64,000 bases of DNA. Origin: a bacterium. Its GTDB lineage: Bacteria > Patescibacteriota > Minisyncoccia > Phycocordibacterales > UBA918. Within the stretch, counting starts at the first letter, position 1; each line of letters begins with the position of its first letter. Below the pieces are notes generated by a model. That model searched no databases and was not told the origin of the DNA. It saw only the letters and a list, made by a program, of their open reading frames with translations. The stretch spans positions 13,435 to 77,434 of the forward strand of contig PAMC01000016.1 in the NCBI GenBank assembly GCA_002710785.1. Reading direction: 5' to 3'. This document shows positions 1-64,000 of this stretch, one piece after another. The translations under genes and the position numbers were made by a program.

Positions 1-110
1 ACTTTGAGCGTAGGGTTAGCAAGCTTCGCCTACTGACCCAACTATGTGGCCTTAAGTCAAACTTAAGTGCACGCTATAGTACGGTTAAGTGTGTTATGAG
101 TCAAGTCTGA

Positions 111-674
111 TTATCGCATTACCCAAGGTGCTGCAGATGAGACAGAGACGTGTTGATTTACCTGCAGGCGATTGTCTGAAGACCAGGCTGCCGAAAGCTC
201 AGTAGGGTCCACTATAAGTACTTCATTATTAACAGTTAGTGCCCGCACCTCAAAATTAGTCGCATCAAATACCCGTAGGTAGCAGTCGCCGTCACTCGTT
301 GCTGTCACTGCACAGTAAAAGACAAATTCACCGCTTGGGCTGACCAGTGCTTGGTGGATAGCGGTGTGGGCCTCTGCAAGGTCTGGTGCAGCGGCAGCTG
401 AAACGCTAATAAGGGTTTCTGTCTCACCTTGGATCAAATACAGGCCATTCTCTGAAAGTGCTAGCTCAGGAGGAAGTGTGCTTGCGTCTGGTGCTGCAGT
501 TGGGCTTGGTGCTTCGGGTGTAACTTCGGGTTCTGCGTCCATAAGAGCTGCCGTTTGTGTTGCCGGGACGTAGGCCACTGGCGCGTCACTTACCGGAATA
601 CCGTAGGCAATAAGCGCGGTCGTAAAACCGATACAGAAAGTGAGAGCCATGATTGCGGCGCGTTCGTGTTGCAT
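111..674 (-). CDS. hypothetical secreted/membrane-anchored protein (N-terminal hydrophobic segment, Pro/Ala/Thr-rich linker)
   Basis: 187-codon ORF; N-terminus MALTFCIGFTTALIAYG is hydrophobic; an alternative start at Met9 (about 650) is possible; no recognisable catalytic motif. Confidence 0.45.
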   Translation of the reverse strand: MQHERAAIMALTFCIGFTTALIAYGIPVSDAPVAYVPATQTAALMDAEPEVTPEAPSPTAAPDASTLPPELALSENGLYLIQGETETLISVSAAAAPDLAEAHTAIHQALVSPSGEFVFYCAVTATSDGDCYLRVFDATNFEVRALTVNNEVLIVDPTELSAAWSSDNRLQVNQHVSVSSAAPWVMR

Positions 675-681
675 ACGATGG

Positions 682-981
682 TTATGGTGAAACTAATTTT
701 GAAATTCTGGTAGCGAGCTCAATGTCGAGCTTGGTTAAGCCGTGCAACTCGTGGGTTGTCAGCTTAACAGTGACACTGCGGTACGTGTAGGTAATATCTG
801 GGTGATGCTGCAAGATCTCAGCGTGTACGGCAATACGCGCAATGAATACTAAGCCAGCGACGTAATCAGGTTGTGCAAACGTGGCTTTTAGAAACGTTTG
901 CTTCGGATTAGATTGCCAATCAGGCAGTTTATTTAACGCAGCCGACAACTGCTTCTTTGTAAGAACCCGTTTTACACGCAC
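682..981 (-). CDS. pterin-4a-carbinolamine dehydratase (PCD/DCoH family)
   Basis: 99 aa; signature E-x3-H-H-P-x5-Y ... H-x8-D seen as EILQHHPDITYTYRSVTVKLTTHELHGLTKLD; typical size for the family. Confidence 0.8.
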   Translation of the reverse strand: MRVKRVLTKKQLSAALNKLPDWQSNPKQTFLKATFAQPDYVAGLVFIARIAVHAEILQHHPDITYTYRSVTVKLTTHELHGLTKLDIELATRISKLVSP

Positions 982-1040
982 ATCTATAGTATATCGCTCG
1001 TGATACCGCTATACTGAGTGCACACGTTAATAACTACCCT

Positions 1041-1712
1041 ATGCAGGTACTGATTATTCCTGATTTATTTGCGAAAGACACTCAGTGGGAACCAGTTGTT
1101 GAATCCTTCGCCAAAGCTGGTGTGCGGGCTGAAGTAGTGTCATTTACAGCGCCGAGAGATGAAGATCTGTCTGAAATTGTGGAGTTTGTAAATCAGCGAT
1201 TGATCGAAAAAACGTACCTTATCGGTCATGGAGTAGGTGGACGGGTGGCAATCCAGCTGGCTTCCCAGCAACCGCACCAATTGGCGGGTCTTATGCTGAC
1301 CAGCACACCAGCGATGCCGGCAGCGAGCTTTCGCACCTTTCTTTTTAAGGTGTTGCACTTTTTTGGTACACTAGTTCGCATCGTCATCCCCTATTACATC
1401 CGTAAGAAAATTGTCACGAAGTATCGCGAACTAAAGCCAGGCGACCCAAAGAAAACGCTGTACAACATTATTATTGCGCCGAGTATGGAAGCATTCTTGG
1501 CAAAGTTATCAGTACCGCTGCTACTGCTTTGGGGTGAGCGTGACACTCGGGTAGCGCCAGCTGTTGCTGAAGTAATGAGTGAGACACTTCATAATTTTGA
1601 TGTGCCGCACGATTTGCAGCTGGTAGCTGGTGGCACAGACCAACTACATGTTTCACATGCAGAGCTGGTTGCTCACACAGTACTAGAGGCGCTCCAGTCC
1701 GATTTAGCGTAG
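1041..1712 (+). CDS. alpha/beta-hydrolase fold protein with Gly at the nucleophile position
   Basis: 223 aa; nucleophile-elbow context LIGHGVGGRVA fits G-x-S-x-G spacing but the Ser codon is GGA (Gly) at 1233-1235; a C-terminal Asp/His region is present (VPHDLQLV...HVSHAELV). Confidence 0.6.
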   Translation: MQVLIIPDLFAKDTQWEPVVESFAKAGVRAEVVSFTAPRDEDLSEIVEFVNQRLIEKTYLIGHGVGGRVAIQLASQQPHQLAGLMLTSTPAMPAASFRTFLFKVLHFFGTLVRIVIPYYIRKKIVTKYRELKPGDPKKTLYNIIIAPSMEAFLAKLSVPLLLLWGERDTRVAPAVAEVMSETLHNFDVPHDLQLVAGGTDQLHVSHAELVAHTVLEALQSDLA

Positions 1713-2669
1713 TGCACGCACTTGCGTGAGAACAAACTCTTCTGGAGTAATACCAACAGCGTTGAGGGTCTGCGTCAGTGCAGATTCTGCTGTGAGTGGT
1801 GCAAGGGTGTTCGTTTCAAGGAAATACACCTGACCAGCTGGCGTCACCTGAAAATCAGTGCGGACCGAGCCCGTTAAATCAAGTGCTTTGTACACGTTGT
1901 CGGCAATCTCAGCGACCGTGCGCTTATGTTCACGTGAGAGTGCCGCCGGTTGCAGTACCTCGTTGTTCTCTAGTACACCGTCGGTAGCAAACTGGTGCTG
2001 CCACTGTAGTAGTGGTGTGTGGTAGAGCTTTTCTCCGCGCATACCTGGCATCGATGCCAGGGTTACCGCCTGCCCATCGATGTACTCTTCAATTAGGCAG
2101 GCTGGATGCACGCTTAAGACTTGGGCGATCACCGCTGGCAGCTGTGCTCCGTTTGCAACCAAGTAGACAGAATCACGCTGGGTACCAGAAACTGGCTTAA
2201 CTACGTACGTTGGGCCAAATAACTCTTGGATGCGAGTGCTCAGACCGTGTAGGTCGCTTTGGCTATGAGCATGCGCAATTAGCCGCTGCGGAATACGTAC
2301 ACCAGCACTTCGAACACGTTCGGTGGCCAGGTCTTTCTGCCAGGTCTCTAAAGCGGTGTATGGTTTTTCGGTTTGGTGTGGCACGCCGTGCTGCTCTAGC
2401 ACACGGGCCAGTTGGCCGTCTTCGCCGTACGGCCCGAGAACCGTCAGGTACGCGGCGTCAACATGCGGCAGAAAGGTAGTTGGTGAGACCACCAGACCGT
2501 CGTGCAGCCATTCGCCGTTAGGAGCGACCACAACATCAACCGGGGTGTACCGTCGACTACGCGAGAGTAGCGCAAGGACAGTGGCTCCGTACTCCATTGA
2601 TTGTCGGTTCGTCGCCCGCTCGCCACCCCGAAATACCGCAATGCGTTCTTTTCCACCTAAAAGTGACAT
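1704..2669 (-). CDS. ddl: D-alanine--D-alanine ligase-like ATP-grasp enzyme
   Basis: 321 aa; ATP-grasp hallmarks (LGPYGEDGQLARVLEQHGVPH; VYFLETNTLAPLT); size and order match Ddl; 9-nt convergent overlap with the hydrolase gene. Confidence 0.65.
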   Translation of the reverse strand: MSLLGGKERIAVFRGGERATNRQSMEYGATVLALLSRSRRYTPVDVVVAPNGEWLHDGLVVSPTTFLPHVDAAYLTVLGPYGEDGQLARVLEQHGVPHQTEKPYTALETWQKDLATERVRSAGVRIPQRLIAHAHSQSDLHGLSTRIQELFGPTYVVKPVSGTQRDSVYLVANGAQLPAVIAQVLSVHPACLIEEYIDGQAVTLASMPGMRGEKLYHTPLLQWQHQFATDGVLENNEVLQPAALSREHKRTVAEIADNVYKALDLTGSVRTDFQVTPAGQVYFLETNTLAPLTAESALTQTLNAVGITPEEFVLTQVRALR

Positions 2670-2684
2670 GCCTGTAGTATAGCA

Positions 2685-3920
2685 CTACGACAACTGGCGC
2701 CGGCTGCGTCGCTGACGATGAAACGCCACCGCAAAGCGGTGTGCTTCGGCGTTAGCTAGCAGTATTTGATTTTCGTACTGACTGCGCAGCTTAGCACTGG
2801 CTACCACCCGAATAGGTTTGTGTCGTTCGTCCTTGGTTACTGCTACTACCGGTATCACCAAACCGAGCTTCTTAAGCACAAACTCAGCCGCATTTTTTTG
2901 CGCGGCAGCACCGTCAACTACAATAATCTGCGGAAACGGCCACTCTGGGTGGTTAAATCGGCGTTCGAGTACTTCTTTTAGGGCCGCTGTGTCGTTGCTG
3001 CTGCTAAGCGATTCAATTTTAAACTTGCGGTACTCACTCTTTTTTGGCTCTTCCCCTTCTAGTACGGTCATCACACCGACCATATCTTGTCCGCTCAAGT
3101 GCGCCACGTCGTACGCCTCGATGCGCACCGTACGCTCGTCGCGATAGATCTTGCGGTCGTTTTGGATCAGCGCCACGTCCTGGATGTGTTCAAGCGCAAA
3201 GATTTTTTTCTTGATGCGCTCAGCCTCTTCAAACGCTTCAGTTTTGGCAGCAGCCATCATGTCTTTCTTAAGCTCTTTGATAAGCTGCTGTTTTTTACCT
3301 TCAAAAAAGAGCCGGAGGTGGCGGATGGTTTTCTCGTAAGCCACCTTGTCGCCGTGCTCTGGGTAGAGGCCAATTTGGCGATTAAAGTCGATGCGTCCTT
3401 TCACTACCTTACTCCTTTCGCTCCCCAACGGTTTGTCGGTATCGTAGTACTTAAAAAGTCTGCGAACAATTTTTAATGCTTCACGAAACAGTTGCCCACT
3501 TGGAAACGGACCAAAATGATACTTGATTTCGGCTTCGGTAAACCGTTCGGTGAGGTCTTTACCCCGGACCACCAACACCCGTGGCCACTCCTCGTTGGTA
3601 ATAATGAGATGGTTGTAGCTTTTGTCGTCTTTGCTGCGGGTGTTGTAGTGCGGTTTGTGTGTTCGGATGAGGTTGGTCTCCAAGATGAGTGCTTCAAGCG
3701 TGCTGTCGGTTTCTGTTACCTCGACCGTCTTTGCCCGTTCTACCATCTGCTGAATCAATTCTGAGCGTTTGTCGCGAAGGTCATTTGCGAAGTAACTGCG
3801 CACCCGATTGCGTAAGCTGGTAGCTTTACCAATGTAAAGTATCTCTTTTTTGGCACCGAGAAAAAAATACACCCCAGGTGTATCGGGCAATTCTTTCTTC
3901 GCCAAATCTTCTCGCGTCAT
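2685..3920 (-). CDS. uvrC: excinuclease ABC subunit C, short form (GIY-YIG + UVR + RNase-H-like endonuclease domain, no C-terminal HhH2)
   Basis: 411 aa; N-terminal GIY-YIG (GVYFFLGAKKEILYIGKATSLRNRVRSYF); UVR-like helix (KKQQLIKELKKDMMAAAKTEAFEEAERIKKKIFALE); C-terminal UvrC motif IIVVDGAAAQ; protein ends about 200 aa earlier than canonical UvrC. Confidence 0.8.
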   Translation of the reverse strand: MTREDLAKKELPDTPGVYFFLGAKKEILYIGKATSLRNRVRSYFANDLRDKRSELIQQMVERAKTVEVTETDSTLEALILETNLIRTHKPHYNTRSKDDKSYNHLIITNEEWPRVLVVRGKDLTERFTEAEIKYHFGPFPSGQLFREALKIVRRLFKYYDTDKPLGSERSKVVKGRIDFNRQIGLYPEHGDKVAYEKTIRHLRLFFEGKKQQLIKELKKDMMAAAKTEAFEEAERIKKKIFALEHIQDVALIQNDRKIYRDERTVRIEAYDVAHLSGQDMVGVMTVLEGEEPKKSEYRKFKIESLSSSNDTAALKEVLERRFNHPEWPFPQIIVVDGAAAQKNAAEFVLKKLGLVIPVVAVTKDERHKPIRVVASAKLRSQYENQILLANAEAHRFAVAFHRQRRSRRQLS

Positions 3921-3970
3921 GTCGCCTACTATAGCAAATCAAAAAAAGAAAAATCGCCAGTGGTTGGCGA

Positions 3971-4258
3971 TTAGTTGGTCGTGGCAGCCAAATGTCCCGA
4001 GATGGCCTGGTGAGCAAACGATGGAAGATTGCCATTGATTGCTTCCGAAACAAGGTCACTGGTAATGGTGTTCCCTGTCGCAGCTGCGCACGAATTAAGC
4101 AAACTCTGCATGTCTTCCCAGGTGTAATCATCGGGCAGTAGTTGATGCTCTCGCAGAACATTGATGTGATCACCGCGCAGGGCTTTCATGAATTTGGTTC
4201 GCTCGGCCTGACGATCTCCATCTGGAAGCACTTCGAGGCGAGGCGTTGATCTATCCAT
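3971..4258 (-). CDS. hypothetical small protein
   Basis: 95-codon ORF co-directional between uvrA and uvrC; no recognisable motif. Confidence 0.35.
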   Translation of the reverse strand: MDRSTPRLEVLPDGDRQAERTKFMKALRGDHINVLREHQLLPDDYTWEDMQSLLNSCAAATGNTITSDLVSEAINGNLPSFAHQAISGHLAATTN

Positions 4259-4325
4259 CGCTTTTCCCTTTTAGTGTGAGCTCTAGAGCAGGTTCTAGTC
4301 TGCCCCTCTGAATATTCAGTATACC

Positions 4326-6962
4326 CTACTTCCGACGGAGAATTTTCTTTAAGTACTGTCCGGTGTGACTAACTTTGCTCTCAGCCACTTCTTCAGGTGT
4401 ACCCTTTGCCACTACATTGCCACCGCCGGCCCCGCCCTCCGGGCCAATATCGATAATGTAATCGGCACTCTTTACTACCTCAAGGTTATGCTCAATCACC
4501 ATGACCGTGTTACCGCGGTTAACCAGCTCTTGGAGGATCTCGATTAGCTTAGCGACGTCGTCATAATGAAGACCAATCGTCGGTTCGTCGAGTAAGTAAA
4601 TGGTCTTCTCGGTATGTTTACGGTAGAGCTCGGAAGCAATCTTAACGCGCTGGGCTTCTCCACCAGAGAGTGTGGTTGCGCTCTGTCCAAGTTCGAGGTA
4701 CCCCAAGCCAACATCAAGAAGGGCCTTGAGTCGCTCCTCGATAGCTGGAATGTCTTTGTAAAACTCATGCGCCTCTTCAATAGTAAGGTGTAGAACCTCG
4801 TAAATATTTTTACCTTTGTAACGTACTTCGAGTGTCTCTTTGGTAAAACGCTTGCCATCGCAGACGTCACAGGTTACGTACACTGTCGGCAGAAAGTGCA
4901 TCTCAACCGCAATTACACCGTTACCCTGACAAGCCTCACACCGGCCGCCTTTAACGTTAAAGCTAAACCGGCCCGGCTTCCAGCCGCGAGCTTTAGCCTC
5001 GCTAGTGGCGGCAAAGAGGTCGCGAATGTGGGTAAACGCTCCGGTGTAGGTGGCAGGGTTAGATCGTGGAGTACGGCCAATGGGCGATTGGTCGATCAGT
5101 ACTGTGCGGCCGAGGTACTCGGTACCGGTAAAGTCGCTCACGTTATAGGTTTTAGCGGTGCGGTGGCGCTTCTCTAGCTTGGCCAGAAGATTCTTGTGGA
5201 GGATCTCGTACATAAAGGTCGACTTGCCCGAGCCAGACACTCCTGTCACACAAATTAGTCGTCCGAGCGGCACTGAAATATTTAGATTTTTGATGTTAAA
5301 CGCCTTACCGCCTTTAATCTTAATGCTGCCCTTCTCGCTGCTGCGACGGTCGGGTACCGTAATTGCCTTCTCTCCCCGCAGATACGCTAAGGTGGTTGAT
5401 TTTGAATTGTTTTTTGGTGCATCAAGTAGGGGCTGTAGGTAATCAGCCACGACCACCTCCCCACCATGTACCCCGGCCCCGGGGCCAATGTCGACCAGGT
5501 AGTCGGCAGCGAAGATTGTGTCTTCGTCGTGCTCAACCACTACAATAGTGTTACCTAAGTCGCGCAAGTCAGTGAGCGTCTTGATAAGCCGATCGTTGTC
5601 GCGCTGATGAAGGCCAATTGTCGGCTCATCGAGTACGTAGAGTGCACCGACCAAGCCGGAGCCCAGCTGCGACGCCAGGCGAATACGCTGCGCCTCCCCG
5701 CCAGAGAGCGTGTTAGCCCGACGGTTGAGCGTTAGGTACTCAATACCAACGTCTTGCATAAACTGTAGTCGGTCGATAATTTCGCGCAGCGCTGGCCAGG
5801 CAATATCATGCTGTTTTTTACTAAGCTTCAAATTGGCGATAAACTCAGCGGCATCTTTGACCGTCAGTTCAGTAAAATCGACGATATTTTTCCCCAGGTC
5901 TTTACCGCTGCCACCTAGAAACACGCGTAGCGCTTCTGGCCGCAAACGGGCACCGTTACAGCTTGGACATTCGTCGGTGTTAAAAATACCTACAACGCCA
6001 AGGCCGTTACACTCCGGACATGCCCCGTACGGTGAGTTAAACGAGAAGAGCCGGGGTTCTACTTCGGGAAATGATGAACCGTCAACCGGGCAGGTGAACT
6101 TGGCCGAGAGGGTGCGGGTGCTGCCATCGGGTGATTCAACTTTTACGAGCCCATTGGCCTCATGCAAGGCAATCTCAATCGCCTCTGAGAGACGCTCGTG
6201 TGAGCCTTTGGGGTCATCTGAGAATTCACTGACGTAGATCTCATCAATGAGTAGATCGATGTCGTGGCGTTTAGTTTTTGAAAGCTCAATTTTCTCTCGC
6301 AGTTGCTTGATTTCACCATCAATCTTCACTGTCTCAAAACCTTTACCTAAGAGGTCGTAAAGTAACTGGTAGTACTCGCCTTTACGACCCACCACAATTG
6401 GTGCAAAAACCGACACTCGTCCTTTACTCACCTCGATTCCGAGCACTTTCTCGGACTGCTTTTTGGTCGCGGCTTTAACCTCCTTCTCTTCGATCGATTT
6501 GAGGATGATGCCGACAATCTCATCTTGCGACAGCTTCTCAATCGGTACGTCGACATCTAAACAGTACGGCTGGCCAACCCGTGCGTAGAGGATGCGCAGG
6601 TAGTCGTAGATTTCGGTGATGGTAGCAACTGTTGAGCGTGGGTTGCGACTGGCTGACTTTTGGTCGATAGAAATGGCTGGTGAGAGACCAGAGATTTCGT
6701 CGACATCCGGCTTTTGCATCTTATTGAGAAACTGTCGCGCGTAAGCCGAGAGCGACTCGACGTACCGGCGTTGGCCTTCGGCAAAAATGGTATCGAAGGC
6801 TAAGCTCGACTTTCCGGACCCTGACGGACCGGAGACCACGACGAGCTTGTTGCGCGGCATATCAACGTCAATATTCTTTAGGTTGTGCGTACGCGCACCG
6901 CGTACGCTGATCTTTTCGTCGTTTGGATCTTTCCAAGCCGTTTTTGTTTTCTTGGTGGCCAT
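4326..6962 (-). CDS. uvrA: excinuclease ABC subunit A
   Basis: Two ABC modules; Walker A VVSGPSGSGKSSLAFDTIFAEGQRRYVESLSAYARQF and ICVTGVSGSGKSTF; signature LSGGEAQR twice; Zn-finger CPECNG/CPSCNG and CEACQGNG...CDVCDG; probable start MATKKTKTAWKD at 6962, the ORF-track ATG at 7004 adds 14 unlikely codons. Confidence 0.95.
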   Translation of the reverse strand: MATKKTKTAWKDPNDEKISVRGARTHNLKNIDVDMPRNKLVVVSGPSGSGKSSLAFDTIFAEGQRRYVESLSAYARQFLNKMQKPDVDEISGLSPAISIDQKSASRNPRSTVATITEIYDYLRILYARVGQPYCLDVDVPIEKLSQDEIVGIILKSIEEKEVKAATKKQSEKVLGIEVSKGRVSVFAPIVVGRKGEYYQLLYDLLGKGFETVKIDGEIKQLREKIELSKTKRHDIDLLIDEIYVSEFSDDPKGSHERLSEAIEIALHEANGLVKVESPDGSTRTLSAKFTCPVDGSSFPEVEPRLFSFNSPYGACPECNGLGVVGIFNTDECPSCNGARLRPEALRVFLGGSGKDLGKNIVDFTELTVKDAAEFIANLKLSKKQHDIAWPALREIIDRLQFMQDVGIEYLTLNRRANTLSGGEAQRIRLASQLGSGLVGALYVLDEPTIGLHQRDNDRLIKTLTDLRDLGNTIVVVEHDEDTIFAADYLVDIGPGAGVHGGEVVVADYLQPLLDAPKNNSKSTTLAYLRGEKAITVPDRRSSEKGSIKIKGGKAFNIKNLNISVPLGRLICVTGVSGSGKSTFMYEILHKNLLAKLEKRHRTAKTYNVSDFTGTEYLGRTVLIDQSPIGRTPRSNPATYTGAFTHIRDLFAATSEAKARGWKPGRFSFNVKGGRCEACQGNGVIAVEMHFLPTVYVTCDVCDGKRFTKETLEVRYKGKNIYEVLHLTIEEAHEFYKDIPAIEERLKALLDVGLGYLELGQSATTLSGGEAQRVKIASELYRKHTEKTIYLLDEPTIGLHYDDVAKLIEILQELVNRGNTVMVIEHNLEVVKSADYIIDIGPEGGAGGGNVVAKGTPEEVAESKVSHTGQYLKKILRRK

Positions 6963-6976
6963 ATAACAGGTAAAGG

Positions 6977-6996
6977 GCTGCGGGTGTGGCCGCAGC
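6977..6996 (-). promoter_or_regulatory. 7-bp stem / 6-nt loop hairpin (GCTGCGG-ccacac-CCGCAGC) in the uvrA 5' leader; possible -10 TATACT (7009-7014) and -35 TAGACC (7032-7037) upstream on the minus strand
   Basis: Inverted repeat read directly; on the transcript it is followed by CCUUUACCUGUUAU then the uvrA AUG; promoter hexamers chosen by eye with a 17-nt spacer. Confidence 0.25.
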
Positions 6997-7020
6997 TCAT
7001 GCACGGGTAGTATACCTGGC

Positions 7021-8313
7021 TCAGGCAGCTGGGTCTAGCACCACTTCGGGCTCTGGGCGCCGTCTCGTATGGTGTAGGTGGTGCCCAATTAAAAGCAACA
7101 CTGCACCGATACAGACGGTAGCCACTGAGGCAAGAAGGTACCAGACCAACATCTCCTGGGCGGGGTCGCTGTCTGGCACGCTGGTTATCTGGGTGTCACC
7201 GCTTGGTGGCGTGCGAACCAGGCGCCCTGCAATCATTTCAAAATCGAGCGGGCCGCTCAAGAGCTCGGGTGACGCTTGTGCGTACAGTTCATACGTGGCT
7301 GACGGAAGCGGTGCATCAAGCGTAAGCGAAAACCACCCATTACGCTGCACCGTAGTGCTCGCGCGCTGTTGATCGCGAAGTAACAAAAGTTCGATCGACT
7401 GCTCTGGGGTAGCAGTACCAAACACTAGCACGTCGCCAGATTCTAGCTGGTGGATAAGACGGATCTCTGGCACCAGCAGGGTTGGCATAGTTGTCGTTGG
7501 TGCACGCAGCACCTCGGGCGTGCTGGTTGCGTTACTAGTACTGGTAGCCCTTGAGCTCGTAGCAGCTTGCTCTAGCTTTAGCGTATTGCGGATTCGAACG
7601 TTTGGTCTGGTTGCCACCACGACCTCTTCTGAAGCACGAGCTGTATAGGCGCTAACGGTATACGAACCGTCGGGTAGCTCTCTTGTGTCAGCAGCAAGTT
7701 GCCACGTTTCTGCGGCCTGCTTCACGGCAGCGCCAAGTACGTAGGTACCTGAGGCATTGGCTGCAGCCAAGATCACCTCTTCTGTGTCTGGGGCGCTCAC
7801 CACAACCGGCACCACACCACTTAGTGGCTCAGGTTGCGTAATGTCAATCGTCGCAGTCGTTCGCGGCAGCGCCTCAATCAGCGTTGCTGTTTGAGGTACT
7901 GCGGCCGGTGCGGCAATTTGGTTGAATAAATTCCAGGAGAGTGCGACCCCAAGCAGCATAATCGCAATCCCGCCCAAACGAGCTACACCAACCGCTAACG
8001 CGTCGGTATTAACCGGTATGCTAGAGGCACCAATGGCAGAGAGGGTAATCGTTCGCCCCAGCAGGCGACCAGGCGCCTTAGGGCTGGTTGGCATAGTGTG
8101 TTGATGGCCGCCATAGCGAGCCTCGCGCACCGACTGTGGCTTAGTGTTTTTTGGGCGCTTTACCACCCGCTTAACCACTCGCTTCACTCTCTTTGTGGCG
8201 ACTTTCTTGGTTGTCTTTTTTGCTACTTTACGGGTACGAGTAGCAGTTTTTTTTGCCGCCTTCTTGACAGCTCTTTTGCTACTACGAACAGTCGTGCGTT
8301 TCTTGACGCTCAT
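7021..8313 (-). CDS. bitopic membrane protein with Lys-rich histone-H1-like N-terminal tail and Ig-like extracytoplasmic repeats
   Basis: 430 aa; residues 1-60 carry AKK/KKV/KRV repeats (about 45 percent K/R); TM segments GGIAIMLLGVALSWNLF and MLVWYLLASVATVCIGAVLLLIG; two beta-rich Thr/Ser-rich repeats between them (GSYTVSAYTARA, ATYELYAQAS). Confidence 0.6.
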   Translation of the reverse strand: MSVKKRTTVRSSKRAVKKAAKKTATRTRKVAKKTTKKVATKRVKRVVKRVVKRPKNTKPQSVREARYGGHQHTMPTSPKAPGRLLGRTITLSAIGASSIPVNTDALAVGVARLGGIAIMLLGVALSWNLFNQIAAPAAVPQTATLIEALPRTTATIDITQPEPLSGVVPVVVSAPDTEEVILAAANASGTYVLGAAVKQAAETWQLAADTRELPDGSYTVSAYTARASEEVVVATRPNVRIRNTLKLEQAATSSRATSTSNATSTPEVLRAPTTTMPTLLVPEIRLIHQLESGDVLVFGTATPEQSIELLLLRDQQRASTTVQRNGWFSLTLDAPLPSATYELYAQASPELLSGPLDFEMIAGRLVRTPPSGDTQITSVPDSDPAQEMLVWYLLASVATVCIGAVLLLIGHHLHHTRRRPEPEVVLDPAA

Positions 8314-8390
8314 ACCTCTAGTATAGCGCTCTGCGACTCGCTGACTCGTCAGTTATCACCTACCTCATAAGACAGAAACCCAAGACCTCA

Positions 8391-8434
8391 CCACCTCTGG
8401 CTTACTATCATATATGATAGTAAGCCAGAGGTGG
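8391..8434. promoter_or_regulatory. perfect 44-bp palindrome (22+22 nt, no spacer): candidate uvrB terminator or operator for the downstream gene
   Basis: ccacctctggcttactatcata|tatgatagtaagccagaggtgg is exactly self-complementary; begins 5 nt after the uvrB stop and ends 78 nt before the next start; U-rich-ish tail (GGGUUUCUGUCUU) on the minus transcript. Confidence 0.5.
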
Positions 8435-8438
8435 CCCA

Positions 8439-10475
8439 CTACGTGGACTTATTGTTCTTGGCGTTTGCCTCTTCGAGGTACTTAATCTCGTCGCGAATAA
8501 TAGCAGCTGTTTCAAAATCCAGAATCGCAACCGCATCTTCCATTTGTCGCCGCTTCTCTTTAAGAACTTTCTTTGGGTTCCGTTTGAAGAGTTCCATGTC
8601 GACCTTAAGTAGTGTGTCGACAGTCTCGTCGTGTTCAGTGCGAAGCTGGTCAGCAATCGACTTAATTTCTTTCTTAATGGTTTGCGGGGTAATACCGTGC
8701 ACCTCGTTATACTTAAGCTGCTTTTCGCGTCGCCGTCGCGTCTCACCGACTGCCGATTGCAGTGAGTCAGTCATCTCATCGGCATAGAGCACAACCCGGC
8801 CATTAACGTTACGTGCGGCGCGGCCAATAGTCTGAATAAGTGCGGTTTCACTACGCAAAAAACCTTCTTTGTCGGCATCTAATATGGCAACCAGCTCTAC
8901 CTCGGGCAGGTCGAGTCCTTCGCGCAGGAGGTTTACACCAACCAAGCAATCAAACTCACCTTTGCGAAAATCAGTCAGAATCTCAATGCGCTCAATGGTG
9001 TCGACGTCGCTGTGAATGTACTTACTCTTGATATTACGCTCATCCAAAAACACAGCCAGGTCCTCAGCCATACGTTTGGTCAGGGTGGTGACGAGAACTC
9101 TTGCGCCGCCCTTGATGGTAGCAACCGCATCATCAATAAAGTCTTTAACTTGACCGGGGTACTCGCCTTTCTCGACCACTGGCCTAAGGACAATCTCGGG
9201 GTCAACAAGGCCGGTCGGGCGAATGATTTGCTCCACGACTGGCGCTCCTTCCTCAGCTTTCGTAAGCTCGTACTTGCCCGGAGTGGCAGTCGTGTAAATA
9301 CGCTGCCCAAGTCGCTCTTCGATTTCGGCAAACTTCAGTGGTCGGTTATCGACTGCGCTCGGCAAACGAAAGCCGTGCTCAACGAGTGTCTCTTTACGTG
9401 AGCGGTCGCCGGCATACATGCCGTTAAGCTGCGGGATGGTGACGTGTGACTCGTCGATAATTGTTAAAAAATCAGCTGAGCCGTCTTCCTTATGTGGGAA
9501 GTACGACAGGAGTGTGTATGGCGCTTCCCCTGGCTTACGGCGGTCGAAGTGGCGCGAGTAGTTTTCGATACCGTTGCAATAGCCCATTTCGCGAATCAGG
9601 GCCATGTCGTGTTGGGTGCGACGCTTAAGACGCTCGGCTTCTAGTATCTTCCCTTCTTTCTTAAACTTCTTTAGTTGCTCTTCGAGCTCTAGCCCAATAT
9701 CCTCGAGCGCCACCTTAATCTCATCTTCGGGCGTTACAAAGTGTTTAGCTGGGAATAAGAAAAAGACCTCCGGTTCGTCAATAATCTGCCTTGAGACAGC
9801 GTCAATTTTGGTAATGCTACCAATGGTGGCTCCAGAGAAGCTAAGACGGTACAGGACCCGTTCGTTGGTGGGCATAATCTCGACGGTATTACCAACCGCC
9901 CGGAAGGTGCCGGGCGTAAGGTCGGCGTTAGTCCGCTCAAAATAGAGGTCAATGAGCGTACGTAGCATATCGGTACGTGTTGTTGTGTAGCCGCGCTCGA
10001 TCTTGAGGTGTTTTTTGAGGTACTGCTCAGGAGAACCTAAGCCGTAAATACACGACACAGAGGCGACAATAATCACGTCCTCCCGGGTTAAGAGCGCTTG
10101 GGTGCTGGCGTGGCGCAAGCGGTCGATCTCTTCGTTAATCTGGGCCTCTTTTTCGATGTAGGTGTCGCTCGTGGGTACGTACGCCTCGGGTTGGTAGTAG
10201 TCGTAGTAGGAGACGAAGTAGTGCACCGCGTTATTGGGAAAAAAGTCACGGTACTCCTGCGCCAGCTGCGCAGCTAGGGTTTTGTTGTGGGCAATCACTA
10301 AGGTTGGCTTTTGCACCGACTTAATAACATTGGCCGCCGTAAAGGTTTTACCACTACCGGTCACACCCAATAAAGTTTGGTGCTGCTCGCCCTTCTCAAG
10401 ACCCTTAAGGAGAGAGGCAATCGCCTCTGGCTGGTCACCGGCTGGAGTTTTGTCTGTACTTAGTTTAAATTTCAC
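8439..10475 (-). CDS. uvrB: excinuclease ABC subunit B
   Basis: Helicase motifs LLGVTGSGKTFT and YFVSYYDYYQPEAYVP; C-terminal UVR helix; start set to GTG giving VKFKLSTDKTPAGDQPEAIASL (canonical UvrB N-terminus); the ORF-track ATG at 10532 adds 19 AT-rich codons. Confidence 0.95.
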   Translation of the reverse strand: MKFKLSTDKTPAGDQPEAIASLLKGLEKGEQHQTLLGVTGSGKTFTAANVIKSVQKPTLVIAHNKTLAAQLAQEYRDFFPNNAVHYFVSYYDYYQPEAYVPTSDTYIEKEAQINEEIDRLRHASTQALLTREDVIIVASVSCIYGLGSPEQYLKKHLKIERGYTTTRTDMLRTLIDLYFERTNADLTPGTFRAVGNTVEIMPTNERVLYRLSFSGATIGSITKIDAVSRQIIDEPEVFFLFPAKHFVTPEDEIKVALEDIGLELEEQLKKFKKEGKILEAERLKRRTQHDMALIREMGYCNGIENYSRHFDRRKPGEAPYTLLSYFPHKEDGSADFLTIIDESHVTIPQLNGMYAGDRSRKETLVEHGFRLPSAVDNRPLKFAEIEERLGQRIYTTATPGKYELTKAEEGAPVVEQIIRPTGLVDPEIVLRPVVEKGEYPGQVKDFIDDAVATIKGGARVLVTTLTKRMAEDLAVFLDERNIKSKYIHSDVDTIERIEILTDFRKGEFDCLVGVNLLREGLDLPEVELVAILDADKEGFLRSETALIQTIGRAARNVNGRVVLYADEMTDSLQSAVGETRRRREKQLKYNEVHGITPQTIKKEIKSIADQLRTEHDETVDTLLKVDMELFKRNPKKVLKEKRRQMEDAVAILDFETAAIIRDEIKYLEEANAKNNKST

Positions 10476-10481
10476 CAGATA

Positions 10482-10487
10482 AATATA
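10482..10487 (-). promoter_or_regulatory. -10-like TATATT hexamer 6 nt upstream of the uvrB GTG start (possible leaderless mRNA)
   Basis: Minus strand reads cgtTATATTtatctgGTGaaattt; no purine-rich SD fits between hexamer and start. Confidence 0.25.
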
Positions 10488-10745
10488 ACGTGATTGATTC
10501 AAATAAAAAAGCAGCAGACCATTACAGCCCACCGCCGAAAATCCACCATCCGTAGGTCGATATCACACATACTGGCAACAATAGAAGTGCGCCGAACAAC
10601 CGCAGGCGCTTTTGATCGCGGCTATCCGGTATGACAGCTCGTTTTGCCAACCACAGGCAGAAGATTCCTGCTGCAGCACACGCTAGTGCAAAGATAATAT
10701 GAATATAAATATGAATACTTGCAGCATTGCCGCATCCTCCAAGAT

Positions 10746-11960
10746 CTAACTGTTTAAGATCAAGTTACGCACTTTTTTCGTATAGTCGACTATCGTCCAA
10801 AGGTTATGCAAGCTAGCCAGGTGGGGGCCGAGCATTTCTTTGGCTTTAAAAAGGTGGGCCAGGTAGGCTTTGGTGTAGGTGTAGCCAATTGGGCTCTCGC
10901 TGTTGTCGAGCGAAGTGAAGTCACGTTGGTACTGGCTGTTGATGAGATTCAGTTTGGTGAACTTTGGTAAACCAAATTCGTCGACTTCTCCAGTGTTGTG
11001 GTAAATCGTACCGGTACGCGCCAAGCGCGTTGGTGCCACACAATCGAAGGTGTCGCAGCCATTAAGTACGCCGTGCAAAATATCTTCGGGTTCGCCGATG
11101 CCGAGTAAGTGGCGGGGTTTATTCTCTGGCAAAATCTCATTCACAACCTTAAGAGACTCGCCTAAGTCCTCCTTACTAAAGCTGCCGCCGATACCAAAAC
11201 CATCGAAGTCCATGGCAGCGAGCGTTTTGGCGCTCTCCTGGCGCAGATCAAGGTGGCGACCACCCTGCACAACACCGTAAATACCTTGCGTCTTAAGCGC
11301 TTCATAGTTTTGCTTATGCGCTAAGATGCTGCGTTTGGCCCAACGGTGGGTGCGGTGCATGGCTTCGATCTGGTACTCCTTCTCGGCGGTGGGGCTGGTA
11401 CATTCATCAAACGCAATAATTATGTCGGCGCCAATGTTATGTTGGATCTCAATTGAGCGCTCAGGAGTAAAGCGGTGCATCGAGCCATCAATGTGTGAGG
11501 TAAACGTTACTCCTTCCTCGTCGATAACACATAGTTTCCCGTGCTGAGTCGCAAGCTCTTTGCTGTAGACGTTGAGGCCAGCGTTTTCGTCTGAGCTCTC
11601 TCCTTTAGCAAACTTAGTAACCCCCTTACCAAAGGCTGCGCCAAGGCTAAAGACCTGAAAGCCGCCGCTATCGGTCATGGTGGGTTTATCCCAACGCATC
11701 ATGTGGTTGAGGCCGCCCATCTCTTTTACGAGCTGATCGCCTGGCTGCAAAAACAGGTGGTACGTGTTGGCGAGCGCCACTTGGTTGCCCACGTAGCGCT
11801 CCATATCCTCAGGCTTAACGCTCTTAACGGTACCTTTCGTACCCACCACCACGAAAGCCGGTGTCTCGATGTTGCCGTGGGGGGTAGAAATAACACCAGC
11901 CCGGCCTAATGTTCCTGATTTATTTTGTTCAACTTTAAAACTTACTGGAGCATTACTCAT
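10746..11960 (-). CDS. tgt: tRNA-guanine transglycosylase (queuine tRNA-ribosyltransferase) lacking the canonical Zn-binding Cys triad
   Basis: TGT core TDSGGFQVFSL (catalytic Asp) and GCDTFDCVAPTRLARTG (DMFDCV-type motif); where bacterial Tgt has C-x-C-x2-C before YSRAYLHHL this protein has SPIGYTYTKAYLAHL; a later His is retained (SLHNL); start set to MSNAPVSFKV at 11960. Confidence 0.9.
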   Translation of the reverse strand: MSNAPVSFKVEQNKSGTLGRAGVISTPHGNIETPAFVVVGTKGTVKSVKPEDMERYVGNQVALANTYHLFLQPGDQLVKEMGGLNHMMRWDKPTMTDSGGFQVFSLGAAFGKGVTKFAKGESSDENAGLNVYSKELATQHGKLCVIDEEGVTFTSHIDGSMHRFTPERSIEIQHNIGADIIIAFDECTSPTAEKEYQIEAMHRTHRWAKRSILAHKQNYEALKTQGIYGVVQGGRHLDLRQESAKTLAAMDFDGFGIGGSFSKEDLGESLKVVNEILPENKPRHLLGIGEPEDILHGVLNGCDTFDCVAPTRLARTGTIYHNTGEVDEFGLPKFTKLNLINSQYQRDFTSLDNSESPIGYTYTKAYLAHLFKAKEMLGPHLASLHNLWTIVDYTKKVRNLILNS

Positions 11961-12017
11961 GGTGAGTGATTGGAGAAATTGTATAGGATGCAAGGTAAAC
12001 AAGGATTTCTAAATGAG

Positions 12018-12034
12018 CCGTATTAGTTATACGG
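12018..12034 (-). terminator. 6-bp stem / 5-nt loop hairpin (CCGTAT-aacta-ATACGG) downstream of the FKBP gene
   Basis: Perfect inverted repeat 43 nt after the FKBP stop; the following U-tract is weak (CUCAUUUAG), so confidence is low. Confidence 0.25.
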
Positions 12035-12076
12035 CGAATACAGAAATACGTAGTTCAATGAAGTAGATGATGCGAT

Positions 12077-12601
12077 TTATTCAATCGCTAGTAGTTCGAT
12101 TGCAAAGACAAGCGTGCTGTTTGCCGGAATCGGACCACCGCCGGCACTGCCGTAGCCTAGCTCAGGCGGGATAACCAGCACACGCTGGCCGCCGACCTGC
12201 ATACCAATCAGGCCCTGATCCCAGCCTTCGATAACACGCCCTTTGCCAACTTCGACGGTAAACGGCGTGCCGCGGAGGTACGAGTTGTCAAACGGAGTAC
12301 CATCAGTGAGAGTGCCAATGTAGTGTACGGTCACCGTATCACCCTCTGCGACCAATTCACCAGTGCCAATAACCACATCGTCAATAACCAGTCGCTCAAC
12401 ACCGCCATCACCAACACCTGCCTCAAGGAGTGCCTCAGTCAAGGCGTCGCGATCAGAACCAGCTACCACGGCGGTGCTGGCTTCGCTACCTAGGCCGCTA
12501 ATCGCTTGGTTTGTAGCGTCTAGATTGACGAGCCACAGTACAATTGCCATCAGCGCTACGCTGCTGGCAATTCCTACGGTTTCAAAGGTTGATAGTTTCA
12601 T
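12077..12601 (-). CDS. FKBP-type peptidyl-prolyl cis-trans isomerase, membrane-anchored
   Basis: FKBP domain VTVHYIGTLTDGTPFDNSY...FTVEVGKGRVIEGWDQGLIGMQVGGQRVLVIPPELGYG; N-terminal TM MKLSTFETVGIASSVALMAIVLWLV; start set to ATG at 12601, the ORF-track start at 12700 adds 33 codons. Confidence 0.85.
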   Translation of the reverse strand: MKLSTFETVGIASSVALMAIVLWLVNLDATNQAISGLGSEASTAVVAGSDRDALTEALLEAGVGDGGVERLVIDDVVIGTGELVAEGDTVTVHYIGTLTDGTPFDNSYLRGTPFTVEVGKGRVIEGWDQGLIGMQVGGQRVLVIPPELGYGSAGGGPIPANSTLVFAIELLAIE

Positions 12602-12647
12602 ATCTGGATTTTCTTTTTGTGCTGGACATACTAAACAAAATATGGCG

Positions 12648-13673
12648 CTATTGCAAGGGTACGAACCCTGCCTCAATGTTTGCTTGCAGTGCGGTATCAC
12701 TTACCTCAGCTAAGAGTTGTAGCTGTCGCTCGCGCTGCTCACCAGAGAGCAGCTGAGGTTGGTGTGGGGAGGCTACACTCGTAATTGGATATAGGGCTAC
12801 CCCGTAAGCTTTCCCTTGCCTGCCAAAACCAACCATAAGGCCACGTTGTACCTCCTCGCTAAAATATTGATCGAAGACCGTGTTGCCTAGCGAGTAAAAT
12901 ACTAGGGTGTCGTCAACCCGCTCGATTGGTTGAACGACGTGCGGGTGATGCCCAATTACTACGTCGACTCCCGTTTTGGCAAAAACACTAACTAATTGCT
13001 GTTGGATCGCGTCAGGTAGAAGCTCATACTCGGTGCCCCAGTGAATATTGACGATGCTATAGTCGGCCGTGGAAACTGCGTTAGTGAGAACAGCTTGCAG
13101 AACATCAAGATCAGCACTAACACCTACGGTATTTAAGCTGATGATAGCTACTGTCTCATTACCCAGAGAGACGTACTCGGTAGCGGTTTTATCGACCTGT
13201 TGTGGGTGCCCCAACGGGGTGATTCCGGCCCCTTCTAACGCTTGCTGCGTATGGGCAAAACCCTCTAAACCAAAGTCATAACTATGATTGTTCGCAATCG
13301 AAGCGTAGGTAACGTTGTAAGAAGCAATAGTAGGTAAAGCACTGGTGGCAACAGAAAACTGAAATTGGTAGTCAGGCGTCGGTACGTGTCGTTTAGGAAT
13401 GGCTGATTCAAAATTTATTACCACACTCTCATACGAGCTGAACAGCTCTCCAAGATGATCAAACGGATGAGCTTGCGGATTCCGCTGCTGCCAACGCTCC
13501 ACAGCGCGCCCAAAGAACACATCGCCAGTAAACAATAGGTGTTGCTCGGCGGTGTTTGCGCCACTAAATATTCCCCAGGTGGTGTAAAAATCAGGCAACG
13601 AAATAGTTCGCGCTAGTAAAATCGCCGCCAGCAGCCCAAACGTAATCAACCCTAAGCCGAGCACTGCTCGCAT
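12648..13673 (-). CDS. CapA-family (PgsA-like) metallophosphatase
   Basis: Calcineurin-like phosphoesterase motifs (VIGHHPHVVQPIE, GNTVFDQYFS, YDFGLEGFAHT); N-terminal signal/TM MRAVLGLGLITFGLLAAILLA. Confidence 0.75.
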   Translation of the reverse strand: MRAVLGLGLITFGLLAAILLARTISLPDFYTTWGIFSGANTAEQHLLFTGDVFFGRAVERWQQRNPQAHPFDHLGELFSSYESVVINFESAIPKRHVPTPDYQFQFSVATSALPTIASYNVTYASIANNHSYDFGLEGFAHTQQALEGAGITPLGHPQQVDKTATEYVSLGNETVAIISLNTVGVSADLDVLQAVLTNAVSTADYSIVNIHWGTEYELLPDAIQQQLVSVFAKTGVDVVIGHHPHVVQPIERVDDTLVFYSLGNTVFDQYFSEEVQRGLMVGFGRQGKAYGVALYPITSVASPHQPQLLSGEQRERQLQLLAEVSDTALQANIEAGFVPLQ

Positions 13674-13676
13674 AGT

Positions 13677-14075
13677 TTAACCGGAGTAGAAGATACCCAT
13701 CTTGAGGTACCACATAGCCGTCATCACAAACACAAATGAGAGCGAGAGTGCAACTACCGTCATAGTCATAACTGAACTGGTGGCGACACGATTGCTCCGC
13801 TGGCGCTCCTCGGGTGGCTTAATGTCTACCTCTATCCCCAGTAGCGCAGAAATTGTTTCTGGCTGGAGACGTTCGTCGGAGTGAAAGACTTTATGAAGCG
13901 AATCGACGTGTGTTTCGTGCGTAGCTGGGTCTTCACGCAGCACCATAAGCGCAGTATCGATATCGTCCTCGTGCCACTTGGCACTAAATAAAACCTCTTT
14001 GATCTGCTCGTCGGGTGCTGTTGGGTGGACCCCATTCGCGCGCAAGTATCGTTCTACGACATCTTTTTTGATCAT
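13677..14075 (-). CDS. hypothetical protein with C-terminal TM helix
   Basis: 132 aa; ATGA start/stop overlap with the upstream AI-2E gene at 14072-14075 suggests translational coupling; C-terminal TVVALSLSFVFVMTAMWYL is hydrophobic. Confidence 0.5.
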   Translation of the reverse strand: MIKKDVVERYLRANGVHPTAPDEQIKEVLFSAKWHEDDIDTALMVLREDPATHETHVDSLHKVFHSDERLQPETISALLGIEVDIKPPEERQRSNRVATSSVMTMTVVALSLSFVFVMTAMWYLKMGIFYSG

Positions 14076-15127
14076 ACGGTTACTGTTTCGTCATCGGAGG
14101 GAGAGGTGTCTTCTGCGATGTGAGTCGCGTACAGTTCGAGAAGTACCAAAAAGAGACTGACTGCAACTGGACCAACCACAAAACCAATTGGCCCAAATAG
14201 TGATACGCCCCCGAGTACCGCTAAGAGCACTAGGTACGGGTGTAAGTTGTTGCCGCGACCAATGAGGTATGGGCCGAGCAAGTTGTCGATCACTCCCACT
14301 GCTGTCATACCCCAAACTGAAAGCCCAACAGCAAAGAGGTACTGTCCAGTAATAATGAGGTACACAACTGCCGGAATGAGCACAATTGAGGTGCCGACAC
14401 TTGGAATCAGCGCACCAAAGGCCGCAATTACTCCCCACAATACAAATCGCTCAAAGCCAAAGAGCCAGAGCCCGAAGGCAGTTAAGCTACCTTGAATGAG
14501 CGCAATAAGCACGGTGCCGGTGGCAACGGAGCGAACCGCCCTTCCGAGACGACGGAGAATAAGCTCGTCTTCGTCGTCGGGTAAGGGGCTGATTTTAACG
14601 AGTCTGCGGGTAAAGGCTGGCCCGTCACGAAATAGGTAAAACGTACCGATAATGGCGATGAAGATCGAGAAGATGGTTGAGGCGGTACCGGCAAAGATAG
14701 CACCAACATTGCTGGTGATCCACGATGTCGCCTGTTTAACCGAATCGACTAAATTGAAGTCGAAACCTGGTGCGTACTCGTACACCATCGACTCTATACC
14801 AGCAATACGCTGCTCGAGCTCTGCACCGTTGGTGTTGACCTGGTTGTAGACAGCCAACGCCTCATTAACCAACGTCGAGAACAGCGCCGTGAGCGGCATA
14901 ATAATTATGACGAGCACCATAATAGTAGTGACCAGAGCCCCGAGCGTTTCGTTTTGCCTTGGCATCCGGCGCGTAATCCGCTCATACAGCGGGTAACAGA
15001 TTGTGACAATAATGGCGGCCAGTGCCAGCGCGGAGACAAATGGCGAAAGCATCACCCATACGATGTAGCCAACGACTGCCATTAAGCCAAAGAAAAACAC
15101 GTACTCTACGATACGATTAGTCATCAT
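14072..15127 (-). CDS. AI-2E family transporter (PerM/YhhT-like)
   Basis: About 350 aa polytopic membrane protein with the AI-2E topology and Gly/Pro-rich TM7-8 (LIPAVVYLIITGQ...PYLIGRG); start set to MMTNRIVEYVFFF at about 15127. Confidence 0.8.
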   Translation of the reverse strand: MMTNRIVEYVFFFGLMAVVGYIVWVMLSPFVSALALAAIIVTICYPLYERITRRMPRQNETLGALVTTIMVLVIIIMPLTALFSTLVNEALAVYNQVNTNGAELEQRIAGIESMVYEYAPGFDFNLVDSVKQATSWITSNVGAIFAGTASTIFSIFIAIIGTFYLFRDGPAFTRRLVKISPLPDDEDELILRRLGRAVRSVATGTVLIALIQGSLTAFGLWLFGFERFVLWGVIAAFGALIPSVGTSIVLIPAVVYLIITGQYLFAVGLSVWGMTAVGVIDNLLGPYLIGRGNNLHPYLVLLAVLGGVSLFGPIGFVVGPVAVSLFLVLLELYATHIAEDTSPSDDETVTV

Positions 15128-15205
15128 ATCCTTTATAGTAGCATCAAATGCCAAGCGGTGCGTGACGTGTCGCTGCTGCGAATGGGGGCAGCGCAACGGG
15201 CCCTA

Positions 15206-15766
15206 CTAGCCCTCGTTTGCAAGTGCTGCCAGCAGCGCCTTAAGCTCCTCTTCACCGATCGGTCGGCGAATGTGCTCGCGCACCACTCCAGCACTATTCA
15301 TAATGATGGTTTCTGGCATCGTACGACCTTCATAATTTCTATACCAGTAATCTGCCGGATCTTTGAGTACGACTAGGTCACTTTGCAGCAACTCGGGTGT
15401 TACGATCTTGAGATACTGCTGTATCGTGCCTGGATTTTCGCCCCGATTAACGGCAACAAACTGAGTGTCTGATGATGATAAAAGTGCTGCCAATGCGTGT
15501 AACGTTTGTAGTTGCACCGCACAATCTGGGCACCAGCTAGCCCAGCTGGTGACGACAAACCATTCTGCAGTTTGCTCAGTAAAGCGAAATGGTTGCTCAT
15601 TGAGTGTTAGATATGTGTACGAGAAGTGTGCTTCTGCTTCTGCCGAGCGCTCTTCTGCTATTGAATCTGGTCGCTGTTGTTGCAGGATGAATATTGTCAC
15701 CACGCCAATAATGAGGATCGACCCGATTATTAACAACGTTGTTTTTGAATCTCGCTCTATGGTCAT
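15206..15766 (-). CDS. TlpA/ResA-like membrane-anchored thiol-disulfide oxidoreductase (thioredoxin fold, CPDC)
   Basis: WASWCPDCAVQL CxxC motif in a thioredoxin-fold context; N-terminal TM LLIIGSILIIGVVTIFIL; start set to ATG at 15766, the ORF-track start is a TTG 10 codons upstream. Confidence 0.7.
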   Translation of the reverse strand: MTIERDSKTTLLIIGSILIIGVVTIFILQQQRPDSIAEERSAEAEAHFSYTYLTLNEQPFRFTEQTAEWFVVTSWASWCPDCAVQLQTLHALAALLSSSDTQFVAVNRGENPGTIQQYLKIVTPELLQSDLVVLKDPADYWYRNYEGRTMPETIIMNSAGVVREHIRRPIGEEELKALLAALANEG

Positions 15767-15916
15767 ACTTGTGACAGATTTACAACGGCTGTTCAACTTG
15801 CTGTAACTGAGATTGACGCTCCAAGTAGGTAAACGTCACCATACCAACAAGGAGGGTTAGGAAGAATAACGCAAGTAAAATTAGTACTGAACGATCCATA
15901 GAGCAATGGTACCACG

Positions 15917-17560
15917 CTACTCTTCGGCCAGGTACACAACTATGGTCGTGGTGCTCGTAGGAACCGCCGAGAGTAGTGCACCTGGTAGCGCCTCGCTCAG
16001 TGCGATCGCTTCGTCTTGAAGATCAGTTGGAAAGAGAACGACACTGTTGGTGCGAATGGTCGCGTCGGTTGCCAGTGTGGTAATCGGGAACTGATCAATG
16101 AGGGCAGCTGCTCGTTCTCCAGCCAAGCCAGGCTGTGGGCTGGCGTTGATAAAGGTGACTGAGTAACTAGCATCGTGCTGAAGACGATCGGCCGACATGC
16201 CTGGCTGTTGGAAGAAGGCGATCTCTTCAGAGTTATACGTCACTGCTTGAGCATCTAAGCCAATGGTTGCCTGATACGCATGATTGCTGGTTGCGGCCTG
16301 TGAGCGGACAAAGAGCCAGAGTATGAGCAGTAGTACGACTGCGCCAGCCACCGCAACAAGATGCGCGCGGGGTGACATAAGCCGCCAGAGGGCACGAGCC
16401 TCGCGATACAAGAGCGCGCAAACTTCTCGCGCGTGCGAAAACGTGATTTGTATACGCTGCAGCCAATCACTTTTAGTTGGTGTATCAGCTGTAGTTTGTT
16501 TGAGGTCAAGATCTGACGACTGGCGGATTAGTTCGTTTTTTACTTGGGTTGGTTGTGACTCAGAGAGACTCTTTAATGAAGTAACACCCGCCTGACGAAG
16601 CAGCCGACGGATGTACCACCGACTAACAGTGGCAATGAAGAGTATGATGCCGAGGACAATCGCAATAACGGTAAGTAGTGGCTTCACGGGAATAACCCAG
16701 AAGCTTGTCTTGGCTGAAACAAACTGTTTGGCTTCACTACCGTAGGTAAGTGTTGCCGCAGCAGTGTAACGGCCAATATCGAACAAAGAGGGTTCGCGTT
16801 GCCAAGAGAAGTCGTAGGTCCGAATCATGCCTGGGAGCGCGTTACCAAAACTAGTATTGATATTAACCGGGATGGAGCCGCGTTCAGCGCCCCACATGTT
16901 ACGAATAAGAATTTCACCAACTGGCCGAACATGCACGTTACCCGTGTTCTCGAACCGTAGCGCCAGCTCGGTACGCGGTTCGGTACTGTACGAGTTGCTG
17001 GCGGTGAAGCTACGTAAGAGCGCAGACTCGTACACATCGCCAGCGACACGTACAAACAGTAAACTGCTAATAACCTGTGCGGTACTAAAGCCTGAACTGG
17101 TTTGAGCATCAGGCGGCGCAGTGCTGATCTGAAGTGCGGCAAAATGACTACCTGGTGCAGCAACCTCAGGCGCAGTGACGACAAAGGCAACTTGCCGACT
17201 GGTATTTGGTGGGATGGTAATACTTGGCTCCGGTATATCAATCCAGTTGGCGAGCACTACCTCGTCTTCCGGCACTTGACTCTTCGGGATAATATTACTC
17301 TGACCACGCTCACCCACTGACTCAAAATGGGCTGGTTGCGTGTAAATTGTCAGCGGAAAATCATTGGTGTTTATAACTTTTACGCTACTTTGCCAAATTT
17401 CACCTGGCGCCAGTCCGAGCTCAATGAGAGTTGGGGCTACAGTGATACTCACCCCCTCAGCCTGCTGAGCGGAAACTGTGGCCGGCAAACACGCGAAAGT
17501 GTACGCGAGGGTGGCAACTATGAACAGGCGGAGCTGGTTACGTTTTGAGATTAATGTCAT
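15917..17560 (-). CDS. DUF916/DUF3324-like cell-surface protein, C-terminal TM anchor
   Basis: Signal peptide MTLISKRNQLRLFIVATLAYTFACLPATVSA; beta-rich domain VSITVAPTLIELGLAPGEIWQSSVKVINTNDFPLTIYTQP; C-terminal TM LLTVIAIVLGIILFIATV then a Lys/Arg tail and a cytoplasmic extension; start set to Met35 (17560), a 23-nt out-of-frame overlap with the upstream paralog. Confidence 0.55.
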   Translation of the reverse strand: MTLISKRNQLRLFIVATLAYTFACLPATVSAQQAEGVSITVAPTLIELGLAPGEIWQSSVKVINTNDFPLTIYTQPAHFESVGERGQSNIIPKSQVPEDEVVLANWIDIPEPSITIPPNTSRQVAFVVTAPEVAAPGSHFAALQISTAPPDAQTSSGFSTAQVISSLLFVRVAGDVYESALLRSFTASNSYSTEPRTELALRFENTGNVHVRPVGEILIRNMWGAERGSIPVNINTSFGNALPGMIRTYDFSWQREPSLFDIGRYTAAATLTYGSEAKQFVSAKTSFWVIPVKPLLTVIAIVLGIILFIATVSRWYIRRLLRQAGVTSLKSLSESQPTQVKNELIRQSSDLDLKQTTADTPTKSDWLQRIQITFSHAREVCALLYREARALWRLMSPRAHLVAVAGAVVLLLILWLFVRSQAATSNHAYQATIGLDAQAVTYNSEEIAFFQQPGMSADRLQHDASYSVTFINASPQPGLAGERAAALIDQFPITTLATDATIRTNSVVLFPTDLQDEAIALSEALPGALLSAVPTSTTTIVVYLAEE

Positions 17561-18533
17561 GATCTTCTGCTGGTGATTGCCCCTCGTACACATGCAGCGG
17601 CAAGGCAGCGGCCCCATCTGTATGTGCAATCGGTGACCGCAGCCGACGTGCAAGGTACACATAAAACAATACAGAGAGGATAACGAGCGCCACTACAAAA
17701 GCCAATAGCACCGGCCACGGCAGGTACCAAAATGAATCGCTCATTGAAACAGCTGCCAACTGCTGGTTTTGGTAATCGACGCGCACAGCTGCAGCGTACG
17801 CGCCAAGCCACGGGAGTGCCGGAGTGGCTGTCGCAACACTAAGTACCTCGCCTGGTGCCAATGGTGCGCCGCCAGGGTTGATCGGTACCGCAGCCACTTC
17901 AGCACCTCGTTTGTTAGTGATTATAATCTCTCCTTGTGGCACCACTGTTTTTGTCCCAGGATTACTAATCCGGTAGGCAATCGCAGGCTGTGTATCGGCC
18001 AAGACGAGATTCGTAATATCTAGCGACACCGCACCGTCAGTCTGAATATCTTTCTCCGGAACGGTTAGCCGTAGAACTACTCCGGGCGCCACTCCCCGCT
18101 CAACCGCTTGCTGTGCAGTCGGTCGGTCGATACCTTGCCCGAACCCAAGCAGCGCCCGGTACACACCAGACTCAACATCACGCGGAATCGCCAATCGCAC
18201 TGAAACAATAACCTCCTCCTCAGGTAATAAACGCTGTCCCGCCTGGGTCATGGTGAGCCACTTGGCGACAACTGTCTCGCCCGACGGGAGAATTTGCTCT
18301 TGGGTGCTGGTACCGTCGCGCACTTCGAGTAGGCCATGAACCGACGGGTACACTGTGATTCGGTACGGGTAGGTATTTCTCACTGTTATCTCGGCGCTCA
18401 CAATGTCACCTGGCTGAACGGTTTCCTCGATGGCACGTGGAGAAACGTGGTGAATAGTCTGAGCCGACACAGTGTTACCGCTGGCAAAGACAGCGATTGT
18501 GAGTAACATGATTATTGTCGGTAGGGCGCGCAT
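17538..18533 (-). CDS. DUF916/DUF3324-like cell-surface protein, C-terminal TM anchor
   Basis: Signal peptide; HHVSPRAIEETVQPGDIVSAEITVRNTYPYRITVYPSV; second beta domain AIAYRISNPGTKTVVPQGEIIITNKRG; TM LLAFVVALVILSVLFYVYLARRLRS; paralog of 15917..17560 and 33683..34606. Confidence 0.55.
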   Translation of the reverse strand: MRALPTIIMLLTIAVFASGNTVSAQTIHHVSPRAIEETVQPGDIVSAEITVRNTYPYRITVYPSVHGLLEVRDGTSTQEQILPSGETVVAKWLTMTQAGQRLLPEEEVIVSVRLAIPRDVESGVYRALLGFGQGIDRPTAQQAVERGVAPGVVLRLTVPEKDIQTDGAVSLDITNLVLADTQPAIAYRISNPGTKTVVPQGEIIITNKRGAEVAAVPINPGGAPLAPGEVLSVATATPALPWLGAYAAAVRVDYQNQQLAAVSMSDSFWYLPWPVLLAFVVALVILSVLFYVYLARRLRSPIAHTDGAAALPLHVYEGQSPAEDHDINLKT

Positions 18534-18535
18534 AA

Positions 18536-21500
18536 TTAGAATTCTGGTGTCACCAAGTACACAATATCGCTTGAGTAGTCGCCCGGCGGCTGTGTGCCAG
18601 TAACCACTATTCTGTATATTATATCCTCACTCTCTGTTGCTGGCACGGCACTGTACATGATTTCTTCTGGTGTAGTACTGGCCGCAGCGTAGGTATCGTC
18701 AAGGGCAAAGCGGCTGGTATTGCCTGAAAGTGTATCGTCACCAGCGTGGTACCCGAAACAGCTCGTGAGCCCAGAGCAACCAGCGCTCCATCCGCTTGGT
18801 GCGCTATTGGTGCCGGCAATGTCAGCAATGGTATCAGAATCGCTATTCTGCAGTTGTTGGCGCGTGTAGAGTTGAGTCCGATAGCCGCTGACAGCATTAG
18901 TATCGATTGATAAGCGTTGTCCAGCAATAGCATCACTGTCAGTTACCAGCGAACCGAATGGAATGGTCGTGGCAGTAGTGCTCGCAGTCGTCACCACACC
19001 TTCGGTTGAGGTGCCGGCTGGTAAACCGTTAACCGTAAAAGCGAGACTGCCCGACTCACCTACCAGCGATGGGTAGGTGGCTCCACTATCAAGTGGTACG
19101 ACGTCTCCGTTTGCTACGTCGTACACCCGGAAGTACCACACCTGACCGTAGTACCCAGAAATATTTTGGTACTGAATCGTAAACTCAAATTCAGTGGCGC
19201 TAAGCGCGGTATGCGTGTACCCAGTTAGCGTTAGATCCGATTCGTTGTGAGTACCACAGCCGACGCCCACACCAGCGTTACAGATATCGGTATTTGTTAA
19301 CACCTTTTCATCGATGATCGCATTATCGACGCCGGCGCCATCGTCGTAGCACCAGACATCGCTACCACCACAACTACCACTGTTTACCACATCGTTAACG
19401 GTGGCGAAGCCAGCTGAGTCAGAGTACTGGAGGCGGAACCGGGCGTTGGCTTGTTCGAGATTGTTAAGCTCGTCGACAATAACGCGCAGTTTAACGGTAT
19501 TACCTTTTTGAACTTCGACAGGTGCAACATTCTCAGCTGCTAGGTCGGTGCTCGGTGTGAGAGAGGTTTCATCGTCGTACCAACGCCAATCTGACTGCAC
19601 AGGTGAGTACCCTTCAGTGCGCAGCGAAGGATAGGTGAGGTATTCGGCGAGCTGCGTGCCATCATCTTGTACAACCCGGAAGCAGTAGTCGGAGCGTTGT
19701 GTTGCGCCATTGTGCTGAATCACCCAATCGTACTCAACATCTTCGTCTGCATTTACACTGTACGGGTTGGCAGTTGCTGAGCCACCCTCAACATACCGAC
19801 CAGACCGGTCGGAGACCGCCAAAAGTGTTTGGCCACCGGTTGGCGGGTTGGTACCAATAGCTGCATTGTCTGCAACCGCACCGTTATCAAAACCGCGCCA
19901 GATCGATCCGCTCCCGGGGGCTCCAACATCGTTCCAGCTGCTGATTGCAGAGCAGGTGGTTTCTTGTAGACCGTACTGCAACTTAAGTGACTGGAGCGTT
20001 GCAGGTAGCGTGCCGTTTGTGATGAGAAGTGAGGTGCGTAAGCGAATTACGTCACCGTCACCAACCGGTGTGTCGAGTACCGTGATCGGACTATTTTCAC
20101 CAATGCTGCCGGCGCCAGGGGGCCAGGCGTCGGTGGGGGTAAGGGCGTTTGTGTTGTCGTACCAGCGGTAGTCGTTTTGGCGGATTGAGACGTCTGCGGC
20201 CGGCCACTCCACAACCATGGCACGATACGAAAGGGTGCCTTGCGTGTCTGAACGCCAGATCTCAAAGGTGGTGGAGCTCGTAAGATACAAGCCAGCCATA
20301 ATTTCCGGGAAGTTGTTGGTCGCGCGATCAATAGTCGTGTTACCGAAAATCGCCGCATTATTGATGTCGTTTACACCAACCGCATCAAACGACACTGAAG
20401 TAGTGGCTGGTGCGGTACCCCCGGTAAAGAGTCCGCTCGCTGGAAAAACGGTCATCTCCCCTGCTCCGTTTTGAATATTTTCTATAACCCAGACTACCGC
20501 AGTATGGGTTTGGGCCATATCTGCGCCCGAGTCGAGCGAAAATGAGACCACTCCCATACTCGAGAGCCACGCCTGTACACCGTAGCTCGCCTGTTGTGAG
20601 GTAAACGTGTGCCGTTTTTGTGTCTCCAGAAAAGCTTTGGTGACAGCACTGACCGGCGTGATCGACTCTGTTTCGGTGACGCCGGCGCTTGAGAATTCAT
20701 GTTCCACTCGCTGCACCTTCCAGTTGCCACCTAAAAACTCCACAACAGCGTAGCTAAAGTCCGCACTGGTGTTGGTGGCACTTCTCGTAAGCACTACCTG
20801 ATTGGTGGAGCTCGACCAAGCGGCGGTTGCACGGTTGTTGCTAAAATTACCACGCGAAGCGTTAGTCATACGAGCTCCGGTAATAAACACAGCAATATCG
20901 CCATCGTCGGTAATTGGATTTATGGCTGAGCTTGTGGCGTACGTTTGTCCCGAGCTCATGCTAATAGTTCCTACGTCTCGCACAACCATTTCGTTGTCGG
21001 TACCAGGATCACCAATAAACTCAATGATTTCCCAGGCCACAAACGTGTTATTCACAGAGTCGGTATCACGCGTAATAGTAAAACTAGTTGGTAAGTTACT
21101 GGATGTGATGTACGCGGAAACATCGTCTGGATTTTGGTTACCGGCGCCGGTGTCACGACCAGCACCTGTGTGGTGGAAGTTGGTAATACGAACAAACGCC
21201 ACACTCGTTGAGGCGGGGGCGTCGTAGTCAACGCCGGCCGTAAGTGTAAGACTCGAACCACTGATGACGTTCGTGCCACGCTGCGTCTTGTAGTCACGGT
21301 TAGTTTTGGTGCTAATTTCTGGATACACATCGTACGCCACGAGAGGAGTGCCGTTCTCAACGACCCGGAAACAGAAATCAGTCTCAAATGGCGTATTGGC
21401 GGTAGTTGTGATTGAGAACTCAAAATCAACGTAATTTGTGCTCGAGAGAGTAGTGGTTGGTGTGCTAGCATCAGTTTCGGCTATACCTCCGTTACTGGTT

Positions 21501-24500
21501 AAGAAGTCTGCTTCTTCGTCACTTACACCACCATCAGCCACTGGAATATCAGTTGTATCACTCCCGTCAGTAAGAAACGTGGAGTCGTACATATCCCACG
21601 AGTCATTAGCAAAGGCATCGACGTTGGTCCAGCTGGCAACCACATCACATGTTGTCTCTCTGATGCCGTACTGCAACGTGTACTGGACAGGAACAGAAGA
21701 TGTGCCACCCTCGTTAGAGAGCCCGAGACGCAACCGGTACGGCTCGTTCTTGTCGATGTCGAGCACTGCCGTGTCCTCCGTCCCGCTGGTGGCTGAGCTA
21801 GCGGTTGTTTCAGTGCCGTTATCATTACGCCAGTGGTAATGCACCTGGGTAACAATTGCCCCTGAGACACTGGTGGTGCTCGCAATAGTAACCGCCGTAC
21901 TTGGCGCCACCGATGCGCCGCCCGAGACGGTAATTTGTGTATTCGGGTTAGTAATTTCAAGCTCAATTGTGTCCCCGTTTTGGGCAGTGTTCTCGACGTC
22001 GTACACAACATACACACATAGCGCACTGGTGGTCGAAATACCAACACTGTCAGAAAACGATGCGTTACCGTTGGCGGCGTCAAAGTTGGCGACGGTACTC
22101 CCAAATTGGGACTCTGTACCAGCGTACGATTCGCTGGCGCAGTTGTACGGTGCTGAGGTGTCGCTGTCGTAATACAGCTCAATATTAGCAACATCTGTGT
22201 CGGCATCAATGGTACCCATCTCAGCGATGGTAATGGCCGTGACATTGCGTGCGTCACTAGCCTCGGTGATAACAAACGCGCCACCGCCGTAGATGTCGAC
22301 ATCGCCAATTTCTGCATTCGCCACCTGGTTGCCAACACTGCTCACGTTAACATCAGCGGCAATGGACGCAGTTGGGTATTCAATATACTGACCGAGTACG
22401 GCACCCCCCTCACTAAGCCTAAAGCAGTAGGTGCTTCCCTGTGAAGCTGTGGTCGACGCAACGAGTGAAAACTCGTACTCCACAAATTCAGTACTGGTAA
22501 GCGTAATGCTGTTGGTTTGTGATGTGGTGTCGAGCAAGCCACCGTTTGGCGAGGCAAACGAAGAGTTTGGGTTGCTTACACCCCCACTGCTCGTCGCAAT
22601 GTCGGTGCTGTCGGTGCCGTTGGTGATAAAACTGGAATTGTGCATGTTCCACGCATCGTCTGCGTCGTCGACCCCCGTCCAGGTGCCCACATCTCCACAG
22701 GTCGGGTTAGCTACTCCAAATTCGAGCTCAAAGTTTGTACTTAGCGTTGACGTTGAGCCTTCGTTGGAAAGGGCGATACGCAGACGTCGAGGTTGATTGC
22801 GTGGTAAATCAACCAGGCCGGTATTTTCCACACCAGCGGTAACAGAGGTAGCACCACTCTCGTTACCGTTGTCATTGCGCCAATGGTACCCCGTTTGTTG
22901 AAGATCGGGCCGCACCACGGTGGTGGCACCTGAAAGAGCGATGGCAGTGTTAGGTTTTGGGGTGATGCCGCCGGTTACCGAGACGTCTGTACTCGAATTG
23001 CTAATTTCTACATCAATCGTTTGTCCGTCGTCAGCCGATCCGAGGACGTCAAGCAGTACGTACACACAGAGCGTACTTGAGGTGGCAACCGAAACCGAAT
23101 CCACGAACGTTGCAATACCATTAGCGCCGTTAAAACCGTTGGTGTCAGTCGCGCCGTACTGCAACTCTGAACCGTCATAGCTCTCACTCGAGCAGTCGTA
23201 GGGAGCTGACGTATCTAATTCGTAGAGCAGGCGAATATTGGCAATGTCGTTAGCACCATCAACCGAACCGTCTTCAGTGATCGTAATACCCGTAACCGAG
23301 CGACTGCTGTCGAACTCTGTAAACACGAAGGTGCCGCCGAGGTAGTTGCTCGTAGTGCTTCCTCGCACCTCGGAAATTTGCGAACCAATACTCGACACCG
23401 TCAGTGGTGGCGTCGGGTCGAGCATGGTTTCACCACGAATATCAAGCGGTGTGAGCGCATGCCAGCTCACGTAGAGCCGTTGGTCGGAGCGGTAATTAGT
23501 GTCGACGCCGTAGAAGTCGTCAGTGGCGACATTAAGTGGACCATTGTCGATACTCCAGCTGCCCATGGCACTGGTTGAACTCGCCCAGTACACGTTAGCG
23601 GAGGTGCTGCTGCCAATTGTGCCTCGCGCACCGTACGCAACGTAGACATCATCGGTGTTAGCGTCAACCGCCATGGCCAAATCGGTAATACCTCGACTAT
23701 CGTTGGTGAGGATGTCAGCCGTTTTACTCCAGCTGCCACCACTGTACTTGGCGGTACGAATGTCGTGGTCGGCGGCCGTAAAATTATTGTTGTCTGCAGT
23801 ATACGCCAGGTGAACATCGCCAGTGTCCGGGTCGACCACTGCAGTCATGCCTACTTCGTACGTCGCGCTCTCAACCGCCGACGCATCAATCGCGGTCCAC
23901 GATGCGTCCCAACTCGTGTTGTCCCACACCTTCGAGCGAACATCATTAGCGTTACGGTCGCGGTCAATGACCATGATGTCGCCACCTAACAGTGGCACAA
24001 GAATCTGCATGTCGCCTGTAACTACATCAAGCGGGTTAGTACCAGTTTCTGACCACGATGTCGACAGGTCACAGTTGCTGCTACACTCAACAATAAAACC
24101 ATCCGTGTTATCGGTTAAGCCTGTGTAAATGGTGCCGTCTGTCCCCTTCGTAAGTGCGGGTTTTGCTGCGCCGTGGCTAATAGTTGGTGTCTGGCCAGTG
24201 GTGGCATCGGTACCTGAGAGGCCGACAAGCAAAGTGTCGTTGGTGGTATCGAGGCGGTTGTAGCGGATATCTTCTCGCGCACTGTTTTGGTGCATGGTGA
24301 CAATGTGGATGTAGTCACCAGTGTCCCCCGGCGTCCACTGATCGTACCAGACTGAGATCGAGCCACAGTCGCTAAAGTTATTAAACTGCGTCGCACCGCC
24401 CCAAGTAGCACCGCCATCAGTGGTTTTTGAGTAGTAACAGGTACCGTTGGTGATGGTATAAAACCGGTAGCCAGTTTGATCATCGGTAAAGACAGTAGAA

Positions 24501-24697
24501 AAACCAGATTTTTGGTGCCGAGTCGGTTGGTTATCTGCGTTGTTGGCAATCACAGCTTCGGCAGCAATTATAGGCCGAAAGGAGAAGAAAAGCAGCCCAA
24601 ACAGAAGTACCATCAAGCACGAAAACCAAATCCGTCTCTCAGTCTGAGTCCATATGCAACAAAACTCACGGACGTTGCCGAATATCGTTAAATTCAC
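18536..24697 (-). CDS. giant secreted protein (2053 aa): N-terminal Asp-box (BNR) beta-propeller, four copies of an uncharacterised about 200-aa module, conserved C-terminal domain
   Basis: Signal anchor; Asp-box SKTTDGGATWGG and S-x-SWS repeats; modules starting YHWRNDNG (x2), YRWYDN, DWRWYDDE, each with R-L-R, L-Q-Y-G/S, C-F-R and Y-P motifs; C-terminus ...YSSDIVYLVTPEF. Confidence 0.8.
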   Translation of the reverse strand: MNLTIFGNVREFCCIWTQTERRIWFSCLMVLLFGLLFFSFRPIIAAEAVIANNADNQPTRHQKSGFSTVFTDDQTGYRFYTITNGTCYYSKTTDGGATWGGATQFNNFSDCGSISVWYDQWTPGDTGDYIHIVTMHQNSAREDIRYNRLDTTNDTLLVGLSGTDATTGQTPTISHGAAKPALTKGTDGTIYTGLTDNTDGFIVECSSNCDLSTSWSETGTNPLDVVTGDMQILVPLLGGDIMVIDRDRNANDVRSKVWDNTSWDASWTAIDASAVESATYEVGMTAVVDPDTGDVHLAYTADNNNFTAADHDIRTAKYSGGSWSKTADILTNDSRGITDLAMAVDANTDDVYVAYGARGTIGSSTSANVYWASSTSAMGSWSIDNGPLNVATDDFYGVDTNYRSDQRLYVSWHALTPLDIRGETMLDPTPPLTVSSIGSQISEVRGSTTSNYLGGTFVFTEFDSSRSVTGITITEDGSVDGANDIANIRLLYELDTSAPYDCSSESYDGSELQYGATDTNGFNGANGIATFVDSVSVATSSTLCVYVLLDVLGSADDGQTIDVEISNSSTDVSVTGGITPKPNTAIALSGATTVVRPDLQQTGYHWRNDNGNESGATSVTAGVENTGLVDLPRNQPRRLRIALSNEGSTSTLSTNFELEFGVANPTCGDVGTWTGVDDADDAWNMHNSSFITNGTDSTDIATSSGGVSNPNSSFASPNGGLLDTTSQTNSITLTSTEFVEYEFSLVASTTASQGSTYCFRLSEGGAVLGQYIEYPTASIAADVNVSSVGNQVANAEIGDVDIYGGGAFVITEASDARNVTAITIAEMGTIDADTDVANIELYYDSDTSAPYNCASESYAGTESQFGSTVANFDAANGNASFSDSVGISTTSALCVYVVYDVENTAQNGDTIELEITNPNTQITVSGGASVAPSTAVTIASTTSVSGAIVTQVHYHWRNDNGTETTASSATSGTEDTAVLDIDKNEPYRLRLGLSNEGGTSSVPVQYTLQYGIRETTCDVVASWTNVDAFANDSWDMYDSTFLTDGSDTTDIPVADGGVSDEEADFLTSNGGIAETDASTPTTTLSSTNYVDFEFSITTTANTPFETDFCFRVVENGTPLVAYDVYPEISTKTNRDYKTQRGTNVISGSSLTLTAGVDYDAPASTSVAFVRITNFHHTGAGRDTGAGNQNPDDVSAYITSSNLPTSFTITRDTDSVNNTFVAWEIIEFIGDPGTDNEMVVRDVGTISMSSGQTYATSSAINPITDDGDIAVFITGARMTNASRGNFSNNRATAAWSSSTNQVVLTRSATNTSADFSYAVVEFLGGNWKVQRVEHEFSSAGVTETESITPVSAVTKAFLETQKRHTFTSQQASYGVQAWLSSMGVVSFSLDSGADMAQTHTAVVWVIENIQNGAGEMTVFPASGLFTGGTAPATTSVSFDAVGVNDINNAAIFGNTTIDRATNNFPEIMAGLYLTSSTTFEIWRSDTQGTLSYRAMVVEWPAADVSIRQNDYRWYDNTNALTPTDAWPPGAGSIGENSPITVLDTPVGDGDVIRLRTSLLITNGTLPATLQSLKLQYGLQETTCSAISSWNDVGAPGSGSIWRGFDNGAVADNAAIGTNPPTGGQTLLAVSDRSGRYVEGGSATANPYSVNADEDVEYDWVIQHNGATQRSDYCFRVVQDDGTQLAEYLTYPSLRTEGYSPVQSDWRWYDDETSLTPSTDLAAENVAPVEVQKGNTVKLRVIVDELNNLEQANARFRLQYSDSAGFATVNDVVNSGSCGGSDVWCYDDGAGVDNAIIDEKVLTNTDICNAGVGVGCGTHNESDLTLTGYTHTALSATEFEFTIQYQNISGYYGQVWYFRVYDVANGDVVPLDSGATYPSLVGESGSLAFTVNGLPAGTSTEGVVTTASTTATTIPFGSLVTDSDAIAGQRLSIDTNAVSGYRTQLYTRQQLQNSDSDTIADIAGTNSAPSGWSAGCSGLTSCFGYHAGDDTLSGNTSRFALDDTYAAASTTPEEIMYSAVPATESEDIIYRIVVTGTQPPGDYSSDIVYLVTPEF

Positions 24698-24715
24698 CCC
24701 TTAATAATACCGTAT

Positions 24716-26296
24716 TTACTGCTCAGTACTGGTGGCTGCCGGTGGAATAACCAGGTCAAATTCGGGGTCTGGGAGCACGTCTGGAGCCGGTGACTTCTCG
24801 GGTACGGTAGAGGTTGCCAAATCGAGGATGAGCGGGTTATCGGAAGCTTCGGCTGGCGTACTGGTTGCTGCTGGCGCAGGCTCAGTTTGCGGAGCACTAC
24901 TCGTGGCAGTAGTGGCACTGGAACCAGTGCCAGACATCAGTGGCTCCGACACAATCTCATCTTCTTCAAGAGTAGGTTTGTACTGCACAAGCGCTCGGAC
25001 CTCGTTTGTTGGATCACTCGAAGGTAGCTCATCAGGGAGTTCTGCTGGCAAAGCCTCGATTGGTACTAACTCTTGGGTAATCGGGTCAAACCCGCGAATG
25101 ACTCGGTCCCCTTCTGGGGTAAGGCCTTCGTACACGAGTAGCATGCGAGCATTTTGCACTGATGCACCCACTGATGCGTCGTCAATTCGAGACTCTTCTT
25201 CGTTTTTAATATCGTACACAACAACTTCCTGGTTACCGTCGTACATTCGCTTCCAGACCACGAAACCTTCACTGACTGACGGTGCAACGTCCGGCATTGT
25301 GTTGTCGGTCAGCTGCCGCACTGATTCGCCGTCGTGCAACATAATTTCCCAGCTCTCGCTTCCCCACTGCTGCCACACAATAATGTCTCCCTGTCTAGTC
25401 GGTTCCATGTTGTTACTGCGTCCGGCAGTGAGTTGGGTTTCTGTTTCCTCATCAAAGTCGTAAACCATGATCTGGTACCGTCCAGAAATGAGCGTATGCC
25501 AGACGAGGGTGTCAGATTGCGCGTCGTAATACGGGGCAGCATCATCCCGTTTATTGTTGGTGATTTGGTACGTTTTTCCCTCCATCACCGCAAAAATCTC
25601 GCGATCCCCATCGCCATCAAGCGCTACATAGAAGCTGTCGGCTGGCGGCGGCTCTGGAGCACTTGATCCACAGTAGTACGAGCCGTCAGCTACCCGTACG
25701 CAGTCATCTTTAGAAAATTGATAGTAGTTTTGATTGGTGGCACCAGTGTGGCTAAGCGGGACAACTGGTGACGTAGTTGCGGCTACATCAGAAGCTGCCT
25801 CCGCTGCAGAGTCAGCCAGTAAGTTGTCCTCATCTGCGCTATCAGTGACGCTTTCCTCGTCGAGGACCGATGTGCTGGTTGCCTGCACAGGTGGCGTCGA
25901 TGAGGCCGAGGAGGTGTCATCAAGGTCCGGGTCGGGAACCACTTCATCACTATCCGGAGGGGCAGCTGGTGTACCTGATGGCTGATCTTCCTCGATTTCA
26001 GGTTCGGGCTGCACTACTTCGCTCGCTATTTCTTCTGGTGGTGCAATGTCTTCCGCCGATATACTAGACCCGGTCTCCACTCCGCCGCCCGTATCAGCTG
26101 GTTGCGTTTCCTCCACTTCTGCTACCGTGTCAGTCTCAATTTCTGTCGGTACCTCGTTGGCAAAAACCAAACTAACCGGCTGCGAGAACATGACGAGCAA
26201 CACCCACGTCGAAAACCACCGCACAAGACGGTTACCAAATACAAACCGGTAGAGCCACACCGACTGAATGCTATTGGTACTTATGGGCTTTGACAT
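24716..26296 (-). CDS. secreted beta-propeller-repeat protein with acidic low-complexity N- and C-terminal regions
   Basis: Signal anchor; repeats (GDIIVWQQWGSESWEIMLHDGESVRQLTDN; GFVVWKRMYDGNQEVVVYDIKNEEESRIDD; TLVWHTLISGRYQIMVYDFDEETETQLTAG) resembling TolB/PD40-type blades; long E/D/P/T-rich tracts. Confidence 0.55.
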   Translation of the reverse strand: MSKPISTNSIQSVWLYRFVFGNRLVRWFSTWVLLVMFSQPVSLVFANEVPTEIETDTVAEVEETQPADTGGGVETGSSISAEDIAPPEEIASEVVQPEPEIEEDQPSGTPAAPPDSDEVVPDPDLDDTSSASSTPPVQATSTSVLDEESVTDSADEDNLLADSAAEAASDVAATTSPVVPLSHTGATNQNYYQFSKDDCVRVADGSYYCGSSAPEPPPADSFYVALDGDGDREIFAVMEGKTYQITNNKRDDAAPYYDAQSDTLVWHTLISGRYQIMVYDFDEETETQLTAGRSNNMEPTRQGDIIVWQQWGSESWEIMLHDGESVRQLTDNTMPDVAPSVSEGFVVWKRMYDGNQEVVVYDIKNEEESRIDDASVGASVQNARMLLVYEGLTPEGDRVIRGFDPITQELVPIEALPAELPDELPSSDPTNEVRALVQYKPTLEEDEIVSEPLMSGTGSSATTATSSAPQTEPAPAATSTPAEASDNPLILDLATSTVPEKSPAPDVLPDPEFDLVIPPAATSTEQ

Positions 26297-26521
26297 GGTG
26301 GAGAATCATTGCGATACACTCAATTCAAGCGCAGCGCCAGATTCATCCGCAAAATCAAAGATCACAAACAAGCGTAAGTGAAAGTTATGGAATTGTACGA
26401 TTGGCTCTACGTTTGCTTTGAGCATATATACCCAGGCTCTAGCAGCACTTAGCTGCCAAAGCCCATCACACACCTATATATTTTACGATTTTTTGCCACA
26501 ACTCTGGCAAGTTATCAACAG

Positions 26522-27250
26522 TTAGTTAAAGAAGGAGTCGGCCAAAATAATAGCAAAATCAGTGAAATTCATGCGCCTGTCCTGGTTAAAATCGTACAGC
26601 CACTGCCTGTTGCGCCAGGCGCGCATAAATTCGTTAACATCGGCCAAACTGACGTTACCGTCGCCATCGATATCCGTAATAAACGAAATGGCCACATCAC
26701 CACTCAGGATGCCGTCTTCACTCACTCCAACCACCAAAATTGGTGTATCGGCAATCTCATCCACTTCACTACCGTTCCCATCACCAGCCAAAAGCGTCGT
26801 CTCACTGACGCTAAATTCAGCGCGTCCACCTGTATTGGCTTTGAAGTTAATTCGCGCAACTTGATGTTCACCCACAAACCCCTTGCGGAAGGTGCCGCCA
26901 CGCAGAATCACCTGCGACCCCTCAACGTACGGATCTTGTGTCCAGAGTGAGATTACTGACTCACCAGTGTCTATGCCGGTTACCTCAACCTGATTGCTGG
27001 GAAACGAGACGGCAATATCCACTGCATTTACCGAGCGGTGTGCACCAGCATAGACGTAGACTGAAAAAGAATCCCCGGCAGCAACACTGCGCTCTGGTGC
27101 CTCCAGCCTAATGTAAGAAGTTGTGTCAGTTAGGAGGACTGTGGCAACAAGCGAAAGGGCTGCGAGTGTGGCAAACGAAAACGTGTGTCGAATGGTACGC
27201 ACTCGGGCCTGTTTACGAAAACGGTGGAGTAAGCGACGGAGAAACATCAT
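26522..27250 (-). CDS. cohesin-like domain + dockerin protein
   Basis: N-terminal signal; cohesin-like block SFSVYVYAGAHRSVNAVDIAVSFPSNQVEVTGIDTGESVISLW...HQVARINFKANTGGRAEFSVSETTLLAGDGNGSEV; C-terminal dockerin F-hand repeats DIDGDGNVSLADVNEFMRAW and DFNQDRRMNFTDFAIILA. Confidence 0.6.
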   Translation of the reverse strand: MMFLRRLLHRFRKQARVRTIRHTFSFATLAALSLVATVLLTDTTSYIRLEAPERSVAAGDSFSVYVYAGAHRSVNAVDIAVSFPSNQVEVTGIDTGESVISLWTQDPYVEGSQVILRGGTFRKGFVGEHQVARINFKANTGGRAEFSVSETTLLAGDGNGSEVDEIADTPILVVGVSEDGILSGDVAISFITDIDGDGNVSLADVNEFMRAWRNRQWLYDFNQDRRMNFTDFAIILADSFFN

Positions 27251-27900
27251 ATGGCATATAACGACTGACGGATGTCGGCGATGGTAGTATTCAGTTCCGC
27301 TACTCGGTTTGAGACCTGCTGCGCTCTGACGAGCTTAGCTTCTAGCACATCCGGATCAGGTACCCCGGTTTGCAAAATAACGATAATTTCACCTTGAATG
27401 TCGACTTGCTCGCTCAGCAAGTCCCCCCGCTCCCGTTCAAAATCAACTAACGACTGCCAGGTGAGCACCGGATACTCACTGACAGCAGCCGGCTCAAGTG
27501 CCGTGAGGAGCGATACGTACTCGTTGTACACCTCAAACTCCCGCTCAAGGCGTGCCACTATAACTGCCTTACGTTCTGCGAAAAACCCTCCGCAAGCGTC
27601 GAATAAACGACTGATGTCGTCGAGCTCAGTAGCGGTAAGATTGGCTAAATTGTTCAAAAGTTGCTCAAACTGCCGTCTGCTGTCGGGTGAGCAGTCGCGA
27701 ATAATGACTTCTGCGACAGCATCAGCTCTATTTTGGGCTGTCAATTCGGCGAGGGTAGTGAGTCGTTGTTCTTGTTTGGCAATTGCGCGTTCCAGGGTCA
27801 AAACTGTCGTACGCTGTGACTGCTCAATGTAGAGAGAAGCAAACGCAAAACAAAGTGCCAAACCAACACCAAGCGTGATGACAATATGATGATTTCGCAT
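27247..27900 (-). CDS. hypothetical N-terminally anchored coiled-coil protein
   Basis: 217 aa; TM IVITLGVGLALCFAFASLYI then heptad-like Q/E/L/R-rich sequence; ATGA-type overlap with the downstream gene. Confidence 0.45.
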   Translation of the reverse strand: MRNHHIVITLGVGLALCFAFASLYIEQSQRTTVLTLERAIAKQEQRLTTLAELTAQNRADAVAEVIIRDCSPDSRRQFEQLLNNLANLTATELDDISRLFDACGGFFAERKAVIVARLEREFEVYNEYVSLLTALEPAAVSEYPVLTWQSLVDFERERGDLLSEQVDIQGEIIVILQTGVPDPDVLEAKLVRAQQVSNRVAELNTTIADIRQSLYAI

Positions 27901-27906
27901 AGTGTA

Positions 27907-29667
27907 TTAGCTAACTATATCATCAACCTCGGAAATTTCCTTGCGGATTGTTTGCTCAGCTGCGTCGATGTGTGCGAGTGTATCATCAACAAGTTGTTGT
28001 TCAGCTTTAGTGAGTTTTTTAGTTTTGCGCGAGCCGCGGAGCGTCTGACTTTCGGCAGTAACTGTCTCTCGCAGGGTAGTAAACTGGCGTTCGAGCACAG
28101 TCAATGCCTCTCCCGTTTCGGCAACCACAACCCGTCTGATTCGGCGGATGCGGGCTCGGCCATAGAGAAGTAGCAAAACGAGGAGAAGTGTCAGTGCCAC
28201 GAGTGGTACGAGAACCGACATGATGCTTACCGCCCACTGACCAAAGGCGATGTAGCCTGGTTGAGCCACTAAGAAGCGTACCGTCTCACTCGTTGCGCTC
28301 TGTGAACCATGCGAATCAATCGCATAGGCGGAGAGTTCGTACACCCCTTCCGACAGACGTCCGTCCGGCACAATTCTGAACGACCCGTCCTCCTCAGCAC
28401 CCAAAACGTACTCGAGCGGCACATCCCCCTGGTCACCGCGACCAACTGGTGCAATCGTCGCGTATACAGTTGCCCCTGGCCGCGTAGAGCCAAAGAATAC
28501 CGGCACGACACTGGCTCCCACCTCTGCGGGATACTCGGTCCAAACCGGAGCAGCAAACGCCTCGATGGTAAAGCTAATAGTGGCAACCCGGCTATTACCT
28601 GCCGCATCGAAAGCTTCAATTACAAAACTCTGCTGTCCAGGTTCAAGCTCAGTCAGGGTGAGTGTGCTGCTGCCGGTTTCGTCAACAAATTCGTACGGTT
28701 CTCCACCGTTGTGCTGGATACGATAACGCGTTACTGGGGAGGTCGCGTCACTACTACTAAAGCGAAGTTCTTGCGTAGGGCTAGAAACATCGTAGGCGTC
28801 GCTACGAGTGATAGAAAACTCGGTTGGCGCCTCAGTATCAACCGCGAGACGGTAGTGCGCCACTCGACCCCACCCTTCAGTGTTGCGGAACTGGAGGTGG
28901 AAGTACTGCACACCCTCATCTAGCTCACTCAGCGTAATCGAGTTAATCGGCGGCTCGTATACTTTCGTTGGGATGGTGCCGCTATTAGTATCGAGTAGCG
29001 TGCGAACTGCCGTCACATCACCCGGAATTGACCACGACAGTTTTGCTTCAGTGGCTTGTGACCATCCATCTGCCTGGTGGGTCTCGCTCGAAATATTTGG
29101 TGTACCAGGAGTATTCGCTGGAGCGATGTACTCAATGGTCTCTGGCTCGGGCTGCACGTCGGCTGCGGCAATGGTGTACGTACCGCCATTAAGACTCTGT
29201 ACTACATTTGTACCCCGTCCATCGGCTGCTAAAACTGACCCGTTGCTGAAGGTAACCCGTGCTGGGCCTGCACCTTTAGAACGCCAGGTAATCGTGAGTA
29301 CCGTACCAGCACTCCCGGTGTAGCCAGCTGGAGAGCCGCCGCCAAAATTAATAGTACCGGCTGCGTTTGAGTACGATGGCTCGACGGCCCACAGTGAGAA
29401 GGTGTTCCCTTTGCTGATGCCGAGCACTGAGAGCTGACTCGGGTTGAAACTAAGTGTAGCTTCGGCGGCGTTAATGGCAGTTCCGCGTGTATTTACGACT
29501 ACCCGCGTCGTAAATGTCTGTCCTGCGGTGTACACACCGGTGCTCGGTGAGAGCGAAAGAGTTGCGGCTGACACGGTAGTAGCGCCGAGTAGGAAGAGAG
29601 CACACGCAAATACAAAGCTCAGTAGGTAGGTATGGGCAGTGGCGCTAGTTCGTATCATTGTCTTCAA
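27907..29667 (-). CDS. cohesin-like domain surface protein with Ig/FN3-like domains, TM anchor and cytoplasmic coiled-coil tail
   Basis: Signal peptide; cohesin-like block ATLSLSPSTGVYTAGQTFTTRVVVNTRGTAINAAEATLSFNPSQLSVLGISKGNTFSLWAVEP...ARVTFSNGSVLAADGRG; TM AVSIMSVLVPLVALTLLLVLLLLYG; about 85-aa charged coiled-coil C-terminus. Confidence 0.6.
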   Translation of the reverse strand: MKTMIRTSATAHTYLLSFVFACALFLLGATTVSAATLSLSPSTGVYTAGQTFTTRVVVNTRGTAINAAEATLSFNPSQLSVLGISKGNTFSLWAVEPSYSNAAGTINFGGGSPAGYTGSAGTVLTITWRSKGAGPARVTFSNGSVLAADGRGTNVVQSLNGGTYTIAAADVQPEPETIEYIAPANTPGTPNISSETHQADGWSQATEAKLSWSIPGDVTAVRTLLDTNSGTIPTKVYEPPINSITLSELDEGVQYFHLQFRNTEGWGRVAHYRLAVDTEAPTEFSITRSDAYDVSSPTQELRFSSSDATSPVTRYRIQHNGGEPYEFVDETGSSTLTLTELEPGQQSFVIEAFDAAGNSRVATISFTIEAFAAPVWTEYPAEVGASVVPVFFGSTRPGATVYATIAPVGRGDQGDVPLEYVLGAEEDGSFRIVPDGRLSEGVYELSAYAIDSHGSQSATSETVRFLVAQPGYIAFGQWAVSIMSVLVPLVALTLLLVLLLLYGRARIRRIRRVVVAETGEALTVLERQFTTLRETVTAESQTLRGSRKTKKLTKAEQQLVDDTLAHIDAAEQTIRKEISEVDDIVS

Positions 29668-30781
29668 TTACGTTACCGTCTTCATCAACTTCGACCTCCA
29701 CCCACTCTTCGACATACTCATACTCGTCTTCTTCGGCAGCGGCGGAGGCTTTGGCCGCCTTACGTTCGCGACGACGTGCGAGCAGATTCGGCACCAGTTT
29801 GTGACCAACCAGAGCGCCGAGTAGCACCAAGAGCAACGCGCCGACGCCAATAATGATGTACTCAAGCAGTGTCGTCATAGAAATGCCGCGGAGTGGCTCT
29901 TCTGGTACCAGCGTGGCAATGTACTCGTTACCTGCCTTATCTACGGCTTTTACACGAATTGTGCTGTTGAGTGACTGATCAGACAGTACGTACGGGCTAC
30001 GAACGCGTTTCCACGGCGCGTCAACTGCACCCCACTCGAAGAGGCCAGCTTCTTCAAACGGCTCTTCAATAACTTCGTAGTAAGCTATGCCGGTTTGTTT
30101 GTCGGTAGTGTTAAAGATGATGTAGTACTTGTTGTCAAACACTTTGGTGTCGCGCTGTAGGGTAATACTAAACTCTTCTGGGATACGAGTATCGCCCTGC
30201 ACGAGCTCTACCCAATCGTTGCGCACCACTTGACCTGGCCGGTCACCAACCACAAGTGTTGCTGTGTTCGTAATGAGATCCGCTAAGCTACCTCGTCCGT
30301 CATTGAGGTACACTGTTGTTTGATCAGAAAAACGAATCGTACTGGTTGGACTCTGATCGCCGAATCCAACCCGGAGACCGGGTACTTGGAACACAATCTT
30401 GAGCACCTCATTGGTAAGGCGTGGATCTCCCTCAATGCGGCCGCAGTATCCGTTGGGGATACCGCCGGCAAAGGTAATGCGGTTGTTCTCGCGATCTATG
30501 GTGGGCTCTTCTACCCACAGCGGCAAAATTGACTGGCCACGGCTAATGTCAACCGGTTGCACATTTGGGTCGTACTCGATGACCGCGTCAACGACGTTAA
30601 TACACTCCCCGGGTGAAGGATTAACCCGTACCGCCATCACAATGGTGTCGCCCGGGTTAATCGTGCCTGTATTTGGATCTAAGTAGAGAACTGCAGCTGC
30701 AGCGGTCCCTGGCAACACCAACTGACTAGAGAGACCGAGTGTCCCCACCACCATAAAGAGCTGCCGCATAAAATGCATCAT
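29645..30781 (-). CDS. cohesin-like domain surface protein with C-terminal TM anchor and acidic tail
   Basis: Signal peptide; cohesin-like block TIVMAVRVNPSPGECINVVDAVIEYDPNVQPVDISRGQSILPLWVEEP...STIRFSDQTTVYLNDGRG; TM IIIGVGALLLVLLGALVG; tail ARRRERKAAKASAAAEEDEYEYVEEWVEVEVDEDG. Confidence 0.6.
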   Translation of the reverse strand: MMHFMRQLFMVVGTLGLSSQLVLPGTAAAAVLYLDPNTGTINPGDTIVMAVRVNPSPGECINVVDAVIEYDPNVQPVDISRGQSILPLWVEEPTIDRENNRITFAGGIPNGYCGRIEGDPRLTNEVLKIVFQVPGLRVGFGDQSPTSTIRFSDQTTVYLNDGRGSLADLITNTATLVVGDRPGQVVRNDWVELVQGDTRIPEEFSITLQRDTKVFDNKYYIIFNTTDKQTGIAYYEVIEEPFEEAGLFEWGAVDAPWKRVRSPYVLSDQSLNSTIRVKAVDKAGNEYIATLVPEEPLRGISMTTLLEYIIIGVGALLLVLLGALVGHKLVPNLLARRRERKAAKASAAAEEDEYEYVEEWVEVEVDEDGNVIEDNDTN

Positions 30782-30896
30782 GGTTAAAGTATACCGCGCG
30801 GCTTTTTTACTCTTAGCTGTCTCGTGTGCACAACAAAACTAGAAAACACCGTCTCGTGGTGGGAGATGGGTGTTTTCTGGCTACTCAATAGCCTGA

Positions 30897-32042
30897 TCAG
30901 AATATTGGTGTGGCAACGTAGCGCAGTGTGGTTGAGTAGGCATCTGAGGCTTCTTGCAAAGCCGAGATTTCTACTCGGTACCCCACCCGCGTGGTACCCT
31001 CACCGGTTCCTGTCCCATCAGTAGGACCGGTATGACTCATCACTACAACAGGTGTAGTGCTCGCCGCTACCCACGAGTTGCTCGTAAACTCTGCGCTGCG
31101 TGTTGTTGTCGCATCATCAGAGGTTAGACCCCAGTGCCCAAAGGTGGTTGGATCACCTGGTTGCGCCGCTGGAGAGAACCAACTTGTAGGTGTGGTGGTG
31201 TAATCACCATCGCGGAACGAGTCAATGATAGCGCCGCCTGAAGACATAAATTCTCCATCTTGCGCCACGGTGACTACGTACCCTTGCGATGCGTTAGTAA
31301 CCACCCGCAATTCTTGAGCCGTCGTGCTCGCGACCCCTTGCGTCAGATTTCCGAACGCAAGCGTAGTTGGAGTCGACGAACCGGTGGTGGTGACACCGTT
31401 AACAGTCTGACCGCCGCCCACCGCGAGTACCTGAAAGGTAAACGTGGTGTCGACAGTCGCCGTTACGGTAACCGTGTCAATAATGACAACCTCGGTCTCA
31501 CCAGTATCAGTTTGTGTTCCCGCAATGCCAATCTCGTAGCTACCCGTTACGCTCGGGTTCACGAGCTGATTGGAGCCAGACCCGCCAAAGCTGGCATGGT
31601 CGCCAATCTCAATTGTGGTTGAACCGTTAGCTGCGATTGAAGCGCCGTCGCCAGGACAAAACTCAATCGTCAGTACTGCTCCACTAAAGCTGATACCGAT
31701 TTCATCAGAGCCGACGGTGCAGTCTGTGGAAACTGACAAGTCAGTCGCGCCATCCTGCACGTCGATGTCTGTAGCAGCGATACTAGACGTACCGGTGAAC
31801 GGACCATCCGAGAAATCGATGGTGATAGTTTCACCATTGCTGATACCCGTAGGGGTCGTAAAGACAATGGTGTGGTTCGAGGCAGAACCAGGGCTCGAAT
31901 CGCTCAACGTGTCAGACACGTTGGCAATACTTGCAGCGCTTACCAGCCAGCTGGAGTGAAAGTTGGTGCTCCAAAATAGGAGCCCGACACTCACAAACGC
32001 TGCAACAGCTTTGAGTAGCCGGAATGATTTCATTCCAGACAT
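30897..32042 (-). CDS. secreted Thr/Gly/Ser-rich beta protein sharing the C-terminal domain of the 2053-aa giant
   Basis: Signal peptide MSGMKSFRLLKAVAAFVSVGLLFWS; C-terminal about 150 aa align to the 18536..24697 C-terminus (FGHWGLTSDD.../FGYHAGDDTLSG; WVAASTTP/YAAASTTP; ...LRYVATPIF/...IVYLVTPEF). Confidence 0.65.
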   Translation of the reverse strand: MSGMKSFRLLKAVAAFVSVGLLFWSTNFHSSWLVSAASIANVSDTLSDSSPGSASNHTIVFTTPTGISNGETITIDFSDGPFTGTSSIAATDIDVQDGATDLSVSTDCTVGSDEIGISFSGAVLTIEFCPGDGASIAANGSTTIEIGDHASFGGSGSNQLVNPSVTGSYEIGIAGTQTDTGETEVVIIDTVTVTATVDTTFTFQVLAVGGGQTVNGVTTTGSSTPTTLAFGNLTQGVASTTAQELRVVTNASQGYVVTVAQDGEFMSSGGAIIDSFRDGDYTTTPTSWFSPAAQPGDPTTFGHWGLTSDDATTTRSAEFTSNSWVAASTTPVVVMSHTGPTDGTGTGEGTTRVGYRVEISALQEASDAYSTTLRYVATPIF

Positions 32043-32174
32043 ACTCTACGTTGTTAAGCTGCAGCACCCATCACGAGGATAGCTGAGTCGACTCCAGACT
32101 CCACACCGAAGTCGCACTCACGATGCTGTAGCGTACAAATCGTCTCACCGGGCTGTACGGTGATTGGGCAAGCC

Positions 32175-32196
32175 CAAAAGACGAGCCGTGCTCGTC
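32175..32196 (-). terminator. intrinsic-terminator-like hairpin (8-bp stem AGACGAGC/GCTCGTCT, 3-nt loop) followed by UUUU on the minus transcript
   Basis: Read directly: plus strand aaaAGACGAGCcgtGCTCGTCT; on the minus strand the stem is followed by TTTTGGGC; sits 340 nt after the 32535 gene stop inside a 490-nt non-coding gap. Confidence 0.45.
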
Positions 32197-32534
32197 TCTA
32201 CGTTTTGTACTCTTAAAGTATACTCCGCGCCAACGGACACTTGTTCGCGGCTATACACATATAGCTGCACAGTTTACCTATCCTACTCAGTCCAGTGGAA
32301 AATAAATGAGTAAATGAACGAAGCGATTATTACGAATTTACTTCCGAAGTTTGTCTTAGTCTAGACAAAAATCCTGGAAGGCCAGTATCGATACTCGCAG
32401 TCTGTGAGTAAAACGGGTGATCAGCAATCTACTGCGCTGAATAGCTTAGCAACAACGCAGTAGAATCGCCCTAGATCAGGAGCGATTCACTCGCGAAAAT
32501 TCGCAACAGTCGGCTTCGCCTTGTTTGCTCATTT

Positions 32535-33668
32535 TTACCCAGTCCAGTTAAACAGCAAAATCGAAAAGTCCTCAATACCAACGTTGCCGTTACCATTTAT
32601 GTCAGCTGGAGGGTCAGAGTCGCCTCCGGTAGTCTGCCACCAAAAAATCATGATCGAGAAGTCAATTAAGTTTACAAAACCGTCACGGTTAAGGTCGGTT
32701 GGTGTGGTAGCGCGGCCATCAACGCCTACAAATAAGGTGAGGCTGCTACTAAAGCTACTCTCAGTCACGAGGACTCCGCTACCTTGGATAAAGCGAGTGC
32801 GAAGTAAATACTCAGCGGGCGCGAGGCCGGCAGTATTAAATTGGTACTCCCAGACTCCATTTGCGCCTGATGTTACCTCGGCTATCTGCTCGTCGTCCTG
32901 ATAAATCTGTACCGTCTTATCTGGTGCAGTTTGACCACGTAATAGAATGACATCTCCAGGATCAATCGTAACGTCATCAGCAGAAATGGTTGGTGGTAGT
33001 AGCACACCTCGGACAGTTGTGACCGCACCCTGCGTCACATCAAAGGTTGAATTGTACGTAATCGAACGTGTACCAAAGGTGTCTTCAGACCACAAGCCGA
33101 GCGAAGCGGTACCTGGCTCAGCGTCGACTGCAAACTCAAATTCGCCGTCACTATCAGCCCGAATAGTCCCAACCTGCTCGGCATCCAGTAGCACCTGAAC
33201 TGTCTCATTGGGGTACGCGATGCCTTCAACACGCACAAGCGTATCGCCAAGCTCTTCATCACTACCGCCAGAATTTCCACTTCCGCCACCTGAGCTGCCG
33301 CCGCCGCCAAAACCAGCTGGTTCTACCTGGCAGTCTGCCGAACAAAAGTCATCATCGGTATTGTTGCCGTCGTCACATTCTTCGTCAAACAAGGTCTGTA
33401 AAATGCCGTCCCCGCAGTACGGACCAAACTGACAGTCAACGTCACACTGACGACCAGCAATGGTGGTGCTATACGCACCTGTCTCACCGGGCACGTCACA
33501 CGCCTCGTTAAAATTTACGAGCGCGTCGCCGCAAATACTAATACCCACAGTAGTAGTCGCAACCGTTGTGGTGAGCGTTGAAGTGGGTGTCGTAGTAGCA
33601 AACCCCACATACGGCAGCAAGAGTAAAAGGCTGAGAACACCAGCTCTTAGACGCGATAGCATGCACAT
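32535..33668 (-). CDS. secreted protein with Myxococcus-type Cys-rich repeats, Gly-rich linker and C-terminal dockerin
   Basis: Signal peptide; repeats CGDALVNFNEACDVPGE..., CGDGILQTLFDEECDDGNNTDDDFCSADCQ; GGGGSSGGGSGNSGGSD linker; dockerin F-hand repeats DLNRDGFVNLIDFSIMIFWW and DINGNGNVGIEDFSILLFNW. Confidence 0.65.
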   Translation of the reverse strand: MCMLSRLRAGVLSLLLLLPYVGFATTTPTSTLTTTVATTTVGISICGDALVNFNEACDVPGETGAYSTTIAGRQCDVDCQFGPYCGDGILQTLFDEECDDGNNTDDDFCSADCQVEPAGFGGGGSSGGGSGNSGGSDEELGDTLVRVEGIAYPNETVQVLLDAEQVGTIRADSDGEFEFAVDAEPGTASLGLWSEDTFGTRSITYNSTFDVTQGAVTTVRGVLLPPTISADDVTIDPGDVILLRGQTAPDKTVQIYQDDEQIAEVTSGANGVWEYQFNTAGLAPAEYLLRTRFIQGSGVLVTESSFSSSLTLFVGVDGRATTPTDLNRDGFVNLIDFSIMIFWWQTTGGDSDPPADINGNGNVGIEDFSILLFNWTG

Positions 33669-33682
33669 ACCTCTTTGCAGTA

Positions 33683-34606
33683 CTAGCTACGGCGACGATA
33701 CACCAGTAGACCGATAATGATTAAGACGGTGAGAATCGGCAAAATAATTGAGACCTTGTGCGGCAGTGACAAGCCAGCAAAACCATACCCGGCCGTCTGC
33801 AACGTGCCGTACGGCAGGATATTTAGCGTCAGCTCACCCTCCTGTTTAATGTCATCTTGATTATAAATGGAGTACCGTGCCAGGTACGAACCAGCTGGCA
33901 AGCGCGTTGGTATCTCGGCCACCACGTCTTCAGTTGCAAATGGCTGCACTCTGACAATTCGGTTGCGGTGGTGAGTCTCCTCCAGAAGCGTCTGTCCGGT
34001 TGAATCGTAGATCTTGAAAACCACATCGCTCGGCGCTACGTCAACGTTGCCGGTATTCTCGATACGCATGCCAAAGTTAATCTTAGCTGGGAAGTAGAGC
34101 CAGCCAACTTTGTGTCCCTCGTTAAAGTCGGGCAATTCGATCTTGCGTACACGAAAATCAAATATCTCTCTATCAATGATCGTTAGGTCGATGTCGACTT
34201 GTGCACCTAAAGAAATGTTAACGGCGCCAGCAGTTTCAGAGCCCGGTGGTGGTGCAGTCTTAATGCGGATCTTGCCAGAGTAACGTCGGAATTCTGCGTC
34301 GTCAGGGACCGTCACCCGAACGGTCACCGGCACTTTTTTGGCGCCAACTGGCATAGCAATGAGATCACCCTCGAGCACCTCTACCCAGTCAGCAATCGTG
34401 GGGGCATCAACCGTGATGCGGGCGTTGAGTGGGGTTGATGGGTCGCTGCGGACCATGAGAATCTGCTGTTCGTATACTGAGTTACGCGTCAAGCTCGTAT
34501 TACGCACGTACGGTGGTGTAATACCAAAACCAGCGTAGGAAAGATTGACCCCCACCACGTAGGCAATAAAGAACACCGAGAAAAATACGTAGAGCTTCTT
34601 TATCAT
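33683..34606 (-). CDS. DUF916/DUF3324-like cell-surface protein, C-terminal TM anchor
   Basis: Signal peptide MIKKLYVFFSVFFIAYVVGVNLSYA (start set to Met17); GFGITPPYVRNTSLTRNSVYEQQILMVRSDPSTPLNARITVD; second beta domain; TM ILPILTVLIIIGLLVYRRRS. Confidence 0.55.
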   Translation of the reverse strand: MIKKLYVFFSVFFIAYVVGVNLSYAGFGITPPYVRNTSLTRNSVYEQQILMVRSDPSTPLNARITVDAPTIADWVEVLEGDLIAMPVGAKKVPVTVRVTVPDDAEFRRYSGKIRIKTAPPPGSETAGAVNISLGAQVDIDLTIIDREIFDFRVRKIELPDFNEGHKVGWLYFPAKINFGMRIENTGNVDVAPSDVVFKIYDSTGQTLLEETHHRNRIVRVQPFATEDVVAEIPTRLPAGSYLARYSIYNQDDIKQEGELTLNILPYGTLQTAGYGFAGLSLPHKVSIILPILTVLIIIGLLVYRRRS

Positions 34607-34711
34607 GTCACAATCACTTCTTCCCATTATCACCTCAACTGGGCGATAAAACAACAGCCACCGTCTGGATAACGGTGGCTATCTGGTTAGCTATTTCAGC
34701 AAGTTTTAGGC

Positions 34712-36607
34712 CTACGGACCCCAGCGGGTTGAACTACTTGTTTGTGCAACAAACTCGTTTCGTCCCGTGTAGAGACCAGCTAGAGTAATAGTGCCTGGCA
34801 CCTCAATACCCCAGTAGGTGGTGCCTGACGGCTGAGTTGACGTTGCGGTAGGCTTTAATACACCGAGACGCAAACGTTGTGCGGAGGTGGTCGCCGGCAA
34901 ATCCTGGCCTGAGCCGTACGGCAAGCTTGAGGTAGCGTATTCCTGTTGGTACTCAGCAATAGATGAAGTCGCTGTAGTTGAGGCGACGTTTGGACACCCG
35001 CCAACAGTAAATGTGTCGGGACACATATGCACACCACCGAGCTCTTGGTCGACACCTACGTTACCGGTTGCGCGCGTAGTTGTAGTGGCGTTTAGGTTGC
35101 CGGTATTATCGCCTGGTGCTAAGTCACCGTACGGAATTGCGTTGGTGTCGAGTGCAAATGAGAGGAATGATACCACTTCAATGTTCGCTGTTGTGCTTTG
35201 TACAAACGAGCTGGTTGCGCTGTCGTCATCTACAGCACTGATTCCGGCACGCCAGTCCTCAGTTTCATAAACTGGTGTTTCGGCAGCAGGATCGGTTGGG
35301 TCAGCAACGTACCAAAGCGGGAAGGTACACTCCCAAAGCTCAGTAGCGTCTGTTGGTCCACCACACGCGCCAGCACCAGTGGTCGTTGCGGTACAGCTAA
35401 CGTTCCAGTCAGCGCCAGCACCACTTTCGTAACAGTTGTTAGGGTTGTAGTTACTGCCAGCTCCGTCACACGTTGTCGAGCCAACGCCTGAACGGTACAC
35501 CGAGGCGATGTAATTCGTAATTTCCGAACCAGCCACGCTGTTCTCACAACTGTTAGCGTCGTTAGCAACAAAGGTCAGCGTGAAGCCAGTCGTCTCGCCA
35601 GCTGCTGTATCGAGAGTCATGTCAAGGCCACCGTTAAGTGAGATCAGTGCGCCATCGATGGTCGGGGCTACGTTTGCTACAACGTACTGGTTATTAGCTC
35701 CTTGCTGGCCACCACTGGCTTCGTGACCATGGTTGTCTACGACGTAGACGTAGGCATCGTACGTGTCGTCTTGTAGTGGTGTCGCAGTAGTTGTGGCCGC
35801 GGAAAGCACTACCGGTGTACCAGAGGTGAAAGTAGATGTGGCAATGGTACCAGCTGGACCACACGCGTTAGTGGTTGGATTGTAGTCGTTAGAGACACAC
35901 ACCAAGAGCTGCATGGTGTCGACGCCGCCAAGAGAGTCGGTATCAGATGATGTTGCACTGAAGGTGAGCGTGCCAGCTGGGTCGACTGGTCCGTCGTTCA
36001 CGATTCCAGTAAAGGTTGGCCGGTGGTTTACTACAAACGGAGACGCCGTGGTAGTCGTGCCTTGGTAGCCAGGACTACACTCAGGGTTTACCGCGTCATC
36101 GTCACATGCGAACGCCCACCAGGTATTACTCTCAGGCATTGCCTCAGTGGTTGTCGTCGCTGCACGCGCCTCGGTGCCACTGATTGTACTGGTTGAGATA
36201 GCAATTTGGTCATTGTTATCACAGGTAGGTGGCGCACTACCATCACCCGCTCCTGACTGGGCAGTAGCGGCATTGGTGGCACACACAATGAGGAAGTACG
36301 GGGCCCCGTTCTGGTCAGTCGCGGTACCAACGATAGCCAGCTCATCACCTGAGTTGGTTGGGTTAGTAGCTGACGATTCAGTTTCTTCGTTTGGTTCATC
36401 CGCCTCCAGTAAGAACTGTGGTGGGGTGTTTAGAACATTAACCGAAGTGGTCGCAAGCTGCTGCGCAGATACGTTGTTAATTTCAGCCTGGCCGAGATTA
36501 AGTAAAAATACGAGTAAAAATATACCTAAAGCACCGACTGTGGTGAGTACGGTGATCTTGCCGGCGGTAGTGAGTGGCTGGCGATTTGCTCTAACTTTGT
36601 ACGACAT
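34712..36607 (-). CDS. secreted Thr-rich beta protein (631 aa), N-terminal signal anchor
   Basis: N-terminal TM ITVLTTVGALGIFLLVFLLNL; Thr/Ala/Gly-rich throughout with scattered Cys pairs; no catalytic motif. Confidence 0.55.
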   Translation of the reverse strand: MSYKVRANRQPLTTAGKITVLTTVGALGIFLLVFLLNLGQAEINNVSAQQLATTSVNVLNTPPQFLLEADEPNEETESSATNPTNSGDELAIVGTATDQNGAPYFLIVCATNAATAQSGAGDGSAPPTCDNNDQIAISTSTISGTEARAATTTTEAMPESNTWWAFACDDDAVNPECSPGYQGTTTTASPFVVNHRPTFTGIVNDGPVDPAGTLTFSATSSDTDSLGGVDTMQLLVCVSNDYNPTTNACGPAGTIATSTFTSGTPVVLSAATTTATPLQDDTYDAYVYVVDNHGHEASGGQQGANNQYVVANVAPTIDGALISLNGGLDMTLDTAAGETTGFTLTFVANDANSCENSVAGSEITNYIASVYRSGVGSTTCDGAGSNYNPNNCYESGAGADWNVSCTATTTGAGACGGPTDATELWECTFPLWYVADPTDPAAETPVYETEDWRAGISAVDDDSATSSFVQSTTANIEVVSFLSFALDTNAIPYGDLAPGDNTGNLNATTTTRATGNVGVDQELGGVHMCPDTFTVGGCPNVASTTATSSIAEYQQEYATSSLPYGSGQDLPATTSAQRLRLGVLKPTATSTQPSGTTYWGIEVPGTITLAGLYTGRNEFVAQTSSSTRWGP

Positions 36608-36701
36608 AATAAATAACTAGCTGTCACCAATAATTGTAACGAATTTACGTTCCTCTGTGCGCTGCGCACGTTGATAAGTGTTGATAGTAGTTTTGAGCCA
36701 A

Positions 36702-37910
36702 CTACTCGTAGCGGATGGCATCGAGTGGGTTTAGGGATGCCGCCCGACGGGCCGGGAAAATACCAGTCAAATACCCGACCGCAGCAGAGAAAAGCGCAAT
36801 AAACGTAAGAAAAGTGAGCGGAAACGAGAATAATTGCACTGCTTGACCGCCAAACTGACTGGCTACGAAGTTGAGTAAGACATTAATAGTCGCTCCAAAT
36901 ATAACTCCCATGACAATTCCCGACAAACCACCCAGAAAACCAACGATGATTGATTCAGACACAAAGAGCCACTTAATGTCGCTCGGTGACGCGCCAATAG
37001 TGCGCATAATACCAATCTCTTTGGTTCTCTCCAGAAGCGTCACGGTCATCGTGTTAAACATACCAATCGCCGACACGACGAGCGCAATACCACCAAAGAT
37101 TGCTAAAGTGACCTGGATACCCTGGAAGATCTTACTGGCTTGGTCGACAGTTTTTGAGAGCGCCGTTACCCGGTACCCATCTTCGATCAGTTCAGCTTCA
37201 ACCGGCTCAAGAAATTCGTTGGTGCTGACACGCACCTGGGCTCGCTCGTACTCATCGATACCTACGTAATTGCGTAGTTCTGGCATCATCATAAGGGCGT
37301 TAAGCACACCTTCCTCTTTGGTAATACCGCGTACGAGGTAATCTTTTTCGATGGGAATTTCTAGAATTTCGTCAGTGCCGTCGTCGGCCGGCACAAGCAA
37401 GCGGAACGTTACCTGCTCACCAACAAAGGTTTCAGCCTCTTCAATACCAAATAATTTGAGGACCGCTGGTGAAAGCATGACCGAGCTACCATCGCCAGCA
37501 TCATCGTCAGTGAATACCTGACCGGCAGAGGCAGTAATACCGGCGTAGCGCAGGTATGGCGGCTCTGCTCCCTGCAAGAAAACGTTGCCGGTCAATCCTT
37601 TGTAGGTAATGAGGGCTGGAAAGCGAGCTAACGGCGCAGCGTCGAGGACGTTGTCTTTTTCTTCAAACTCACGAATGGTCTCATCTGTAATCTGCAAATT
37701 TTGTGCGCCAGTAGCAGACACACCAAGCGAGAGAAGGGTTTCACCAAATACAATCTGCTCAAGAATGATCTGCTGCAACCCGAATCCTAGACCTACTAAA
37801 ACCACCACCGCACCAGTGCCCACGCCCATGCCAAGAATAGTCAGCCAAGTACGCATCGGGTTTGTTTTAAAGGCTCGGGTTGAGAGTTGGGCTAGATCTT
37901 GTGCTCGCAT
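36702..37910 (-). CDS. ABC transporter permease, FtsX/MacB-type (4 TM with large extracytoplasmic domain between TM1 and TM2)
   Basis: TM1 WLTILGMGVGTGAVVVLVGLGFGL, about 200-aa periplasmic domain, three C-terminal TMs with FtsX-like IGIMRTIGASPSDIKWLFVSESIIVG. Confidence 0.85.
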   Translation of the reverse strand: MRAQDLAQLSTRAFKTNPMRTWLTILGMGVGTGAVVVLVGLGFGLQQIILEQIVFGETLLSLGVSATGAQNLQITDETIREFEEKDNVLDAAPLARFPALITYKGLTGNVFLQGAEPPYLRYAGITASAGQVFTDDDAGDGSSVMLSPAVLKLFGIEEAETFVGEQVTFRLLVPADDGTDEILEIPIEKDYLVRGITKEEGVLNALMMMPELRNYVGIDEYERAQVRVSTNEFLEPVEAELIEDGYRVTALSKTVDQASKIFQGIQVTLAIFGGIALVVSAIGMFNTMTVTLLERTKEIGIMRTIGASPSDIKWLFVSESIIVGFLGGLSGIVMGVIFGATINVLLNFVASQFGGQAVQLFSFPLTFLTFIALFSAAVGYLTGIFPARRAASLNPLDAIRYE

Positions 37911-37936
37911 ACTACGTACTCAGTATAACAACGGGG

Positions 37937-39262
37937 CTACGACTTGTAGCTGACGTCCACACCTTGGGCAATTAGCTTTTCAAAGTAGCGGGTTAGTGAA
38001 TCAGCCTCCTTCTCAGCCAGACTCAGTCCGCCGACGGTAATGCCGCGCGCGAGCATTTCGTGAAAAGTGGCTTCTTCTATCACGCCGGTTACGCGGTCGG
38101 CAATGAGGTCGACCAGATTTTTGTTCTGTTTCTCTGAAAGCTGGAGGCGGTAGGAGTGCAAAAGATGATCACGTAACCGCTCGGCCAGTTGGTCTTGGCT
38201 AAAGAACGAGCTAGCCTCTTTTTCTCGCTGCGCTCTAAAGCGACGAATGTCGTCAGCCTGCTCAATCATGCGGGTAGAAATTTTTGCCATTTTACGAGCA
38301 GTGGCAGCATCGATGCCGATACCACCAGCTTCAAACGGAGCGGTTAAGGATTTCACAAAGGCGTCTTTGTGCAGTTTGCCCTTAATGAGGTAGCGAATGG
38401 ACTTCTCGAGGCGTACCAATTGATCGTACGTGTAGTCTTGTGTTAGGTAGTTGACGAGACTCTTTACGCGCAGCGTGTCAATTGAGTCGTACGGGAATAG
38501 TCGAGCCAACTGTTCGAGTTCGGTCACGATGGTCTCTCCTTCTTTTACTGGTTTAATTTGCTTACGCTGCGGGTTGACCACCTCACGTACGATGCGGCCA
38601 TCCTTGAGGTAGTACACGCGATGCGCGTAGCTTAAGTGCGCTGCGTTATGAGAGACCATAATAACGGTCCGGCGGTCAAACGTGTTAATTTCGTCAATTT
38701 TGTCCATTACCTGCTGCGTGGATACTGAGTCGAGGTTACCAGTCGGCTCGTCAGCCAAGAGAATCTTCGGGTCGTTCACCATCGAGCGAGATACCGACAC
38801 ACGCTGCTGTTGCCCACCGGAGAGCATCGCCGGAATCTTATGTGAGACAAACCCCACCCCAAACCGATCGAGTAGCGACTGCGCGCGACGGTTGCGCTTT
38901 TTCTTGTCAGCGTCGCAAAAAATCATCGGTAGCGCCACGTTGTCGAGCACCGTGAGCGATGGAATGAGGTTAAATTGCTGGAAGATAATCCCCATCACGT
39001 ACCGCTGAAAGTAGACGCGTTCCTCAGGTGGGTAGCTGTAAATATCGTCACCCCGGATAAGCATAGTTCCGTTACCTGGTGGCAGCGAGCCTTGGATGGT
39101 GTACATGAGGGTCGACTTACCAGACCCGGAGGCGCCAAAGAGAATAATGTACTCCCCTTCGTAGATATCGGTATTGACGCTGGAGAGCGCTTTAAACTCA
39201 TTACTTTTACCCTTGTTGTAGGTAATGTCGAGGTCTCTACAGATGATCAGTGGTTTTGCCAT
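37937..39262 (-). CDS. ABC transporter ATP-binding protein (MacB/LolD/FtsE-like) with about 215-aa C-terminal extension of unknown function
   Basis: Walker [11 protein letters not shown]-loop, signature [14 protein letters not shown], Walker [14 protein letters not shown]-loop MVSHN in the first about 225 aa; a further about 215 aa ([12 protein letters not shown]...GVDVSYKS) is helical/charged with no motif I recognise; 6 nt after the upstream FN3 gene stop. Confidence 0.9.
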
Positions 39263-39268
39263 AACAGT

Positions 39269-40780
39269 TTATGCGCCAATGTTTTGCACCCAACCAAATG
39301 TGGCTTCGAAGTTCTCAAGAATAAGATCAATGATGTTCTTTTCTTGGATTGGGGTAAAGAGCACAAAGTTTTCGCTCTGCACACTGTTGCCCGCTTCGTC
39401 GGTACAATTGAGCCAGAACTGGTACACCGTTGCTGGCGCAAAGTCGACGATCACCTCCACGTGCCGCTCGGTATAGTTGATCTGCTCCGGCTCAATGGTG
39501 GTTGGTTCGACACCACCAGCCACACCCTCTCGGTACGTCAAGAGACAGTAGGCTGCTTCGTCGGTACGCCACTCAACAATGGTTTGGATGCGCGATTCGC
39601 TGCCCGGAAAGAGGGTTGATTCGTTGGTAACATTGCTGATAATCGGCGCTGAGGTATCGCGCACCGTAATGAACGTAATCGGCTGACTCCGTACACGGTC
39701 GCCGCCACCATTCTCCGCGATCACAAACGCCACGTAGCGAGTACCGAGCGTTAGGTCGGCAATCCGCATCTGGTGCGTCGTCGCGAGCGTCGGGCGACCA
39801 ACCGAGTTTTGCGCGCCGGTCGTGAGGTCTTGGTACTCAATGAGTGCCTTGGCGGGTACGGTTGTGTCCCAGGCTAGCGTTGCTGCATCCTCTTCCACTT
39901 TTACGATGCGGAGGTTGCGAATCTCTGGCAACGAAGCTTTGGTTCGGAAGGTAAAGTCGAGTGAACTACCGGTAATACCAAACTCGTCAGTTGAACGGAC
40001 TTTAAAGTGGTACTCGGTAAAGGGCTCAAGGCCGATCAGGCGAATGGAGTGGTTGCTGGTATTGCCACCTGTGCTCGACTGCGAGAAGGCGTATACGTCT
40101 GGCTGGTACTGACTGGCCGGCGTAAAGAGTACCTCCGAAGACGCGGGGCGGTCAGTCGTCCACTCAACGAGCGCTGTTGTGGTCTCTGGGGTAACGGTCG
40201 GCGGACCAACAATAGTCAGGTCTTCGGTGATACCTTGTACCGCCTTTACGATTTCGTTCTGGATCTCTCTAATCTCTTGCGGATCCTGAATCTGTTTAAT
40301 TTGCTCGATGATCTCATTGGTGGTCACCTCGTTCACCTGGCCTGGTCCAACGTCAACACCATCGCCGGTACCACTATCGCTCGGGGTACCAGTTGTAGAA
40401 ATGCGGTAGTCGGCTGAGATACCTTGGTTGCCGTCTTCGTCTGAGGAACCGACGCGGAAGTAGTAGACGCGCCCCGGTTCGAGATTCTCGAGCGTTACCT
40501 CGTGCGCCTGACGGACAGTTTCCGGCACACGTACGATGCCGTAGTCGGGCTGTAGTCCGTAGTTAACGAGTGAATCAGCATCTTCGTCGGTTTCCCACGT
40601 AATGCGTAGCGTCGTATCGTCGACGTTTTCGACTTGAACGTTCGTAATTTCCGGCGCCACGCCGTCGCCCACCTGCGCTAAGGTAGCTGGGGTGAAATAC
40701 CAACCGGTTACCAGATACACCAAAAGGACGCCGTAAGACCGAAACATTACTTGCATTGTACCAGTCACTGTTTTACTCAT
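39269..40780 (-). CDS. secreted protein with four fibronectin-type-III-like repeats
   Basis: Signal/TM VLLVYLVTGWYF; repeats of the form LRITWETDEDADSLVNYG...YYFRVGSSDEDGN, TALVEWTTDRPASSEVLF...YHFKVRSTDEFG, ATLAWDTTVPAKALIEY...YVAFVIAENGGG, IQTIVEWRTDEAAYCLLTY...YQFWLNCTDEAGN. Confidence 0.7.
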   Translation of the reverse strand: MSKTVTGTMQVMFRSYGVLLVYLVTGWYFTPATLAQVGDGVAPEITNVQVENVDDTTLRITWETDEDADSLVNYGLQPDYGIVRVPETVRQAHEVTLENLEPGRVYYFRVGSSDEDGNQGISADYRISTTGTPSDSGTGDGVDVGPGQVNEVTTNEIIEQIKQIQDPQEIREIQNEIVKAVQGITEDLTIVGPPTVTPETTTALVEWTTDRPASSEVLFTPASQYQPDVYAFSQSSTGGNTSNHSIRLIGLEPFTEYHFKVRSTDEFGITGSSLDFTFRTKASLPEIRNLRIVKVEEDAATLAWDTTVPAKALIEYQDLTTGAQNSVGRPTLATTHQMRIADLTLGTRYVAFVIAENGGGDRVRSQPITFITVRDTSAPIISNVTNESTLFPGSESRIQTIVEWRTDEAAYCLLTYREGVAGGVEPTTIEPEQINYTERHVEVIVDFAPATVYQFWLNCTDEAGNSVQSENFVLFTPIQEKNIIDLILENFEATFGWVQNIGA

Positions 40781-40799
40781 ATCATGTACCTGTTGTTAT

Positions 40800-43700
40800 C
40801 TAGTCGGCTGTGGCGGTAAAGGTGTTGATGCCACTGTGTGGTTCACTAGCGGTTCCAAACGGAATAGCAATGCCCCAGTAGAGCGCGTCCGTCACCAGTG
40901 GCGTGCTGGTCGTTGGTTTATTAAGGTCAACCTCAATAGAGCTGCCAATCTCAGAGAGTGTAATACAGGCCGTACAGGTAGTGTGGTCAAAGGATGAGGT
41001 CGCAAATTTCTGCTGCGTTACATCAATGATTGAGACGCCGCCATTGGACATGTCAGTACCCGACACATCAACGTCGAGTGCCTCATTACCAAAGTTACTA
41101 ATGTTTGATACTGGGTTACTACCACTGGCAGTGACACCATTAATGTCGAGTGTGCCGTAGCCAATGAGATTATCAACCGAGATACTGCGTAGCGTGCCAA
41201 CGTCGATTATGCCTGTTGAGGTTTCAAAGTCACTGTTTGTTGCGGCGTCAGCCACTTCAACGTAGGCGTACCACTCTTCTCCCTCATACGGAGAGCCACC
41301 GTCGGTCGGGTCAGTGTGGAAGGCAAAGTCAGCGGTACATGAGAGGCTACAGCTAGTACCGCTACAACCTGAGAGCACACAACCTGTACCAAGAGTCGTG
41401 ACGTAACAGTTGTTGTCGTCTGGTGTACAGCTCGCCCCCACTGTGGTGCGGTAGAAGGTGGTGGTCGCTGCCACAATATCGGCATACCCATTAAGGTCAG
41501 TGACTGTGGTACTTGCTACTACTGGTGTAGTGGTGCCTGGGCTGAGCACTATGTCACTCCCATCGTTAAGCGTCACCACGCCAACCGACGGCGCAAACTC
41601 AAGCGTGAGCTCTGGAATACTGGCGTAGGAGTCAAGTGCCGTGCCGGCGTTCGTGACACGGAAGCAGTACGCATCTTCAGTCGCGTTGCTAGTTAGATTA
41701 AGCGCGTACTCGAGCTCAGTGTAGTACTGTTGGTTGACGTCTACGAATCCGGTCTGGTTATCGGTGTTGCTGACGATCTCACCAGCGGAGAACGTGCCTG
41801 ACGGAATGATAAGATGGTCAGTCGTCGGATCACCACTGCTCACTTGAGTCGTGTTAATCATACAAACAGGGCTCACTCCACAACTACCGGCCGCGGGCAC
41901 CGAGCTGTAACTACCGCCACTCACTGCCTCACACGTTAAGGCGACGCCCTTGCCAGCATACTCTAGTCGAAACTCTTGGTTTGTAATATCGAGTCCTGAA
42001 TTCTCAACCGCTACTCGCAAACGCGCCACGTCACCAAAGTCGTAGCCTGAACCAGCTACCCCCTGCGGTGCACGCCACGTGGCTCCGCCGTCAACCTGCT
42101 CTGCGCCAAAGTACACAGTCGGTTTATTATCGAGTCGTGGGTAGGACACAAAGCTGTCCCAGCCGCCGTAGAAGCCCCAGAACGTGAAGCCAAAGCCGCC
42201 GCTTGTGTAATTAGAATCTGTGGCGGTGGTTGACGCCACGAGCGTGCCGCCGCTGTTGTAGAGCCGCACGTCGATGGTGTCGTCGGTCTGCCAGTCGACT
42301 TCGATCTCGTACCAGCCAGTACTGTACGTGACGTTTGTTTGGTCGAGTACGACTACACCACCTACCAAGTCGGTACTCTCTGCATCACGAACCAAAGAGA
42401 GACGGTCGGTACCCTGTAGCTCGATACACACACCGTAGTTTTCGTTGGTAGTACCTGGTGACTGCACACCAAAGAGTGTACAAGACTCGTCAGATCCACT
42501 CGCGTCCACATACTGACGGTACCGGATAATCTCGCCTTGGCTCACTGTCTGGTCGAAGGTAAAGATACCATCGGTTGCTTTGGCTGTTTCATTACCATTT
42601 GTGTCGAGACCGTTAGAGCCACCCCACGCGTAGGTACTACCAATGTTAAAGAGTGTCGTGTCGCCGCTGTACTCACTTAAACTGCCACTCTCAAAGTCGT
42701 CAACGGCCGTGAAGACGAGGGTGCTGCTACTGGTCGTTGTGGCGGTGAGGTTGTCGTAGTACATGTAGATCTGCGTTGTTGAGGCAGCTGGCAGGCTCGG
42801 TACTTCAACCCACACATCTGCGCTCACGCCGGTGCTAAAGCGCTCGATCCAATGGTCGATCAGTACGGTTCCAGTGCTGTCAGTAAAGCGTAGGTCATCA
42901 AAGTCGGTTTGCATGTCAGAGTCGTACGTCACGCTCAGCAACACTGGCACATTGCTATAGGTGCTGGCATCACCATTCTGCAGCCGCACCCGCTGCCGCG
43001 CATCCCAGTTGGTGTCGTACCACGTACTGGCTACTGCGCCTTCCCCACCGTCGTCGTTACGCCAGCGGTACTCTGTCTGCTCAGTCAAGAGACAGGCGCT
43101 ATCATCCCAACGAATAGAGCTACACGCATCTTCACCATCGACGTCGTAATCCTCACCACTAAGATCACCAAAGTGTGTGCTGAAAATCCAGCTGTTGGTC
43201 GAAGTGGCATCGAGAGTTACGTTGGCGCCACCGGTGAATCCACCATCGGTGAAGACGGCTTCGAGAATGGTCAAACCAGCATTTGCATCAAGCGCAGTCT
43301 GCGGCAGGGTAATCATAGTGGCAGTATTGGTCGCCTGGTTGAAGACACCTCGATCTAGGTCGCTTATGGTTGGGGTACCAACAAACGTCAAGCCACCGGC
43401 TGCCAGATCGTCGAAGGTGTACGTGTCTGCACTGAATGTTCCGCCACTGACAGTGAAGTCATACAGTGTGCTTGCCTCAGCACTCTGGATCGTAGTGCTG
43501 GCGCCAGTGGCGCCAATAATTTCCAAGGTGCCGCTCTCAAGAGTGAAGTTAGACAACGTGCTGGTCGCAAAGGTGACACTCACCGCCCGTGGACTTCCAC
43601 CCAGCGCCACACCGTCAAAGTCAGTTGCGTAACTCCAGTACTCGTTTACGGTCTGACTGACGTACTCACCGTAGATTCTCAGGGCGCCGTCAGAACCAGC

Positions 43701-46700
43701 GTGGTCTTGTGAGTAGATTGAAGACGAGGCGCTCAGTGTGCTCACGAGGTAGTCGCTGTTCCAGAAGCGCACATCGGTATCGCCGATAAGAGTGAGTGTA
43801 TCGTAGGTGTCTCCTGTGCTGGCTTTGGTATTGGCACTAAAATTGGTACCAGCTGCTAAGATCAGCTCGCTATTAGTCCAGGTAGTGTTTGCGCCACCAA
43901 CCGTGTTAGTGAAGACGCCGCCGACATAAAGAGTTTCACTGCTTCCGAGTGTAAACGCGCTAGCGCTCAAGAGACTAAAGTCGCTGGTTGATGTTGCGCT
44001 TGAGAACGTCCAGCCTCCTGTCGCGCTGTTTACTACCACGCGGTAAAACTCGTTGCTGCCTGGATCAACGGTTTCGCCCGTATCGGTAGAGTCGAAGAGG
44101 AGCGTGCTCGTTCCCACATCGAGTGTGCCGCTCGTGGCATCGAGCGAACCGCCAATTGCTGTAGAGCTGCTGGCCAGCCGTAGATTACCAGCAGCAACCG
44201 TCACATCACCCAAGAAGGCGCTCGTTGCATCGGTAACTGTGAAGCTGCCCGATCCGTCAACTTGCAAGCTCGAAAGATCGTTGCCGCCAGCAGTCAAGAC
44301 ATGGGTGCCTGTACCAGTAAGTCGAATGGTGCCGCTATTGTGTGCCACCGTGTCAGACACGACGAAGTCAGTACCGACGGTGAAGGTGCCGCCTGGAAGT
44401 GTTACCGTACCGGTGGCAACCGTAACGCTCGCCGTGGCAGTTGCGTTCGTATCGCTAATACTCCAACTGCCGCTACCTGCAAACTGTATTGTTGCAGCGT
44501 CAGATCCACCAAAAGTGATCGTGTTGCCCGCGTCTGTCGCGGTAAACGCGAGCACTCCGCCGTTAGCGTCGAAGCTACCGCCCGTATTAGTGAAGTCATT
44601 GGCAAAGGTGCTCGTCGCCGCTGGCAACGTCACGTCGCCATTGGTAATGGTGACGTCTCCATTCGCGGCAAAAGTAGTGTCGTTAACGGTCCACGAACCA
44701 GTACCATTGAAGGTGAGCGCACCAAAGGTTGCGTCATTGCTGTCGATTGAGCGACCGCTCTGGGTGCTGGTAAAGGTTAGCGCAGCGTCATTGAGCGCCA
44801 GTGTTGCACCAGCGCCACTTAGGAGCTCGCCGCCAATCGTGTGCGACTCACTGCCTGCGCCGGTAAACGTGGCATTGGCTTGTAGTTCGAGTGTGCCGGC
44901 ATGACTAGCAGTTCCTGTACTGAGTGTGACATCACCGTCAGGGGTAAAGGTCTTACTATCCCACACAATGAGTTTTGTGTCTGTCGGGAAGGATACCGTG
45001 TTGGTACCGCCAGTTGTTGCAGTGAATGGAATGTCAGCATCGTCACTACTATCCCACACAGCCAGGTCAGCAATGCGTATAGCATCCGTGCTCTCGTGTC
45101 GCACAATCACGCGGTCGACGTAGACATCCATGTTGAGAATGTTTGAAATCGGATCAGCAGTCACTGTCGCGCCGGCCTCACTCTCACCGTCGATGTACAC
45201 GATGATACTGTCAGACGGTCCAAAGCCGACATTAGTAAAGGTGTACGCACCAGTACCCGAGGCACAGGTAGTGCTGGCGCTCGTTAGACCAGCTACCACC
45301 AACCGCACATTCGGGGTACTGCCGTCACACTGGGTGTACCAGCTAGTCCCTTCGTCATTGTAGATATTTCCGGAAATTGAGATAAGCGCAGCTGAGTCAC
45401 TCCACACGATTTCGCCAGGATCACCTGAGTCGGCGTCAAACGCCTCACCGTCGAGGTTACCGGTGTGGTTTGTGAAGCGCCACGATGAAACCGAAACTCC
45501 CGAAGTGGTGACGTTTACCGGGCTCGTCACACCACTCTCGTTAAAGGTGTTGCGATCAAAGTTCTTGGCTGGGTTCGCGTCGATCACGCTGCCAGCCACT
45601 GTCATCGCACTCGCATTATTATCGTCAACCAGCCAATCAACATTTACGATATTCACCACTGTCGGTGTGCCCGTAAATGAGAGACCCGCGCTATCAACGT
45701 CACGTGGTTCAGCGTCGAGCCATTCAGTGCTCGCGGTACCGCCAATAGTAAAGCTAAACTCGCCACTGCCTTGGTTTTGGATTGTCGTCGACGCGGTTGT
45801 GGAACCCATAACGTCGAGGCTACCACCAGTATACGTGACGCTTCCGCCCCCTTCGACGTACACATCAGCTTGGCGTGGTGAACCAAGGGCGGCACCATCC
45901 CAATCGGTGGTGTAGCTCCACGAATCGGTGTACGAAGCATTGCTGTACGCTCCAAAGATATATAGATCACCAGCAACGTCGTTGTGATCCATCGAGTAAA
46001 GTGAGCTGCTCGCAGAAATGGTCGTCGTGCTGTAGCTACTGTTCCAGAATCGTGGTTGAGTGCCATTATCGACAACGAGCTCAGCGTAGTCATCAGCGTC
46101 AGTCTTAGTATTTACCTCATACGCCGTATTACCAAACAGCTTCAGAACGGAATTGCTCCAGTTCGTATTTGCCCCGCTGACAGTGTTGGTAAACACGTCA
46201 CCAACTGCCAGCGTATTGCCTGGCTGTAGTGTAAAGGTGAAGGCGCTCGTCAAACTAAAGTCACCGGTAGTAGTTGCGGATTCGGTAAAGAGGTAGGTGC
46301 CGCCGCCGGCCACGCTCACATCGTAGAAATCGGAAGCGCCAGCCGCGACCGACGCCGTACCGGTCGCTTGCAAAAACTCTACCAAGCCGCCGTTGGCCGT
46401 GAAGACGCCGTCGTTATCGTAGCTACCGAATAGCTGCAGGCTGCTGGTATCACTAGCCTCAAGCGTACCGCGAGCGCCAATGTAAGTATCGCCCGCTACT
46501 ACCGTTAATGGATCATTGGTGTCGAGCGTGAACGTAGTCGTACCGCGACTGCCGACAGTTAGATCACCAAACACCTGCAATCCTGTTACCGGGGCTGTGA
46601 CAGCAGTGCTACCCGTTGCTGCTTCGACAGCAAGGTCGAAGTAGGCCGTCCTGGTTACGGTACTGTTGCCTCCGTACGTGATACGACTGGTGTCTTCCAA

Positions 46701-49700
46701 GAAGGTGCCGTCCTCCACAAATACGGTACCGTCACCCGTCAGGTCCCACTGTGAACTCCCAGCGTCTAAGAGGTGCCCAGAGTCGATGGTAAGTCGATTG
46801 CGCACCGTCGTGGTTGCACTACCAAACGGTGTCGTCACTTGAGTAGCGGTCACACCATCACCGAGTACTAAGTTGTAGAACTGCCACGGGGTGGTGCCGC
46901 CTAAGGTATTGGTGCGATCAATCTCCACCGTACCATTGACCATGGCCACTGTGCCGTTGCCGGTGAAGTTACCGTTGGTGATGGTTATATCGCTCGTACC
47001 GCTGAGTGTACCTGTAGCAACAGTGAGATTATTAATCACCGTAATTGGCGTTTGTACACCCCAGCCACCACCAGCTCCAGTAAACGACACGGCCGTAAAG
47101 GCTAGGGTACTGCTCGCTGCACTGGCAATTGATTGACCAGTGGTGGTGGCTGTGAAGAGCACAGTTGAACTCGGCGTATTGAAGGTGGCAGCAGTATCAA
47201 GATAGAGCGAGCCGCCGATAGTGAGCACTTCGGTACCGCTCATGTTTAAGGTGGCAGATGGCCCAAGCAAGAGTGAGCCATCTTGGGTAGATCCGCCAGA
47301 GCCAGCCAGGGTGATGTCGCCATTGCCGGTAAAGGTCTTACTATTCCAAACCATCAGGCCGCTACTCGCGCTTACAGTGAGTGAGTCTGGGGTCGTACTG
47401 GTAGAGACGGTAAATGGCACATCTCCATTATCTCCACTATCGAAGATGTTCATGTCCGCAATCGAAAGCGGGCTGATGTCTTCGTGTCGCACGATAACTC
47501 GATTTTGGTAGAGATCGAAGTCACTGATACTGTCGAGAACTGACACCGACGCTGGTTTAAGCGCAAACTGCACAACATTCACATCGTCGGTAGAGCCGCC
47601 AGTTGCGGTCGCGTCGCCGGTTGCACCAGCGCTCGTTTGTAGTTGCGAGGAGAGAAGCAGGTTGCGACTTCCTTGTCGAGCATCTTGCAGAATGGTGCTC
47701 CATGGTGACGTCGGTCCAACGAGATCATTGTCGTCAATGACGTACCAGGCTGCCAGCACGTACGACCCGTCGTTAGTGGTCGTAATACCAGGCGCAACTG
47801 GTGAGCTAGTATTCTGCTCGTTGCTCCAGACTGGGTCAGTATCAAAGATATCGCTGGTGTCTACCCCGCGGTACGCCCCAATCCAAGCGCTAAACTCCTC
47901 GGTGCCGGCAGTATCGTTATTCGTAAAGGCGTACGTCTCAGCTTCAGTGGCGGCGTTGGTAATCACTCGCGACCAGACCGCTGTGTACATATCGTTGCCG
48001 GTAGTCAGTCCGAGCTCCCCTTCTAACTGCCAACCAGACGGTGCGCTAATGTCAAACTCGTCTTCACGAGCAGTAATAGCAATCAACACATCACCATTCT
48101 CCACCTCGGGACGCTCGACAGTAAAGGTCGCACCGTTGGCCACCGTACCCACCGCAGTTCGCTGGTCTACCAAATTAATAGTTTTGTACGGTTGTGCTGC
48201 TGCACCAAGCGGTGTCTTGGTTACAACTGCAGCAATTGCGGTACCAGTAGCGGTTGGGCTCGCGTCCGGGTTAAATGACATCTGGATCACCTGTGATTCT
48301 CGACCAATAGTGACGTTACCAAACTGCGCCGTACTGGTCGCGCCTGCTGGTCGGGCCACACGCGAGACAACGCCAAGGTTATGGTTGGTGCCGTCTACAA
48401 CGTTTTGTGCCCGTGTCGCCCAATTACCGCTCGGTACCGCCACGTCAGTGTCGTTAAATACGTGTGCAGCTGCAATCACCAGTGAGCCGTCGATCGTAGT
48501 GGTGGCAGTGGGTGCTATTGGATCGTACTCGTTTTGCAACTTACTCCAGTTAGTTGTTGCCGCAAGCGGACTAGCTGTGTCCACGTTAAGTAAGCTGCCC
48601 ATCCAGTAGTTGTACGTCTCGTTGTTGTCGGTAACTGGGAAATCGTAGCTCGCTGGCTCGGTGCTCGCATCAGCCACCACCTTGTACCACGCGCCACTCG
48701 CAAGATCATCACCTGTCGTGTTACCAAAACTATCTATCGCCGTCCAACCGCCAAGCGTATTAATGAGCGGCTCATCGTCTTTACCGGCGATGAGGACCAA
48801 GACGCTATTATCAACCACGGTTGGTCGCGTTACGTTCATCAGGTTACTGGTGACTGTTCCAGTACCACTCGTCTCATCGAGAATTGCCACGTTTACTTCA
48901 GAGCTGCTGGCGGTACTACTTAAGAAGGCGGTAATCTTAGGTTCACCAACGTAGGTCACGCCAGCTACTTCGTATGCACCCGTTGCTGCATCACACGACG
49001 TTTGGTAGGTCGTGCCACCATCAATTACCACCGTGACGACGGCTGTACTATTGTTACAGACTGGAGCACCCATCGGCGTCACACCATCATCGGCGTACAC
49101 TACGCCACTGATACTAATGTTGTAGTTACTATCGTCCCACTGGATAGAGCCTGGGTCGCCATCGTCGGCGTCAAACGCCTCACCGTAACGATCGCCACCG
49201 CCGCCAGTAAAGAGCCAGTACGTACTCGGGGTACCGTCAGTGGTGACGTTAGCGCCGGCTGCTGTAGAAACCGTACTGGTAGCGTAAAACTCATCCGGTT
49301 GGAGGAAGTTCCTAAACTCTGCGTCGATCCAGTCTGTGCCCTGGGTACTGGTAGCAAAGCGCAGCTCATCGACCTGAATCTCACCGTACGTACCGCCCTG
49401 GTAGCGACCAATCTTGAGGCCAGTGTTGGATGGATTCTGTGATGAGCTAATCTGCGTCACTGTATCTTGCAGCGTATTATCTTCGTAGATGAGGTTGTTC
49501 TCACCATCGGTAGCTCGTCCAATCGTGGTGAAGTGGTGCCAGATAGTGTTGTTGTACGGGCTCACAGTGTACTCACCGCCACTGGTAATACCAAAGAAGT
49601 GTCGCCCGCGGTTGGTTAGATCGTAGTTCGGCATAAACGCGAGGTAGGTGCCGTTGTTGGTGCCGTTACCGGTACCAAACTGCCACAGCGCACCAGTGTC

Positions 49701-52700
49701 AGTGTTGGTCATGAAGTAGAGCCCTGAGGAGATGAGGTCATCGCCAGAGGTCCACGTCCAGCCGGCAGATTGGAGCATTACGTTGCTGGTGGTGGTGTCT
49801 ACCGCCTGACCCAGCTGGCCCGAAGTTGTTGCTGCGGTACCAACCGCCGGGAGGAGAGTGCGGCCGTTGCCTGTTTCGTCGGTAATACTCACGGTTGGAT
49901 CCTCGTTGAAGTGGTACACCGCCTCGTAGTTATCCCACACCGCTTCTGAGCCGTAGCGATAAGTAGCGGCGTACGCTGAAGCCGTTGGATTGTTGTAGTG
50001 GATGTAGAAGGTAGTATCCTGCGCGGCACTCACGGCTGGGGCTAAGAAGTGGAGCTCACCGGTCTGGGTTGTAGTATTAATTTCGACCACATCAATCGGA
50101 AGTTCATTGGCGCCAGCTGTAGTTACCCGAATGTCAGCACCGTCACTTTTAACATTACTCCAGAAGTCACTGCCGAGACTGGCTAGATTGACGTAGACCG
50201 GATACTCAGTGAGCGTGCTCAGGGTGCTGCTAGCTGGAACAGTGAGCGTTAGTTGACTGTTCCAATCTGCACTGTAAACATTGGTGGCCGTGGTTGAGGC
50301 AAACGACACGCCGGTAAACACCGAAGATGGCTGCGCGTTCATGGTCGCTGCGTCAACCGTAATACCCGTGCGTCCAGCTGGTACCGCTATGTCAGTTTGT
50401 GTGAGCGTACTGATCGTGGTGCCATTGCGCAACTCAATACCTTCTGCACCCATCCCGCTAAAGTCTGCGTATTGACTCGCAAAGGTGGCATTTTCAAGAT
50501 TAAGTTGGTAGAGACCAAACAATACGGACACGGTGGTGGTGCTAGTCGCATCACCGAGGACCGATAACGTAGTACTGGTGCCGAAGGTGAGCTCAGAGCC
50601 ATTACCAATTTCTACCGTAACCGGCCGCTCATTACCGCCTGTAAGATCGGTACCATCAAAGTCGGTAGCATAACTCCAGTGTTCGGTACCACTCATACGC
50701 TGGTACTCACCATAGACGCGCAGCAAACCATTAGTGCCACCAAAGTCTGGGAGATACAGCGATGAGGTATCGAGAATGGTCGACGTAGCGATGGTTGAGT
50801 TCCAAATGACGATGTCGGAATCGTTAGATACCTGAATCGTGCCGTAGTCGTCACCGTCGTCGAGGCGGCCGGTAATTGTGTAGTCGCCACCAGTGAGAAC
50901 AATAGTACTGTCGGTCCAGGTAGTACTAGTACTAGCAAAACTATTTGTGAAGATGCCGCCAACGGTCATAACCGCGTCAGGGGCGAGTGTGAATTGTGTA
51001 CCGTTAACCAACCGTGCGTCATTAACAACATCAACATTGCCGCTCGGAGTCCAGTCACCACCCGCGGCATCAAAGACCAAGTTGTAGAAGCTGTTGTCTT
51101 CGATGCTGATGGTTTCGTTACCAGCTGAACTATCAAAGGTGGTGGTAGCGGTATTAGCATCAAAGAGACCGTCGAGGGTGGTCATTGAGCCACCAATGGT
51201 TAACGTGTCATTTGGCGCGATAAGCTCAGAACTCTGCACCACCACGTTACCGTCTATATCGGTAGTGGACTCTTTTAAGATAAAGCGCGGTACCGCGTCA
51301 GTGAAACTCTCACTGCTCGCAGCTACACCATAAAACGCTGTTGGTGTGTTGCCGTTGGTGTACTCAGCATCAATCCAGGCAGTAGATGGCGTGGTGCTGC
51401 TAAAGCGCAGCTCGTCAATCTGAATATCCATGTAGACAGTAGTCTGGTACGCACCAACCCGCAAGCCAGTATTCGAAGGATTCTCTCCATCGGCTGTCTG
51501 TGTCACCGAGTCACGAAGAATATTATCCTCGTAGATTTGGTTAGTCTCGCCAATCGCAGCACGACCGACGGTAGTAAAGTGGTGCCAAATAGTACTGTTG
51601 CGCGTGAAGCGGAAGTCGCTACCGGACGTCTCACCAAATCGGAAGTAGCCTCGATCGCCACTGTCATACCACGGTAGGTAGTGCAGGTAGGTATCCTCAC
51701 TACCGCCCACCGCTACACCAAACTGCCACAATGCACCCGTATCGACCGCCGACTGGAAGTACCAACCAGATGAAACCATGTCTTCTCCGGCTGGCCAGGT
51801 CCAACCGGCGTTCTCGAGTCGAACATTGCCGCTAGTGGTATCAAGGGCTGTGCCAAGAGTACCGGTCGTTGTGGCTGGTGTACCAATGGCTGGAGTAAGG
51901 TCGCGGCCGTTGCCTGTTTCGTCGGTAATACTGATAGTTGGATCCTCGTGGAAGTGGTACACCGCCTCGTAGTTATCCCACACCGCTTCTGAGCCGTAAG
52001 CACTATCGGAAGCCGGTGCAGTTGCGTCGGCGTTTGCAAAGTAGATGTAGAACGTCGTCGTTGCTGTATCACTGATACTATCGGCTAAGAAGTGGAGTTC
52101 GCCGGTCTCACCCACCGCATCAAACTCAACCACATCAACCGGCAACGCAACGAACCCACTGCCGTTTGCGACACGAATGTCAGCGCCATCGCTCGCCACT
52201 CCATTCCAAAAGTCGGAGCCAAGGGTACTGAGGTCAACGTAAACCGGGAAATCACTAAGTGAGGCCTCTACCGTGTTTGGTGCAATCGTGAGCGCTACCC
52301 GTTCGTTCCAGCCACTGCCATACCACGGCAAGCTGCTTAGGGTTCCAAACTGTACATCATTAAAGGCTGAGCCATTAGTGCGTACTTGTTCTTCGTTCGT
52401 CGAGCTAAAGAGGACCAAACCGCCATTGTTAGAGAACGAGCCACTGCCAGTTACCGTGAGCGTGTCGCCAATCGACAGATTGCCGCTTGGGAAGGTAACG
52501 GTACCGTCACTTATAGTTACTGCACCAGTAGCGGTGGCGTGCGTATCGGTAATACTCCAGCTGCCGCTGCCGTCAAAGGTGACATCATCTAAGATATTTA
52601 AGAAGGTGGTGCCGCCTAACGTAACCGTTTCTGCTGCACTACTTGTAAACTCGAGCTCAGCGTTGTTGTGCATGAACGTGCCTTGGTTGAGGAACGACCC

Positions 52701-55700
52701 ACCAACAGTTAGTTTTGTCGTTGGGAAGGTAACGGTACCAGTTGCAACAGTGAAGTCATCATCAACCGTAACTGCCGCGTCACTAAAGTACGGGGTAGTA
52801 GTTGCGTCATTGAGTGTCAGGGCGTAAAACGCTGAGCCACCGGTGGTAATTTGGTGCGACGGCGCATCAGGGATAATGTCCGGCACGTACGTCTCAACGC
52901 TTGAGGTAGCGTAAAACGCTGTCGGGTCACTCTGGTTACTGTACTCAGCACTAACCCAGTCGGCGCCGCGTGTGCTCTGCGCAAAGCGAAGCTCGTCCAT
53001 TTCACCCTCCCACGAACCAGCGGTGGTGTAGCGACCGAGCTGAAGCGCTCCGCCAGATGGATCGGCAGCAGTTTGTGTCGGGTTATCACGCACAATGTCG
53101 TTGATGTAAGTAATCACCTGCTCGCTCGTGCTGGTTGGGCCAACAGTTGTGAAGTGTTGCCAGTTCACGGTGTCACGTGGCGTAAAGTCAAAGGTAAACG
53201 CGCCAGCCGTCGAGCCGAAACGGTGGTAGCCGCGCTGCGTGCCGCTGTACCACGGCATGAAGTTCATATCGGCGCCGGTACCCCACGACCACAATGCCTC
53301 GCTGCTCGCCGCGCTCAGCTTGTACCAACCCGACGACTCGAGACGATCGCCACTTGCCCAACTCCAGCTGTTGGTCAAGATACCGCTCGAACCGACGAGG
53401 GTAATGGCTGTGCCGAGTTGGCCGGTTGAGGTGGCGATATCCGCTCCCGTGATAGTAAGATCGTACCCATTGGCAGTAGCATCAGGCACAATAGTATTTA
53501 CGCCAGTCGTCGCCACTTCAAAGTGGTACACCGCATCAAAATCTACCCATACCGCCTCACTGCCGTAGGTACTAAACGATGCCGGCATACTGGCACTTGG
53601 ATTATTGAAGTAGAGGTAGAACGTGGTGTCGCCAGTACTGCTTGCAGATGGGGCCAAGAAGTGCAACTCACCTGTCTGCGTGTTGGAGTTAATGCTTACG
53701 ACCTCAACCGCAATTTCTGTCTGGCCGTCATCGGTAGTCATGCGAATGTCGCCACCATCGCTTTTAACTGCTCCCCAGAAGCTGCTGCCGAGCGTGCTTA
53801 AGTCAACGTAGACAGGGAAATTCGTGAGACTCGAATCAATCTCACTGGCCTGTAGCGCAATTGGTAGTCGCTGGGTGAAGTCAGTGTCACTGTACCAATC
53901 ACTTGAGCCTGGGATAATACCTGGGTACGTACGATCATCAGGTACGATCTCAACTTCACTGGTACCGGCGATAAACGAACCGCTATTTGTCCAATCACCA
54001 CCAACCTGAATCAGGGTATCGCTACCACCGTTGAGTGTGTCGTTAGCACCGATGTTGACGTCGTACGCAGCAGCTGCCGTATCGACTACAATCGTCTTGC
54101 TTGCCCCATCAACGACCACAATGCCAATATTTTGCAACGAAGTTGAAGCATTGAGATCTTGCCATATCGAACTGCCGCTACCGTCAAACGTAGTGGTACC
54201 AACACCACTCCACTGTGCACCCGCGTAGGTGCGCACATCACCAGCTACTGCAATGCTGCTCGTGCCTCGATTAAATGTACCGGCGGCAACAATGAGGTTG
54301 CCTGAGAGATCAAGGTCAGCGCTAATGTCCCACTGCGCCACACTGGTTGAAGTGCCGAAGGTGAGGCTGTTAAAGGCCAGTGGGTCGGATGGGTCAATAA
54401 TGGTTTCGGTACCAACAAGTGCGTTAAAGGCCACCGTCGCCGCTGCCACCGAGGTAGTGGCCGTGTTAATCCAGGAACCAGACACCTCAAGTGTGTTACT
54501 GTCGAGCGTCAGAGTGCCGTCATTAACAATGTCGTGAGTAGTAATAACTGCCGCAGTACTGCTCGACGGTCTAAACTCTTGGTTGGCCGCCACGTAGATA
54601 TTAAAATCACCACACGTACCCACTGCACAAACGTCGAGATTATTAGCCAGATCGACGTTGAAGAAGATATCCTCGTTGGCGGAGATACTATTGTCGTAGA
54701 GCGCTAAACCAGACACATCAACGGTTCCTGTCTCATCGGCATCAAACGCGAGATGGCCCTCATAAAGCGTCACACCAGTGATGTCACCCAAGCCGTCGTA
54801 GACAAAGGCAGTAACCGCCTCGTCTGGATCAGCTGCACCATCGACCCATACCTGCACCGTCTGGCCGGCAAACGCGGTCACGTTTGGCAAGCTCCAGGTG
54901 CCACTAGCGATGGTGCCGGTAGCGCTTAAGAGCACACCGTTAACTGCTGCGCGGACGGTACCACTCGCTACCGGAGTGATCCGGTCGTTCTCAAAAATGT
55001 TGCCGCTCATGGTCACACCCTCACTCCACTCTACTTGCCAGTCCTGCACCTCAGGGCAGTTACCGCCGCCACAAGTAAGCGTCGCGTACGGTCGAATAGT
55101 GTCGTAAATATTGATGTCGACGTTGGTAAGGTCGATTGGGCCTGTTGTCGTACCAACCGAGTTACCGGGGATAGCGCTGTCCGGAATGAGTGCCCAAGTG
55201 TCGGCACTGACCTGGTACTGCAGCTGATACACGATATCACTCGTAGCTGGTGTGCTGTCAGTCCAATCAAAATTCTCAAACTTTGGTCCCGCGCCGTCAC
55301 TAAAGATAACCGGCTCACCGGCAATGGTACCTGAGAGCGTGCCCGCGTTAGCGCGCGTTAAGAGCCCTGAGCTCGCCTCAAACGCGATTACCGAAACGAT
55401 CTCCTGCGTGTGTCCGTTGGCACCTAAACCGTCCTCCATGAGACTCAGGAAAATCTGGCTAGCGTTATTGGTACCGGAAGTATCTTTTATACCGAAACCG
55501 CCGTCGCCGCCGTCTTCCGCGTTGTTATGGACGAGCGTCACCTGTGGTGTGCTGCCAAAGCCGGTTTGGAAGCTTTGATTGTGTCCACCCTGACCTTGTG
55601 TATCATCAACGGAATCGCTCGAGTTAAAGGCTTCGAAGTCTGCGCCGTTGATGGTGCCGTCAGCAACATCCATAATGACGTAGTCGACGTCTTCAGCGCC

Positions 55701-58700
55701 GTGGCTCGTTACGCCATCGTAACTAGCGTTGAGGGCAATCTGCATTCCGTCCTCTTCGATCTCATCGTCGCGAGGGCCGTTGCCGTTACCGTTGGTATTA
55801 ACGTTACCGTCGATGTGGGTACCGATCCAATCAGAGTCGTTGTTGGATGCCACAGTTGCGATGCCGACCGGTGGGTTAATGAATGGGTTGCTGGAGTAAT
55901 CGATCTCAGTACCGATGTCATTCTGGAATGGACGCGCCTGCACGGCTGACACATTAGCGGCCGTGCCAGCAATCACTTGTATACCCGACCCACCCTCGTC
56001 CAGGGTCCACGTACCAGCTTCCATTACAATATAGTCAACATCGGTACTGCCGGTAAAGGCATTGGTGTAATCGTCAACTTTAATTTCGAAGGTGTTTGCG
56101 GTCTTGTTGCGGACTCGGGCGTTGCGGTTGTTACCGTAGGAACTACCGTCATACTCTGGCGAGGCTACTACCACCATGTTCTGGTAGCTACGCAAGGTAG
56201 TCACCTCCGTCCAGTTATTATCGGTGAGGCTGACGGTACCGTACTCGCCAAACTCTGGTGATACCGTCACCGCACCACTGGTCGCGACGGTACCGTCAAG
56301 TGTTCCCTGTTCAAACTGCTCATCCGTTGTCTGGAACCAGGTCGAGACGGTAACGCTGGTGTCAATCGTAAACGCGTCTGCTTCAGACCACGGAGACCAG
56401 GCATCGCCGCCATTAGGGTCCTTCGCTCGAGTGCGCCACCAGTACGTGGTGCCGTTCACGAAAGCTTCTCCCGCTTGTTTGGTGTAGGTAATCGTGTCAC
56501 CTGATGTAAACGGATTGGTATCGCCACCATCGCTTAAGTTTGCAAAGCCAGGGCTGGTGCTCGAATTGTAGGTTGAAGAACTGGTTTCAAACGTACGGTC
56601 AGTACTAAAAGAGATTTCATACTCTAGATCATCGCCCTGCGGATCGCTCGAGATAAAGTCAAACGTTGGCAATGTCTCGGCAGTTTTTTGGTTATCAAAC
56701 AGATCACCCAAGACCGGCGTTTCAACGCGCAGCGCCCAACGCACACCCCACTCTTCAAGCGAGAGCGTGCTACCGGCAAAATTGGCCACTAACCGCAATT
56801 CATTATAGGTGCTAGTATCGAGCGCCAAAATATCAATCGGGCTCGTGGTAGTTCCAGCCGAGTTGCCTTCGATGAGGTTGTTTGGCACCAACGTCCAAGT
56901 CCCATTATTGTTGTACTCAACCTGAATGGTTATGGTGCCCGCGGTTTCAGTATCACTCCAGAACACCTCTCCCCACGCGTTGCCAATGAGCGCGTCATCA
57001 AAGTCGATTTCGGTGCCGGTAATAGTGCCGGTCGCTCCCGTCACTGCGCCGGTAGTGGTACTCAGTCCAGCCGTCAACGTGTCGGTTGAGAATTGATCAC
57101 CAGTGGTCTGGTACCACTCGGTCACCGTTAAGGTCGGGTTTGTGGTGAAGCTATACGGAGTTGACCAGGCGCTGCTGGTTGCTGAGCCGTCTGGATCACT
57201 GGCGCGAACTCGCCACCAGTACGTTGTGCTACTGGCCAACGTCGTCGGCGTTGTAAAGCGGACTGTTGCTCCACTCACAAACGGGGCTTTGTCACTCGCA
57301 TCCGCAACGTTTTCAAAGTCAAGGAAGCTGTCGGCTGAGTTAACATCCACCACCGGCGACGGGAAAGCTGGGTCCGTGTCAATTTGTACTTGGTAGTCAA
57401 TCTCGTCACCAGCGTTGTCGGTAGTCACAAACGTCAGCTGGGTGTCGAGGTCAGCGATGTGGGCATTATCAAAATACGAAATGAGCTGCGGTACGTTTGG
57501 CGGACCGGCTGTCTCAAGTTGCGGATAGAGCGTGTAAGTTTGCAGCTCCCCTCCGGTGGCTCGTACCATCCGGAAGCAGTAGTTGGTATTGATGCCAACA
57601 TCCACTGCCGTGATAACCCAATCAAACTCCACCACCTCACCGACGCCTACGTCATTTGGTAGCACGTTTGAGAGATTTCGTTCTTCGTAGGTACCGAGCA
57701 CCGTTGAATCGGTAAGCGTGGTGGTTGCCAAGGTGGTACCGTCGCCAACGCTGGCATTATTAAAACCAGCAAAAGCTGCGGTGGTACTGCTCTGCTCGGC
57801 CAGATCAAGCCACTCAGTAATGAGCGAGCACTGATCTTGAGTGGCGGTGCCGTACTGTAGCTTAAATGCCAACGAGTCTTCAGTACCGGTCGCATTGCTC
57901 GCAGCTAAGTTCATGCGCAGCCGCAAGATATCTCCGTTGTCGACTGCCCCTGCACCTCGAATATCCTCGCCTTCACTCACGAATTCACCGCTACCAATCG
58001 ACCAGGTACTCGTTGGGGTCGAAACGTCCTCGTTTTGGTACCACGCAAATGAGCGCTGCTCGTAGCGGGCGTCATTAGCCAACTCTTGAGCCCCAAATGA
58101 GGCACCAAAGACGTTTCCGTACTTCCTCGCCTGCACAGTGCCGGTGACGTTGGTTTCTTCACTATCAACAGACACGTCTTCGTAGATGACGTAAATTGGC
58201 ACTCCATTGGTTGAAACTACCGTATGTCCTTCGGTGTACGTAACGTTACTGTTCGTACCTGAATCGCCAAAGTGTATGGTGCCTGGATAGTCACCGCCAG
58301 CCCCACACGAACCTGATGTCACCGTAGTACCAGCCGGACTGATAATCTCGATTGTCGCGGTACCAAATCGTGGGCTACAGGCTACCGCCACAAATTGGGC
58401 ATCGTTGGTAAGCGCAAATTCAGTACCAAACTCCCGCTCCGACCAGAACGCGACCGATTCACGGCCGTCAGAGTCGGCTTGCTGGATTGCTGCAATCGGC
58501 TCACTTTGAGCAACTAACCGGACCGAATCGCCGTCAAACTGAGCCGCCGCTGTACAGCCATCAACCACTTGACGGTCACCGCGCGTCAGTGGCTCAGTGC
58601 CTGAGGTTGTATCGTCGCTACAGTAGTAATCGGCGTTGGTTGTACCAGTACCACCGGCGAATACATAGTTTGAGTCATGACCATAAATTGGTTCCATGGT

Positions 58701-61700
58701 TGGTGGGTAGAGTGCATACCCGTCACCTGGTGACGTTGACCGGTGAAACGCGAGTACGGGACTGGTCGCCTCAATCATTACACCGTCACCATCGTTGGCG
58801 TTACCGGAGTTTGACGGGTCAGCCGTAAAAGTTGCAACCGCGCTCGTTGCTATACTTTGCGTTTGGTTGGCGGTGCCCGACGAGCCAATAAACGTACTTA
58901 CCGAAGTGCTGGCAAATGGTGCGTACACGTACCAGCGGTTCGTGTCGCGGTTGGTGGCGCCAATGTGGGTAGTCGTTGCAAACGAAATCGGCACGAGTGT
59001 ATCGCTGTTGCCATTACTGGTGTGTGAGACCGTTGAAGAAATCGGGCCATTCGCACTAATAACCGACGTGCCGGTAAACGTGCTAAAAACCGTGCGGTCG
59101 CCTGCGTCGAGTGTAACGGTACTACCGCCATCAATACTTACCTCGTTATTGTCAATCAAACTAATGACCGAGATATCATCGGCCCCGCTATTATCAACGA
59201 CGTAGTAAAGGTCTTGTGGAGTATCGTAGCTAAAGGTGGCCAACTCATCGCTCGCACTAGTCACGCTCGATGCGCCGTAGTAGAGCCAGATGGTGGTTTT
59301 TGCTCCTGCTGGCAACGATTCTACCTGCACCCACACGTCACTCTCTTGGCCGGAGTAGTCGTAGTGCTGGAGCCAGAAGTCAAGCTCAACAAAGTCTGTT
59401 ACCGTGAGCGCTTCTGCACTAGATGTGGCAAGCCAGCCTGCGTTATCACTCATGCTGTCGTAGATGACACTCGCCCACTCTGGAGTGCGTACCACGTCGG
59501 AGATGCGGAACGAGTCGAGCTGTCCCTCAAAGTTCTCAGCAGTACTAAAGTTACCACCGACAATGTCTTGGTCTTGTCCAATTAAAAGACCGCCGCTGTC
59601 GATACTTGTCGTGGCTATGACCGGACTGGCTGTAATCGGACTTTGCGCATCGCGCAGGCCATTGCGGATAACCGACTTCTCTTGGTTGTCCATATCACGA
59701 ATGGTCATGTAGTACTGCCAGTTGCCATCGTTGTACGTAGCCCCATTGTCGAGCGTCGCAGTTTCTTGGCCACCTTGCGAGTACAAACGAAGTAACGTGT
59801 TATTGTCGAGTCGATCCCAGTATTCGTTGGCTTGTCCGCTGTTGGCACCACTGAGGAGCGTCATGTCACTAATGTTGCTGCTCTCGTGCCACCAAGAGGT
59901 ACTGATGTTGGTGAGACCGTCGATGACTTCTTTTGGCAGACGGATGTAGTCAGTCTGATCGTCGCCAAACTCTTGCCCAGCCCCAAAGAGACCGGTCTTA
60001 TCGTCAGATGTGTTGTAGTCGTCAGCGTGGTACTCGTTAGCGGTCGAGTCGAGGTAGAGATTGTTGTTACCGGTACCAGCTGCATCTTCCTCAAGGTGGT
60101 AGACCGCGCGGTAGTTGTTCGTCCACACGTTCTCTGAGCCATACGTATCATCGCGGGCGTAGGCAGTGGCGTCCGGGTTATTAAAGTAGATGTAGTAGTT
60201 AGTATCGGCAGCCGCGGTGAGATTGGTCTTAAAGTAAAGCTCACCCGTGTTCGCGCCAGTATCAATTGCTACCAGTTCGTACGGGTACTCAGTCTGACCA
60301 TCTTCGCTAATCACGCGGATATCGCGACCGTCGGTTGCAACGTCGTTGAAGAAGGCGCTGCCGAGAATGCTCAAGTCGACGTAGACTGGGAAGTCGGTTA
60401 GATTCTCGCTGGCTGGTACGGTAATGCGCTGACGGTTGTTCCAACTTGTGTTGAACCAGCCCGGAAGCGATGTGCCACCAGCTAGCAGTGTGCTGCTCGT
60501 CGCGTAGAACGTAGTTGGATTGCGGTGGTTTGTTGCCTCGGCGGCGGTCCAGCCGTCGGTTCGCAAGTCGTCGCGCGTGGTAAAGCGCAGTTCGTCGATG
60601 TAGCCGTTATACGAGCCACCAGTCGTGTAGCGACCGACCTGCAGATTGTTCAAGTTGTATGGGTCGGCGATGTCTTGCAGTGCTGTCAACTGCTCAACGC
60701 CGTCTTCGTAGATCACGTGCCGACCGCCAATAGTGGTCTCACTCACTGTCGTAAAGTGTGTCCAAGCGTTAACAATTCCAGTGCGGTCCCAAATAGCATT
60801 TGAGGTTTGACCGAAGTAGAGGTACCCCCGGCCAGTTGCTGTGCCGTTGTTGTACCACGGCATGTACGACATCCAGTTAGGGTTGTTGTTTGTACCCCAC
60901 TGCCAAATCGCTTCCGCGCTGGCTGCTCCCTGCTGGTAAAGCCCGCTCGAGACGAGGTCCGTGCTCGACGCCCAGTTCCAGCCCGTTGCGGTAAGGTGGC
61001 CGCTGCTGGTAACGGTAAGGTCGAGTGCGCTACCCATGGCCCCGGTGGTGGTGGCAACGTTGGCGGTAGTAATAGTAAGGTCACGACCGTTACCCGTTTG
61101 GTCGGTGTAGGTGTCTCCGGTAGTGGTGGCGTTGTCACTAAAGTGGTACACCGCCTCAAAATCAGCCCAAACAGCGTTTCGACCGAGCGGATCACTCACT
61201 GCACGGGCGGTAGCATTTGCGTTGCCGGTGTAGATATGAAAAACCGTATCTTGGGCACCCGAAATGTAGTCGGCCAAGAAGTGCAATTCACCCGTTCGGG
61301 TGTTGGTATTAATTTCCACCACTGAGAGTGGGAGCTCGGTTACACCATCTGCTTTAGTAATACGAATGTCTCCACCATCGCTGCGTACTGTGTTCCAGAA
61401 GTCTGCGCCTAGTGTTGAGAGGTCAACAAACACTGGGTAACTGCTTAGGGCACCAGGTACTGCGCTCGCTTGCACAATGAGCGCGGTGCGTTCGCTCCAC
61501 GCTGGGTCATACGGATTTTCAAACTGCGTGGTAGTGGACTGGTAGAGATTGCCGCTGGTAATTTCTTGGACAAAACGAATGTCAGACCCATCGCTCTGCA
61601 CGTTGCTCCAGAAGTCACTTAAAGCGCTATCAAGTTGTAAGAATACCTGATGCTCAGTCAAATCGGTGGTGCCGCTGGTGTTATCAATCTCAATTGGAAT

Positions 61701-63956
61701 CCGGTACGTCCAGTCACTGTTCCAGAATGGGTCGAGGAGTCCGTACTCTTGGGTTCCCACTGCCTCGATCCAAAACTCACCTCTTGAAAAGGCTGGAAAT
61801 TCAATATCCATCTTAAAGTACCGTGTCTCACCTGCCTGGATGGTGAAGGACTCTGGAGTTTCGGTGCGTACCTCAAACTGCGGTGGCACCTCCTTTACCG
61901 CTGGGGCTACCCCGAGCAAACCACCGAGCCGAGCCAATCGACTGGTGTTAGTAGGCACAGCGTCAGTAGAGACTTCGGCAGTTTGCCAATCACGTCGGTA
62001 CACGGTTTTTGCGTGTTCAGCGACTCGCTTTTGCGTAATCCGACACTCAGTCTCCTCGCTGCCGAGCACGTCACACTGCTGCACCTGTTGAGTACTCGGG
62101 CACCAGTAACTGGCAGCGACAGTCTCCGTACTGCTGGTAGCGGCGCTCGTTGCGGTTGCTTGAGTAAACGGACGTAGGTCCAGCGCACGTGATTGTACTG
62201 CGGTCGTCCCGCTACTTGTTGCTGCACTCGTCTCAGGAGTTGGCTCAGTAGTGGTTGAGGTTTGGTCAGAAGACTCCGCTCCTGACGCAGCTGCGCTCGT
62301 GGTGGCCAAAGCTGCTTCATTCGAGGTGGTGGCGGTCTCTTCACTGGCAGCGATTGCAAGCTGGCCTTCAGTAGCCATCTCCCAACCACCGCTACAGTGG
62401 TAGACAAACGGGCGGAACTCCGGAATAGTTACTGCGCGTGGCCGGTTCTGGTTCCAGACTGATAGTTCAGTGACCTCTCCAACGCCATTAGGGAAGTACG
62501 TCTTAACGGTAAACGAATCTGTCCGGTCGCTCGTGTTAGAGACGTTAAAGTACATAGTCGCTTGCGTAAGTCCGTTGTAGGTCACATCGTCAGACTTAAT
62601 AATGAGCGTCTCGCCACGATTCTCGTCAGTAAAGCTAAAGTCGATAGTTTCCCCATTAGGGAGGGTGAGCGTATCGCCAGCCAGAACTTCGTCGCTAAAG
62701 TTATCGTCAAATGCCGCGAGTGGGTCGAGGGTCTCGTCCTCGGCAGTAGTAAAGAGCTCAAGCCAAACGGCATCGATATAGAGCTCCTCGAGTGTGCTGC
62801 GTTTGCCTTCGTACGCGACGCGAACCGAAAGATCGCGCAAGCTATCGGCGTCGGTGATAAACGGCAGAGCGAAGAGGTAGTAGTCACCATTAATGCTGTT
62901 ACTAACCTCGTCTTCAATTGTGATGTCACCGCCATCTTGCCACGTAGCCTCACCATCGAGTGAGTACTGGATGGTGAAGCGAGCCGCTTCGTCGAGGCGA
63001 GTGCTGCGCTTCTTCGCACCTAGGGAAAGTCGGAGTTGCCCCCCCGTCACCTGAGCATTGTCGGTAAATACGGGTAGCCAGAAGTCTTGCAGGGTCACGC
63101 CGTAGCTGCGTACTTCATTTTTGATATCAACGCCAATTCTTGGAGTCTCGTCAATCACGTCGGGACGCACATTCGCCTCATCGCGTGGCGTGGATGTGGC
63201 AACCGCGTCGCCACTGCTGGCCGGTGACGTACTGGTTGCTACTAGCGTTGGTGAAGTCGTGGCAGTTTCTGTCGTGCTCGTTGCACTACTTGGTTTCTCT
63301 TCAGGAGTTTCGAGTTCCTCTGTAGCGTTATCGGTAGTTGTCGCAGCTGACTCACTCTCGGACAGAACTTCTGTAACAAGTGCAGGGTCAGGTTGTGCTG
63401 CTTCGGTTTCTTGCGACTCATCAAGTGCCGCAGTGTCTGCCTCACTTTCGTCGCTCGTGGTAGCACTGTTTACAAACGCAAAGCGCTCCACAAAGTTCGC
63501 AAACGCAAACTGGAACTGTGTCCCCAGCCGGCGTAAAACAGTCGTGGTGGCGCTTGAGGTACTCTGGGTCGTCTCGGCTTCTGGTGGCGTGACGGGAACC
63601 GTGGTTGTAGCGATTGTTGGCTCAGAACTGGTTGCTGTCTCTGGCTCAGCAACTGGAACAGGGGCTTCTTCGGTACTACTGGCTACAGGCTGCTCATCAG
63701 CGGGGTCTACCACCTCTTCTGCTTCGGCAGATTCACCGTCTGGTTCTTGTACCGGCAGTGTAGTGCTCGCACTTGAGGTGGCTGTCTCCTCAGTCGCTTG
63801 CGGCGGAGTGTTTAGGCGCAGTGTCTCAACTCGGCGCACGTTTGGCTCAAGTGGTAAGTACGCAGAGTTAATCGTATTAAAATCTTGGTATAACGCATCA
63901 CCAGAAAGGTTCTGGTTGAGAATGGTCTCGACGTTTTCCCAGCCGCTGCTCATCAC
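40800..63956 (-). CDS. giant cell-surface protein (at least 7718 aa; N-terminus may lie beyond the window): low-complexity N-terminal region, 7 DUF2341-like modules, 6 LamG-like (concanavalin-like) domains, FN3-like and beta-helix-like repeats, Cys-rich C-terminal region
   Basis: Single 23 kb reading frame, open upstream of the GTG at 63956 to the window edge; DUF2341-like W-x-[YF]-R-x-x-I-x-I...L-T-[DN]-FPVYVDLS...SDG-DIR...YIYF at about 61740, 61440, 60400, 53810, 52240, 50200, 43070; LamG-like D-E-L-R-F at about 60590, 52990, 51410, 49375 and others. Confidence 0.85.
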   Translation of the reverse strand: MMSSGWENVETILNQNLSGDALYQDFNTINSAYLPLEPNVRRVETLRLNTPPQATEETATSSASTTLPVQEPDGESAEAEEVVDPADEQPVASSTEEAPVPVAEPETATSSEPTIATTTVPVTPPEAETTQSTSSATTTVLRRLGTQFQFAFANFVERFAFVNSATTSDESEADTAALDESQETEAAQPDPALVTEVLSESESAATTTDNATEELETPEEKPSSATSTTETATTSPTLVATSTSPASSGDAVATSTPRDEANVRPDVIDETPRIGVDIKNEVRSYGVTLQDFWLPVFTDNAQVTGGQLRLSLGAKKRSTRLDEAARFTIQYSLDGEATWQDGGDITIEDEVSNSINGDYYLFALPFITDADSLRDLSVRVAYEGKRSTLEELYIDAVWLELFTTAEDETLDPLAAFDDNFSDEVLAGDTLTLPNGETIDFSFTDENRGETLIIKSDDVTYNGLTQATMYFNVSNTSDRTDSFTVKTYFPNGVGEVTELSVWNQNRPRAVTIPEFRPFVYHCSGGWEMATEGQLAIAASEETATTSNEAALATTSAAASGAESSDQTSTTTEPTPETSAATSSGTTAVQSRALDLRPFTQATATSAATSSTETVAASYWCPSTQQVQQCDVLGSEETECRITQKRVAEHAKTVYRRDWQTAEVSTDAVPTNTSRLARLGGLLGVAPAVKEVPPQFEVRTETPESFTIQAGETRYFKMDIEFPAFSRGEFWIEAVGTQEYGLLDPFWNSDWTYRIPIEIDNTSGTTDLTEHQVFLQLDSALSDFWSNVQSDGSDIRFVQEITSGNLYQSTTTQFENPYDPAWSERTALIVQASAVPGALSSYPVFVDLSTLGADFWNTVRSDGGDIRITKADGVTELPLSVVEINTNTRTGELHFLADYISGAQDTVFHIYTGNANATARAVSDPLGRNAVWADFEAVYHFSDNATTTGDTYTDQTGNGRDLTITTANVATTTGAMGSALDLTVTSSGHLTATGWNWASSTDLVSSGLYQQGAASAEAIWQWGTNNNPNWMSYMPWYNNGTATGRGYLYFGQTSNAIWDRTGIVNAWTHFTTVSETTIGGRHVIYEDGVEQLTALQDIADPYNLNNLQVGRYTTGGSYNGYIDELRFTTRDDLRTDGWTAAEATNHRNPTTFYATSSTLLAGGTSLPGWFNTSWNNRQRITVPASENLTDFPVYVDLSILGSAFFNDVATDGRDIRVISEDGQTEYPYELVAIDTGANTGELYFKTNLTAAADTNYYIYFNNPDATAYARDDTYGSENVWTNNYRAVYHLEEDAAGTGNNNLYLDSTANEYHADDYNTSDDKTGLFGAGQEFGDDQTDYIRLPKEVIDGLTNISTSWWHESSNISDMTLLSGANSGQANEYWDRLDNNTLLRLYSQGGQETATLDNGATYNDGNWQYYMTIRDMDNQEKSVIRNGLRDAQSPITASPVIATTSIDSGGLLIGQDQDIVGGNFSTAENFEGQLDSFRISDVVRTPEWASVIYDSMSDNAGWLATSSAEALTVTDFVELDFWLQHYDYSGQESDVWVQVESLPAGAKTTIWLYYGASSVTSASDELATFSYDTPQDLYYVVDNSGADDISVISLIDNNEVSIDGGSTVTLDAGDRTVFSTFTGTSVISANGPISSTVSHTSNGNSDTLVPISFATTTHIGATNRDTNRWYVYAPFASTSVSTFIGSSGTANQTQSIATSAVATFTADPSNSGNANDGDGVMIEATSPVLAFHRSTSPGDGYALYPPTMEPIYGHDSNYVFAGGTGTTNADYYCSDDTTSGTEPLTRGDRQVVDGCTAAAQFDGDSVRLVAQSEPIAAIQQADSDGRESVAFWSEREFGTEFALTNDAQFVAVACSPRFGTATIEIISPAGTTVTSGSCGAGGDYPGTIHFGDSGTNSNVTYTEGHTVVSTNGVPIYVIYEDVSVDSEETNVTGTVQARKYGNVFGASFGAQELANDARYEQRSFAWYQNEDVSTPTSTWSIGSGEFVSEGEDIRGAGAVDNGDILRLRMNLAASNATGTEDSLAFKLQYGTATQDQCSLITEWLDLAEQSSTTAAFAGFNNASVGDGTTLATTTLTDSTVLGTYEERNLSNVLPNDVGVGEVVEFDWVITAVDVGINTNYCFRMVRATGGELQTYTLYPQLETAGPPNVPQLISYFDNAHIADLDTQLTFVTTDNAGDEIDYQVQIDTDPAFPSPVVDVNSADSFLDFENVADASDKAPFVSGATVRFTTPTTLASSTTYWWRVRASDPDGSATSSAWSTPYSFTTNPTLTVTEWYQTTGDQFSTDTLTAGLSTTTGAVTGATGTITGTEIDFDDALIGNAWGEVFWSDTETAGTITIQVEYNNNGTWTLVPNNLIEGNSAGTTTSPIDILALDTSTYNELRLVANFAGSTLSLEEWGVRWALRVETPVLGDLFDNQKTAETLPTFDFISSDPQGDDLEYEISFSTDRTFETSSSTYNSSTSPGFANLSDGGDTNPFTSGDTITYTKQAGEAFVNGTTYWWRTRAKDPNGGDAWSPWSEADAFTIDTSVTVSTWFQTTDEQFEQGTLDGTVATSGAVTVSPEFGEYGTVSLTDNNWTEVTTLRSYQNMVVVASPEYDGSSYGNNRNARVRNKTANTFEIKVDDYTNAFTGSTDVDYIVMEAGTWTLDEGGSGIQVIAGTAANVSAVQARPFQNDIGTEIDYSSNPFINPPVGIATVASNNDSDWIGTHIDGNVNTNGNGNGPRDDEIEEDGMQIALNASYDGVTSHGAEDVDYVIMDVADGTINGADFEAFNSSDSVDDTQGQGGHNQSFQTGFGSTPQVTLVHNNAEDGGDGGFGIKDTSGTNNASQIFLSLMEDGLGANGHTQEIVSVIAFEASSGLLTRANAGTLSGTIAGEPVIFSDGAGPKFENFDWTDSTPATSDIVYQLQYQVSADTWALIPDSAIPGNSVGTTTGPIDLTNVDINIYDTIRPYATLTCGGGNCPEVQDWQVEWSEGVTMSGNIFENDRITPVASGTVRAAVNGVLLSATGTIASGTWSLPNVTAFAGQTVQVWVDGAADPDEAVTAFVYDGLGDITGVTLYEGHLAFDADETGTVDVSGLALYDNSISANEDIFFNVDLANNLDVCAVGTCGDFNIYVAANQEFRPSSSTAAVITTHDIVNDGTLTLDSNTLEVSGSWINTATTSVAAATVAFNALVGTETIIDPSDPLAFNSLTFGTSTSVAQWDISADLDLSGNLIVAAGTFNRGTSSIAVAGDVRTYAGAQWSGVGTTTFDGSGSSIWQDLNASTSLQNIGIVVVDGASKTIVVDTAAAAYDVNIGANDTLNGGSDTLIQVGGDWTNSGSFIAGTSEVEIVPDDRTYPGIIPGSSDWYSDTDFTQRLPIALQASEIDSSLTNFPVYVDLSTLGSSFWGAVKSDGGDIRMTTDDGQTEIAVEVVSINSNTQTGELHFLAPSASSTGDTTFYLYFNNPSASMPASFSTYGSEAVWVDFDAVYHFEVATTGVNTIVPDATANGYDLTITGADIATSTGQLGTAITLVGSSGILTNSWSWASGDRLESSGWYKLSAASSEALWSWGTGADMNFMPWYSGTQRGYHRFGSTAGAFTFDFTPRDTVNWQHFTTVGPTSTSEQVITYINDIVRDNPTQTAADPSGGALQLGRYTTAGSWEGEMDELRFAQSTRGADWVSAEYSNQSDPTAFYATSSVETYVPDIIPDAPSHQITTGGSAFYALTLNDATTTPYFSDAAVTVDDDFTVATGTVTFPTTKLTVGGSFLNQGTFMHNNAELEFTSSAAETVTLGGTTFLNILDDVTFDGSGSWSITDTHATATGAVTISDGTVTFPSGNLSIGDTLTVTGSGSFSNNGGLVLFSSTNEEQVRTNGSAFNDVQFGTLSSLPWYGSGWNERVALTIAPNTVEASLSDFPVYVDLSTLGSDFWNGVASDGADIRVANGSGFVALPVDVVEFDAVGETGELHFLADSISDTATTTFYIYFANADATAPASDSAYGSEAVWDNYEAVYHFHEDPTISITDETGNGRDLTPAIGTPATTTGTLGTALDTTSGNVRLENAGWTWPAGEDMVSSGWYFQSAVDTGALWQFGVAVGGSEDTYLHYLPWYDSGDRGYFRFGETSGSDFRFTRNSTIWHHFTTVGRAAIGETNQIYEDNILRDSVTQTADGENPSNTGLRVGAYQTTVYMDIQIDELRFSSTTPSTAWIDAEYTNGNTPTAFYGVAASSESFTDAVPRFILKESTTDIDGNVVVQSSELIAPNDTLTIGGSMTTLDGLFDANTATTTFDSSAGNETISIEDNSFYNLVFDAAGGDWTPSGNVDVVNDARLVNGTQFTLAPDAVMTVGGIFTNSFASTSTTWTDSTIVLTGGDYTITGRLDDGDDYGTIQVSNDSDIVIWNSTIATSTILDTSSLYLPDFGGTNGLLRVYGEYQRMSGTEHWSYATDFDGTDLTGGNERPVTVEIGNGSELTFGTSTTLSVLGDATSTTTVSVLFGLYQLNLENATFASQYADFSGMGAEGIELRNGTTISTLTQTDIAVPAGRTGITVDAATMNAQPSSVFTGVSFASTTATNVYSADWNSQLTLTVPASSTLSTLTEYPVYVNLASLGSDFWSNVKSDGADIRVTTAGANELPIDVVEINTTTQTGELHFLAPAVSAAQDTTFYIHYNNPTASAYAATYRYGSEAVWDNYEAVYHFNEDPTVSITDETGNGRTLLPAVGTAATTSGQLGQAVDTTTSNVMLQSAGWTWTSGDDLISSGLYFMTNTDTGALWQFGTGNGTNNGTYLAFMPNYDLTNRGRHFFGITSGGEYTVSPYNNTIWHHFTTIGRATDGENNLIYEDNTLQDTVTQISSSQNPSNTGLKIGRYQGGTYGEIQVDELRFATSTQGTDWIDAEFRNFLQPDEFYATSTVSTAAGANVTTDGTPSTYWLFTGGGGDRYGEAFDADDGDPGSIQWDDSNYNISISGVVYADDGVTPMGAPVCNNSTAVVTVVIDGGTTYQTSCDAATGAYEVAGVTYVGEPKITAFLSSTASSSEVNVAILDETSGTGTVTSNLMNVTRPTVVDNSVLVLIAGKDDEPLINTLGGWTAIDSFGNTTGDDLASGAWYKVVADASTEPASYDFPVTDNNETYNYWMGSLLNVDTASPLAATTNWSKLQNEYDPIAPTATTTIDGSLVIAAAHVFNDTDVAVPSGNWATRAQNVVDGTNHNLGVVSRVARPAGATSTAQFGNVTIGRESQVIQMSFNPDASPTATGTAIAAVVTKTPLGAAAQPYKTINLVDQRTAVGTVANGATFTVERPEVENGDVLIAITAREDEFDISAPSGWQLEGELGLTTGNDMYTAVWSRVITNAATEAETYAFTNNDTAGTEEFSAWIGAYRGVDTSDIFDTDPVWSNEQNTSSPVAPGITTTNDGSYVLAAWYVIDDNDLVGPTSPWSTILQDARQGSRNLLLSSQLQTSAGATGDATATGGSTDDVNVVQFALKPASVSVLDSISDFDLYQNRVIVRHEDISPLSIADMNIFDSGDNGDVPFTVSTSTTPDSLTVSASSGLMVWNSKTFTGNGDITLAGSGGSTQDGSLLLGPSATLNMSGTEVLTIGGSLYLDTAATFNTPSSTVLFTATTTGQSIASAASSTLAFTAVSFTGAGGGWGVQTPITVINNLTVATGTLSGTSDITITNGNFTGNGTVAMVNGTVEIDRTNTLGGTTPWQFYNLVLGDGVTATQVTTPFGSATTTVRNRLTIDSGHLLDAGSSQWDLTGDGTVFVEDGTFLEDTSRITYGGNSTVTRTAYFDLAVEAATGSTAVTAPVTGLQVFGDLTVGSRGTTTFTLDTNDPLTVVAGDTYIGARGTLEASDTSSLQLFGSYDNDGVFTANGGLVEFLQATGTASVAAGASDFYDVSVAGGGTYLFTESATTTGDFSLTSAFTFTLQPGNTLAVGDVFTNTVSGANTNWSNSVLKLFGNTAYEVNTKTDADDYAELVVDNGTQPRFWNSSYSTTTISASSSLYSMDHNDVAGDLYIFGAYSNASYTDSWSYTTDWDGAALGSPRQADVYVEGGGSVTYTGGSLDVMGSTTASTTIQNQGSGEFSFTIGGTASTEWLDAEPRDVDSAGLSFTGTPTVVNIVNVDWLVDDNNASAMTVAGSVIDANPAKNFDRNTFNESGVTSPVNVTTSGVSVSSWRFTNHTGNLDGEAFDADSGDPGEIVWSDSAALISISGNIYNDEGTSWYTQCDGSTPNVRLVVAGLTSASTTCASGTGAYTFTNVGFGPSDSIIVYIDGESEAGATVTADPISNILNMDVYVDRVIVRHESTDAIRIADLAVWDSSDDADIPFTATTGGTNTVSFPTDTKLIVWDSKTFTPDGDVTLSTGTASHAGTLELQANATFTGAGSESHTIGGELLSGAGATLALNDAALTFTSTQSGRSIDSNDATFGALTFNGTGSWTVNDTTFAANGDVTITNGDVTLPAATSTFANDFTNTGGSFDANGGVLAFTATDAGNTITFGGSDAATIQFAGSGSWSISDTNATATASVTVATGTVTLPGGTFTVGTDFVVSDTVAHNSGTIRLTGTGTHVLTAGGNDLSSLQVDGSGSFTVTDATSAFLGDVTVAAGNLRLASSSTAIGGSLDATSGTLDVGTSTLLFDSTDTGETVDPGSNEFYRVVVNSATGGWTFSSATSTSDFSLLSASAFTLGSSETLYVGGVFTNTVGGANTTWTNSELILAAGTNFSANTKASTGDTYDTLTLIGDTDVRFWNSDYLVSTLSASSSIYSQDHAGSDGALRIYGEYVSQTVNEYWSYATDFDGVALGGSPRAVSVTFATSTLSNFTLESGTLEIIGATGASTTIQSAEASTLYDFTVSGGTFSADTYTFDDLAAGGLTFVGTPTISDLDRGVFNQATNTATMITLPQTALDANAGLTILEAVFTDGGFTGGANVTLDATSTNSWIFSTHFGDLSGEDYDVDGEDACSSIRWDDSACLLTEQTEYRWRNDDGGEGAVASTWYDTNWDARQRVRLQNGDASTYSNVPVLLSVTYDSDMQTDFDDLRFTDSTGTVLIDHWIERFSTGVSADVWVEVPSLPAASTTQIYMYYDNLTATTTSSSTLVFTAVDDFESGSLSEYSGDTTLFNIGSTYAWGGSNGLDTNGNETAKATDGIFTFDQTVSQGEIIRYRQYVDASGSDESCTLFGVQSPGTTNENYGVCIELQGTDRLSLVRDAESTDLVGGVVVLDQTNVTYSTGWYEIEVDWQTDDTIDVRLYNSGGTLVASTTATDSNYTSGGFGFTFWGFYGGWDSFVSYPRLDNKPTVYFGAEQVDGGATWRAPQGVAGSGYDFGDVARLRVAVENSGLDITNQEFRLEYAGKGVALTCEAVSGGSYSSVPAAGSCGVSPVCMINTTQVSSGDPTTDHLIIPSGTFSAGEIVSNTDNQTGFVDVNQQYYTELEYALNLTSNATEDAYCFRVTNAGTALDSYASIPELTLEFAPSVGVVTLNDGSDIVLSPGTTTPVVASTTVTDLNGYADIVAATTTFYRTTVGASCTPDDNNCYVTTLGTGCVLSGCSGTSCSLSCTADFAFHTDPTDGGSPYEGEEWYAYVEVADAATNSDFETSTGIIDVGTLRSISVDNLIGYGTLDINGVTASGSNPVSNISNFGNEALDVDVSGTDMSNGGVSIIDVTQQKFATSSFDHTTCTACITLSEIGSSIEVDLNKPTTSTPLVTDALYWGIAIPFGTASEPHSGINTFTATAD
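49250..52250. repeat. intragenic tandem duplication (about 2.04 kb period) of a DUF2341-like + LamG-like module inside the giant gene, with a near-identical core
   Basis: 49861-49957 and 51904-52000 differ at 5 of 97 positions by eye (cggccgttgcctgtttcgtcggtaatact...gaagtggtacaccgcctcgtagttatcccacaccgcttctgagccgta); flanks are about 70 percent identical over several hundred bp. Confidence 0.6.
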
Positions 63957-64000
63957 CGTACCTGGGAATACATTGACGGTCGATACGGTGACGGAGCTAC

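Follow-up and report, generated by a model that had tools for sequence, protein, structure and literature searches.

The uvrB-X intergenic region and its palindrome

The window, which is the whole 64-kb stretch of DNA from a marine Patescibacteria (CPR) genome analyzed in this study, contains a uvrB gene on the minus strand (8439..10532; stop codon at 8439-8441). This gene was recognized by its Pfam UvrB domains; its longest ORF starts at 10532, and the true start is likely near 10472. The uvrB genes nearest to it (77-64% identity) were found in MAGs labelled Saccharibacteria, Parcubacteria or Patescibacteria. It is followed on the minus strand by gene X (7021..8313). The 430-aa product of X is Lys-rich at its N-terminus, contains a membrane segment and matches Ig-like domains weakly, and X heads the series X-uvrA-(95 aa)-uvrC, as judged from the conserved synteny uvrB-X-uvrA-small-uvrC. 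All genes around the region between uvrB and X lie on the minus strand, and the window also holds giant ORFs without known domains. Ahead of X, the block GTGATAACT ... GCGCTATACT (8320..8359, minus strand) was conserved in five orthologous intergenic regions and constitutes the putative promoter of the downstream operon. Its -10 box TATACT (8320-8325) is located only 6 nt before the ATG, and the X mRNA is therefore probably leaderless. The same GCG..TATACT-N6-ATG pattern was also observed ahead of other genes of the window.

The gap between the two genes is occupied by the palindrome CCACCTCTGGCTTACTATCATATATGATAGTAAGCCAGAGGTGG (8391..8434, strandless like its parts below), which inverted-repeat analysis resolved into two arms of 22 nt (8391-8412 and 8413-8434) with 100% complementarity and a spacer of 0 nt. 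It begins 4 nt past the uvrB stop and ends 77 nt short of the X ATG (8313). Three parts can be distinguished. The centre is a 16-bp core, CTATCATATATGATAG (8405..8420), which together with its flanking TA/TA makes up the 20-mer TACTATCATATATGATAGTA (8403-8422); the outer parts, which pair with each other, are a locus-specific left arm, CCACCTCTGGCTTA (8391..8404, in plus-strand coordinates the side of the next gene), and a locus-specific right arm, TAAGCCAGAGGTGG (8421..8434, the uvrB side). Among inverted repeats of at least 14 nt with a perfect match, this was the only one in the window. Zero-loop palindromes with arms of at least 7 nt were about as frequent as expected (5 versus ~3.9 by chance), and only that at 8391-8434 was long, the chance expectation for 22-nt zero-loop arms in the window being ~4e-9. 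Folded as RNA or as single-stranded DNA, the palindrome gave a stem of 20-21 bp with a 4-nt loop, and the 56-nt hairpin segment was far more stable than its shuffles (z = -10.4 as RNA and -10.1 as DNA). The original prediction of a perfect 44-bp palindrome, very unlikely by chance and able to form an RNA hairpin directly after the uvrB stop, was thus borne out on every point. No known RNA family matched it at gathering score, and the sub-threshold matches were only to generic miRNA hairpins. Within the window, neither the half-site nor the central 24-mer had a second copy at up to three mismatches (0 shuffles reached the observed count), and no other copy was found when degenerate ones and any ATATAT-centred palindrome were included; a further 10 kb beyond the window held no additional family copy, which gives one copy in 74 kb.

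Marine assemblies from ENA, JGI and Logan, based on different samples, contain the identical palindrome, which is present in at least six independent ones; strain L002 carried a single-base change (GGAGG for GGTGG) in the arm on the next-gene side. An assembly or chimera artefact was ruled out, since independent assemblies agree on the sequence and complementarity ends after 22 nt. In addition, three contigs break off inside the palindrome. Its presence in assemblies of different samples, together with these three contig ends, indicated that the palindrome is real DNA that troubles assemblers.

A palindrome family with a conserved core and locus-specific arms

An exact scan for the 20-mer TACTATCATATATGATAGTA retrieved 117 stretches of a metagenome collection and one viral contig, against a chance expectation on the order of one match, which is a rough estimate as the size of the collection is not given. 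The palindrome of the window is identical to the family 20-mer in 20 of 20 positions, and the flanks of the matches were unrelated both to the window and to one another. Further copies with one to three mismatches were located on the same contigs. The truly invariant part of the element is the 16-mer CTATCATATATGATAG, unchanged in 116 distinct sites and usually extended by TA/TA or CA/TG. The window copy has this core, continues its zero-loop symmetry into 14 extra pairs per arm and occupies an intergenic gene-end position in a Patescibacteria genome. Members of that length are among the longest ~4-7% of the family, in which other perfect palindromes of 44-50 bp occur as well, and the architecture of the window copy is typical. 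The palindrome at 8391-8434 is consequently one copy of a Patescibacteria-wide palindrome family. A full-text literature search of incomplete coverage returned no relevant paper on the core sequence or on TrpR-type regulators or palindromes of Patescibacteria/CPR, and we provisionally regard the family as previously undescribed.

Sites of the family were found between convergent genes more often than between divergent ones (23 versus 8, by crude ORF calls); many abut stop codons, and some fill the whole gap between two genes. Such an excess at convergent genes and such adjacency to stop codons are unusual for a pure operator. The 110 distinct proteins encoded beside the sites did not form a coherent regulon. 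A regulon of aminoacyl-tRNA synthetase and Gat genes was considered (approximately 12 of the 110 proteins; binomial p ~1e-4 against an assumed background of 3%) and set aside, because most of these sites are at gene 3' ends. A DNA-repair (SOS-like) regulon likewise received no support from the flanking genes, which included one recA, two ogt and one dnaE among the 110.

The flanks of the core differ from site to site, yet in most sites they are complementary to each other. Pairing extended the 20-mer by at least 4 bp in 53% of 100 unique sites, compared with 2.4% when flanks were swapped between sites. With 116 distinct sites aligned, the covariation score of the arms reached 0.341, as against 0.138 ± 0.008 in shuffles (0 of 500 as high) and 0.12-0.15 in slid registers. 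The first position beyond the 20-mer was paired in 100 of the 116 sites (AU 41, UA 31, CG 15, GC 13, G:U 0), and the third to sixth positions outside the core were Watson-Crick paired in 86, 72, 68 and 69% of sites, respectively, with four pair types in use. Some 10-11 bp out from the core, pairing reached background, and the non-pairs showed no enrichment of G:T. A comparison of strains offered only 10 informative pairs, all with single changes outside the arms, and thus carries no information on compensatory double changes within them. With strict Watson-Crick pairing that runs through a loop-less centre, these data fit a pattern recognized or copied as DNA, and not one selected as an RNA hairpin. 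Protein binding does not account for the self-complementary arms: the formation of a hairpin or cruciform may matter, or, as we infer, the palindromes may grow by templated strand switching or arm-to-arm correction. Moreover, contig L215 contains a second, unrelated core, CCTTTCATTCGAATGAAAGG, also with variable complementary arms, which suggests a general habit of these genomes and hints at outward growth of palindromes.

Comparison with related loci showed how the element varies at the uvrB-X gap. Only nine homologues of X were detectable (42-52% identity), and the order TGT-uvrB-X-uvrA-small ORF-uvrC was kept on four of the contigs carrying them. The block GTGATAAC..GCGCTATACT-N6-ATG directly before X was common to the window and to L207/L208, L209, L210 and L211. 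Upstream of this block, the close relatives L207 and L210 have no element at all, their intergenic region measuring 43 nt, and the element is therefore dispensable at this gap. A 5-bp hairpin, CCTGG-AGAG-CCAGG, occupies the uvrB-X gap of L211, and an 11-bp GC hairpin follows uvrB in L009. In L209, whose X protein is only 44% identical to that of the window, the gap holds a family palindrome, CGTCATA-CTATCATGCATGATAG-TATGACG, with a symmetric variant of the core and with arms unlike those of the window. This palindrome lies 14 nt upstream of the X promoter block, and that of the window 31 nt upstream. That two distant lineages have family members with different arms at the same gap argues for a locus-related role of the element, or at least for a favoured position.

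A TrpR-family protein linked to the core

In 29 of the ~118 loci picked by the DNA motif alone, a protein of ~140 aa was encoded beside the site. This protein scored 49 bits against Pfam Trp_repressor (gathering score 27) and fell below the NCBIfam cut-offs for TrpR and YerC/YecD; the best 42 PDB fold matches of its AlphaFold model (pLDDT 85) were all TrpR or TrpR-like chains. It has an extra C-terminal helical region that ends in the conserved motif NPFG..LK.KYPLHFLLFPWP. Public records name the protein Trp repressor or YerC, with Paceibacteria, Parcubacteria and Kaiserbacteria as sources. With 13 members, Trp_repressor was by far the commonest family among the 110 distinct proteins flanking the sites.

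The TrpR-family gene was bracketed by family palindromes in every case selected by the motif. In a reciprocal test, homologues chosen by protein search alone (L212-L216 and L220) were bracketed by family palindromes in six of six cases. Between the gene-proximal copy, which overlaps a TAGTAT-like -10 box, and the ATG there are only 3-10 nt, so that the mRNA would be leaderless; a distal copy is often present 50-135 nt further upstream, and one or two copies follow 4-15 nt past the stop. In at least five genomes, L107 among them, the gene sits between rpoB-rpoC and dnaG-rpoD. On account of this conserved position, it looks like a resident regulator and not like the cargo of a mobile element.

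The recognition helix of the protein and the core of its sites were observed to change together. Proteins with the helix GPNTIxKV were paired with cores of the type ..TATCATATATGATA.., and those with G(A/H)GTIAGV in its place with ..TACTATATATAGTA.., the changed core being TACT(A/T)CTATATATAG(T/A)AGTA; this covariation rests on two variant proteins, probably of one lineage. More distant homologues were accompanied by other symmetric variants of the core. Palindromes of 20 bp are the binding sites of characterized TrpR and HisR proteins, among which autoregulation is common (PMC9413887). Taken together, the bracketing, the reciprocal test, the helix-core changes and the TrpR/HisR precedent make direct recognition of the core by the TrpR-family protein the best-supported reading of the family, and on the grounds of the 20-mer matches, the invariance and the bracketing we propose the core at 8405..8420 as a putative TrpR-family operator. 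In the window and the 10 kb beyond it (74 kb), hmmsearch with E up to 10 detected no TrpR-family gene, and no DNA-binding Pfam domain was found in the scanned proteins of the window, which comprised all larger ORFs except that of 7718 aa.

The family resembles the operators of TrpR and HisR (YerC) in that a 20-bp palindrome would be read by a small dimeric repressor of the TrpR fold, that a site precedes the gene of the regulator itself, as in autoregulation, and that the consensus is particular to a lineage and shifts along with the protein (PMC9413887). It differs from them in sequence (TACTATCATATATGATAGTA versus TGTACTnGTnnACnAGTACA for TrpR or cacTTTAnnnnnnTAAAgtg for HisR), and the Patescibacteria protein is ~40 residues longer than TrpR and HisR and has a tail of its own. 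In addition, the family sites, unlike TrpR/HisR operators, occur downstream of the regulator gene too and at numerous gene ends, as the centres of longer, locus-specific perfect palindromes. A second parallel is provided by CIRCE/HrcA, where an inverted repeat that stays nearly unchanged across very distant bacteria is read by a conserved repressor. Two modes of action, as an operator in DNA and as a stem-loop in mRNA, have been reported for the CIRCE repeat. In contrast to the family, it has a 9-nt non-palindromic spacer, is located at heat-shock promoters or 5' leaders, and carries no variable complementary extensions.

Alternative explanations and the proposed role

Two alternatives deserve weighing at length. 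An element acting purely at the RNA level, either as a protein-independent terminator or as a stabilizer of the uvrB 3' end by means of its 20-bp hairpin, would suit the position just past the uvrB stop and the very stable fold, and ordinary hairpins occupy the same place in relatives (L009, L012, L018, L019, L039 and L211). The family as a whole is also enriched at gene ends and between convergent genes, and some members have A-tract and T-tract arms like those of bidirectional terminators; the bidirectional intrinsic terminators of Patescibacteria are themselves long perfect hairpins right after stops or between convergent genes, often with A-/T-tract arms. However, a canonical terminator combines a GC-rich stem with an odd (3-nt), non-palindromic loop, and such terminators share no sequence, whereas the palindrome of the window has a conserved, symmetric, AT-rich centre. 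Its stem tail UGAGGUCUUGGG is not a T-tract, TGAGGTCTTGGG comes after the palindrome, and no terminator was called there by the scan; of the features of an intrinsic terminator, a stable hairpin near the stop was found at 8391-8434 and a U-rich tract after the stem was not. T-tracts are present in the terminators of the same genome, such as AAAAACACCCTCCAGGGTGTTTTT and one like it at ~30.8 kb. Tandem-gene contexts across the family displayed no directional T enrichment, and L212, L213, L215 and L220 have a separate terminator of the canonical kind, GC-rich and with a T-tract, beyond the palindrome that lies downstream of the TrpR-family gene. Besides, nothing about an RNA hairpin calls for a palindromic loop or for a 16-nt apex that is identical in distant lineages, and G:U pairs were not favoured in the arms. 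The suggestion that the hairpin would be a strong terminator was weakened by the missing T-tract and by these separate terminators, and we regard a purely RNA-level element as rather doubtful. The paired uptake words in terminators of Neisseria (DUS) and Haemophilus (USS) offer a related likeness, being short conserved words placed as inverted pairs at gene ends. There, it is the stem that the conserved word makes up, the loop being arbitrary, and each word belongs to one species group, whereas in the family the centre is conserved, common to distant lineages and linked to the gene of a DNA-binding regulator.

A REP-like selfish or mobile mini-palindrome, entering intergenic 'safe' sites such as terminator loops, with the TrpR-family gene in the role of a RAYT gene, would account for an element that is dispersed, intergenic, enriched at 3' ends and present in several copies per contig. 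Like REP/REPIN elements, the family consists of extragenic palindromes whose hairpins break short-read assemblies and whose copies bracket a single dedicated gene type on both sides; gain or loss would also fit the presence and absence of the element among orthologous uvrB-X regions. An insertion into a loop that was already there is conceivable, as the lower stem of the window palindrome is similar to the short hairpins distal to uvrB in L211 and L009. Against this, the bracketed protein is a 140-aa helix-turn-helix protein of the TrpR fold without a nuclease or transposase domain, whereas REPs are associated with a Y1/HUH transposase; its gene lies in the conserved rpoB-rpoC/dnaG-rpoD synteny, and the 10-20-kb loci around it contained only the two to four copies flanking the gene. 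REPs conserve a whole imperfect stem in tens to hundreds of copies, while members of the family have only their central 16-20 bp in common, on perfect stems that differ from locus to locus. No target-site duplications were found, a search for 'empty' orthologous sites lacking the core yielded none that was usable, and the lower stems are unlike typical GC-rich terminator stems. The search for REP-like copies recommended with the original prediction thus had a divided outcome: the core is dispersed over more than 100 loci, but the window genome has a single copy in 74 kb and the centre alone is conserved. A mobile origin of this kind seems unlikely to us. Far less probable are two readings centred on DNA repair and DNA structure. 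An SOS (LexA-type) box controlling the uvr genes is suggested by the position inside the uvrB-X-uvrA-uvrC cluster, by a variant palindrome upstream of a UvrD-like helicase gene in L213, and by the resemblance of the 20-mer to the E. coli SOS consensus TACTGTATATATATACAGTA. The 20-mer has CTAT-N8-ATAG in place of CTGT-N8-ACAG, however, so the bases that define a box of the gamma-proteobacterial type are absent; the sites bracket TrpR-family genes and not lexA, their flanking genes are not repair-themed, and no LexA-like protein was seen in the window, all of which leaves this explanation scarcely credible. A perfect palindrome with the AT-rich centre TCATATATGA is ideal for cruciform extrusion, and the strict Watson-Crick pairing of the arms suggests that DNA-level pairing matters or arises mechanically, as would be the case at a site of cruciform-dependent recombination or resolution (dif/Xer or protelomerase type) or at a replication-related hairpin. 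Yet GC skew is flat with no switch near the palindrome, nearly all genes of the window lie on one strand with no change of orientation there, no recombinase was associated with the sites among the flanking proteins, and other organisms have many copies per genome, which is unexpected for dif or telomere-resolution sites. The recombination site that had been proposed finds no backing in these observations, and a structural site of this type is very improbable.

The balance of evidence leans modestly towards the core being a TrpR-family operator and the window copy a functional, or recently functional, member of the family. Under this proposal, the central 16-20 bp, (TA)CTATCATATATGATAG(TA), would be the recognition site of a dimeric, Patescibacteria-specific TrpR-family protein, which would repress its own leaderless promoter through the same site, while the outer 14 bp of each arm would be locus-specific sequence turned self-complementary, as in most members. 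A binding site for a dimeric regulator of the downstream gene had been predicted here. The dimeric-regulator part is supported by the match of the central 16-20 bp to sites that bracket TrpR-family genes. A gene-specific operator of X fails as a reading, because the same core is present at more than 100 unrelated loci and in several copies on single contigs, a dispersal that the original prediction itself had named as speaking against such an operator, and the palindrome is located upstream of the X promoter and not over it. Spanning roughly -60 to -104 from the X start codon, it does not overlap this promoter and would therefore not occlude it. The window site lies where uvrB borders on the X-uvrA-uvrC operon with its separate putative promoter. 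A bound protein acting as a roadblock, together with the 20-bp RNA hairpin, would most plausibly limit or modulate read-through from uvrB into X-uvrA-uvrC; the uvrB 3' end might be protected by the bound protein or the hairpin, and the downstream promoter could possibly be modulated. The proposal presumes that the regulator is present in this genome, that it binds the window copy, and that binding would affect expression of uvrB, X, uvrA and uvrC.

A small repressor with a palindromic operator is a known kind of system. What we provisionally consider new is the conserved apex combined with locus-specific perfect arms and with placement at gene boundaries. A more tentative proposal, possible but not probable in our judgement, is that a TrpR-fold protein with a unique tail reads the core at the apex of boundary palindromes. 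Either extruded hairpin or cruciform DNA would then be what is recognized, with the protein serving as a boundary, insulator or roadblock factor, or palindromes would grow outward generally in these genomes, for example by template switching.

Contigs were also seen to end inside perfect palindromes, and many contigs with the TrpR-family gene were only ~1 kb long; that perfect palindromes break short-read assemblies matters for MAG quality. Patescibacteria/CPR make up a large share of bacterial diversity and are mostly uncultured, and their transcriptional control is almost unknown. A site conserved base for base in distant lineages and tied to one small regulator gene offers a directly testable protein-DNA pair, and the family gives a handle on how gene boundaries are marked in tiny genomes. 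In addition, the locus-specific perfect arms are an unusual evolutionary signature, from which something may be learned about hairpin or cruciform biology, or about mutagenesis by template switching, in these bacteria.

Genomic settings of the TrpR-family gene and its palindromes

The gene for the TrpR-family protein, the proposed reader of the conserved palindrome core, lies between rpoC and dnaG in five genomes other than that of contig L214. On the latter, an otherwise contiguous ribosomal protein operon is split by this gene and three unknown ORFs (8207-11387), which are placed between rpsJ (S10) and rplC (L3) on the opposite strand. On contig L111, four palindromes with a spacing of 136-147 bp were found in tandem repeat units downstream of the TrpR-family gene (880-1330); three of them carried the one-mismatch core CTATCGTATATGATAG and the fourth the standard core, and no such array-like arrangement was seen at other loci.

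Family palindromes, which share this core and carry locus-specific arms, were also detected near other genes. Several marine contigs, including two from Tara Oceans, had two of them about 95-225 bp apart upstream of a gene encoding a conserved 295-aa protein (L106, L165, L169, and L190), for which the Pfam search returned no match. In addition, a predicted viral contig from IMG/VR (L125/L206, about 3320-3372) contained a near-consensus promoter (TTGACA, 17 nt, TAGTAT), with the spacer and the -10 box occupied by the family 20-mer; therefore, this phage promoter may be a target of control by the host TrpR-family protein.

Gene X and a promoter-like motif

Gene X (7021-8313, minus strand) is a putative surface protein gene located within the uvr cluster. 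In its fast-evolving product, an N-terminus rich in Lys is accompanied by Ig-like domains and a membrane segment, and only nine homologs were detectable, at 42-52% identity. The position between uvrB and uvrA is kept in the lineage, with the order uvrB-X-uvrA-small ORF-uvrC in the window and in L207-L211.

The motif GCG(C)nTATACT, for example gagcgCTATACTagaggtATG, gcgcgGTATACTttaacc and gagcgATATACTatagATG, recurred 6-7 nt upstream of start codons in the window (at 8320-8329 and near 690-710, 30790, and 32100-32200, read on the minus strand), and the copy upstream of gene X was kept in five orthologous loci. Its recurrence near starts suggests a leaderless promoter type used genome-wide.

Other palindromes and cell-surface proteins

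Contig L215 holds a second family-like pair of perfect palindromes (32 bp, 17841-17872; 44 bp, 18665-18708), in which the core is CCTTTCATTCGAATGAAAGG and the arms are complementary but differ between copies, together with a further perfect 42-bp palindrome of another centre (17755-17796). The pattern of conserved centres with variable perfect arms may be general to these genomes. Within the D-Ala-D-Ala ligase gene of the window, the 18-bp perfect palindrome CCTGGCATCGATGCCAGG (2044-2061) was kept in all strains; about 0.24 palindromes of this kind are expected per 64 kb by chance.

Two giant ORFs of 7718 aa (40800-63956) and 2053 aa (18536-24697) lie on the minus strand, the latter without a match in the Pfam search. 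The adjoining proteins contain cohesin, dockerin, Ig-like and fn3 domains, and the region thus seems to code for proteins of the cell surface.

Assembly breaks at perfect palindromes

Three contigs from short-read assemblies (L003, L006, and L008) terminate within the window palindrome (8391-8434). Many contigs bearing the TrpR-family gene in the protein table measure just about 1-1.6 kb, a length that roughly corresponds to the gene together with the palindrome on either side. Perfect palindromes are a systematic cause of fragmented Patescibacteria MAGs.

Follow-up and report, generated by a model that had tools for sequence, protein, structure and literature searches.

The closest described systems are the Pam pilus, known from CPR bacteria, and the WxL gene clusters of Firmicutes. 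In the Pam pilus of Ca. Mycosynbacter amalyticus, PamA, PamB and PamE are the pilins, PamT is the tip protein, PamC and PamD are anchored chaperones and PamR is the anchor (bioRxiv 10.64898/2026.03.03.709456). According to the same preprint, polymerisation in the filament structures uses the linker that follows the N-terminal sandwich, and this linker and the C-terminal strands are well conserved among the Pam pilins, with the N-terminal domain being the least conserved part. PamC and PamD are described there as PapD-like with a transmembrane helix at the C-terminus, and PamR as a membrane-anchored FnIII protein, the N-terminal strand of which is proposed to terminate and anchor the pilus. Paceibacteria, ABC transporters, cohesins and WxL are not mentioned in the preprint. 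A WxL cluster encodes small and large WxL proteins together with WxLIP, a protein with the layout DUF916-DUF3324-TM; by prediction, the WxL sandwich is completed by a WxLIP loop that alone is disordered (PMC10599100).

The window analyzed here is a stretch of 64,000 nucleotides from a genome of ~0.95 Mb. Positions 15917-64000 hold 16 non-overlapping ORFs, all co-directional on the minus strand, as are all the other features with coordinates below; a preliminary description had counted 19 co-directional genes. The organism belongs to the ultrasmall Paceibacteria (Parcubacteria), a very large CPR class of which nearly all members are uncultured. The coding share of the locus is 97.8%, no more ORFs of at least 40 aa were found in the gaps, and the ~48 kb represent roughly 5% of the genome. 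All structural proteins have a Sec signal peptide or a membrane anchor, and the Pfam and NCBIfam searches returned no enzyme-domain match for any locus protein, which agrees with the earlier claim of a surface assembly without enzymes. The same searches returned no sortase family match among the locus proteins, and an LPxTG-like motif is absent from the last 60 residues of every one of them. Neither an Rfam nor a tRNA scan had any hit in the window, and a promoter scan gave 11 hits against a shuffled expectation of 12.6, which is no excess. The arrangement had been called undescribed. Our literature search indeed retrieved no paper with it, only general remarks on DUF2341-rich proteins of >4000 aa in Patescibacteria, but the core logic has already been published for the Pam pilus and the WxL/WxLIP clusters. 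The principle of the locus appears akin to that of both systems and of chaperone-usher pili, and we judge it somewhat better than an even bet that the locus is a conserved Paceibacteria surface fibre or display apparatus built on beta-strand complementation. C-terminal assembly domains, together with membrane-anchored PapD/WxLIP-like partners, are the better-supported organising principle.

The candidate major subunit of this apparatus is a 381-aa Pam-type pilin-like protein (30897..32042), assigned by homology to CPR_Pam_pilin_C, the AF2 model and the conservation profile. It consists of a signal peptide, an N-terminal beta-sandwich (38-187), a linker with the sequence TVTVTATVDT (189-200) and, at 201-381, a C-terminal domain. 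In the AF2 model (pLDDT 82.6), there is a signal helix at 4-25, nine strands lie within 40-187, a beta domain covers 201-381, and the linker at 188-200 has a pLDDT below 50. The signal peptide, nine-strand N-terminal sandwich, conserved linker and C-terminal Ig-like domain all correspond to the description of PamA and PamB. The C-terminal domain matches the NCBIfam model NF058581 (CPR_Pam_pilin_C) over model positions 3-148 of 148 with E=8e-8 and 32.4 bits, under the curated cutoff of 55 bits. Among the 32 orthologs tested, 20 match this model, and no other, at E<=0.01, and none reaches the curated cutoff. We regard the homology to the Pam pilin C domain as significant at the sequence level and as lying outside the curated family boundary. 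These low scores and the lineage (Paceibacteria, as opposed to Saccharimonadia or Microgenomatia) are differences from Pam. In the conservation profile, the linker and the C-terminal strands are among the most conserved parts and the N-terminal domain is the least conserved. When the pilin profile was compared with the PDB, the best sequence match was 'ITVTASVDP' of dscCfaE, which at E=0.24 is not significant; this stretch is the engineered CfaB donor strand (PMC2650451), which the conserved linker resembles. Neither sequence nor fold searches located PamA or PamB in the PDB copies, and fold searches with the pilin model against this PDB, which is without their structures, gave generic Ig-like matches only (YweA/BslA, Gram-positive pilins and cohesins). 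Foldseek with the whole chain returned only multidomain adhesins with a TM of ~0.2 and was uninformative because the model consists of two flexibly linked domains. Relatives of the 381-aa protein are encoded in 322 species genomes, and its identity across candidate-phylum-level lineages is 45-57%.

Upstream of this gene lies the sole long non-coding spacer of the gap table, with 492 nt (32043..32534). It contains a GC-rich hairpin at 32179-32197 (RNA fold z=-2.1) and has no Rfam match. A long spacer of 268-1084 nt is found at the equivalent position in 52 other loci. Judged from its position, it would fit separate, perhaps high, expression of the 381-aa polymer subunit.

A related C-terminal domain is found in a secreted protein of 2053 aa (18536..24697), which has a propeller-like N-terminal region followed by repeated beta-sandwich modules. 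Its C-terminus (1885-2053) matches the pilin C-terminal HMM with E=1.3e-22, the alignment beginning only at HMM position 17, past the linker, and it matches CPR_Pam_pilin_C with E=4e-5 and 23.7 bits. The same linker-less pattern is seen in the orthologs of loci L034 and L042. By these profile matches, the 2053-aa protein has the same C-terminal domain as the 381-aa protein, without the conserved linker. An acceptor domain with no donor linker is the arrangement of PamT, but here the acceptor-only subunit is a large multidomain protein. The tip adhesins of chaperone-usher pili (Fim, Pap, CFA/I, Csu) are likewise composed of a large receptor-binding part and a pilin domain that lacks a donor strand. 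The putative donor strand here is, however, internal rather than N-terminal, usher and outer membrane are both absent, and the chaperone-like proteins are membrane-anchored. The 2053-aa protein had been called a BNR/repeat giant; one Asp-box-like motif (TTDGGATW) speaks for this name, but there are no Pfam matches and no further regex support.

The longest gene of the locus (40800..64000) encodes a secreted giant protein of at least 7732 aa in the window. The ORF of at least 7718 aa that had been reported is real and stays open to the window end, and the ortholog in Kaiserbacteria has 7750 aa. The GTG at 63956 is not the true start, since in the orthologs the start lies ~35 aa upstream of it and opens a Sec signal peptide. 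The giant is made of ~8 DUF2341 modules (E=4e-25, as had been proposed), LamG/pentaxin-like units and stretches of T/S/G-rich repeats, and Pfam also matches Pentaxin and Ig_Rha78A_N in it; comparing the giant with itself by BLAST gave no usable map of the repeats. At residues ~7535-7717 of the listed ORF, it has a C-terminal domain that we call class II. The same domain ends a secreted Cys-rich protein of 631 aa (34712..36607; class II HMM 2.7e-70 at residues ~425-629), for which no Pfam or NCBIfam match was found, and the domains of the two proteins align with BLASTP at 1e-16 and with hhalign at 4e-34. Both proteins are additional to what is found in Pam. With its occurrence in 850 representative clusters, class II is a second widespread C-terminal module and a mark of diverse large surface proteins. 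Equating class II with the Pam-type domain was rejected as unproven, as hhalign gave a probability of 1% (with 45+22 and then with 142 diverse sequences). None of 92 class II members matches CPR_Pam_pilin_C. Only a short motif, I-x-[YF]-G-x-L, is common to the two kinds of domain.

In three membrane-anchored proteins with two Ig-like domains, the PapD/WxLIP type is recognised by fold or by sequence signature. The 307-aa protein (33683..34606), the gene of which always follows the 631-aa gene directly in the loci compared, is assigned by fold: its signal peptide is followed by two beta-sandwich domains, a loop that is conserved but of low confidence, and a transmembrane helix at the C-terminus. 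It has no sequence match to the WxLIP or PapD families, and a profile search of the PDB with its family was empty. The 331-aa protein (17538..18533; transmembrane segment 275-293) is a paralog of the product of the 581-aa ORF (15917..17560), with 28% identity over 292 aa (E=1e-16). The latter is ~547 aa long from Met35; its pair of Ig-like domains is followed by two transmembrane segments with a loop between them and, at the C-terminus, by LytR_C. It matches WxLIP_PGBD with E=0.0014; in the family of these two proteins, 19 of the 25 members match WxLIP_PGBD (best 1.1e-7), and the best LytR_C match is 5e-12. The proposed DUF916/DUF3324 likeness of all three proteins is therefore borne out by sequence for the 581/331 family and by fold only for the 307-aa protein, and DUF3324 was not detected by sequence. 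Usher and PapD had no Pfam match in any locus protein, and the PapD likeness is at fold level. Pfam and NCBIfam searches for WxL, PapD, TasA and SCPU at E<=10 found none in the four C-terminal domains or in the 307- and 331-aa proteins. The operon also resembles that of Pam in encoding PapD-like proteins that have a transmembrane helix at the C-terminus, and the WxLIP signature would for the first time connect Pam chaperones with Firmicutes WxLIP proteins at the level of sequence.

The preliminary description had interpreted the locus as a cohesin-dockerin scaffold with giant proteins. The modules are real. The 586-aa anchored protein (27907..29667) has a cohesin at 1.7e-7 (31.9 bits, above the Pfam cutoff), Big_13 at 1.3e-9 and fn3 at 1.7e-5, a transmembrane segment at 482-500 and a charged cytoplasmic tail. 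The 378-aa anchored protein (29645..30781; transmembrane segment 308-326, acidic cytoplasmic tail) and the 242-aa adaptor-like protein (26522..27250) each have a cohesin-like module below cutoff (22.2 and 20.9 bits). They are recognised by family-level matches, with Cohesin found in 10 members of the two families (best 6e-7), which brings the cohesin-like proteins to the three that had been listed. Both dockerin proteins were also retained. In the secreted 377-aa protein (32535..33668), an N-terminal strand right after the signal peptide ('ATTTLTLSICGN', kept in orthologs) is followed by Cys-rich DUF4215 repeats (2.7e-8), Ig-like domains (Big_6, 1.8e-6) and, at the C-terminus, a dockerin that has two Ca-binding repeats (Dockerin_1, 5.2e-6, 27.0 bits, above cutoff). 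The second dockerin, in the 242-aa protein, is below threshold (17.9 bits), but it is matched in 17 of 17 sampled orthologs (best 3e-6), and two DxDxDG-type repeats are visible in the sequence.

These type I-like modules, the duplicated Ca-binding repeats, the anchored cohesins and the cohesin-plus-dockerin adaptor all have counterparts in cellulosomal and non-cellulosomal systems, and a cellulosome-like scaffold that assembles the giants into a surface complex, with the ABC pair as their exporter, has to be weighed. Two anchored cohesins and one cohesin/dockerin protein would allow a three-tier chain, and cohesin and dockerin proteins lie beside pilin and chaperone in small paralogous loci as well. 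However, there is one cohesin module per cohesin protein, a multi-cohesin scaffoldin is absent, no enzyme carries a dockerin, and the Pfam and NCBIfam searches found no dockerin in the 7718-, 2053-, 631-, 381-, 503- and 526-aa proteins. As neither giant has a dockerin, cohesin-dockerin pairing is probably not the organising principle of the locus. The ABC pair is genuine: the ATPase (37937..39262) is of the MacB/LolD/FtsE type (ABC_tran 1.1e-31; LolD, MacB and FtsE models 1e-49 to 1e-54), and the permease (36702..37910) is of the MacB type in the FtsX family (MacB_PCD 2.7e-16, FtsX 4e-18), with four hydrophobic segments and a large extracytoplasmic domain. Both resemble the Type VII ABC mechanotransducers (MacB/LolCDE/FtsEX) in the four-transmembrane permease, the MacB periplasmic core domain and the LolD/FtsE-like ATPase, and differ in a ~210-aa helical C-terminal extension of the ATPase without family assignment and in the fixed synteny with a surface-fibre locus. 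Calling the pair a dedicated exporter was an assumption, and none is needed because the giant orthologs have Sec signal peptides. MacB-type transporters (LolCDE, FtsEX, MacB) are known as mechanotransducers or extractors, not as exporters of folded giant proteins. We consider the scaffold explanation quite unlikely.

The 503-aa secreted protein (39269..40780) consists of four FN3 modules, as had been described (fn3 1.4e-21, Pur_ac_phosph_N 4.9e-25), and no membrane anchor was detected in it. With this protein, all the cohesin, dockerin, DUF2341, FN3 and MacB/FtsX assignments made earlier hold in profile searches. Like Pam, the locus has a membrane-anchored protein containing FN3, and it has neither usher nor sortase signal. 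A possible correspondence to PamR is only partial: the anchored 586-aa protein combines cohesin, FN3, Big_13 and a transmembrane segment, the four-FN3 protein is unanchored, and the conserved N-terminal strand is instead on the 377-aa dockerin protein.

Gene order is invariant in ~45 independent loci of Kaiserbacteria, Nomurabacteria and other Paceibacteria, so the synteny is not due to chance, and the genes are not dispersed in relatives. Protein identity across these lineages is 45-82%, with the permease at the maximum (77-82%), followed by the ATPase (74-78%) and the 503-aa protein (64-67%). A single gene order and this level of identity, for ~5% of the genome, suggest that the locus is likely central to Paceibacteria surface biology. 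The giant proteins have 45-60% identity across lineages, which is above expectation for host-specific adhesins and which we counted against our preferred reading. The same genomes contain a second, "mini" locus type of four genes encoding a pilin, a chaperone, a dockerin protein and an anchored cohesin, the last being a paralog of the 586-aa protein, with a few unassigned ORFs interspersed. In the mini loci, 22 in number, a gene of the 581/331 family comes directly after the pilin gene.

A surface apparatus built on strand complementation, our preferred reading, could work as follows. The anchored PapD-like proteins would cap the presumably incomplete C-terminal domains after export, and the 381-aa protein would polymerise, with each copy giving its inter-domain linker to the one that follows. 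The 2053-aa protein would accept a strand and could not donate one, which would place it at the distal end as an adhesin, and the 7718- and 631-aa proteins may be handled analogously by the adjacent 307-aa protein. At the base, the N-terminal strand of the dockerin protein, the cohesin-dockerin adaptor and the two anchored cohesins might form a tether in a PamR-like role. In a cell without an usher, the mechanical energy needed for extraction or assembly may come from the MacB-type pair. We infer the polymerisation, the anchoring role and the ABC function; what we propose for the cohesin-dockerin, MacB and TlpA parts follows their position and conservation. With this locus, the principle of the Pam pilus would reach one more CPR class, in a far more elaborate version, and the locus offers candidates for fibre subunit, tip adhesin, chaperones and anchor. 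It is a tentative and rather improbable further step to see all of this as one composite organelle, in which a donor-strand-exchange fibre bears giant distal adhesins, a cohesin-dockerin tether replaces sortase, usher or PamR, and the ABC pair powers assembly or release as a substitute for the usher. If that were true, the WxLIP signature of the chaperone-like proteins and the Pam pilin C domain of the subunit would link Pam pili and Firmicutes WxL clusters as two branches of one ancient monoderm strand-complementation system.

The strand-complementation reading has to be compared with a display without any fibre, in which the 381-, 2053-, 631- and 7718-aa proteins are each held singly by an anchored WxLIP-like partner; the locus would then be a group of displayed adhesins, which is the current proposal for WxL clusters. 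The composition is the one that defines a WxL cluster, in that a small and a large protein with a common C-terminal domain lie beside an anchored two-Ig-domain protein, the WxLIP_PGBD matches of the 581/331 family fit, and there are three anchors for four clients. On the other hand, none of the four C-terminal domains has a Pfam match at E<=10, the WxL signature PF13731 included, and the 381-aa client possesses, in addition, an N-terminal sandwich and a highly conserved linker, disordered in the monomer, of the kind used in Pam filaments. The long spacer, from its position, would suit a separately, perhaps highly, expressed polymer subunit. Such a purely non-polymeric display seems unlikely to us. 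In general, the locus has in common with WxL clusters the predicted completion of an incomplete sandwich by a strand that is disordered alone, and it differs from them in its far larger size, the ABC pair and the cohesin-dockerin modules. Far less probable still is a role of the 381-aa protein in an S-layer or another envelope lattice, for which the other genes would provide anchors and accessory surface proteins. Its relatives in 322 species genomes and the all-beta two-domain fold of the AF2 model would be compatible with a lattice, and the conserved long spacer could reflect separate, possibly high, expression. The 45-57% identity across candidate-phylum-level lineages is, however, unusually high for S-layer proteins, the homology is specifically to the Pam pilin C domain, and PapD-like genes accompany it in both kinds of locus.

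The 526-aa secreted protein (24716..26296) has a TolB-like beta-propeller core (beta_prop_Msarc 2.5e-11; TolB 2.4e-7, NCBIfam) between acidic low-complexity ends, and its gene is syntenic in 48 loci and absent from L088. The 217-aa protein (27247..27900) has an N-terminal membrane anchor (6-24), a helical remainder and a weak FtsL-like match only; its gene is syntenic in 51 loci. At the downstream edge, 15206..15796 encodes a membrane-anchored TlpA/ResA/DsbE-like thiol-disulfide oxidoreductase, as had been noted, with NCBIfam scores all far below the cutoffs (StoA 7e-8, ResA 2e-7, DsbE 1.6e-6). It may oxidise the many cysteines of the secreted parts. Like the three cohesins, the two dockerins, the MacB-type pair and the propeller protein, it is additional to the Pam set. 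The upstream flank is outside the window, and the flank comparison applies to the downstream side, where the TlpA-like gene is followed by the housekeeping genes tgt, uvrB, uvrA, uvrC and ddl; the conserved Pam neighbourhood has ATP synthase genes instead. In L088, the TlpA-like gene is found at the same position as here.

The locus on the minus strand at 15917-64000 is probably a strand-complementation surface apparatus related to the Pam pilus system of CPR bacteria and to the WxL surface clusters of Firmicutes. The preliminary description had proposed a non-enzymatic assembled surface structure with cohesin-dockerin parts, which stands, but it missed this better-supported core. The locus consists of 16 closely spaced genes (97.8% coding), and a scan of the gaps gave no additional ORF of at least 40 aa; therefore the 19 consecutive genes counted earlier are too many, while the observation is otherwise largely confirmed. 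The ORF of the giant protein (7718 aa) runs open to the window end. Its orthologs extend about 35 residues further at the N-terminus and begin with a Sec-type signal peptide; the one in Kaiserbacteria has 7750 aa.

When one genome per GTDB species was scanned, 322 genomes proved to encode relatives of the 381-aa protein of the locus, and 80 related loci were fetched. The gene order is invariant in about 45 of them, which are all those whose contig reaches far enough, so the expected synteny in relatives holds. The order is giant, FN3, ABC, MacB, 631-aa, 307-aa, dockerin protein, 381-aa, cohesin-378, cohesin-586, 217-aa, cohesin-dockerin-242, propeller and 2053-aa. Identity to the Kaiserbacteria and Nomurabacteria orthologs is highest in the MacB pair (MacB 77-82%, ATPase 74-78%). 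The FN3 and 307-aa proteins reach 60-67%, the dockerin protein 55-64%, the two giant proteins 47-60% in the parts sampled, and the 381-aa protein 45-55%. The locus takes up about 5% of a genome of about 0.95 Mb. The homologs carry the labels Paceibacterota, Kaiserbacteria, Nomurabacteria or Parcubacteria, and contigs from the Tara Oceans marine metagenomes encode identical copies of the locus proteins.

The C-terminal domain of the 381-aa protein matches the NCBIfam model CPR_Pam_pilin_C (NF058581) at E=8e-8 over model positions 3-148 of 148, under the curated cutoff, and 20 of 32 orthologs match this model and no other. The source of the family is a preprint of 2026 on Ca. Mycosynbacter amalyticus, in which Pam pilins polymerise via a linker donated to the following subunit. 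It describes PamC and PamD as PapD/FimC-like chaperones that end in a transmembrane helix, PamT as the acceptor-only tip and PamR as an FnIII membrane anchor; WxL, ABC transporters, cohesins and Paceibacteria are not mentioned there (bioRxiv 10.64898/2026.03.03.709456). The 381-aa protein has significant homology and a matching architecture to the Pam pilins, yet lies outside the curated family boundary. Its AF2 model (pLDDT 82.6) contains exactly nine strands within residues 40-187, then a linker at 188-200 with pLDDT below 50, and then a beta domain up to the C-terminus. In an alignment of 83 orthologs, the linker (TVTVTATVDT) ranks with the C-terminal strands among the most conserved parts, whereas conservation is lowest in the N-terminal domain. 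High conservation combined with disorder in the modelled monomer is as expected of a donated strand. The best PDB sequence match of the pilin profile, which is not significant (E=0.24), aligns the linker to 'ITVTASVDP', the N-terminal donor strand of CfaB that was engineered onto the C-terminus of dscCfaE (PMC2650451). Searches for similar folds with the pilin model gave generic matches; PamA and PamB were not among the structures compared.

Upstream of the pilin-like gene lies the longest non-coding spacer and the only long one in the locus (32043-32534, minus strand, 492 nt). It carries a GC-rich terminator-like hairpin at 32179-32197, about 140 nt ahead of the start codon, and has an RNA fold z-score of -2.1; an Rfam search with it gave no match. 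In 52 other loci, too, a long spacer (268-1084 nt) precedes the pilin-like gene. The 492-nt spacer may combine a promoter with a structured leader.

For the C-terminal domain of the 2053-aa protein, CPR_Pam_pilin_C gives E=4e-5, again under the curated cutoff. The pilin C-terminal-domain profile matches the protein at E=1.3e-22, only from a position past the linker, and likewise in the orthologs. Such a start of the match suggests that the 2053-aa protein could accept a strand but not donate one. In lacking the donor linker it resembles the acceptor-only PamT, and, among chaperone-usher pili, the acceptor-only tip adhesins of the FimH/PapG type. We consider the chances even that a true fibre is formed with this protein at the tip. 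In one genome, L088, the propeller and 2053-aa genes are missing and a 154-aa ORF stands instead, while the two WxLIP-like genes and the TlpA-like gene are kept (L088:15434-19704); thus some lineages do without the large acceptor-only subunit or have replaced it.

The 331-aa and 581-aa proteins are mutual paralogs (E=1e-16) weakly related to the 307-aa protein, and 19 of 25 members of their family match Pfam WxLIP_PGBD (DUF916), the best at 1e-7. In homology and architecture, these anchored, putative chaperones are PapD/WxLIP-like. The 581-aa ORF (15917-17560, minus strand) begins too early as listed and overlaps the upstream gene; the likely start is Met35, giving a 547-aa form. Past its first membrane span, this form has a second span and then LytR_C (residues about 467-544; best E=5e-12 in the family), which suggests an extra cell-wall contact for the longest WxLIP-like protein. 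In the Firmicutes, WxL clusters comprise a small and a large protein with a common C-terminal WxL domain plus one WxLIP, and by AlphaFold prediction a WxLIP loop, disordered alone, completes the WxL sandwich (PMC10599100).

The 7718-aa and 631-aa proteins have about 180-245 C-terminal residues in common (BLASTP 1e-16; hhalign 4e-34). This module, which we call class II, is encoded at 40803-41402 and 34715-35314 (minus strand), the ends of the giant and 631-aa proteins, respectively, and terminates in YWGI-x-VP...G-x-N-x-F. Pfam and NCBIfam models gave no match to it. Membership in the Pam-type domain family was rejected as unproven, since no significant relation was found and none of 92 diverse members matches the Pam model; in this respect the two proteins do not fit the Pam picture. 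An exhaustive search (E<=1e-3) found class II in 850 representative clusters, almost always at the very C-terminal end of proteins that range from 150 to more than 3100 aa. Its near-constant place across such different lengths indicates a general C-terminal module for varied passengers. Judging from adjacency alone, the 307-aa protein would handle the class II proteins.

To the preliminary description, the locus also looked like a cohesin-dockerin scaffold with giant proteins. The set itself, three cohesin-like and two dockerin proteins, is supported. The Pfam Cohesin model is above threshold for the 586-aa protein and sub-threshold for the 378-aa and 242-aa proteins, and Dockerin is above threshold for the 377-aa protein and sub-threshold for the 242-aa protein. 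Dockerin_1 was found in 17 and Cohesin in 10 of 33 scanned orthologs of the 378-aa and 242-aa proteins, so the weak calls hold at the family level. However, each cohesin protein has one cohesin, and dockerins are confined to the 377-aa and 242-aa proteins; therefore the giants cannot be docked in this way. Right after its signal peptide, the 377-aa protein has a conserved amphipathic strand (ATTTLTLSICGN in orthologs), which might plug the last subunit and connect the fibre with the anchored cohesins, a part like the one suggested for PamR. As for the ABC genes, the expected MacB/FtsX pair was recovered as a MacB_PCD+FtsX permease and a LolD/FtsE/MacB-type ATPase. With LolCDE and FtsEX as models, the pair would more likely transmit force outward than export the Sec-dependent giants. 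We rate both proposals, on the cohesin-dockerin set and on the ABC pair, as doubtful. At its C-terminus the ATPase (37937-39262, minus strand) has a helical extension of about 210 aa (residues about 230-441) without family assignment, conserved in orthologs with 74-78% identity over the whole protein.

Further domain calls agree with the earlier reading: four FN3 modules in the 503-aa protein, DUF2341 repeats together with pentaxin/LamG-like units in the giant, and no enzyme domain in searches with the locus proteins. No LPXTG signal or sortase was found in these proteins. The secreted ones are Cys-rich, which fits the adjoining thiol-disulfide oxidoreductase, a neighbour retained in L088.

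Many genomes carry a second, smaller locus type. It combines paralogs of the pilin and the chaperone with a dockerin protein and an anchored cohesin, with a few unassigned ORFs in between, so these four form a recurring module. This locus type was found in the genomes L039, L041, L042, L045, L047, L050, L054, L055, L069, L070, L073, L074 and L086 (for example, L054:9941-18592); in L039 and L042 it comes directly after the main locus. It starts with the pilin gene and a WxLIP-like chaperone of about 360 aa that lacks LytR_C; then come three small ORFs (about 140, 275 and 280 aa), a dockerin-family protein of 615-625 aa, another small ORF, an anchored cohesin of about 500 aa and, last, a large protein. 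When compared with Pam, the main locus comes from another CPR class, and a literature search found no description of its large conserved additions.

The downstream flank starts with the TlpA/ResA-like gene, as had been noticed before, followed by the housekeeping genes tgt, uvrB, uvrA, uvrC and ddl. UvrC (2685-3920, minus strand) is short, with 411 aa instead of about 600. The UvrC model aligns to it in two stretches, of which the best spans positions 6-243 of the 574 in the model, and the score falls just under the equivalog cutoff. Between uvrA and uvrB lies an odd neighbour for repair genes, a 430-aa protein (7021-8313, minus strand) with a Lys/Ala-rich repetitive N-terminus, a weak match to the Ca_tandemer adhesin repeat and a C-terminal hydrophobic segment.

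Follow-up and report, generated by a model that had tools for sequence, protein, structure and literature searches.

The locus described here raises the question of what three membrane-anchored proteins, each with two beta-sandwich domains and here called A, B and C, do in a CPR bacterium, and which of the secreted proteins encoded around them are their partners. CPR bacteria are ultra-small and are believed to live in attachment to host cells; how they build surface appendages is, to our knowledge, largely unknown. The original prediction took the three proteins for DUF916/DUF3324-like anchors partnered with giant secreted proteins. It had placed their genes correctly; they are three minus-strand open reading frames (orfs) and the only members of the family within the window, by which we mean the whole 64-kb stretch of DNA that was analysed. 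The features of the locus are listed in Table 1.

Table 1. Features of the locus and their positions in the window.
Feature	Position	Strand	Size or part	Basis and remarks
Gene A	15917..17560	(-)	547 aa	ATG start at 17560; paralog of B
B/A overlap	17538..17560	(-)	23 nt	out of frame; sequence
Gene B	17538..18533	(-)	331 aa	
Giant secreted protein	18536..24697	(-)	2,053 aa	directly upstream of B
C-terminal domain of the giant, Pam-pilin-C type	18536..19006	(-)	residues 1898-2053	NF058581; combined HMM match
TolB-like beta-propeller protein	24716..26296	(-)	526 aa	NCBIfam; upstream of the 2,053-aa giant
Cohesin proteins (two membrane-anchored, one with dockerin) and a 217-aa membrane protein	26522..30781	(-)		Pfam, TM scan, synteny
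Pilin-like protein	30897..32042	(-)	381 aa	NF058581, E=5e-7
Secreted protein (Cys-rich DUF4215 repeat, Big_6, dockerin)	32535..33668	(-)	377 aa	Pfam, NCBIfam; conserved cluster member
Gene C	33683..34606	(-)	307 aa	third paralog, distant
Stem-loop, then T-run	34653..34683	(-)	13 bp	between the 631-aa gene and C
Secreted protein	34712..36607	(-)	631 aa	directly upstream of C; second C-terminal domain type
MacB-type ABC transporter	36702..39262	(-)	ATPase 441 aa, permease 402 aa	synteny
Giant, head of the conserved cluster	40800..63956	(-)	7,718 aa	C-terminal domain of the 631-aa type

A and B are recognizably similar in pairwise comparison (28% identity across about 290 aa; BLASTP E=6e-17). BLASTP detects no similarity of C to either; profile comparison with hhalign matches the C family to the A/B family at 99% probability (E=4.6e-18, 226 columns), and an A/B HMM matches C at E=7e-13. 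On the evidence of these alignments the three are true paralogs, and their resemblance is not chance. Clustered at 50% identity, the family as a whole falls into more than 11,000 groups. Gene C is highly conserved among Paceibacteria-type CPR genomes, with 1,271 homologues, the best 120 of which are 61-82% identical to it. Two family alignments were made, and the search for related loci was run with that of the C family (A3), that of the A/B family (A2) being too diverse for the purpose.

The 23-nt out-of-frame overlap reported between the first two genes is present in the sequence and is also kept in relatives: it measures 23 or 29 nt in four of five related loci (L081, L083, L085 and L086), and in the fifth (L087) it is 4 nt (ATGA) instead. 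The ATG of A falls within the CAT-GAC (His-Asp) codons of B, which suggests that translation of B and A is coupled.

A, B and C are type-I membrane proteins, each with a signal peptide and a transmembrane (TM) helix located by hydropathy scan, and outside the cytoplasm each has a pair of Ig-like beta-sandwiches with the PapD/MSP/WxLIP fold. B was modelled with AlphaFold2 (mean pLDDT 82), and the model has a signal helix, the two beta-sandwich domains and a C-terminal helix; its N-domain adopts the PapD/WxLIP fold with a long hairpin at residues 59-82, and its second domain is Ig-like. The predicted succession of signal peptide, two beta domains and TM helix thus holds throughout, but a C-terminal helix with a basic tail, which had been assigned to all three, is found only in C (helix 285-303, tail RRRS). 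In B the helix (275-293) is followed by a 38-residue cytoplasmic tail ending HDINLKT, with a conserved HDINLK motif. In A it is internal (295-313), with 234 further residues beyond it that form a cytoplasmic segment of about 85 residues, a second TM helix (400-418) and an extracytoplasmic LytR_C-like domain (467-544; Pfam PF13399, E=0.0048). The match to LytR_C recurs in A orthologs, which in L081, L083 and L085 are 533-560 aa long and lie downstream of B-like genes. The cytoplasmic motif [IVL][DN]L[KR] is conserved: B-family proteins end in it, and A keeps it just past its first TM helix as SDLDLK, the counterpart of the motif in the tail of B.

Giant partners had been proposed for all three proteins. 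Large secreted partners are indeed present, and the stop codon of the 2,053-aa gene lies 2 nt ahead of the start of B, but the immediate neighbours of C encode 631-, 377- and 381-aa proteins and no giant. The 2,053-aa protein has an N-terminal signal or anchor, BNR-like and repeated modules, and a C-terminal domain, here called type 1, which ends VTPEF; it carries neither a C-terminal TM helix nor a sortase signal, and so has no other anchor. The 381-aa protein has a signal peptide, a beta-sandwich N-domain, a linker (VTATVDTTFTF, residues 193-203) and a C-domain ending ATPIF, and its AlphaFold2 model (pLDDT 83.8) shows two domains joined by a low-confidence linker (193-196).

Both C-terminal domains resemble that of the pilins of the Pam pilus, described in 2026, mainly from Saccharimonadia and Microgenomatia, as a CPR system of pilins PamA and PamB, chaperones PamC and PamD, and the further components PamT, PamE and PamR (Troman et al., bioRxiv 10.64898/2026.03.03.709456). 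NCBIfam holds two Pam entries, NF058581 (CPR_Pam_pilin_C, curated cut-off 55 bits) and NF058579. The giant matches NF058581 at E=7e-5 over profile positions 2-148 of 148, with 22.9 bits against the cut-off of 55; the 381-aa protein matches it from position 2 or 3 to 148 of 148 with 29.9 to 32.2 bits against the same cut-off. Of 40 relatives of the 381-aa protein 23 match the profile too, and all of the matches lie between 22.9 and 36.3 bits, below the curated 55-bit threshold. An HMM made from the 381-aa family alone matches the C-termini of the giants in L086, L087 and L089 (E=2e-18 to 3e-24). The TPxF end is present in 120 of 120 homologues of the 381-aa protein, and the orthologs of the giant (1,760-2,055 aa), which precede B-like genes in every locus checked, end in [TIV]PxF. 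By these profile matches the giant and the 381-aa protein have a common C-terminal domain ending [T/I]PxF. The most conserved segments of the 381-aa family (300-310, 193-203, 249-259 and 371-381) are in the linker and the C-domain, which are also the most conserved parts of Pam pilins (bioRxiv 10.64898/2026.03.03.709456); the C-domain of the giant is not preceded by the conserved linker strand. A fold search with the 381-aa model against a PDB set without Pam structures returned only generic Ig-like adhesins and pilins, and PDB profile and sequence searches with the 381-aa protein gave nothing meaningful.

The association between the two sets of genes extends beyond this genome. The expected co-occurrence with TPxF-ending proteins is borne out: a member of the A/B/C family stands beside a partner-type protein ending [T/I]PxF in every related locus examined. 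The order giant, B-like gene, A-like gene is found in seven of the seven B-family loci with flanking DNA, and a gene of the 381-aa type lies downstream of C in 55 of 56 loci. Four loci (L087, L088, L089 and L090) are rearranged, compact operons that do without the rest of the cluster, and in these the type-1 C-domain neighbours persist; L089 has the giant, B, A, a pilin-like gene and a C-like gene in a single run, and in L088 a pair of pilin-like genes precedes three members of the family.

We consider it probable that A, B and C serve the [T/I]PxF partners as donor-strand chaperones anchored in the membrane, as anchors, or as both, and form a Pam-like, usher-less system of Paceibacteria-type CPR bacteria. 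The partners would be secreted proteins whose C-terminal domain is of the Pam-pilin type and terminates in [T/I]PxF-COOH. Following export by Sec, the incomplete C-terminal beta-sandwich of the partner would be filled by the long N-domain hairpin of A, B or C, which would keep the partner folded and tethered at the membrane. Having a conserved inter-domain linker strand, the 381-aa protein could polymerise by strand exchange, giving a thin fibre; the giant would only accept a strand, and would be either the adhesin at the tip of that fibre or one that B and/or A hold permanently. The coupled proteins B and A probably act as a pair, the LytR_C-like domain of A may link the complex to the cell wall, and the conserved HDINLK-type cytoplasmic tail would point to an intracellular partner. 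That strands are complemented, that a fibre forms and that A, B and C have separate roles is what we infer from these features. Against this reading stand the sub-threshold scores of all the NF058581 matches, the generic outcome of the fold search with the 381-aa model, and the different C-terminal domain of the 631-aa protein encoded directly upstream of C.

PamC (WP_260763277.1) and PamD (WP_260763284.1) are described as FimC/PapD-like proteins that carry a TM helix at the C-terminus, with a proposed role as usher-less chaperones of the Pam pilins, and PamR (WP_260763282.1) as a pair of beta domains followed by a C-terminal TM helix, its defining feature being an extra N-terminal donor strand (bioRxiv 10.64898/2026.03.03.709456). 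Going by this published description, PamC and PamD, with which A, B and C share a signal peptide, two PapD-like beta domains and a TM helix, are a closer match than is WxLIP. The two systems further agree in a CPR host, in the lack of an usher, in having three TM-anchored two-domain proteins each, and in partners that join a beta-sandwich N-domain through a conserved linker to a C-domain matching the Pam pilin C profile end to end. They differ in several respects. All profile matches here are under the curated cut-offs, and when 78 A/B-family relatives were scanned with NCBIfam, none matched a Pam chaperone model and the matches obtained were weak ones to FxLYD, TafE and fimbrial-chaperone models. 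The lineage is of Paceibacteria type, not Saccharimonadia or Microgenomatia; the pilin-type domain also occurs on a protein some 2,000 aa long; B and A show the translational coupling and the conserved cytoplasmic motif, and A the extra TM helix and LytR_C-like domain; and Pam genes adjoin ATP synthase genes, whereas those described here belong to a cluster of 48 kb that also encodes cohesin/dockerin proteins, a MacB-type transporter and the 7,718-aa protein.

The logic is also that of chaperone-usher pili, in which a chaperone (PapD or FimC) completes an incomplete Ig fold, the C-terminus of the subunits is invariant, and the tip adhesin (FimH or PapG) has an adhesive N-terminal part joined to a C-terminal pilin domain that lacks a donor strand. 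Here, by contrast, there is no outer membrane, no usher-like gene among the cluster genes scanned with Pfam and NCBIfam, and the chaperone is TM-anchored, the subunits have two domains and the adhesin is a giant; PapD_N and PapD_C (PF00345 and PF02753) find no match in A, B, C or 78 A/B relatives.

A possible, though doubtful, alternative is that the three proteins are not transient chaperones but permanent membrane anchors or terminators akin to PamR, which hold the end of a fibre or the giant adhesin, A binding the wall through LytR_C. The architecture that PamR shares with them, the want of any other anchor in the giant, the LytR_C-like domain of A and the conserved cytoplasmic tail in B and A all speak for this. 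However, chaperone-usher chaperones score at least as high as RbmA in the fold comparison, and three paralogs against two type-1 partners suggest divided roles rather than three anchors.

That these are bona fide WxLIP/CscA proteins, with a DUF916 domain binding peptidoglycan and WxL and a DUF3324 domain binding host surfaces in a Csc-type complex as in lactobacilli and enterococci, we regard as unlikely. The CscA-like architecture that had been recognized is real: signal peptide, two Ig-like domains in the same order, size (307-331 aa) and TM anchor are as in the WxLIP proteins of the CscA-D loci of lactobacilli, enterococci and Listeria, where one of the partners is likewise a 'large' protein with its interaction domain at the C-terminus, and the closest solved structure is a WxLIP (PDB 9i1y). 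Membership of DUF916 and DUF3324 has to be given up, as no match reaches threshold. A matches PF06030 (WxLIP_PGBD/DUF916) over profile positions 21-120 of 121 at E=0.0014, with 19.0 bits against a gathering score of 27.3; B and C do not match it. Among 78 diverse A/B-family relatives 21 match at E<=0.01 (best 7e-6), none of them reaching the gathering score, and 0 of 36 C-family members match. PF11797 (DUF3324/HBD) finds nothing in A, B and C at E<=1, in the 78 A/B-family relatives at E<=0.01, or in the 36 C-family relatives at E<=1. The conserved N-terminal motif of WxLIP, NQIDKxxxYFDLK (PMC10599100), does not occur in A, B or C, the mature N-termini of which are QTIHHVSPRAIEE (B), QQAEGVSITVAPTLIE (A) and GFGITPPYVRNTSL (C). 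The partners also argue against this assignment: PF13731 (WxL) has no match at E<=10 in four partner C-termini, nor any at E<=1 when 40 relatives of the 381-aa protein are scanned, and the partners instead end [T/I]PxF, resemble the Pam pilin C profile and, in the 381-aa protein, have a pilin-like linker suggesting polymerisation. The host, moreover, is a CPR bacterium and not a Firmicute. PDB profile and sequence searches with the A/B family gave nothing meaningful. A WxL-like motif seen by eye in the partner C-domain (HWGL ... TLxYVATPxF) has no WxL profile match and is a lead only, and a metalloprotein paper naming DUF916 (PMC12537917) has no bearing on the locus.

It is quite unlikely that the three are membrane-anchored surface proteins of a generic Ig-like kind (CARDB/NEW3/fn3-like) with an adhesive or structural role of their own, co-located with the giants only through a common surface regulon, for although A/B-family members do give weak matches to fn3_5, CARDB, NPCBM_assoc, DUF11 and FxLYD, and adjacency alone could reflect conservation of the 48-kb cluster, which is syntenic as a whole, the type-1 neighbours survive in the four compact operons, the giant and B are tightly spaced, B and A appear to be translationally coupled, and the very high conservation of C would be unusual in an exposed adhesin.

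The reading of A, B and C as donor-strand chaperones and/or anchors bears on both known systems. In an AlphaFold2 prediction, the WxLIP hairpin completes the WxL beta-sandwich via a parallel strand (PMC10599100), and as modelled this completion is of the same form as chaperone-type donor-strand complementation. We tentatively suggest that the WxL/WxLIP complexes found in Firmicutes and the Pam pili found in CPR bacteria might be two branches of one ancient usher-less donor-strand system, in which the chaperone is anchored in the membrane of single-membrane bacteria. Paceibacteria-type CPR bacteria would have extended it in two ways, by mounting giant adhesins of about 2,000 residues as acceptor-only tip or anchored subunits, and by a cytoplasmic link through the [IVL][DN]L[KR] tail on a coupled chaperone pair. 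The locus suggests that in Paceibacteria-type genomes a Pam-related system belongs to the deeply conserved core, that the same C-terminal 'pilin' domain is used for mounting a giant adhesin, and that A, B and C are distantly related to the Gram-positive WxLIP/DUF916 proteins, the mechanism of which is still unsettled. If this is right, donor-strand complementation from a membrane-anchored chaperone would provide one frame for the Pam and WxL systems, with concrete, named partners, and a very large family of uncharacterised proteins would gain an annotation.

The remainder of the 48-kb cluster is also well conserved. The 631-aa gene is upstream of C in 70 of 72 loci, the 7,718-aa giant is present in 50 of the 52 with enough flank, and the MacB-type ABC transporter is syntenic in 51 of 52; synteny is likewise kept for the 377-aa gene, which sits between C and the 381-aa gene, and the cohesin proteins and the 217-aa membrane protein are all conserved. 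The position of the 526-aa gene upstream of the giant is kept in L081-L085 and L089. The 631-aa and 7,718-aa proteins have a second type of C-terminal domain in common (hhalign 99.9%, E=7e-33), which is not claimed as a partner domain because it has no profile similarity to the type-1, Pam-like domain. No Rfam family is matched within the window, and a scan for promoters and terminators gave counts at chance level, with the exception of one strong hairpin, the stem-loop ahead of C, which from its sequence may be a terminator or an attenuator.

Genes A, B and C, which encode three related membrane-anchored proteins, lie, like all genes of the region, on the minus strand. Only 2 nt separate the stop of the open reading frame of the 2,053-aa giant from the ATG of B, and the predicted 23-nt out-of-frame overlap of B with A is borne out, the CAT-GAC (His-Asp) codons of B supplying the ATG of A. 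The start of A at 17560 was set by its signal peptide and homolog alignment, the longest reading frame beginning at 17662. A hydropathy scan gives each protein a signal peptide: B then has a transmembrane (TM) helix at 275-293 and a 38-residue tail, C a helix at 285-303 and the tail RRRS, and A a helix at 295-313, a cytoplasmic segment of ~85 residues, a second helix at 400-418 and a C-terminal domain. This last domain weakly matches LytR_C (PF13399, E=0.005), more clearly so in A orthologs. The C-terminal TM helix with a basic tail, originally described for all three, thus strictly fits C alone, given the internal helix and extra domain of A and the 38-residue tail of B.

Coordinates of features in the window; all genes are on the minus strand
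Feature	Position	Length (aa)	Remarks
Surface-protein super-cluster	15917-63956		minus strand
Gene A	15917-17560	547
Gene B	17538-18533	331
Tail of B	17538-17650
2,053-aa giant	18536-24697	2,053	N-terminal end BNR-like (SxDxGxTW; read by eye)
Cohesin + dockerin protein	26522-27250
Cohesin protein	27907-29667		C-terminal TM anchor
Cohesin protein	29645-30781		C-terminal TM anchor
381-aa protein	30897-32042	381	C-terminal domain matches NF058581
Cys-rich 377-aa protein	32535-33668	377	dockerin
Gene C	33683-34606	307	other possible ATG at 34626
Stem-loop	34653-34683		minus strand; GC-rich, 13 bp, then T-run; between 631-aa gene and C
Second-type C-domain, 631-aa protein	34712-35314		YWGI..P...G.N.F.A
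MacB-type ABC transporter	36702-39262		ATPase 441 aa, including C-terminal extension of ~200 residues
7,718-aa giant	40800-63956	7,718
Second-type C-domain, 7,718-aa giant	40800-41462		YWGI..P...G.N.F.A

The three genes are paralogs. Over ~290 residues A and B share 28% identity (E=6e-17). C has no BLASTP match; the C-family and A/B-family profiles align with 99% probability (E=4.6e-18, 226 columns across both domains), and the A/B HMM finds C at E=7e-13. No fourth member was found in the window. Searched against a library of 1.84 billion proteins, a B-like profile recovers 11,545 cluster representatives at E<=1e-3, of which 5,153 reach E<=1e-10; the A/B family is large and unannotated. The C subfamily (1,271 matches) is unusually conserved, its best 120 matches of 1,271 having 61-82% identity, and the names of its homologs include Paceibacterota, Pacebacteria, Kaiserbacteria and Nomurabacteria, which assigns the window to a Paceibacteria-type CPR bacterium; identical proteins are recorded under 'bacterium CL655', a Tara MAG. 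AlphaFold2 models B (mean pLDDT 82.4) as a pair of beta-sandwich domains with a long hairpin at 59-82 and a helix at the C-terminal end; PDB searches by sequence alone found nothing. A, B and C have the PapD/WxLIP fold with a TM anchor.

The original prediction called these proteins DUF916/DUF3324-like, with a CscA-like architecture, and partnered them with giant secreted proteins. A aligns with PF06030 (WxLIP_PGBD, formerly DUF916) over positions 21-120 of 121 at 19.0 bits against a threshold of 27.3 (E=0.0014); neither B nor C matches this Pfam profile, and PF11797 (DUF3324) has no match in A, B, C, 78 diverse relatives or 36 C-family members. Among the 78 relatives, 21 match PF06030 at E<=0.01 (best 7e-6) and four match the ASH (PapD-like) domain. 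By the criterion that came with the original prediction, a profile match, membership does not hold at the Pfam level; the N-domain is likely a remote relative of DUF916. No partner protein matches WxL (PF13731). The observation was largely correct, the CscA/WxLIP reading standing for architecture and remote ancestry and falling for family membership and the nature of the partners.

The partners share a Pam-pilin-type C-terminal domain and a conserved adjacency to the A/B/C family. This domain, of ~160 residues, is common to the 2,053-aa giant and the 381-aa protein. Aligned to NCBIfam NF058581 (CPR_Pam_pilin_C, Pam pilus system pilin subunit), both cover the profile from position 2 or 3 to the last, 148, and stay under the 55-bit cut-off, with 22.9 bits for the giant and 29.9-32.2 for the 381-aa protein. 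Of 40 relatives of the 381-aa protein, 23 match NF058581, and an HMM built from the 381-aa family alone detects giants at other loci by their C-termini (E=2e-18 to 3e-24). All proteins with this domain in the fetched loci (62/62) end in [T/I]PxF-COOH, as do 120/120 database homologs of the 381-aa protein. The model of the latter (pLDDT 83.8) shows a sandwich at the N-terminus and the C-domain, joined by a linker of low confidence; conservation in its family is highest at 300-310, in the linker at 193-203 (VTATVDTTFTF), at 249-259 and at the C-terminus. Read from its sequence, the giant has no equivalent linker ahead of its C-domain. The 381-aa protein has 890 matches, the best 120 of 890 at 51-83% identity; such conservation of it and of C is unusual for exposed surface proteins and fits a core structural organelle better than a variable adhesin. 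The 631-aa protein shares with the 7,718-aa giant a second type of C-terminal domain (hhalign 99.9%, E=7e-33), which has no profile match and no detectable relation to the Pam-like type. Both giants contain repeated modules of ~300 residues in which a Y(H/R)WRNDNG motif recurs, as read by eye.

The context of C was read from 80 GTDB species loci, with counts made only among those with enough flank. Gene order is nearly invariant: the 7,718-aa-type giant (present in 50/52), an fn3 protein, the MacB-type ATPase and permease (51/52), the 631-aa type (upstream of C in 70/72), C, the 377-aa type, the 381-aa type (downstream of C in 55/56), two membrane-anchored cohesin proteins, a 217-aa protein, the cohesin-dockerin protein, a TolB-like propeller and the 2,053-aa-type giant. 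B and A, downstream of this giant, close a single co-directional super-cluster, the order of which is almost unchanged across ~50 GTDB species of Patescibacteria.

Five relatives of B with 28-35% identity (contexts L081/L082, L083/L084, L085, L086 and L087) all follow a large [TIV]PxF-ending protein by 1-11 nt and precede an A-like paralog. In four of the five the two genes overlap as here, the ATG of the latter lying inside the His-Asp codons, and the fifth has an ATGA overlap; B and A are translationally coupled. More distant family members lie in L089, L088 and L090. In locus L089 a single run holds genes for a propeller and a 1,760-aa giant, then B-like, A-like, 391-aa pilin-like and C-like genes, and the C-domain of the giant matches NF058581 (E=5e-9) and has a weak match to NF058579 PamT (E=0.011). 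In L088 three family members come after two 354-aa pilin-like proteins (NF058581, E=2e-7 and 3e-6), and the short contig L090 repeats this kind of adjacency. The proposed co-occurrence with TPxF-ending proteins is conserved across the loci fetched. A T2SSE/PilB-type ATPase gene directly follows the three family members in L088 (10494-11537), which may be a tie to type IV pilus machinery or a coincidence.

The structure of thin filaments from Ca. Mycosynbacter amalyticus, a CPR bacterium, has been solved. Its pilins, PamA and PamB, each combine a beta-sandwich at the N-terminus with a linker strand that is donated and a C-domain that is Ig-like but truncated; PamC and PamD, FimC/PapD-like with a C-terminal TM helix, are proposed as membrane-anchored chaperones driving usher-less donor-strand exchange; PamT is an acceptor-only tip subunit and PamR an RbmA-like, TM-anchored terminator (bioRxiv 10.64898/2026.03.03.709456). 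The reading that the evidence supports best is that of an usher-less, Pam-like donor-strand system in a CPR bacterium of Paceibacteria type, a variant of this recently described kind, distinguished by a pilin-type domain on a giant adhesin, a chaperone-like pair that is coupled and bears a cytoplasmic tail motif, and its place in a conserved surface super-cluster of 48 kb. The N-domain hairpin would complete the partner C-domain, the 381-aa protein would polymerize via its linker, and the giant, likened to FimH, PapG and PamT, would be an acceptor-only tip or anchored subunit; B and A would form a working pair, LytR_C tying A to the wall. Within this Pam-like system A, B and C may be transient chaperones, or they may be permanent anchors, either of the PamR kind or of the WxLIP kind proposed for Firmicutes.

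[quoted passage not shown] The Pam preprint makes no mention of WxL or DUF916 (bioRxiv 10.64898/2026.03.03.709456), and no link between the two systems was found in the literature searched. That WxL/WxLIP complexes and Pam pili are one unified system is possible, and is the most interesting point raised here.

The tail of B in close relatives reads LPLHVYxGxSxxEDHDINLK, and 86 of 149 representatives of the B family have [IVL][DN]L[KR] in the last 14 residues. In A, SDLDLK is retained beyond the first TM helix (residues 349-354), and C has no tail motif. The motif is partly dual-coded with the ribosome-binding site and ATG of A, which explains part of its conservation but not its presence in distant members, and it suggests an intracellular binding partner.

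Between 15 and 35 kb the stem-loop upstream of C is the sole strong terminator-like site; it may act as an attenuator or mark a point where expression differs. The MacB-type transporter might serve export or assembly of surface proteins. The cohesin and dockerin modules (26522-30781 and 32535-33668) suggest a cellulosome-like docking network on the CPR cell surface.

What the first reader, a model, noticed from the sequence alone, without database searches (positions are those of the whole stretch)
18536..19000. Conserved C-terminal domain shared by the 2053-aa giant and the 381-aa secreted protein (30897-31350)
The last about 150 aa of the two proteins align with conserved motifs. They match in FG[HY][WH]xG..D, in [WY][VA]AASTTP, and in Y-x-x-x-[IL]-x-Y-[VL]-[AV]-T-P-x-F at the extreme C-terminus. 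Such shared C-terminal beta modules are typical of sorting, anchoring or polymerisation domains (for example WxL or pilin-like). Here they occur next to DUF916-like partners, which resembles Gram-positive Csc cell-surface-complex clusters.
Basis: partly seen in the sequence, partly recalled or inferred. Interest (0 to 1): 0.55.

Follow-up and report, generated by a model that had tools for sequence, protein, structure and literature searches.

The report
Pilin-type tail on giant adhesin
The giant protein and the small secreted protein of this candidate-phyla-radiation bacterium end in the same real C-terminal domain. It is a distant relative of the subunit-joining domain of the recently described CPR 'Pam' pilus, and it sits beside membrane-anchored helper proteins related to the WxL-interacting proteins of Gram-positive bacteria.

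Summary
The last ~172 aa of the 2053-aa giant and the last ~186 aa of the 381-aa protein are homologous (BLASTP E=1e-5; family profile-profile E=5.7e-27).

The shared unit is a conserved beta-strand plus a C-terminal domain that always ends at the protein's last residue (…Y-x-x-T-P-x-F). Both copies match NCBIfam NF058581 'CPR_Pam_pilin_C' end to end, but below its cut-off. That model describes the donor-strand-accepting domain of the Pam pilus (2026 preprint on Saccharimonadia).

The 381-aa protein has the Pam pilin layout: signal peptide, beta-sandwich, highly conserved linker strand, C-terminal domain. It is conserved across Paceibacteria.

The giant is a conserved ~2050-aa orthologue group whose last 360 aa match a ~440-aa second pilin family.

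The domain is not a Pfam WxL member; its similarity to WxL is weak (P≈0.005-0.02).

Best reading: a Pam-like donor-strand pilus with a giant pilus-borne adhesin. This is a new variant of a known kind.

The parts
18539..19054 (-). Giant protein aa 1882-2053: linker-type strand (SLAFTVNG, about nt 19025-19048) plus the Pam-pilin-like C-terminal domain, ending ...YLVTPEF-stop
   Evidence: hhalign against the 380-aa family, E=5.7e-27. NF058581 match over model positions 2-148 of 148, E=5.4e-5 to 6.9e-5. CTD HMM hit E=2.1e-65.
19055..19609 (-). Giant aa 1697-1881: 'WRWYDD' beta domain that precedes the linker. Together with the CTD it is orthologous to the ~440-aa second pilin family.
   Evidence: P0172 residues 87-443 align with giant residues 1697-2053 at 46% identity, E=3e-96. 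See also alignment A3.
18536..24697 (-). 2053-aa giant surface protein. It has an N-terminal hydrophobic signal-like segment, about 1690 aa of repeated beta modules (YHWRND at residues 604 and 954, WRWYDD at 1704), then the pilin-type tail.
   Evidence: A full-length orthologue, P0272 (2062 aa), is 45% identical. A syntenic 2063-aa gene is present in Kaiserbacteria.
30900..31421 (-). 381-aa protein aa 208-381: Pam-pilin-like C-terminal domain, ending ...RYVATPIF-stop
   Evidence: NF058581 match over model positions 3-148 of 148, E=5.1e-7. 29 of 52 orthologues also hit it. AF2 pLDDT is about 85-95.
31422..31466 (-). 381-aa protein aa 193-207: linker strand VTATVDTTFTFQVLA, the proposed donor strand
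   Evidence: It is one of the three most conserved 11-residue windows of the family (0.90). Mean conservation of the linker is 0.85, against 0.69 for the NTD and 0.73 for the CTD. AF2 predicts a strand preceded by a low-confidence hinge.
31467..31934 (-). 381-aa protein aa 37-192: N-terminal beta-sandwich domain with the invariant Cys108/Cys129 pair
31935..32042 (-). 381-aa protein aa 1-36: signal peptide region (hydrophobic helix, A-x-A type site)
   Evidence: Sequence and an AF2 helix at residues 3-24. No signal-peptide predictor was available.
33683..34606 (-). 323-aa (probably 307-aa) WxLIP/PapD-like protein: signal peptide, two beta domains, C-terminal TM helix. It occupies the conserved position next to the 380-aa pilin gene.
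   Evidence: It is a paralogue of the 547-aa protein (E=1e-5). In 44 of 45 GTDB loci with full flanks, such an ORF lies within 8 kb of the pilin gene.
17538..18533 (-). 331-aa WxLIP/PapD-like membrane-anchored protein, immediately downstream of the giant
15917..17560 (-). 547-aa paralogue of the 331-aa protein (the listed ORF reaches 17662, but the likely start is MTLISK at 17560). It is WxLIP-like, with a TM helix, a second TM helix and a LytR_C-like domain.
   Evidence: BLASTP against the 331-aa protein, E=6e-17. PF06030 E=1.6e-3 and LytR_C E=5e-3, both below cut-off.

Best explanation
The shared C-terminal module is the subunit-joining (pilin) domain of a Pam-like, donor-strand-exchange surface fibre of a monoderm CPR bacterium of the Paceibacteria/Parcubacteria.

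Proposed mechanism, all of it inferred:
- Each subunit is exported by Sec.
- Its incomplete Ig-like C-terminal domain is first capped by a strand from a membrane-anchored WxLIP/PapD-like helper (the 323-, 331- and 547-aa proteins).
- The cap is then replaced by the conserved linker strand that lies just upstream of the C-terminal domain of the next subunit. Subunits therefore chain head to tail.
- The 381-aa protein is the major shaft pilin.
- The 2053-aa giant carries the same linker and C-terminal domain behind about 1690 aa of beta-rich modules. It is therefore built into the fibre as an adhesin, most likely at or near the tip.

Shown here: homology of the two tails, their relation to the Pam pilin C-terminal domain, the pilin-like architecture and conservation pattern, the WxLIP/PapD-like nature of the neighbours, and conserved synteny.

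Inferred: polymerisation itself, the chaperone role of the neighbours, and the position and adhesive role of the giant.
For: 1. The tails are homologous.

2. Both tails match NF058581 CPR_Pam_pilin_C over the whole 148-position model:
- E=5.1e-7 for the 381-aa protein and about 6e-5 for the giant.
- 29 of 52 members of the 380-aa family hit it.
- 33 of 36 members of the 440-aa family hit it, best E=2e-10.

3. PamA and PamB were solved by cryo-EM as donor-strand-exchange filaments. Their layout is signal peptide, beta-sandwich NTD, linker strand and truncated-Ig CTD, and the linker and CTD groove are the most conserved parts (10.64898/2026.03.03.709456).

4. The 381-aa protein shows the same layout in AF2 at pLDDT 88. 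It also shows the same conservation pattern: the linker at 193-203, the C-terminal strand and GHWG are its three most conserved windows. It has an invariant cysteine pair.

6. The domain ends at the very last residue in all 150 best representatives. It is carried by proteins of 154 to 5226 aa. That fits a module whose terminal strand lines an acceptor groove.

7. The whole ~50-kb cluster, including a 2063-aa giant, is syntenic in Kaiserbacteria. A compact version (443-aa protein with the domain, 393-aa protein with the domain, WxLIP-like protein, redoxin) exists in another Paceibacterota genome.
Against: - The NF058581 scores (21-30 bits) are well below the curated cut-off of 55 bits, so this is remote homology and not membership by NCBI's rule.
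- No Pam pilin sequence or structure could be compared directly. PDB 25PZ and 25QA are not in the copy searched.
- Fold searches with the pilin model returned only generic Ig-like proteins and adhesins.
- No PamR-type terminator or PamT-type tip protein was identified in the window.
- The giant keeps a linker-like strand, so a tip position is not required.
- No multimer prediction or experiment shows strand exchange here.
- The published model for the related WxL/WxLIP system is static anchoring, not polymerisation.
Confidence: 0.65

Rival explanations
1. Static anchoring, as in the published WxL/WxLIP model. The C-terminal domain is a docking module. A strand from the membrane-anchored WxLIP-like protein completes it permanently. 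Both the 381-aa protein and the giant are then displayed individually on the cell surface, and no fibre forms.
For: - The partners are true WxLIP homologues.
- For Firmicute clusters, AF2 predicts that a WxLIP hairpin strand completes the WxL beta-sandwich, and the authors propose anchoring (PMC10599100).
- The layout of small protein, large protein and WxLIP is the same (PMC9772566).
- The window holds three WxLIP-like paralogues for two proteins with the domain.
Against: - The domain is significantly related to the Pam pilin C-terminal domain. That domain has been seen polymerised by strand exchange.
- The strand just upstream of the domain is among the most conserved segments of both families. 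A pure docking module would not need this.
- The 381-aa protein has the full two-domain pilin architecture.
Confidence: 0.2
2. A C-terminal secretion or sorting signal domain. It would be recognised by an export or attachment machine, for example the nearby MacB-type ABC transporter, and possibly removed. This would be analogous to T9SS C-terminal domains or to LPXTG and PEP-CTERM signals.
For: - The domain is strictly C-terminal on very different cargo proteins.
- A MacB-type ABC transporter is conserved in the cluster.
Against: - Both proteins already have N-terminal Sec-type signals.
- The domain has about 170 residues and is predicted to fold into a beta domain.
- There is no TM segment or basic tail after the motif; the proteins end at ...TP-x-F.
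- No Pfam or NCBIfam sorting-signal model hits.
- The closest relative is a structural pilin domain retained in the mature filament.
Confidence: 0.05
3. Chance or compositional similarity between two Thr/Ser/Gly-rich beta proteins.
For: Identity is only 27% and both proteins are low in complexity in places.
Against: - hhalign gives E=5.7e-27.
- Database-wide E-values reach 5e-9.
- The two tails independently match the same NCBIfam model end to end.
- 2420 representative clusters carry the domain, always at the C-terminus.
Confidence: 0.01

Closest known systems
Pam pilus pilins PamA/PamB/PamE/PamT of Ca. Mycosynbacter amalyticus (Saccharimonadia); NCBIfam NF058581 CPR_Pam_pilin_C and NF058579 PamT; bioRxiv 10.64898/2026.03.03.709456
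   Same: - CPR-specific and Sec-exported.
- Beta-sandwich NTD, conserved linker strand and C-terminal truncated-Ig-type domain.
- The linker and the C-terminal domain are the most conserved parts, and cysteines are paired.
- The operon holds membrane-anchored two-Ig-domain helpers.
- Several pilin paralogues occur per locus.
- The N-terminal ~70 aa of some 440-aa family members match the PamT model.
   Different: - Scores are far below the NCBIfam cut-offs.
- The lineage differs: Paceibacteria/Parcubacteria, which the preprint does not mention.
- Here the domain is also fused to giant proteins of 1000-5200 aa.
- The genomic neighbourhood differs. Here it contains cohesin/dockerin-like proteins, a MacB-type ABC transporter, a 7718-aa giant and a redoxin. 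In M. amalyticus it contains ATP synthase, CorB and MFS genes.
- No PamR was recognised.
WxL / Csc cell-surface-complex clusters of Firmicutes (Pfam WxL PF13731; WxLIP = DUF916 PF06030 + DUF3324 + TM)
   Same: - One small and one large secreted protein share a domain that is always C-terminal.
- The large protein carries N-terminal adhesive beta domains.
- In the Firmicute system a partner strand is predicted to complete the shared domain.
   Different: - There is no Pfam WxL hit, and the dual W-x-L motif is absent. Only HWGL is present in the small protein, and the terminal motif is Y-V-A-T-P rather than W-x-L.
- Similarity to genuine WxL profiles is only P=0.005-0.02.
- The small protein has an extra N-terminal domain and a linker.
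- There is no LPXTG protein.
- The host is a CPR bacterium, not a Firmicute.
Chaperone-usher pili (Pap/Fim; two-domain tip adhesins FimH/PapG; PapD/FimC chaperones)
   Same: - The logic of donor-strand complementation and exchange.
- An adhesin made of a receptor-binding part plus a C-terminal pilin domain.
   Different: - There is no outer membrane and no usher.
- The helpers are membrane-anchored by a C-terminal helix.
- The donor strand is an internal linker, not an N-terminal extension.
- There is no sequence similarity.

Membership tests
Pam pilins (NCBIfam NF058581 CPR_Pam_pilin_C) | C-terminal domain scores above the curated cut-off (55 bits) | tested here: not met
   381-aa protein: 29.9 bits, E=5.1e-7. 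Giant tail: 21-23 bits, E about 6e-5. Both cover model positions 2/3-148 of 148. Best family member: E=2e-10. This is remote homology, not membership by NCBI's rule.
Pam pilins | [quoted passage not shown] | tested here: met
   AF2 model of the 381-aa protein: helix 3-24, about 10-strand NTD, hinge, strand, CTD, pLDDT 88. For the giant, only the last 360 aa fit this layout, by homology to the 440-aa family. Whether the CTD fold is truncated could not be inspected.
Pam pilins | [quoted passage not shown] | tested here: met
   The three most conserved 11-residue windows are 300-310, 371-381 and 193-203. Mean conservation is 0.85 for the linker, 0.69 for the NTD and 0.73 for the CTD. Compare Fig. 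S5 of the preprint.
Pam pilins | Assembly into filaments by donor-strand exchange | not testable with these tools
   No multimer prediction and no experiment were possible. PDB 25PZ and 25QA are not in the libraries.
Pam operon | Membrane-anchored FimC/PapD-like chaperones (signal peptide, two beta domains, C-terminal TM helix) in the same locus | tested here: met
Pam operon | PamT tip subunit (CTD only) and PamR anchor (RbmA-like, N-terminal strand, TM helix) | tested here: inconclusive
WxL domain (Pfam PF13731) | Match to the Pfam WxL model | tested here: not met
   None of 52 members of the 380-aa family hits it at E<=10. The giant has no hit at E<=0.1. Genuine WxL proteins fetched as controls score E down to 2e-72.
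WxL domain | Two conserved W-x-L motifs about 68-106 residues apart | tested here: not met
   The 381-aa protein has one literal W-G-L (GHWGL). At the second position it has Y-V-A, 71 residues later. The giant has neither motif.
WxL domain | Profile-profile homology to genuine WxL domains | tested here: inconclusive
   hhalign gives P=0.019 (Prob 2.5%) and P=0.0048 (Prob 7%) with broader profiles. None of 200 column shuffles reaches the score; the reversed control scores 15.0 against 21.1. The aligned block is always the same (FG...GWxLxV...qF). At relaxed settings the alignment runs colinearly to the C-terminal Y..tLtW motif.
WxL/Csc cluster | Cluster with a small and a large protein sharing a strictly C-terminal domain, plus a WxLIP (DUF916-DUF3324-TM) | tested here: met
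Chaperone-usher pili | Outer-membrane usher and periplasmic soluble chaperone | tested here: not met
   No usher-type Pfam hit among the 20 cluster proteins scanned. The helpers carry a TM helix.
TasA/camelysin fibres | Match to the TasA/camelysin family, or a specific fold match | tested here: not met
Sortase-dependent pilins | C-terminal LPXTG-type motif followed by a TM segment and a basic tail | tested here: not met
   Both proteins end directly at ...TPIF and ...TPEF with no TM tail.

The most novel reading that the evidence does not exclude
The Paceibacterial cluster may be a bridge showing that CPR Pam pili and the Firmicute WxL/Csc cell-surface complexes are one ancient monoderm system. 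That system would be usher-less and based on donor strands, with WxLIP corresponding to PamC/PamD and the WxL domain corresponding to the pilin C-terminal domain. In that case WxL proteins would be strand-complemented, possibly polymerising, subunits rather than mere peptidoglycan binders. The pilin tail would also be a general device by which CPR bacteria mount giant adhesins of up to ~5000 aa on fibres.
Probability: 0.35. Interest if true: 0.8.

Novelty: new variant of a known kind. Interest (0 to 1): 0.6.

Why it matters
- CPR/Patescibacteria are mostly uncultured epibionts, and how they attach to hosts is largely unknown. The Pam pilus was described only in 2026, and mainly for Saccharimonadia and Microgenomatia.
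- This locus extends a Pam-type joining domain to Paceibacteria. There it defines a very large family: 2420 clusters at 50% identity.
- It shows the domain fused to many giant proteins, which gives a concrete and testable role for some CPR 'giant genes' as fibre-borne adhesins.
- It links the Pam helpers by sequence and fold to the WxL-interacting proteins of lactobacilli, enterococci and Listeria. That suggests a shared assembly principle for two systems so far treated separately.

Tried and rejected
- **Pfam.** Scans of both proteins and of 52 orthologues found no WxL, TasA/camelysin, pilin or sorting-signal family.
- **Foldseek (PDB), whole 381-aa model.** Only generic two-Ig adhesins at low TM-score.
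- **Sequence searches of PDB.** Profiles of the pilin, the domain and the helper found nothing. The Pam entries 25PZ and 25QA are not yet in the copy.
- **Preprint supplement.** It holds no sequences, so there was no direct comparison with PamA-E, PamT or PamR.
- **Second pair of shared tails.** The C-terminal region shared by the 631-aa protein and the 7718-aa giant was tested as a possible further member. It shows no similarity to the domain or to WxL.
- **PamT-like module.** None found in the window.
- **Promoter/terminator scan around the 381-aa gene.** Uninformative.
- **hhalign in global mode.** Meaningless result.
- **My BLASTP self-comparison of the giant.** It printed no repeats.
Full report
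**Setting.** Almost all genes of the window lie on the minus strand. They include uvrA/B/C-type and other housekeeping genes, together with a run of very large secreted proteins. The closest relatives of the proteins studied come from Candidatus Paceibacterota, Kaiserbacteria, Nomurabacteria and 'Parcubacteria' MAGs. The organism is therefore a CPR/Patescibacteria bacterium of the Paceibacteria group.

**Observation.**
- The two ORFs are as described: 18536-24697(-) is 2053 aa and 30897-32042(-) is 381 aa.
- BLASTP aligns giant residues 1895-2053 with residues 211-381 of the small protein at 27% identity, E=1e-5.
- A search with the giant's last 254 aa against 5.8 billion proteins recovers members of the 380-aa family (P0120 E=4.9e-9, P0036 E=6.5e-6).
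- A profile-profile comparison of the two families gives probability 99.7%, E=5.7e-27 over 174 columns. It runs from a conserved strand (DTxFTFtV / tLsFsIxG) to the terminal P-x-F.
- A profile of the module finds only these two ORFs in the window.

**What the small protein is.**
- It has more than 890 homologues, nearly all about 380 aa and 52-55% identical across several Paceibacteria lineages. None has a Pfam domain.
- At least 149 loci in GTDB species representatives encode it.
- AF2 with 52 sequences gives pLDDT 88. The model has a signal helix, a beta-sandwich of about 10 strands, a low-confidence hinge, a single strand and a C-terminal beta domain.
- The three most conserved 11-residue windows are TFGHWGLTSDD (300-310), the terminal strand TTLRYVATPIF (371-381) and the linker VTATVDTTFTF (193-203). 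The linker is more conserved than either domain.
- Cys108 and Cys129 are invariant.

**What the giant is.**
- Its last 360 aa are 46% identical to a conserved family of about 440 aa (P0172, E=3e-96).
- That family consists of a signal peptide, a short N-terminal module with two SxN[FY] strands, a 'WRWYDD' beta domain with cysteine pairs, the linker and the shared C-terminal domain.
- The giant replaces the short N-terminal module with about 1690 aa of beta-rich modules, including repeated YHWRND-type domains.
- It is not a one-off. P0272 (2062 aa) is 45% identical over the full length, and Kaiserbacteria have a 2063-aa gene at the syntenic place.

**Closest described relative.**
- NCBIfam NF058581 'CPR_Pam_pilin_C' matches both tails over the whole 148-position model. 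The scores are E=5.1e-7 (29.9 bits) for the small protein and about 6e-5 (21-23 bits) for the giant.
- It also matches 29 of 52 members of the 380-aa family and 33 of 36 members of the 440-aa family, best E=2e-10.
- All scores lie below the curated cut-off of 55 bits.
- The family was defined by a 2026 preprint (10.64898/2026.03.03.709456). It reports cryo-EM filaments of PamA and PamB from Ca. Mycosynbacter amalyticus.
  - The pilins have a signal peptide, a nine-strand beta-sandwich NTD, a linker strand and a truncated Ig-like CTD. The CTD accepts the neighbour's linker by donor-strand exchange.
  - The linker and the CTD groove are the most conserved regions (Fig. S5), and the pilins have paired cysteines.
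  - The operon encodes the FimC/PapD-like chaperones PamC and PamD with C-terminal TM helices, a CTD-only tip subunit PamT, and an RbmA-like anchor PamR.
  - The preprint reports the system mainly in Saccharimonadia and Microgenomatia. It does not mention Parcubacteria/Paceibacteria, giant proteins, WxL or DUF916.
- Four members of the 440-aa family also match the PamT model (NF058579) with their N-terminal ~70 residues. The giant lacks that module, and none is present elsewhere in the window.

**The partners.**
- Three proteins share the same plan of signal peptide, two beta domains and a TM helix. They are 33683-34654 (323 aa), 17538-18533 (331 aa) and 15917-17560 (547 aa).
- They are paralogues (E=6e-17 and 1e-5).
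- AF2 of the 331-aa protein (pLDDT 84.6) shows two beta-sandwiches and a TM helix.
- Pfam WxLIP_PGBD (DUF916) hits are weak: E=1.6e-3 for the 547-aa protein, 4 of 17 family members with best E=9e-6, and one precomputed hit.
- To test the link properly I fetched genuine WxL clusters from metagenomes through the conserved DUF916 motif NQIDKxxxYFDLK. I confirmed their WxL proteins with Pfam, E down to 2e-72.
- A profile of their WxLIP proteins aligns with the CPR helper family at probability 96.7%, E=3.6e-10, over 230 columns spanning both domains.
- In 44 of 45 GTDB loci with complete ±8-kb flanks, such a helper lies near the 380-aa pilin gene, usually 1.5-3 kb upstream on the same strand.

**Is the tail a WxL domain?**
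- By Pfam it is not. None of 52 family members hits PF13731, and neither does the giant.
- The dual W-x-L motif is missing.
- hhalign of genuine WxL domains against the tail gives P=0.019, and P=0.0048 with broader profiles. It always picks the same block: FG…VxVTDxRG..GWxLxV..qF against FGxL…LxVxTNA..GYxVxV..qL.
- None of 200 column-shuffled controls reaches the score. A reversed control gives 15.0 against 21.1.
- At relaxed settings the alignment continues colinearly to Y..tLtWxL.dtP against Y..tLtYvAtPxF.
- This is suggestive and not significant. I record it as inconclusive.
- The published description of WxL clusters matches the layout here: a small and a large protein share a strictly C-terminal domain, the large one carries N-terminal adhesive domains, a WxLIP is present, and AF2 predicts that a WxLIP strand completes the WxL sandwich (PMC9772566, PMC10599100).
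- No paper in the library connects WxL with donor-strand assembly or with Pam.

**Breadth.**
- A profile of the module finds 2420 representative clusters at E<=1e-3, 1334 at E<=1e-10 and 368 at E<=1e-30, among 1.84 billion representatives.
- In all 150 best hits the module ends at the protein's last residue.
- Carrier proteins range from 154 to 5226 aa. Many are giants of 1000-5200 aa.

**Synteny.**
- In Kaiserbacteria CP060228 the gene order equals that of the window: 7750-aa giant, FN3 protein, ABC ATPase, MacB-type permease, 627-aa protein, 318-aa helper, 368-aa dockerin protein, 385-aa pilin, 356-aa protein, 589-aa cohesin protein, 227-aa protein, 247-aa protein, 617-aa protein, 2063-aa giant.
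- A compact version occurs in another Paceibacterota genome: a 443-aa protein with the tail, 417- and 462-aa proteins, a 393-aa protein with the tail, a 357-aa WxLIP-like protein and, further on, a redoxin.

**Mechanism.** I commit to a Pam-like donor-strand fibre.
- The 381-aa protein is the shaft pilin, and its linker (aa ~197-207) fills the groove of the neighbouring C-terminal domain.
- The WxLIP/PapD-like membrane proteins cap and hand over subunits at the membrane.
- The giant enters the same fibre through its own linker and C-terminal domain, and presents about 1690 aa of adhesive modules, most likely distally.
- Shown: the homologies, the architectures, the conservation pattern and the gene linkage.
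- Inferred: polymerisation, the chaperone function, and the placement and adhesive role of the giant.
- The main rival is WxL-style static anchoring to the helper (about 0.2). A sorting-signal role and chance similarity are unlikely.

**Novelty and score.**
- The kind of system is known from the 2026 preprint and from an NCBIfam model.
- Four things are new relative to what I could find:
  - a large, divergent Paceibacterial branch below the family cut-off;
  - fusion of the pilin tail to giant proteins as a recurrent design;
  - demonstrable homology of the helpers with Firmicute WxLIP, which ties Pam pili to WxL/Csc clusters;
  - a conserved ~50-kb surface supercluster.
- I rate it a new variant of a known kind, with interest 0.6.

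**Numbering note.** Alignments A1 and A2 were built from references that dropped the start codon. AF2 and 'invariant column' numbers are therefore one lower than ORF numbering. The coordinates in 'parts' use ORF numbering.

Noticed in passing
window 34712-36607(-) and 40800-63956(-): A second small/giant pair. The 631-aa protein and the 7718-aa giant share a different C-terminal region of about 325 aa (E=7e-11) ending YWGIxxP...G.Y.G.N.F. The 631-aa gene lies directly upstream of the 323-aa WxLIP-like gene, and the arrangement is conserved in 45 loci. No similarity to the Pam-like tail or to WxL was detected (hhalign P=0.04-0.5).
   Followed up: partly
window 26522-30781(-) and 32535-33668(-): Cohesin- and dockerin-like proteins lie inside the cluster. 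The 378-aa and 586-aa proteins have cohesin-like domains. The 378-aa protein has a clear C-terminal TM segment followed by an acidic tail; the 586-aa protein ends in a charged C-terminal tail. The 242-aa protein has cohesin- and dockerin-like domains, and the 377-aa protein has DUF4215, Big_6 and dockerin domains. Most hits are below or near the Pfam cut-offs. The order is conserved in Kaiserbacteria.
   Followed up: no
window 36702-40780(-): A MacB/LolCE-type ABC permease, an ABC ATPase with a ~200-aa C-terminal extension, and a 503-aa protein with three FN3 domains (purple-acid-phosphatase N-terminal type) sit between the 7718-aa giant and the 631-aa protein. They are syntenic in Kaiserbacteria.
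   Followed up: no
window 15206-15796(-): A membrane-anchored redoxin/thioredoxin-like protein lies directly downstream of the WxLIP-like genes. The same arrangement occurs in locus L001 of another Paceibacterota genome. The pilin-type proteins have conserved cysteine pairs, so this may be a dedicated disulfide oxidoreductase.
   Followed up: no
window 15917-17662(-): The 581-aa ORF overlaps the 331-aa gene by 125 nt. Its likely true start is MTLISK at 17560. After the WxLIP-like part and a TM helix it has a second TM helix and a LytR_C-like domain, which the other two paralogues lack. It could be an anchoring (PamR-like) variant.
   Followed up: partly
window 24716-26296(-): A 526-aa secreted protein with an acidic, low-complexity N-terminal half and TolB-like beta-propeller repeats (TIGR04275 E=2.5e-11, below cut-off) lies immediately upstream of the giant. 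A 617-aa protein occupies the same position in Kaiserbacteria.
   Followed up: no
P0172, P0220, P0228, P0231 (the 440-aa family; not in the window): The N-terminal ~70 aa of the 440-aa pilin family consist of a signal peptide and two SxN[FY]-containing strands. In three of the ten proteins scanned individually (four of the 36 family members) they match the N-terminus of the NCBIfam PamT model (E=1.7e-8 to 5e-7). This hints that the family descends from, or acts like, a tip subunit.
   Followed up: partly
The word-indexed protein search with the giant's tail returned no protein longer than 445 aa, and not even the window's own giant. The exhaustive representative search returned many giants with the tail. 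Long proteins appear to be under-recovered by the indexed search.
   Followed up: no
loci L021/L037, L045/L079, L025/L069, L065/L086: Several Paceibacteria genomes carry two copies of the 380-aa pilin gene, tens of kb apart on the same contig.
   Followed up: no
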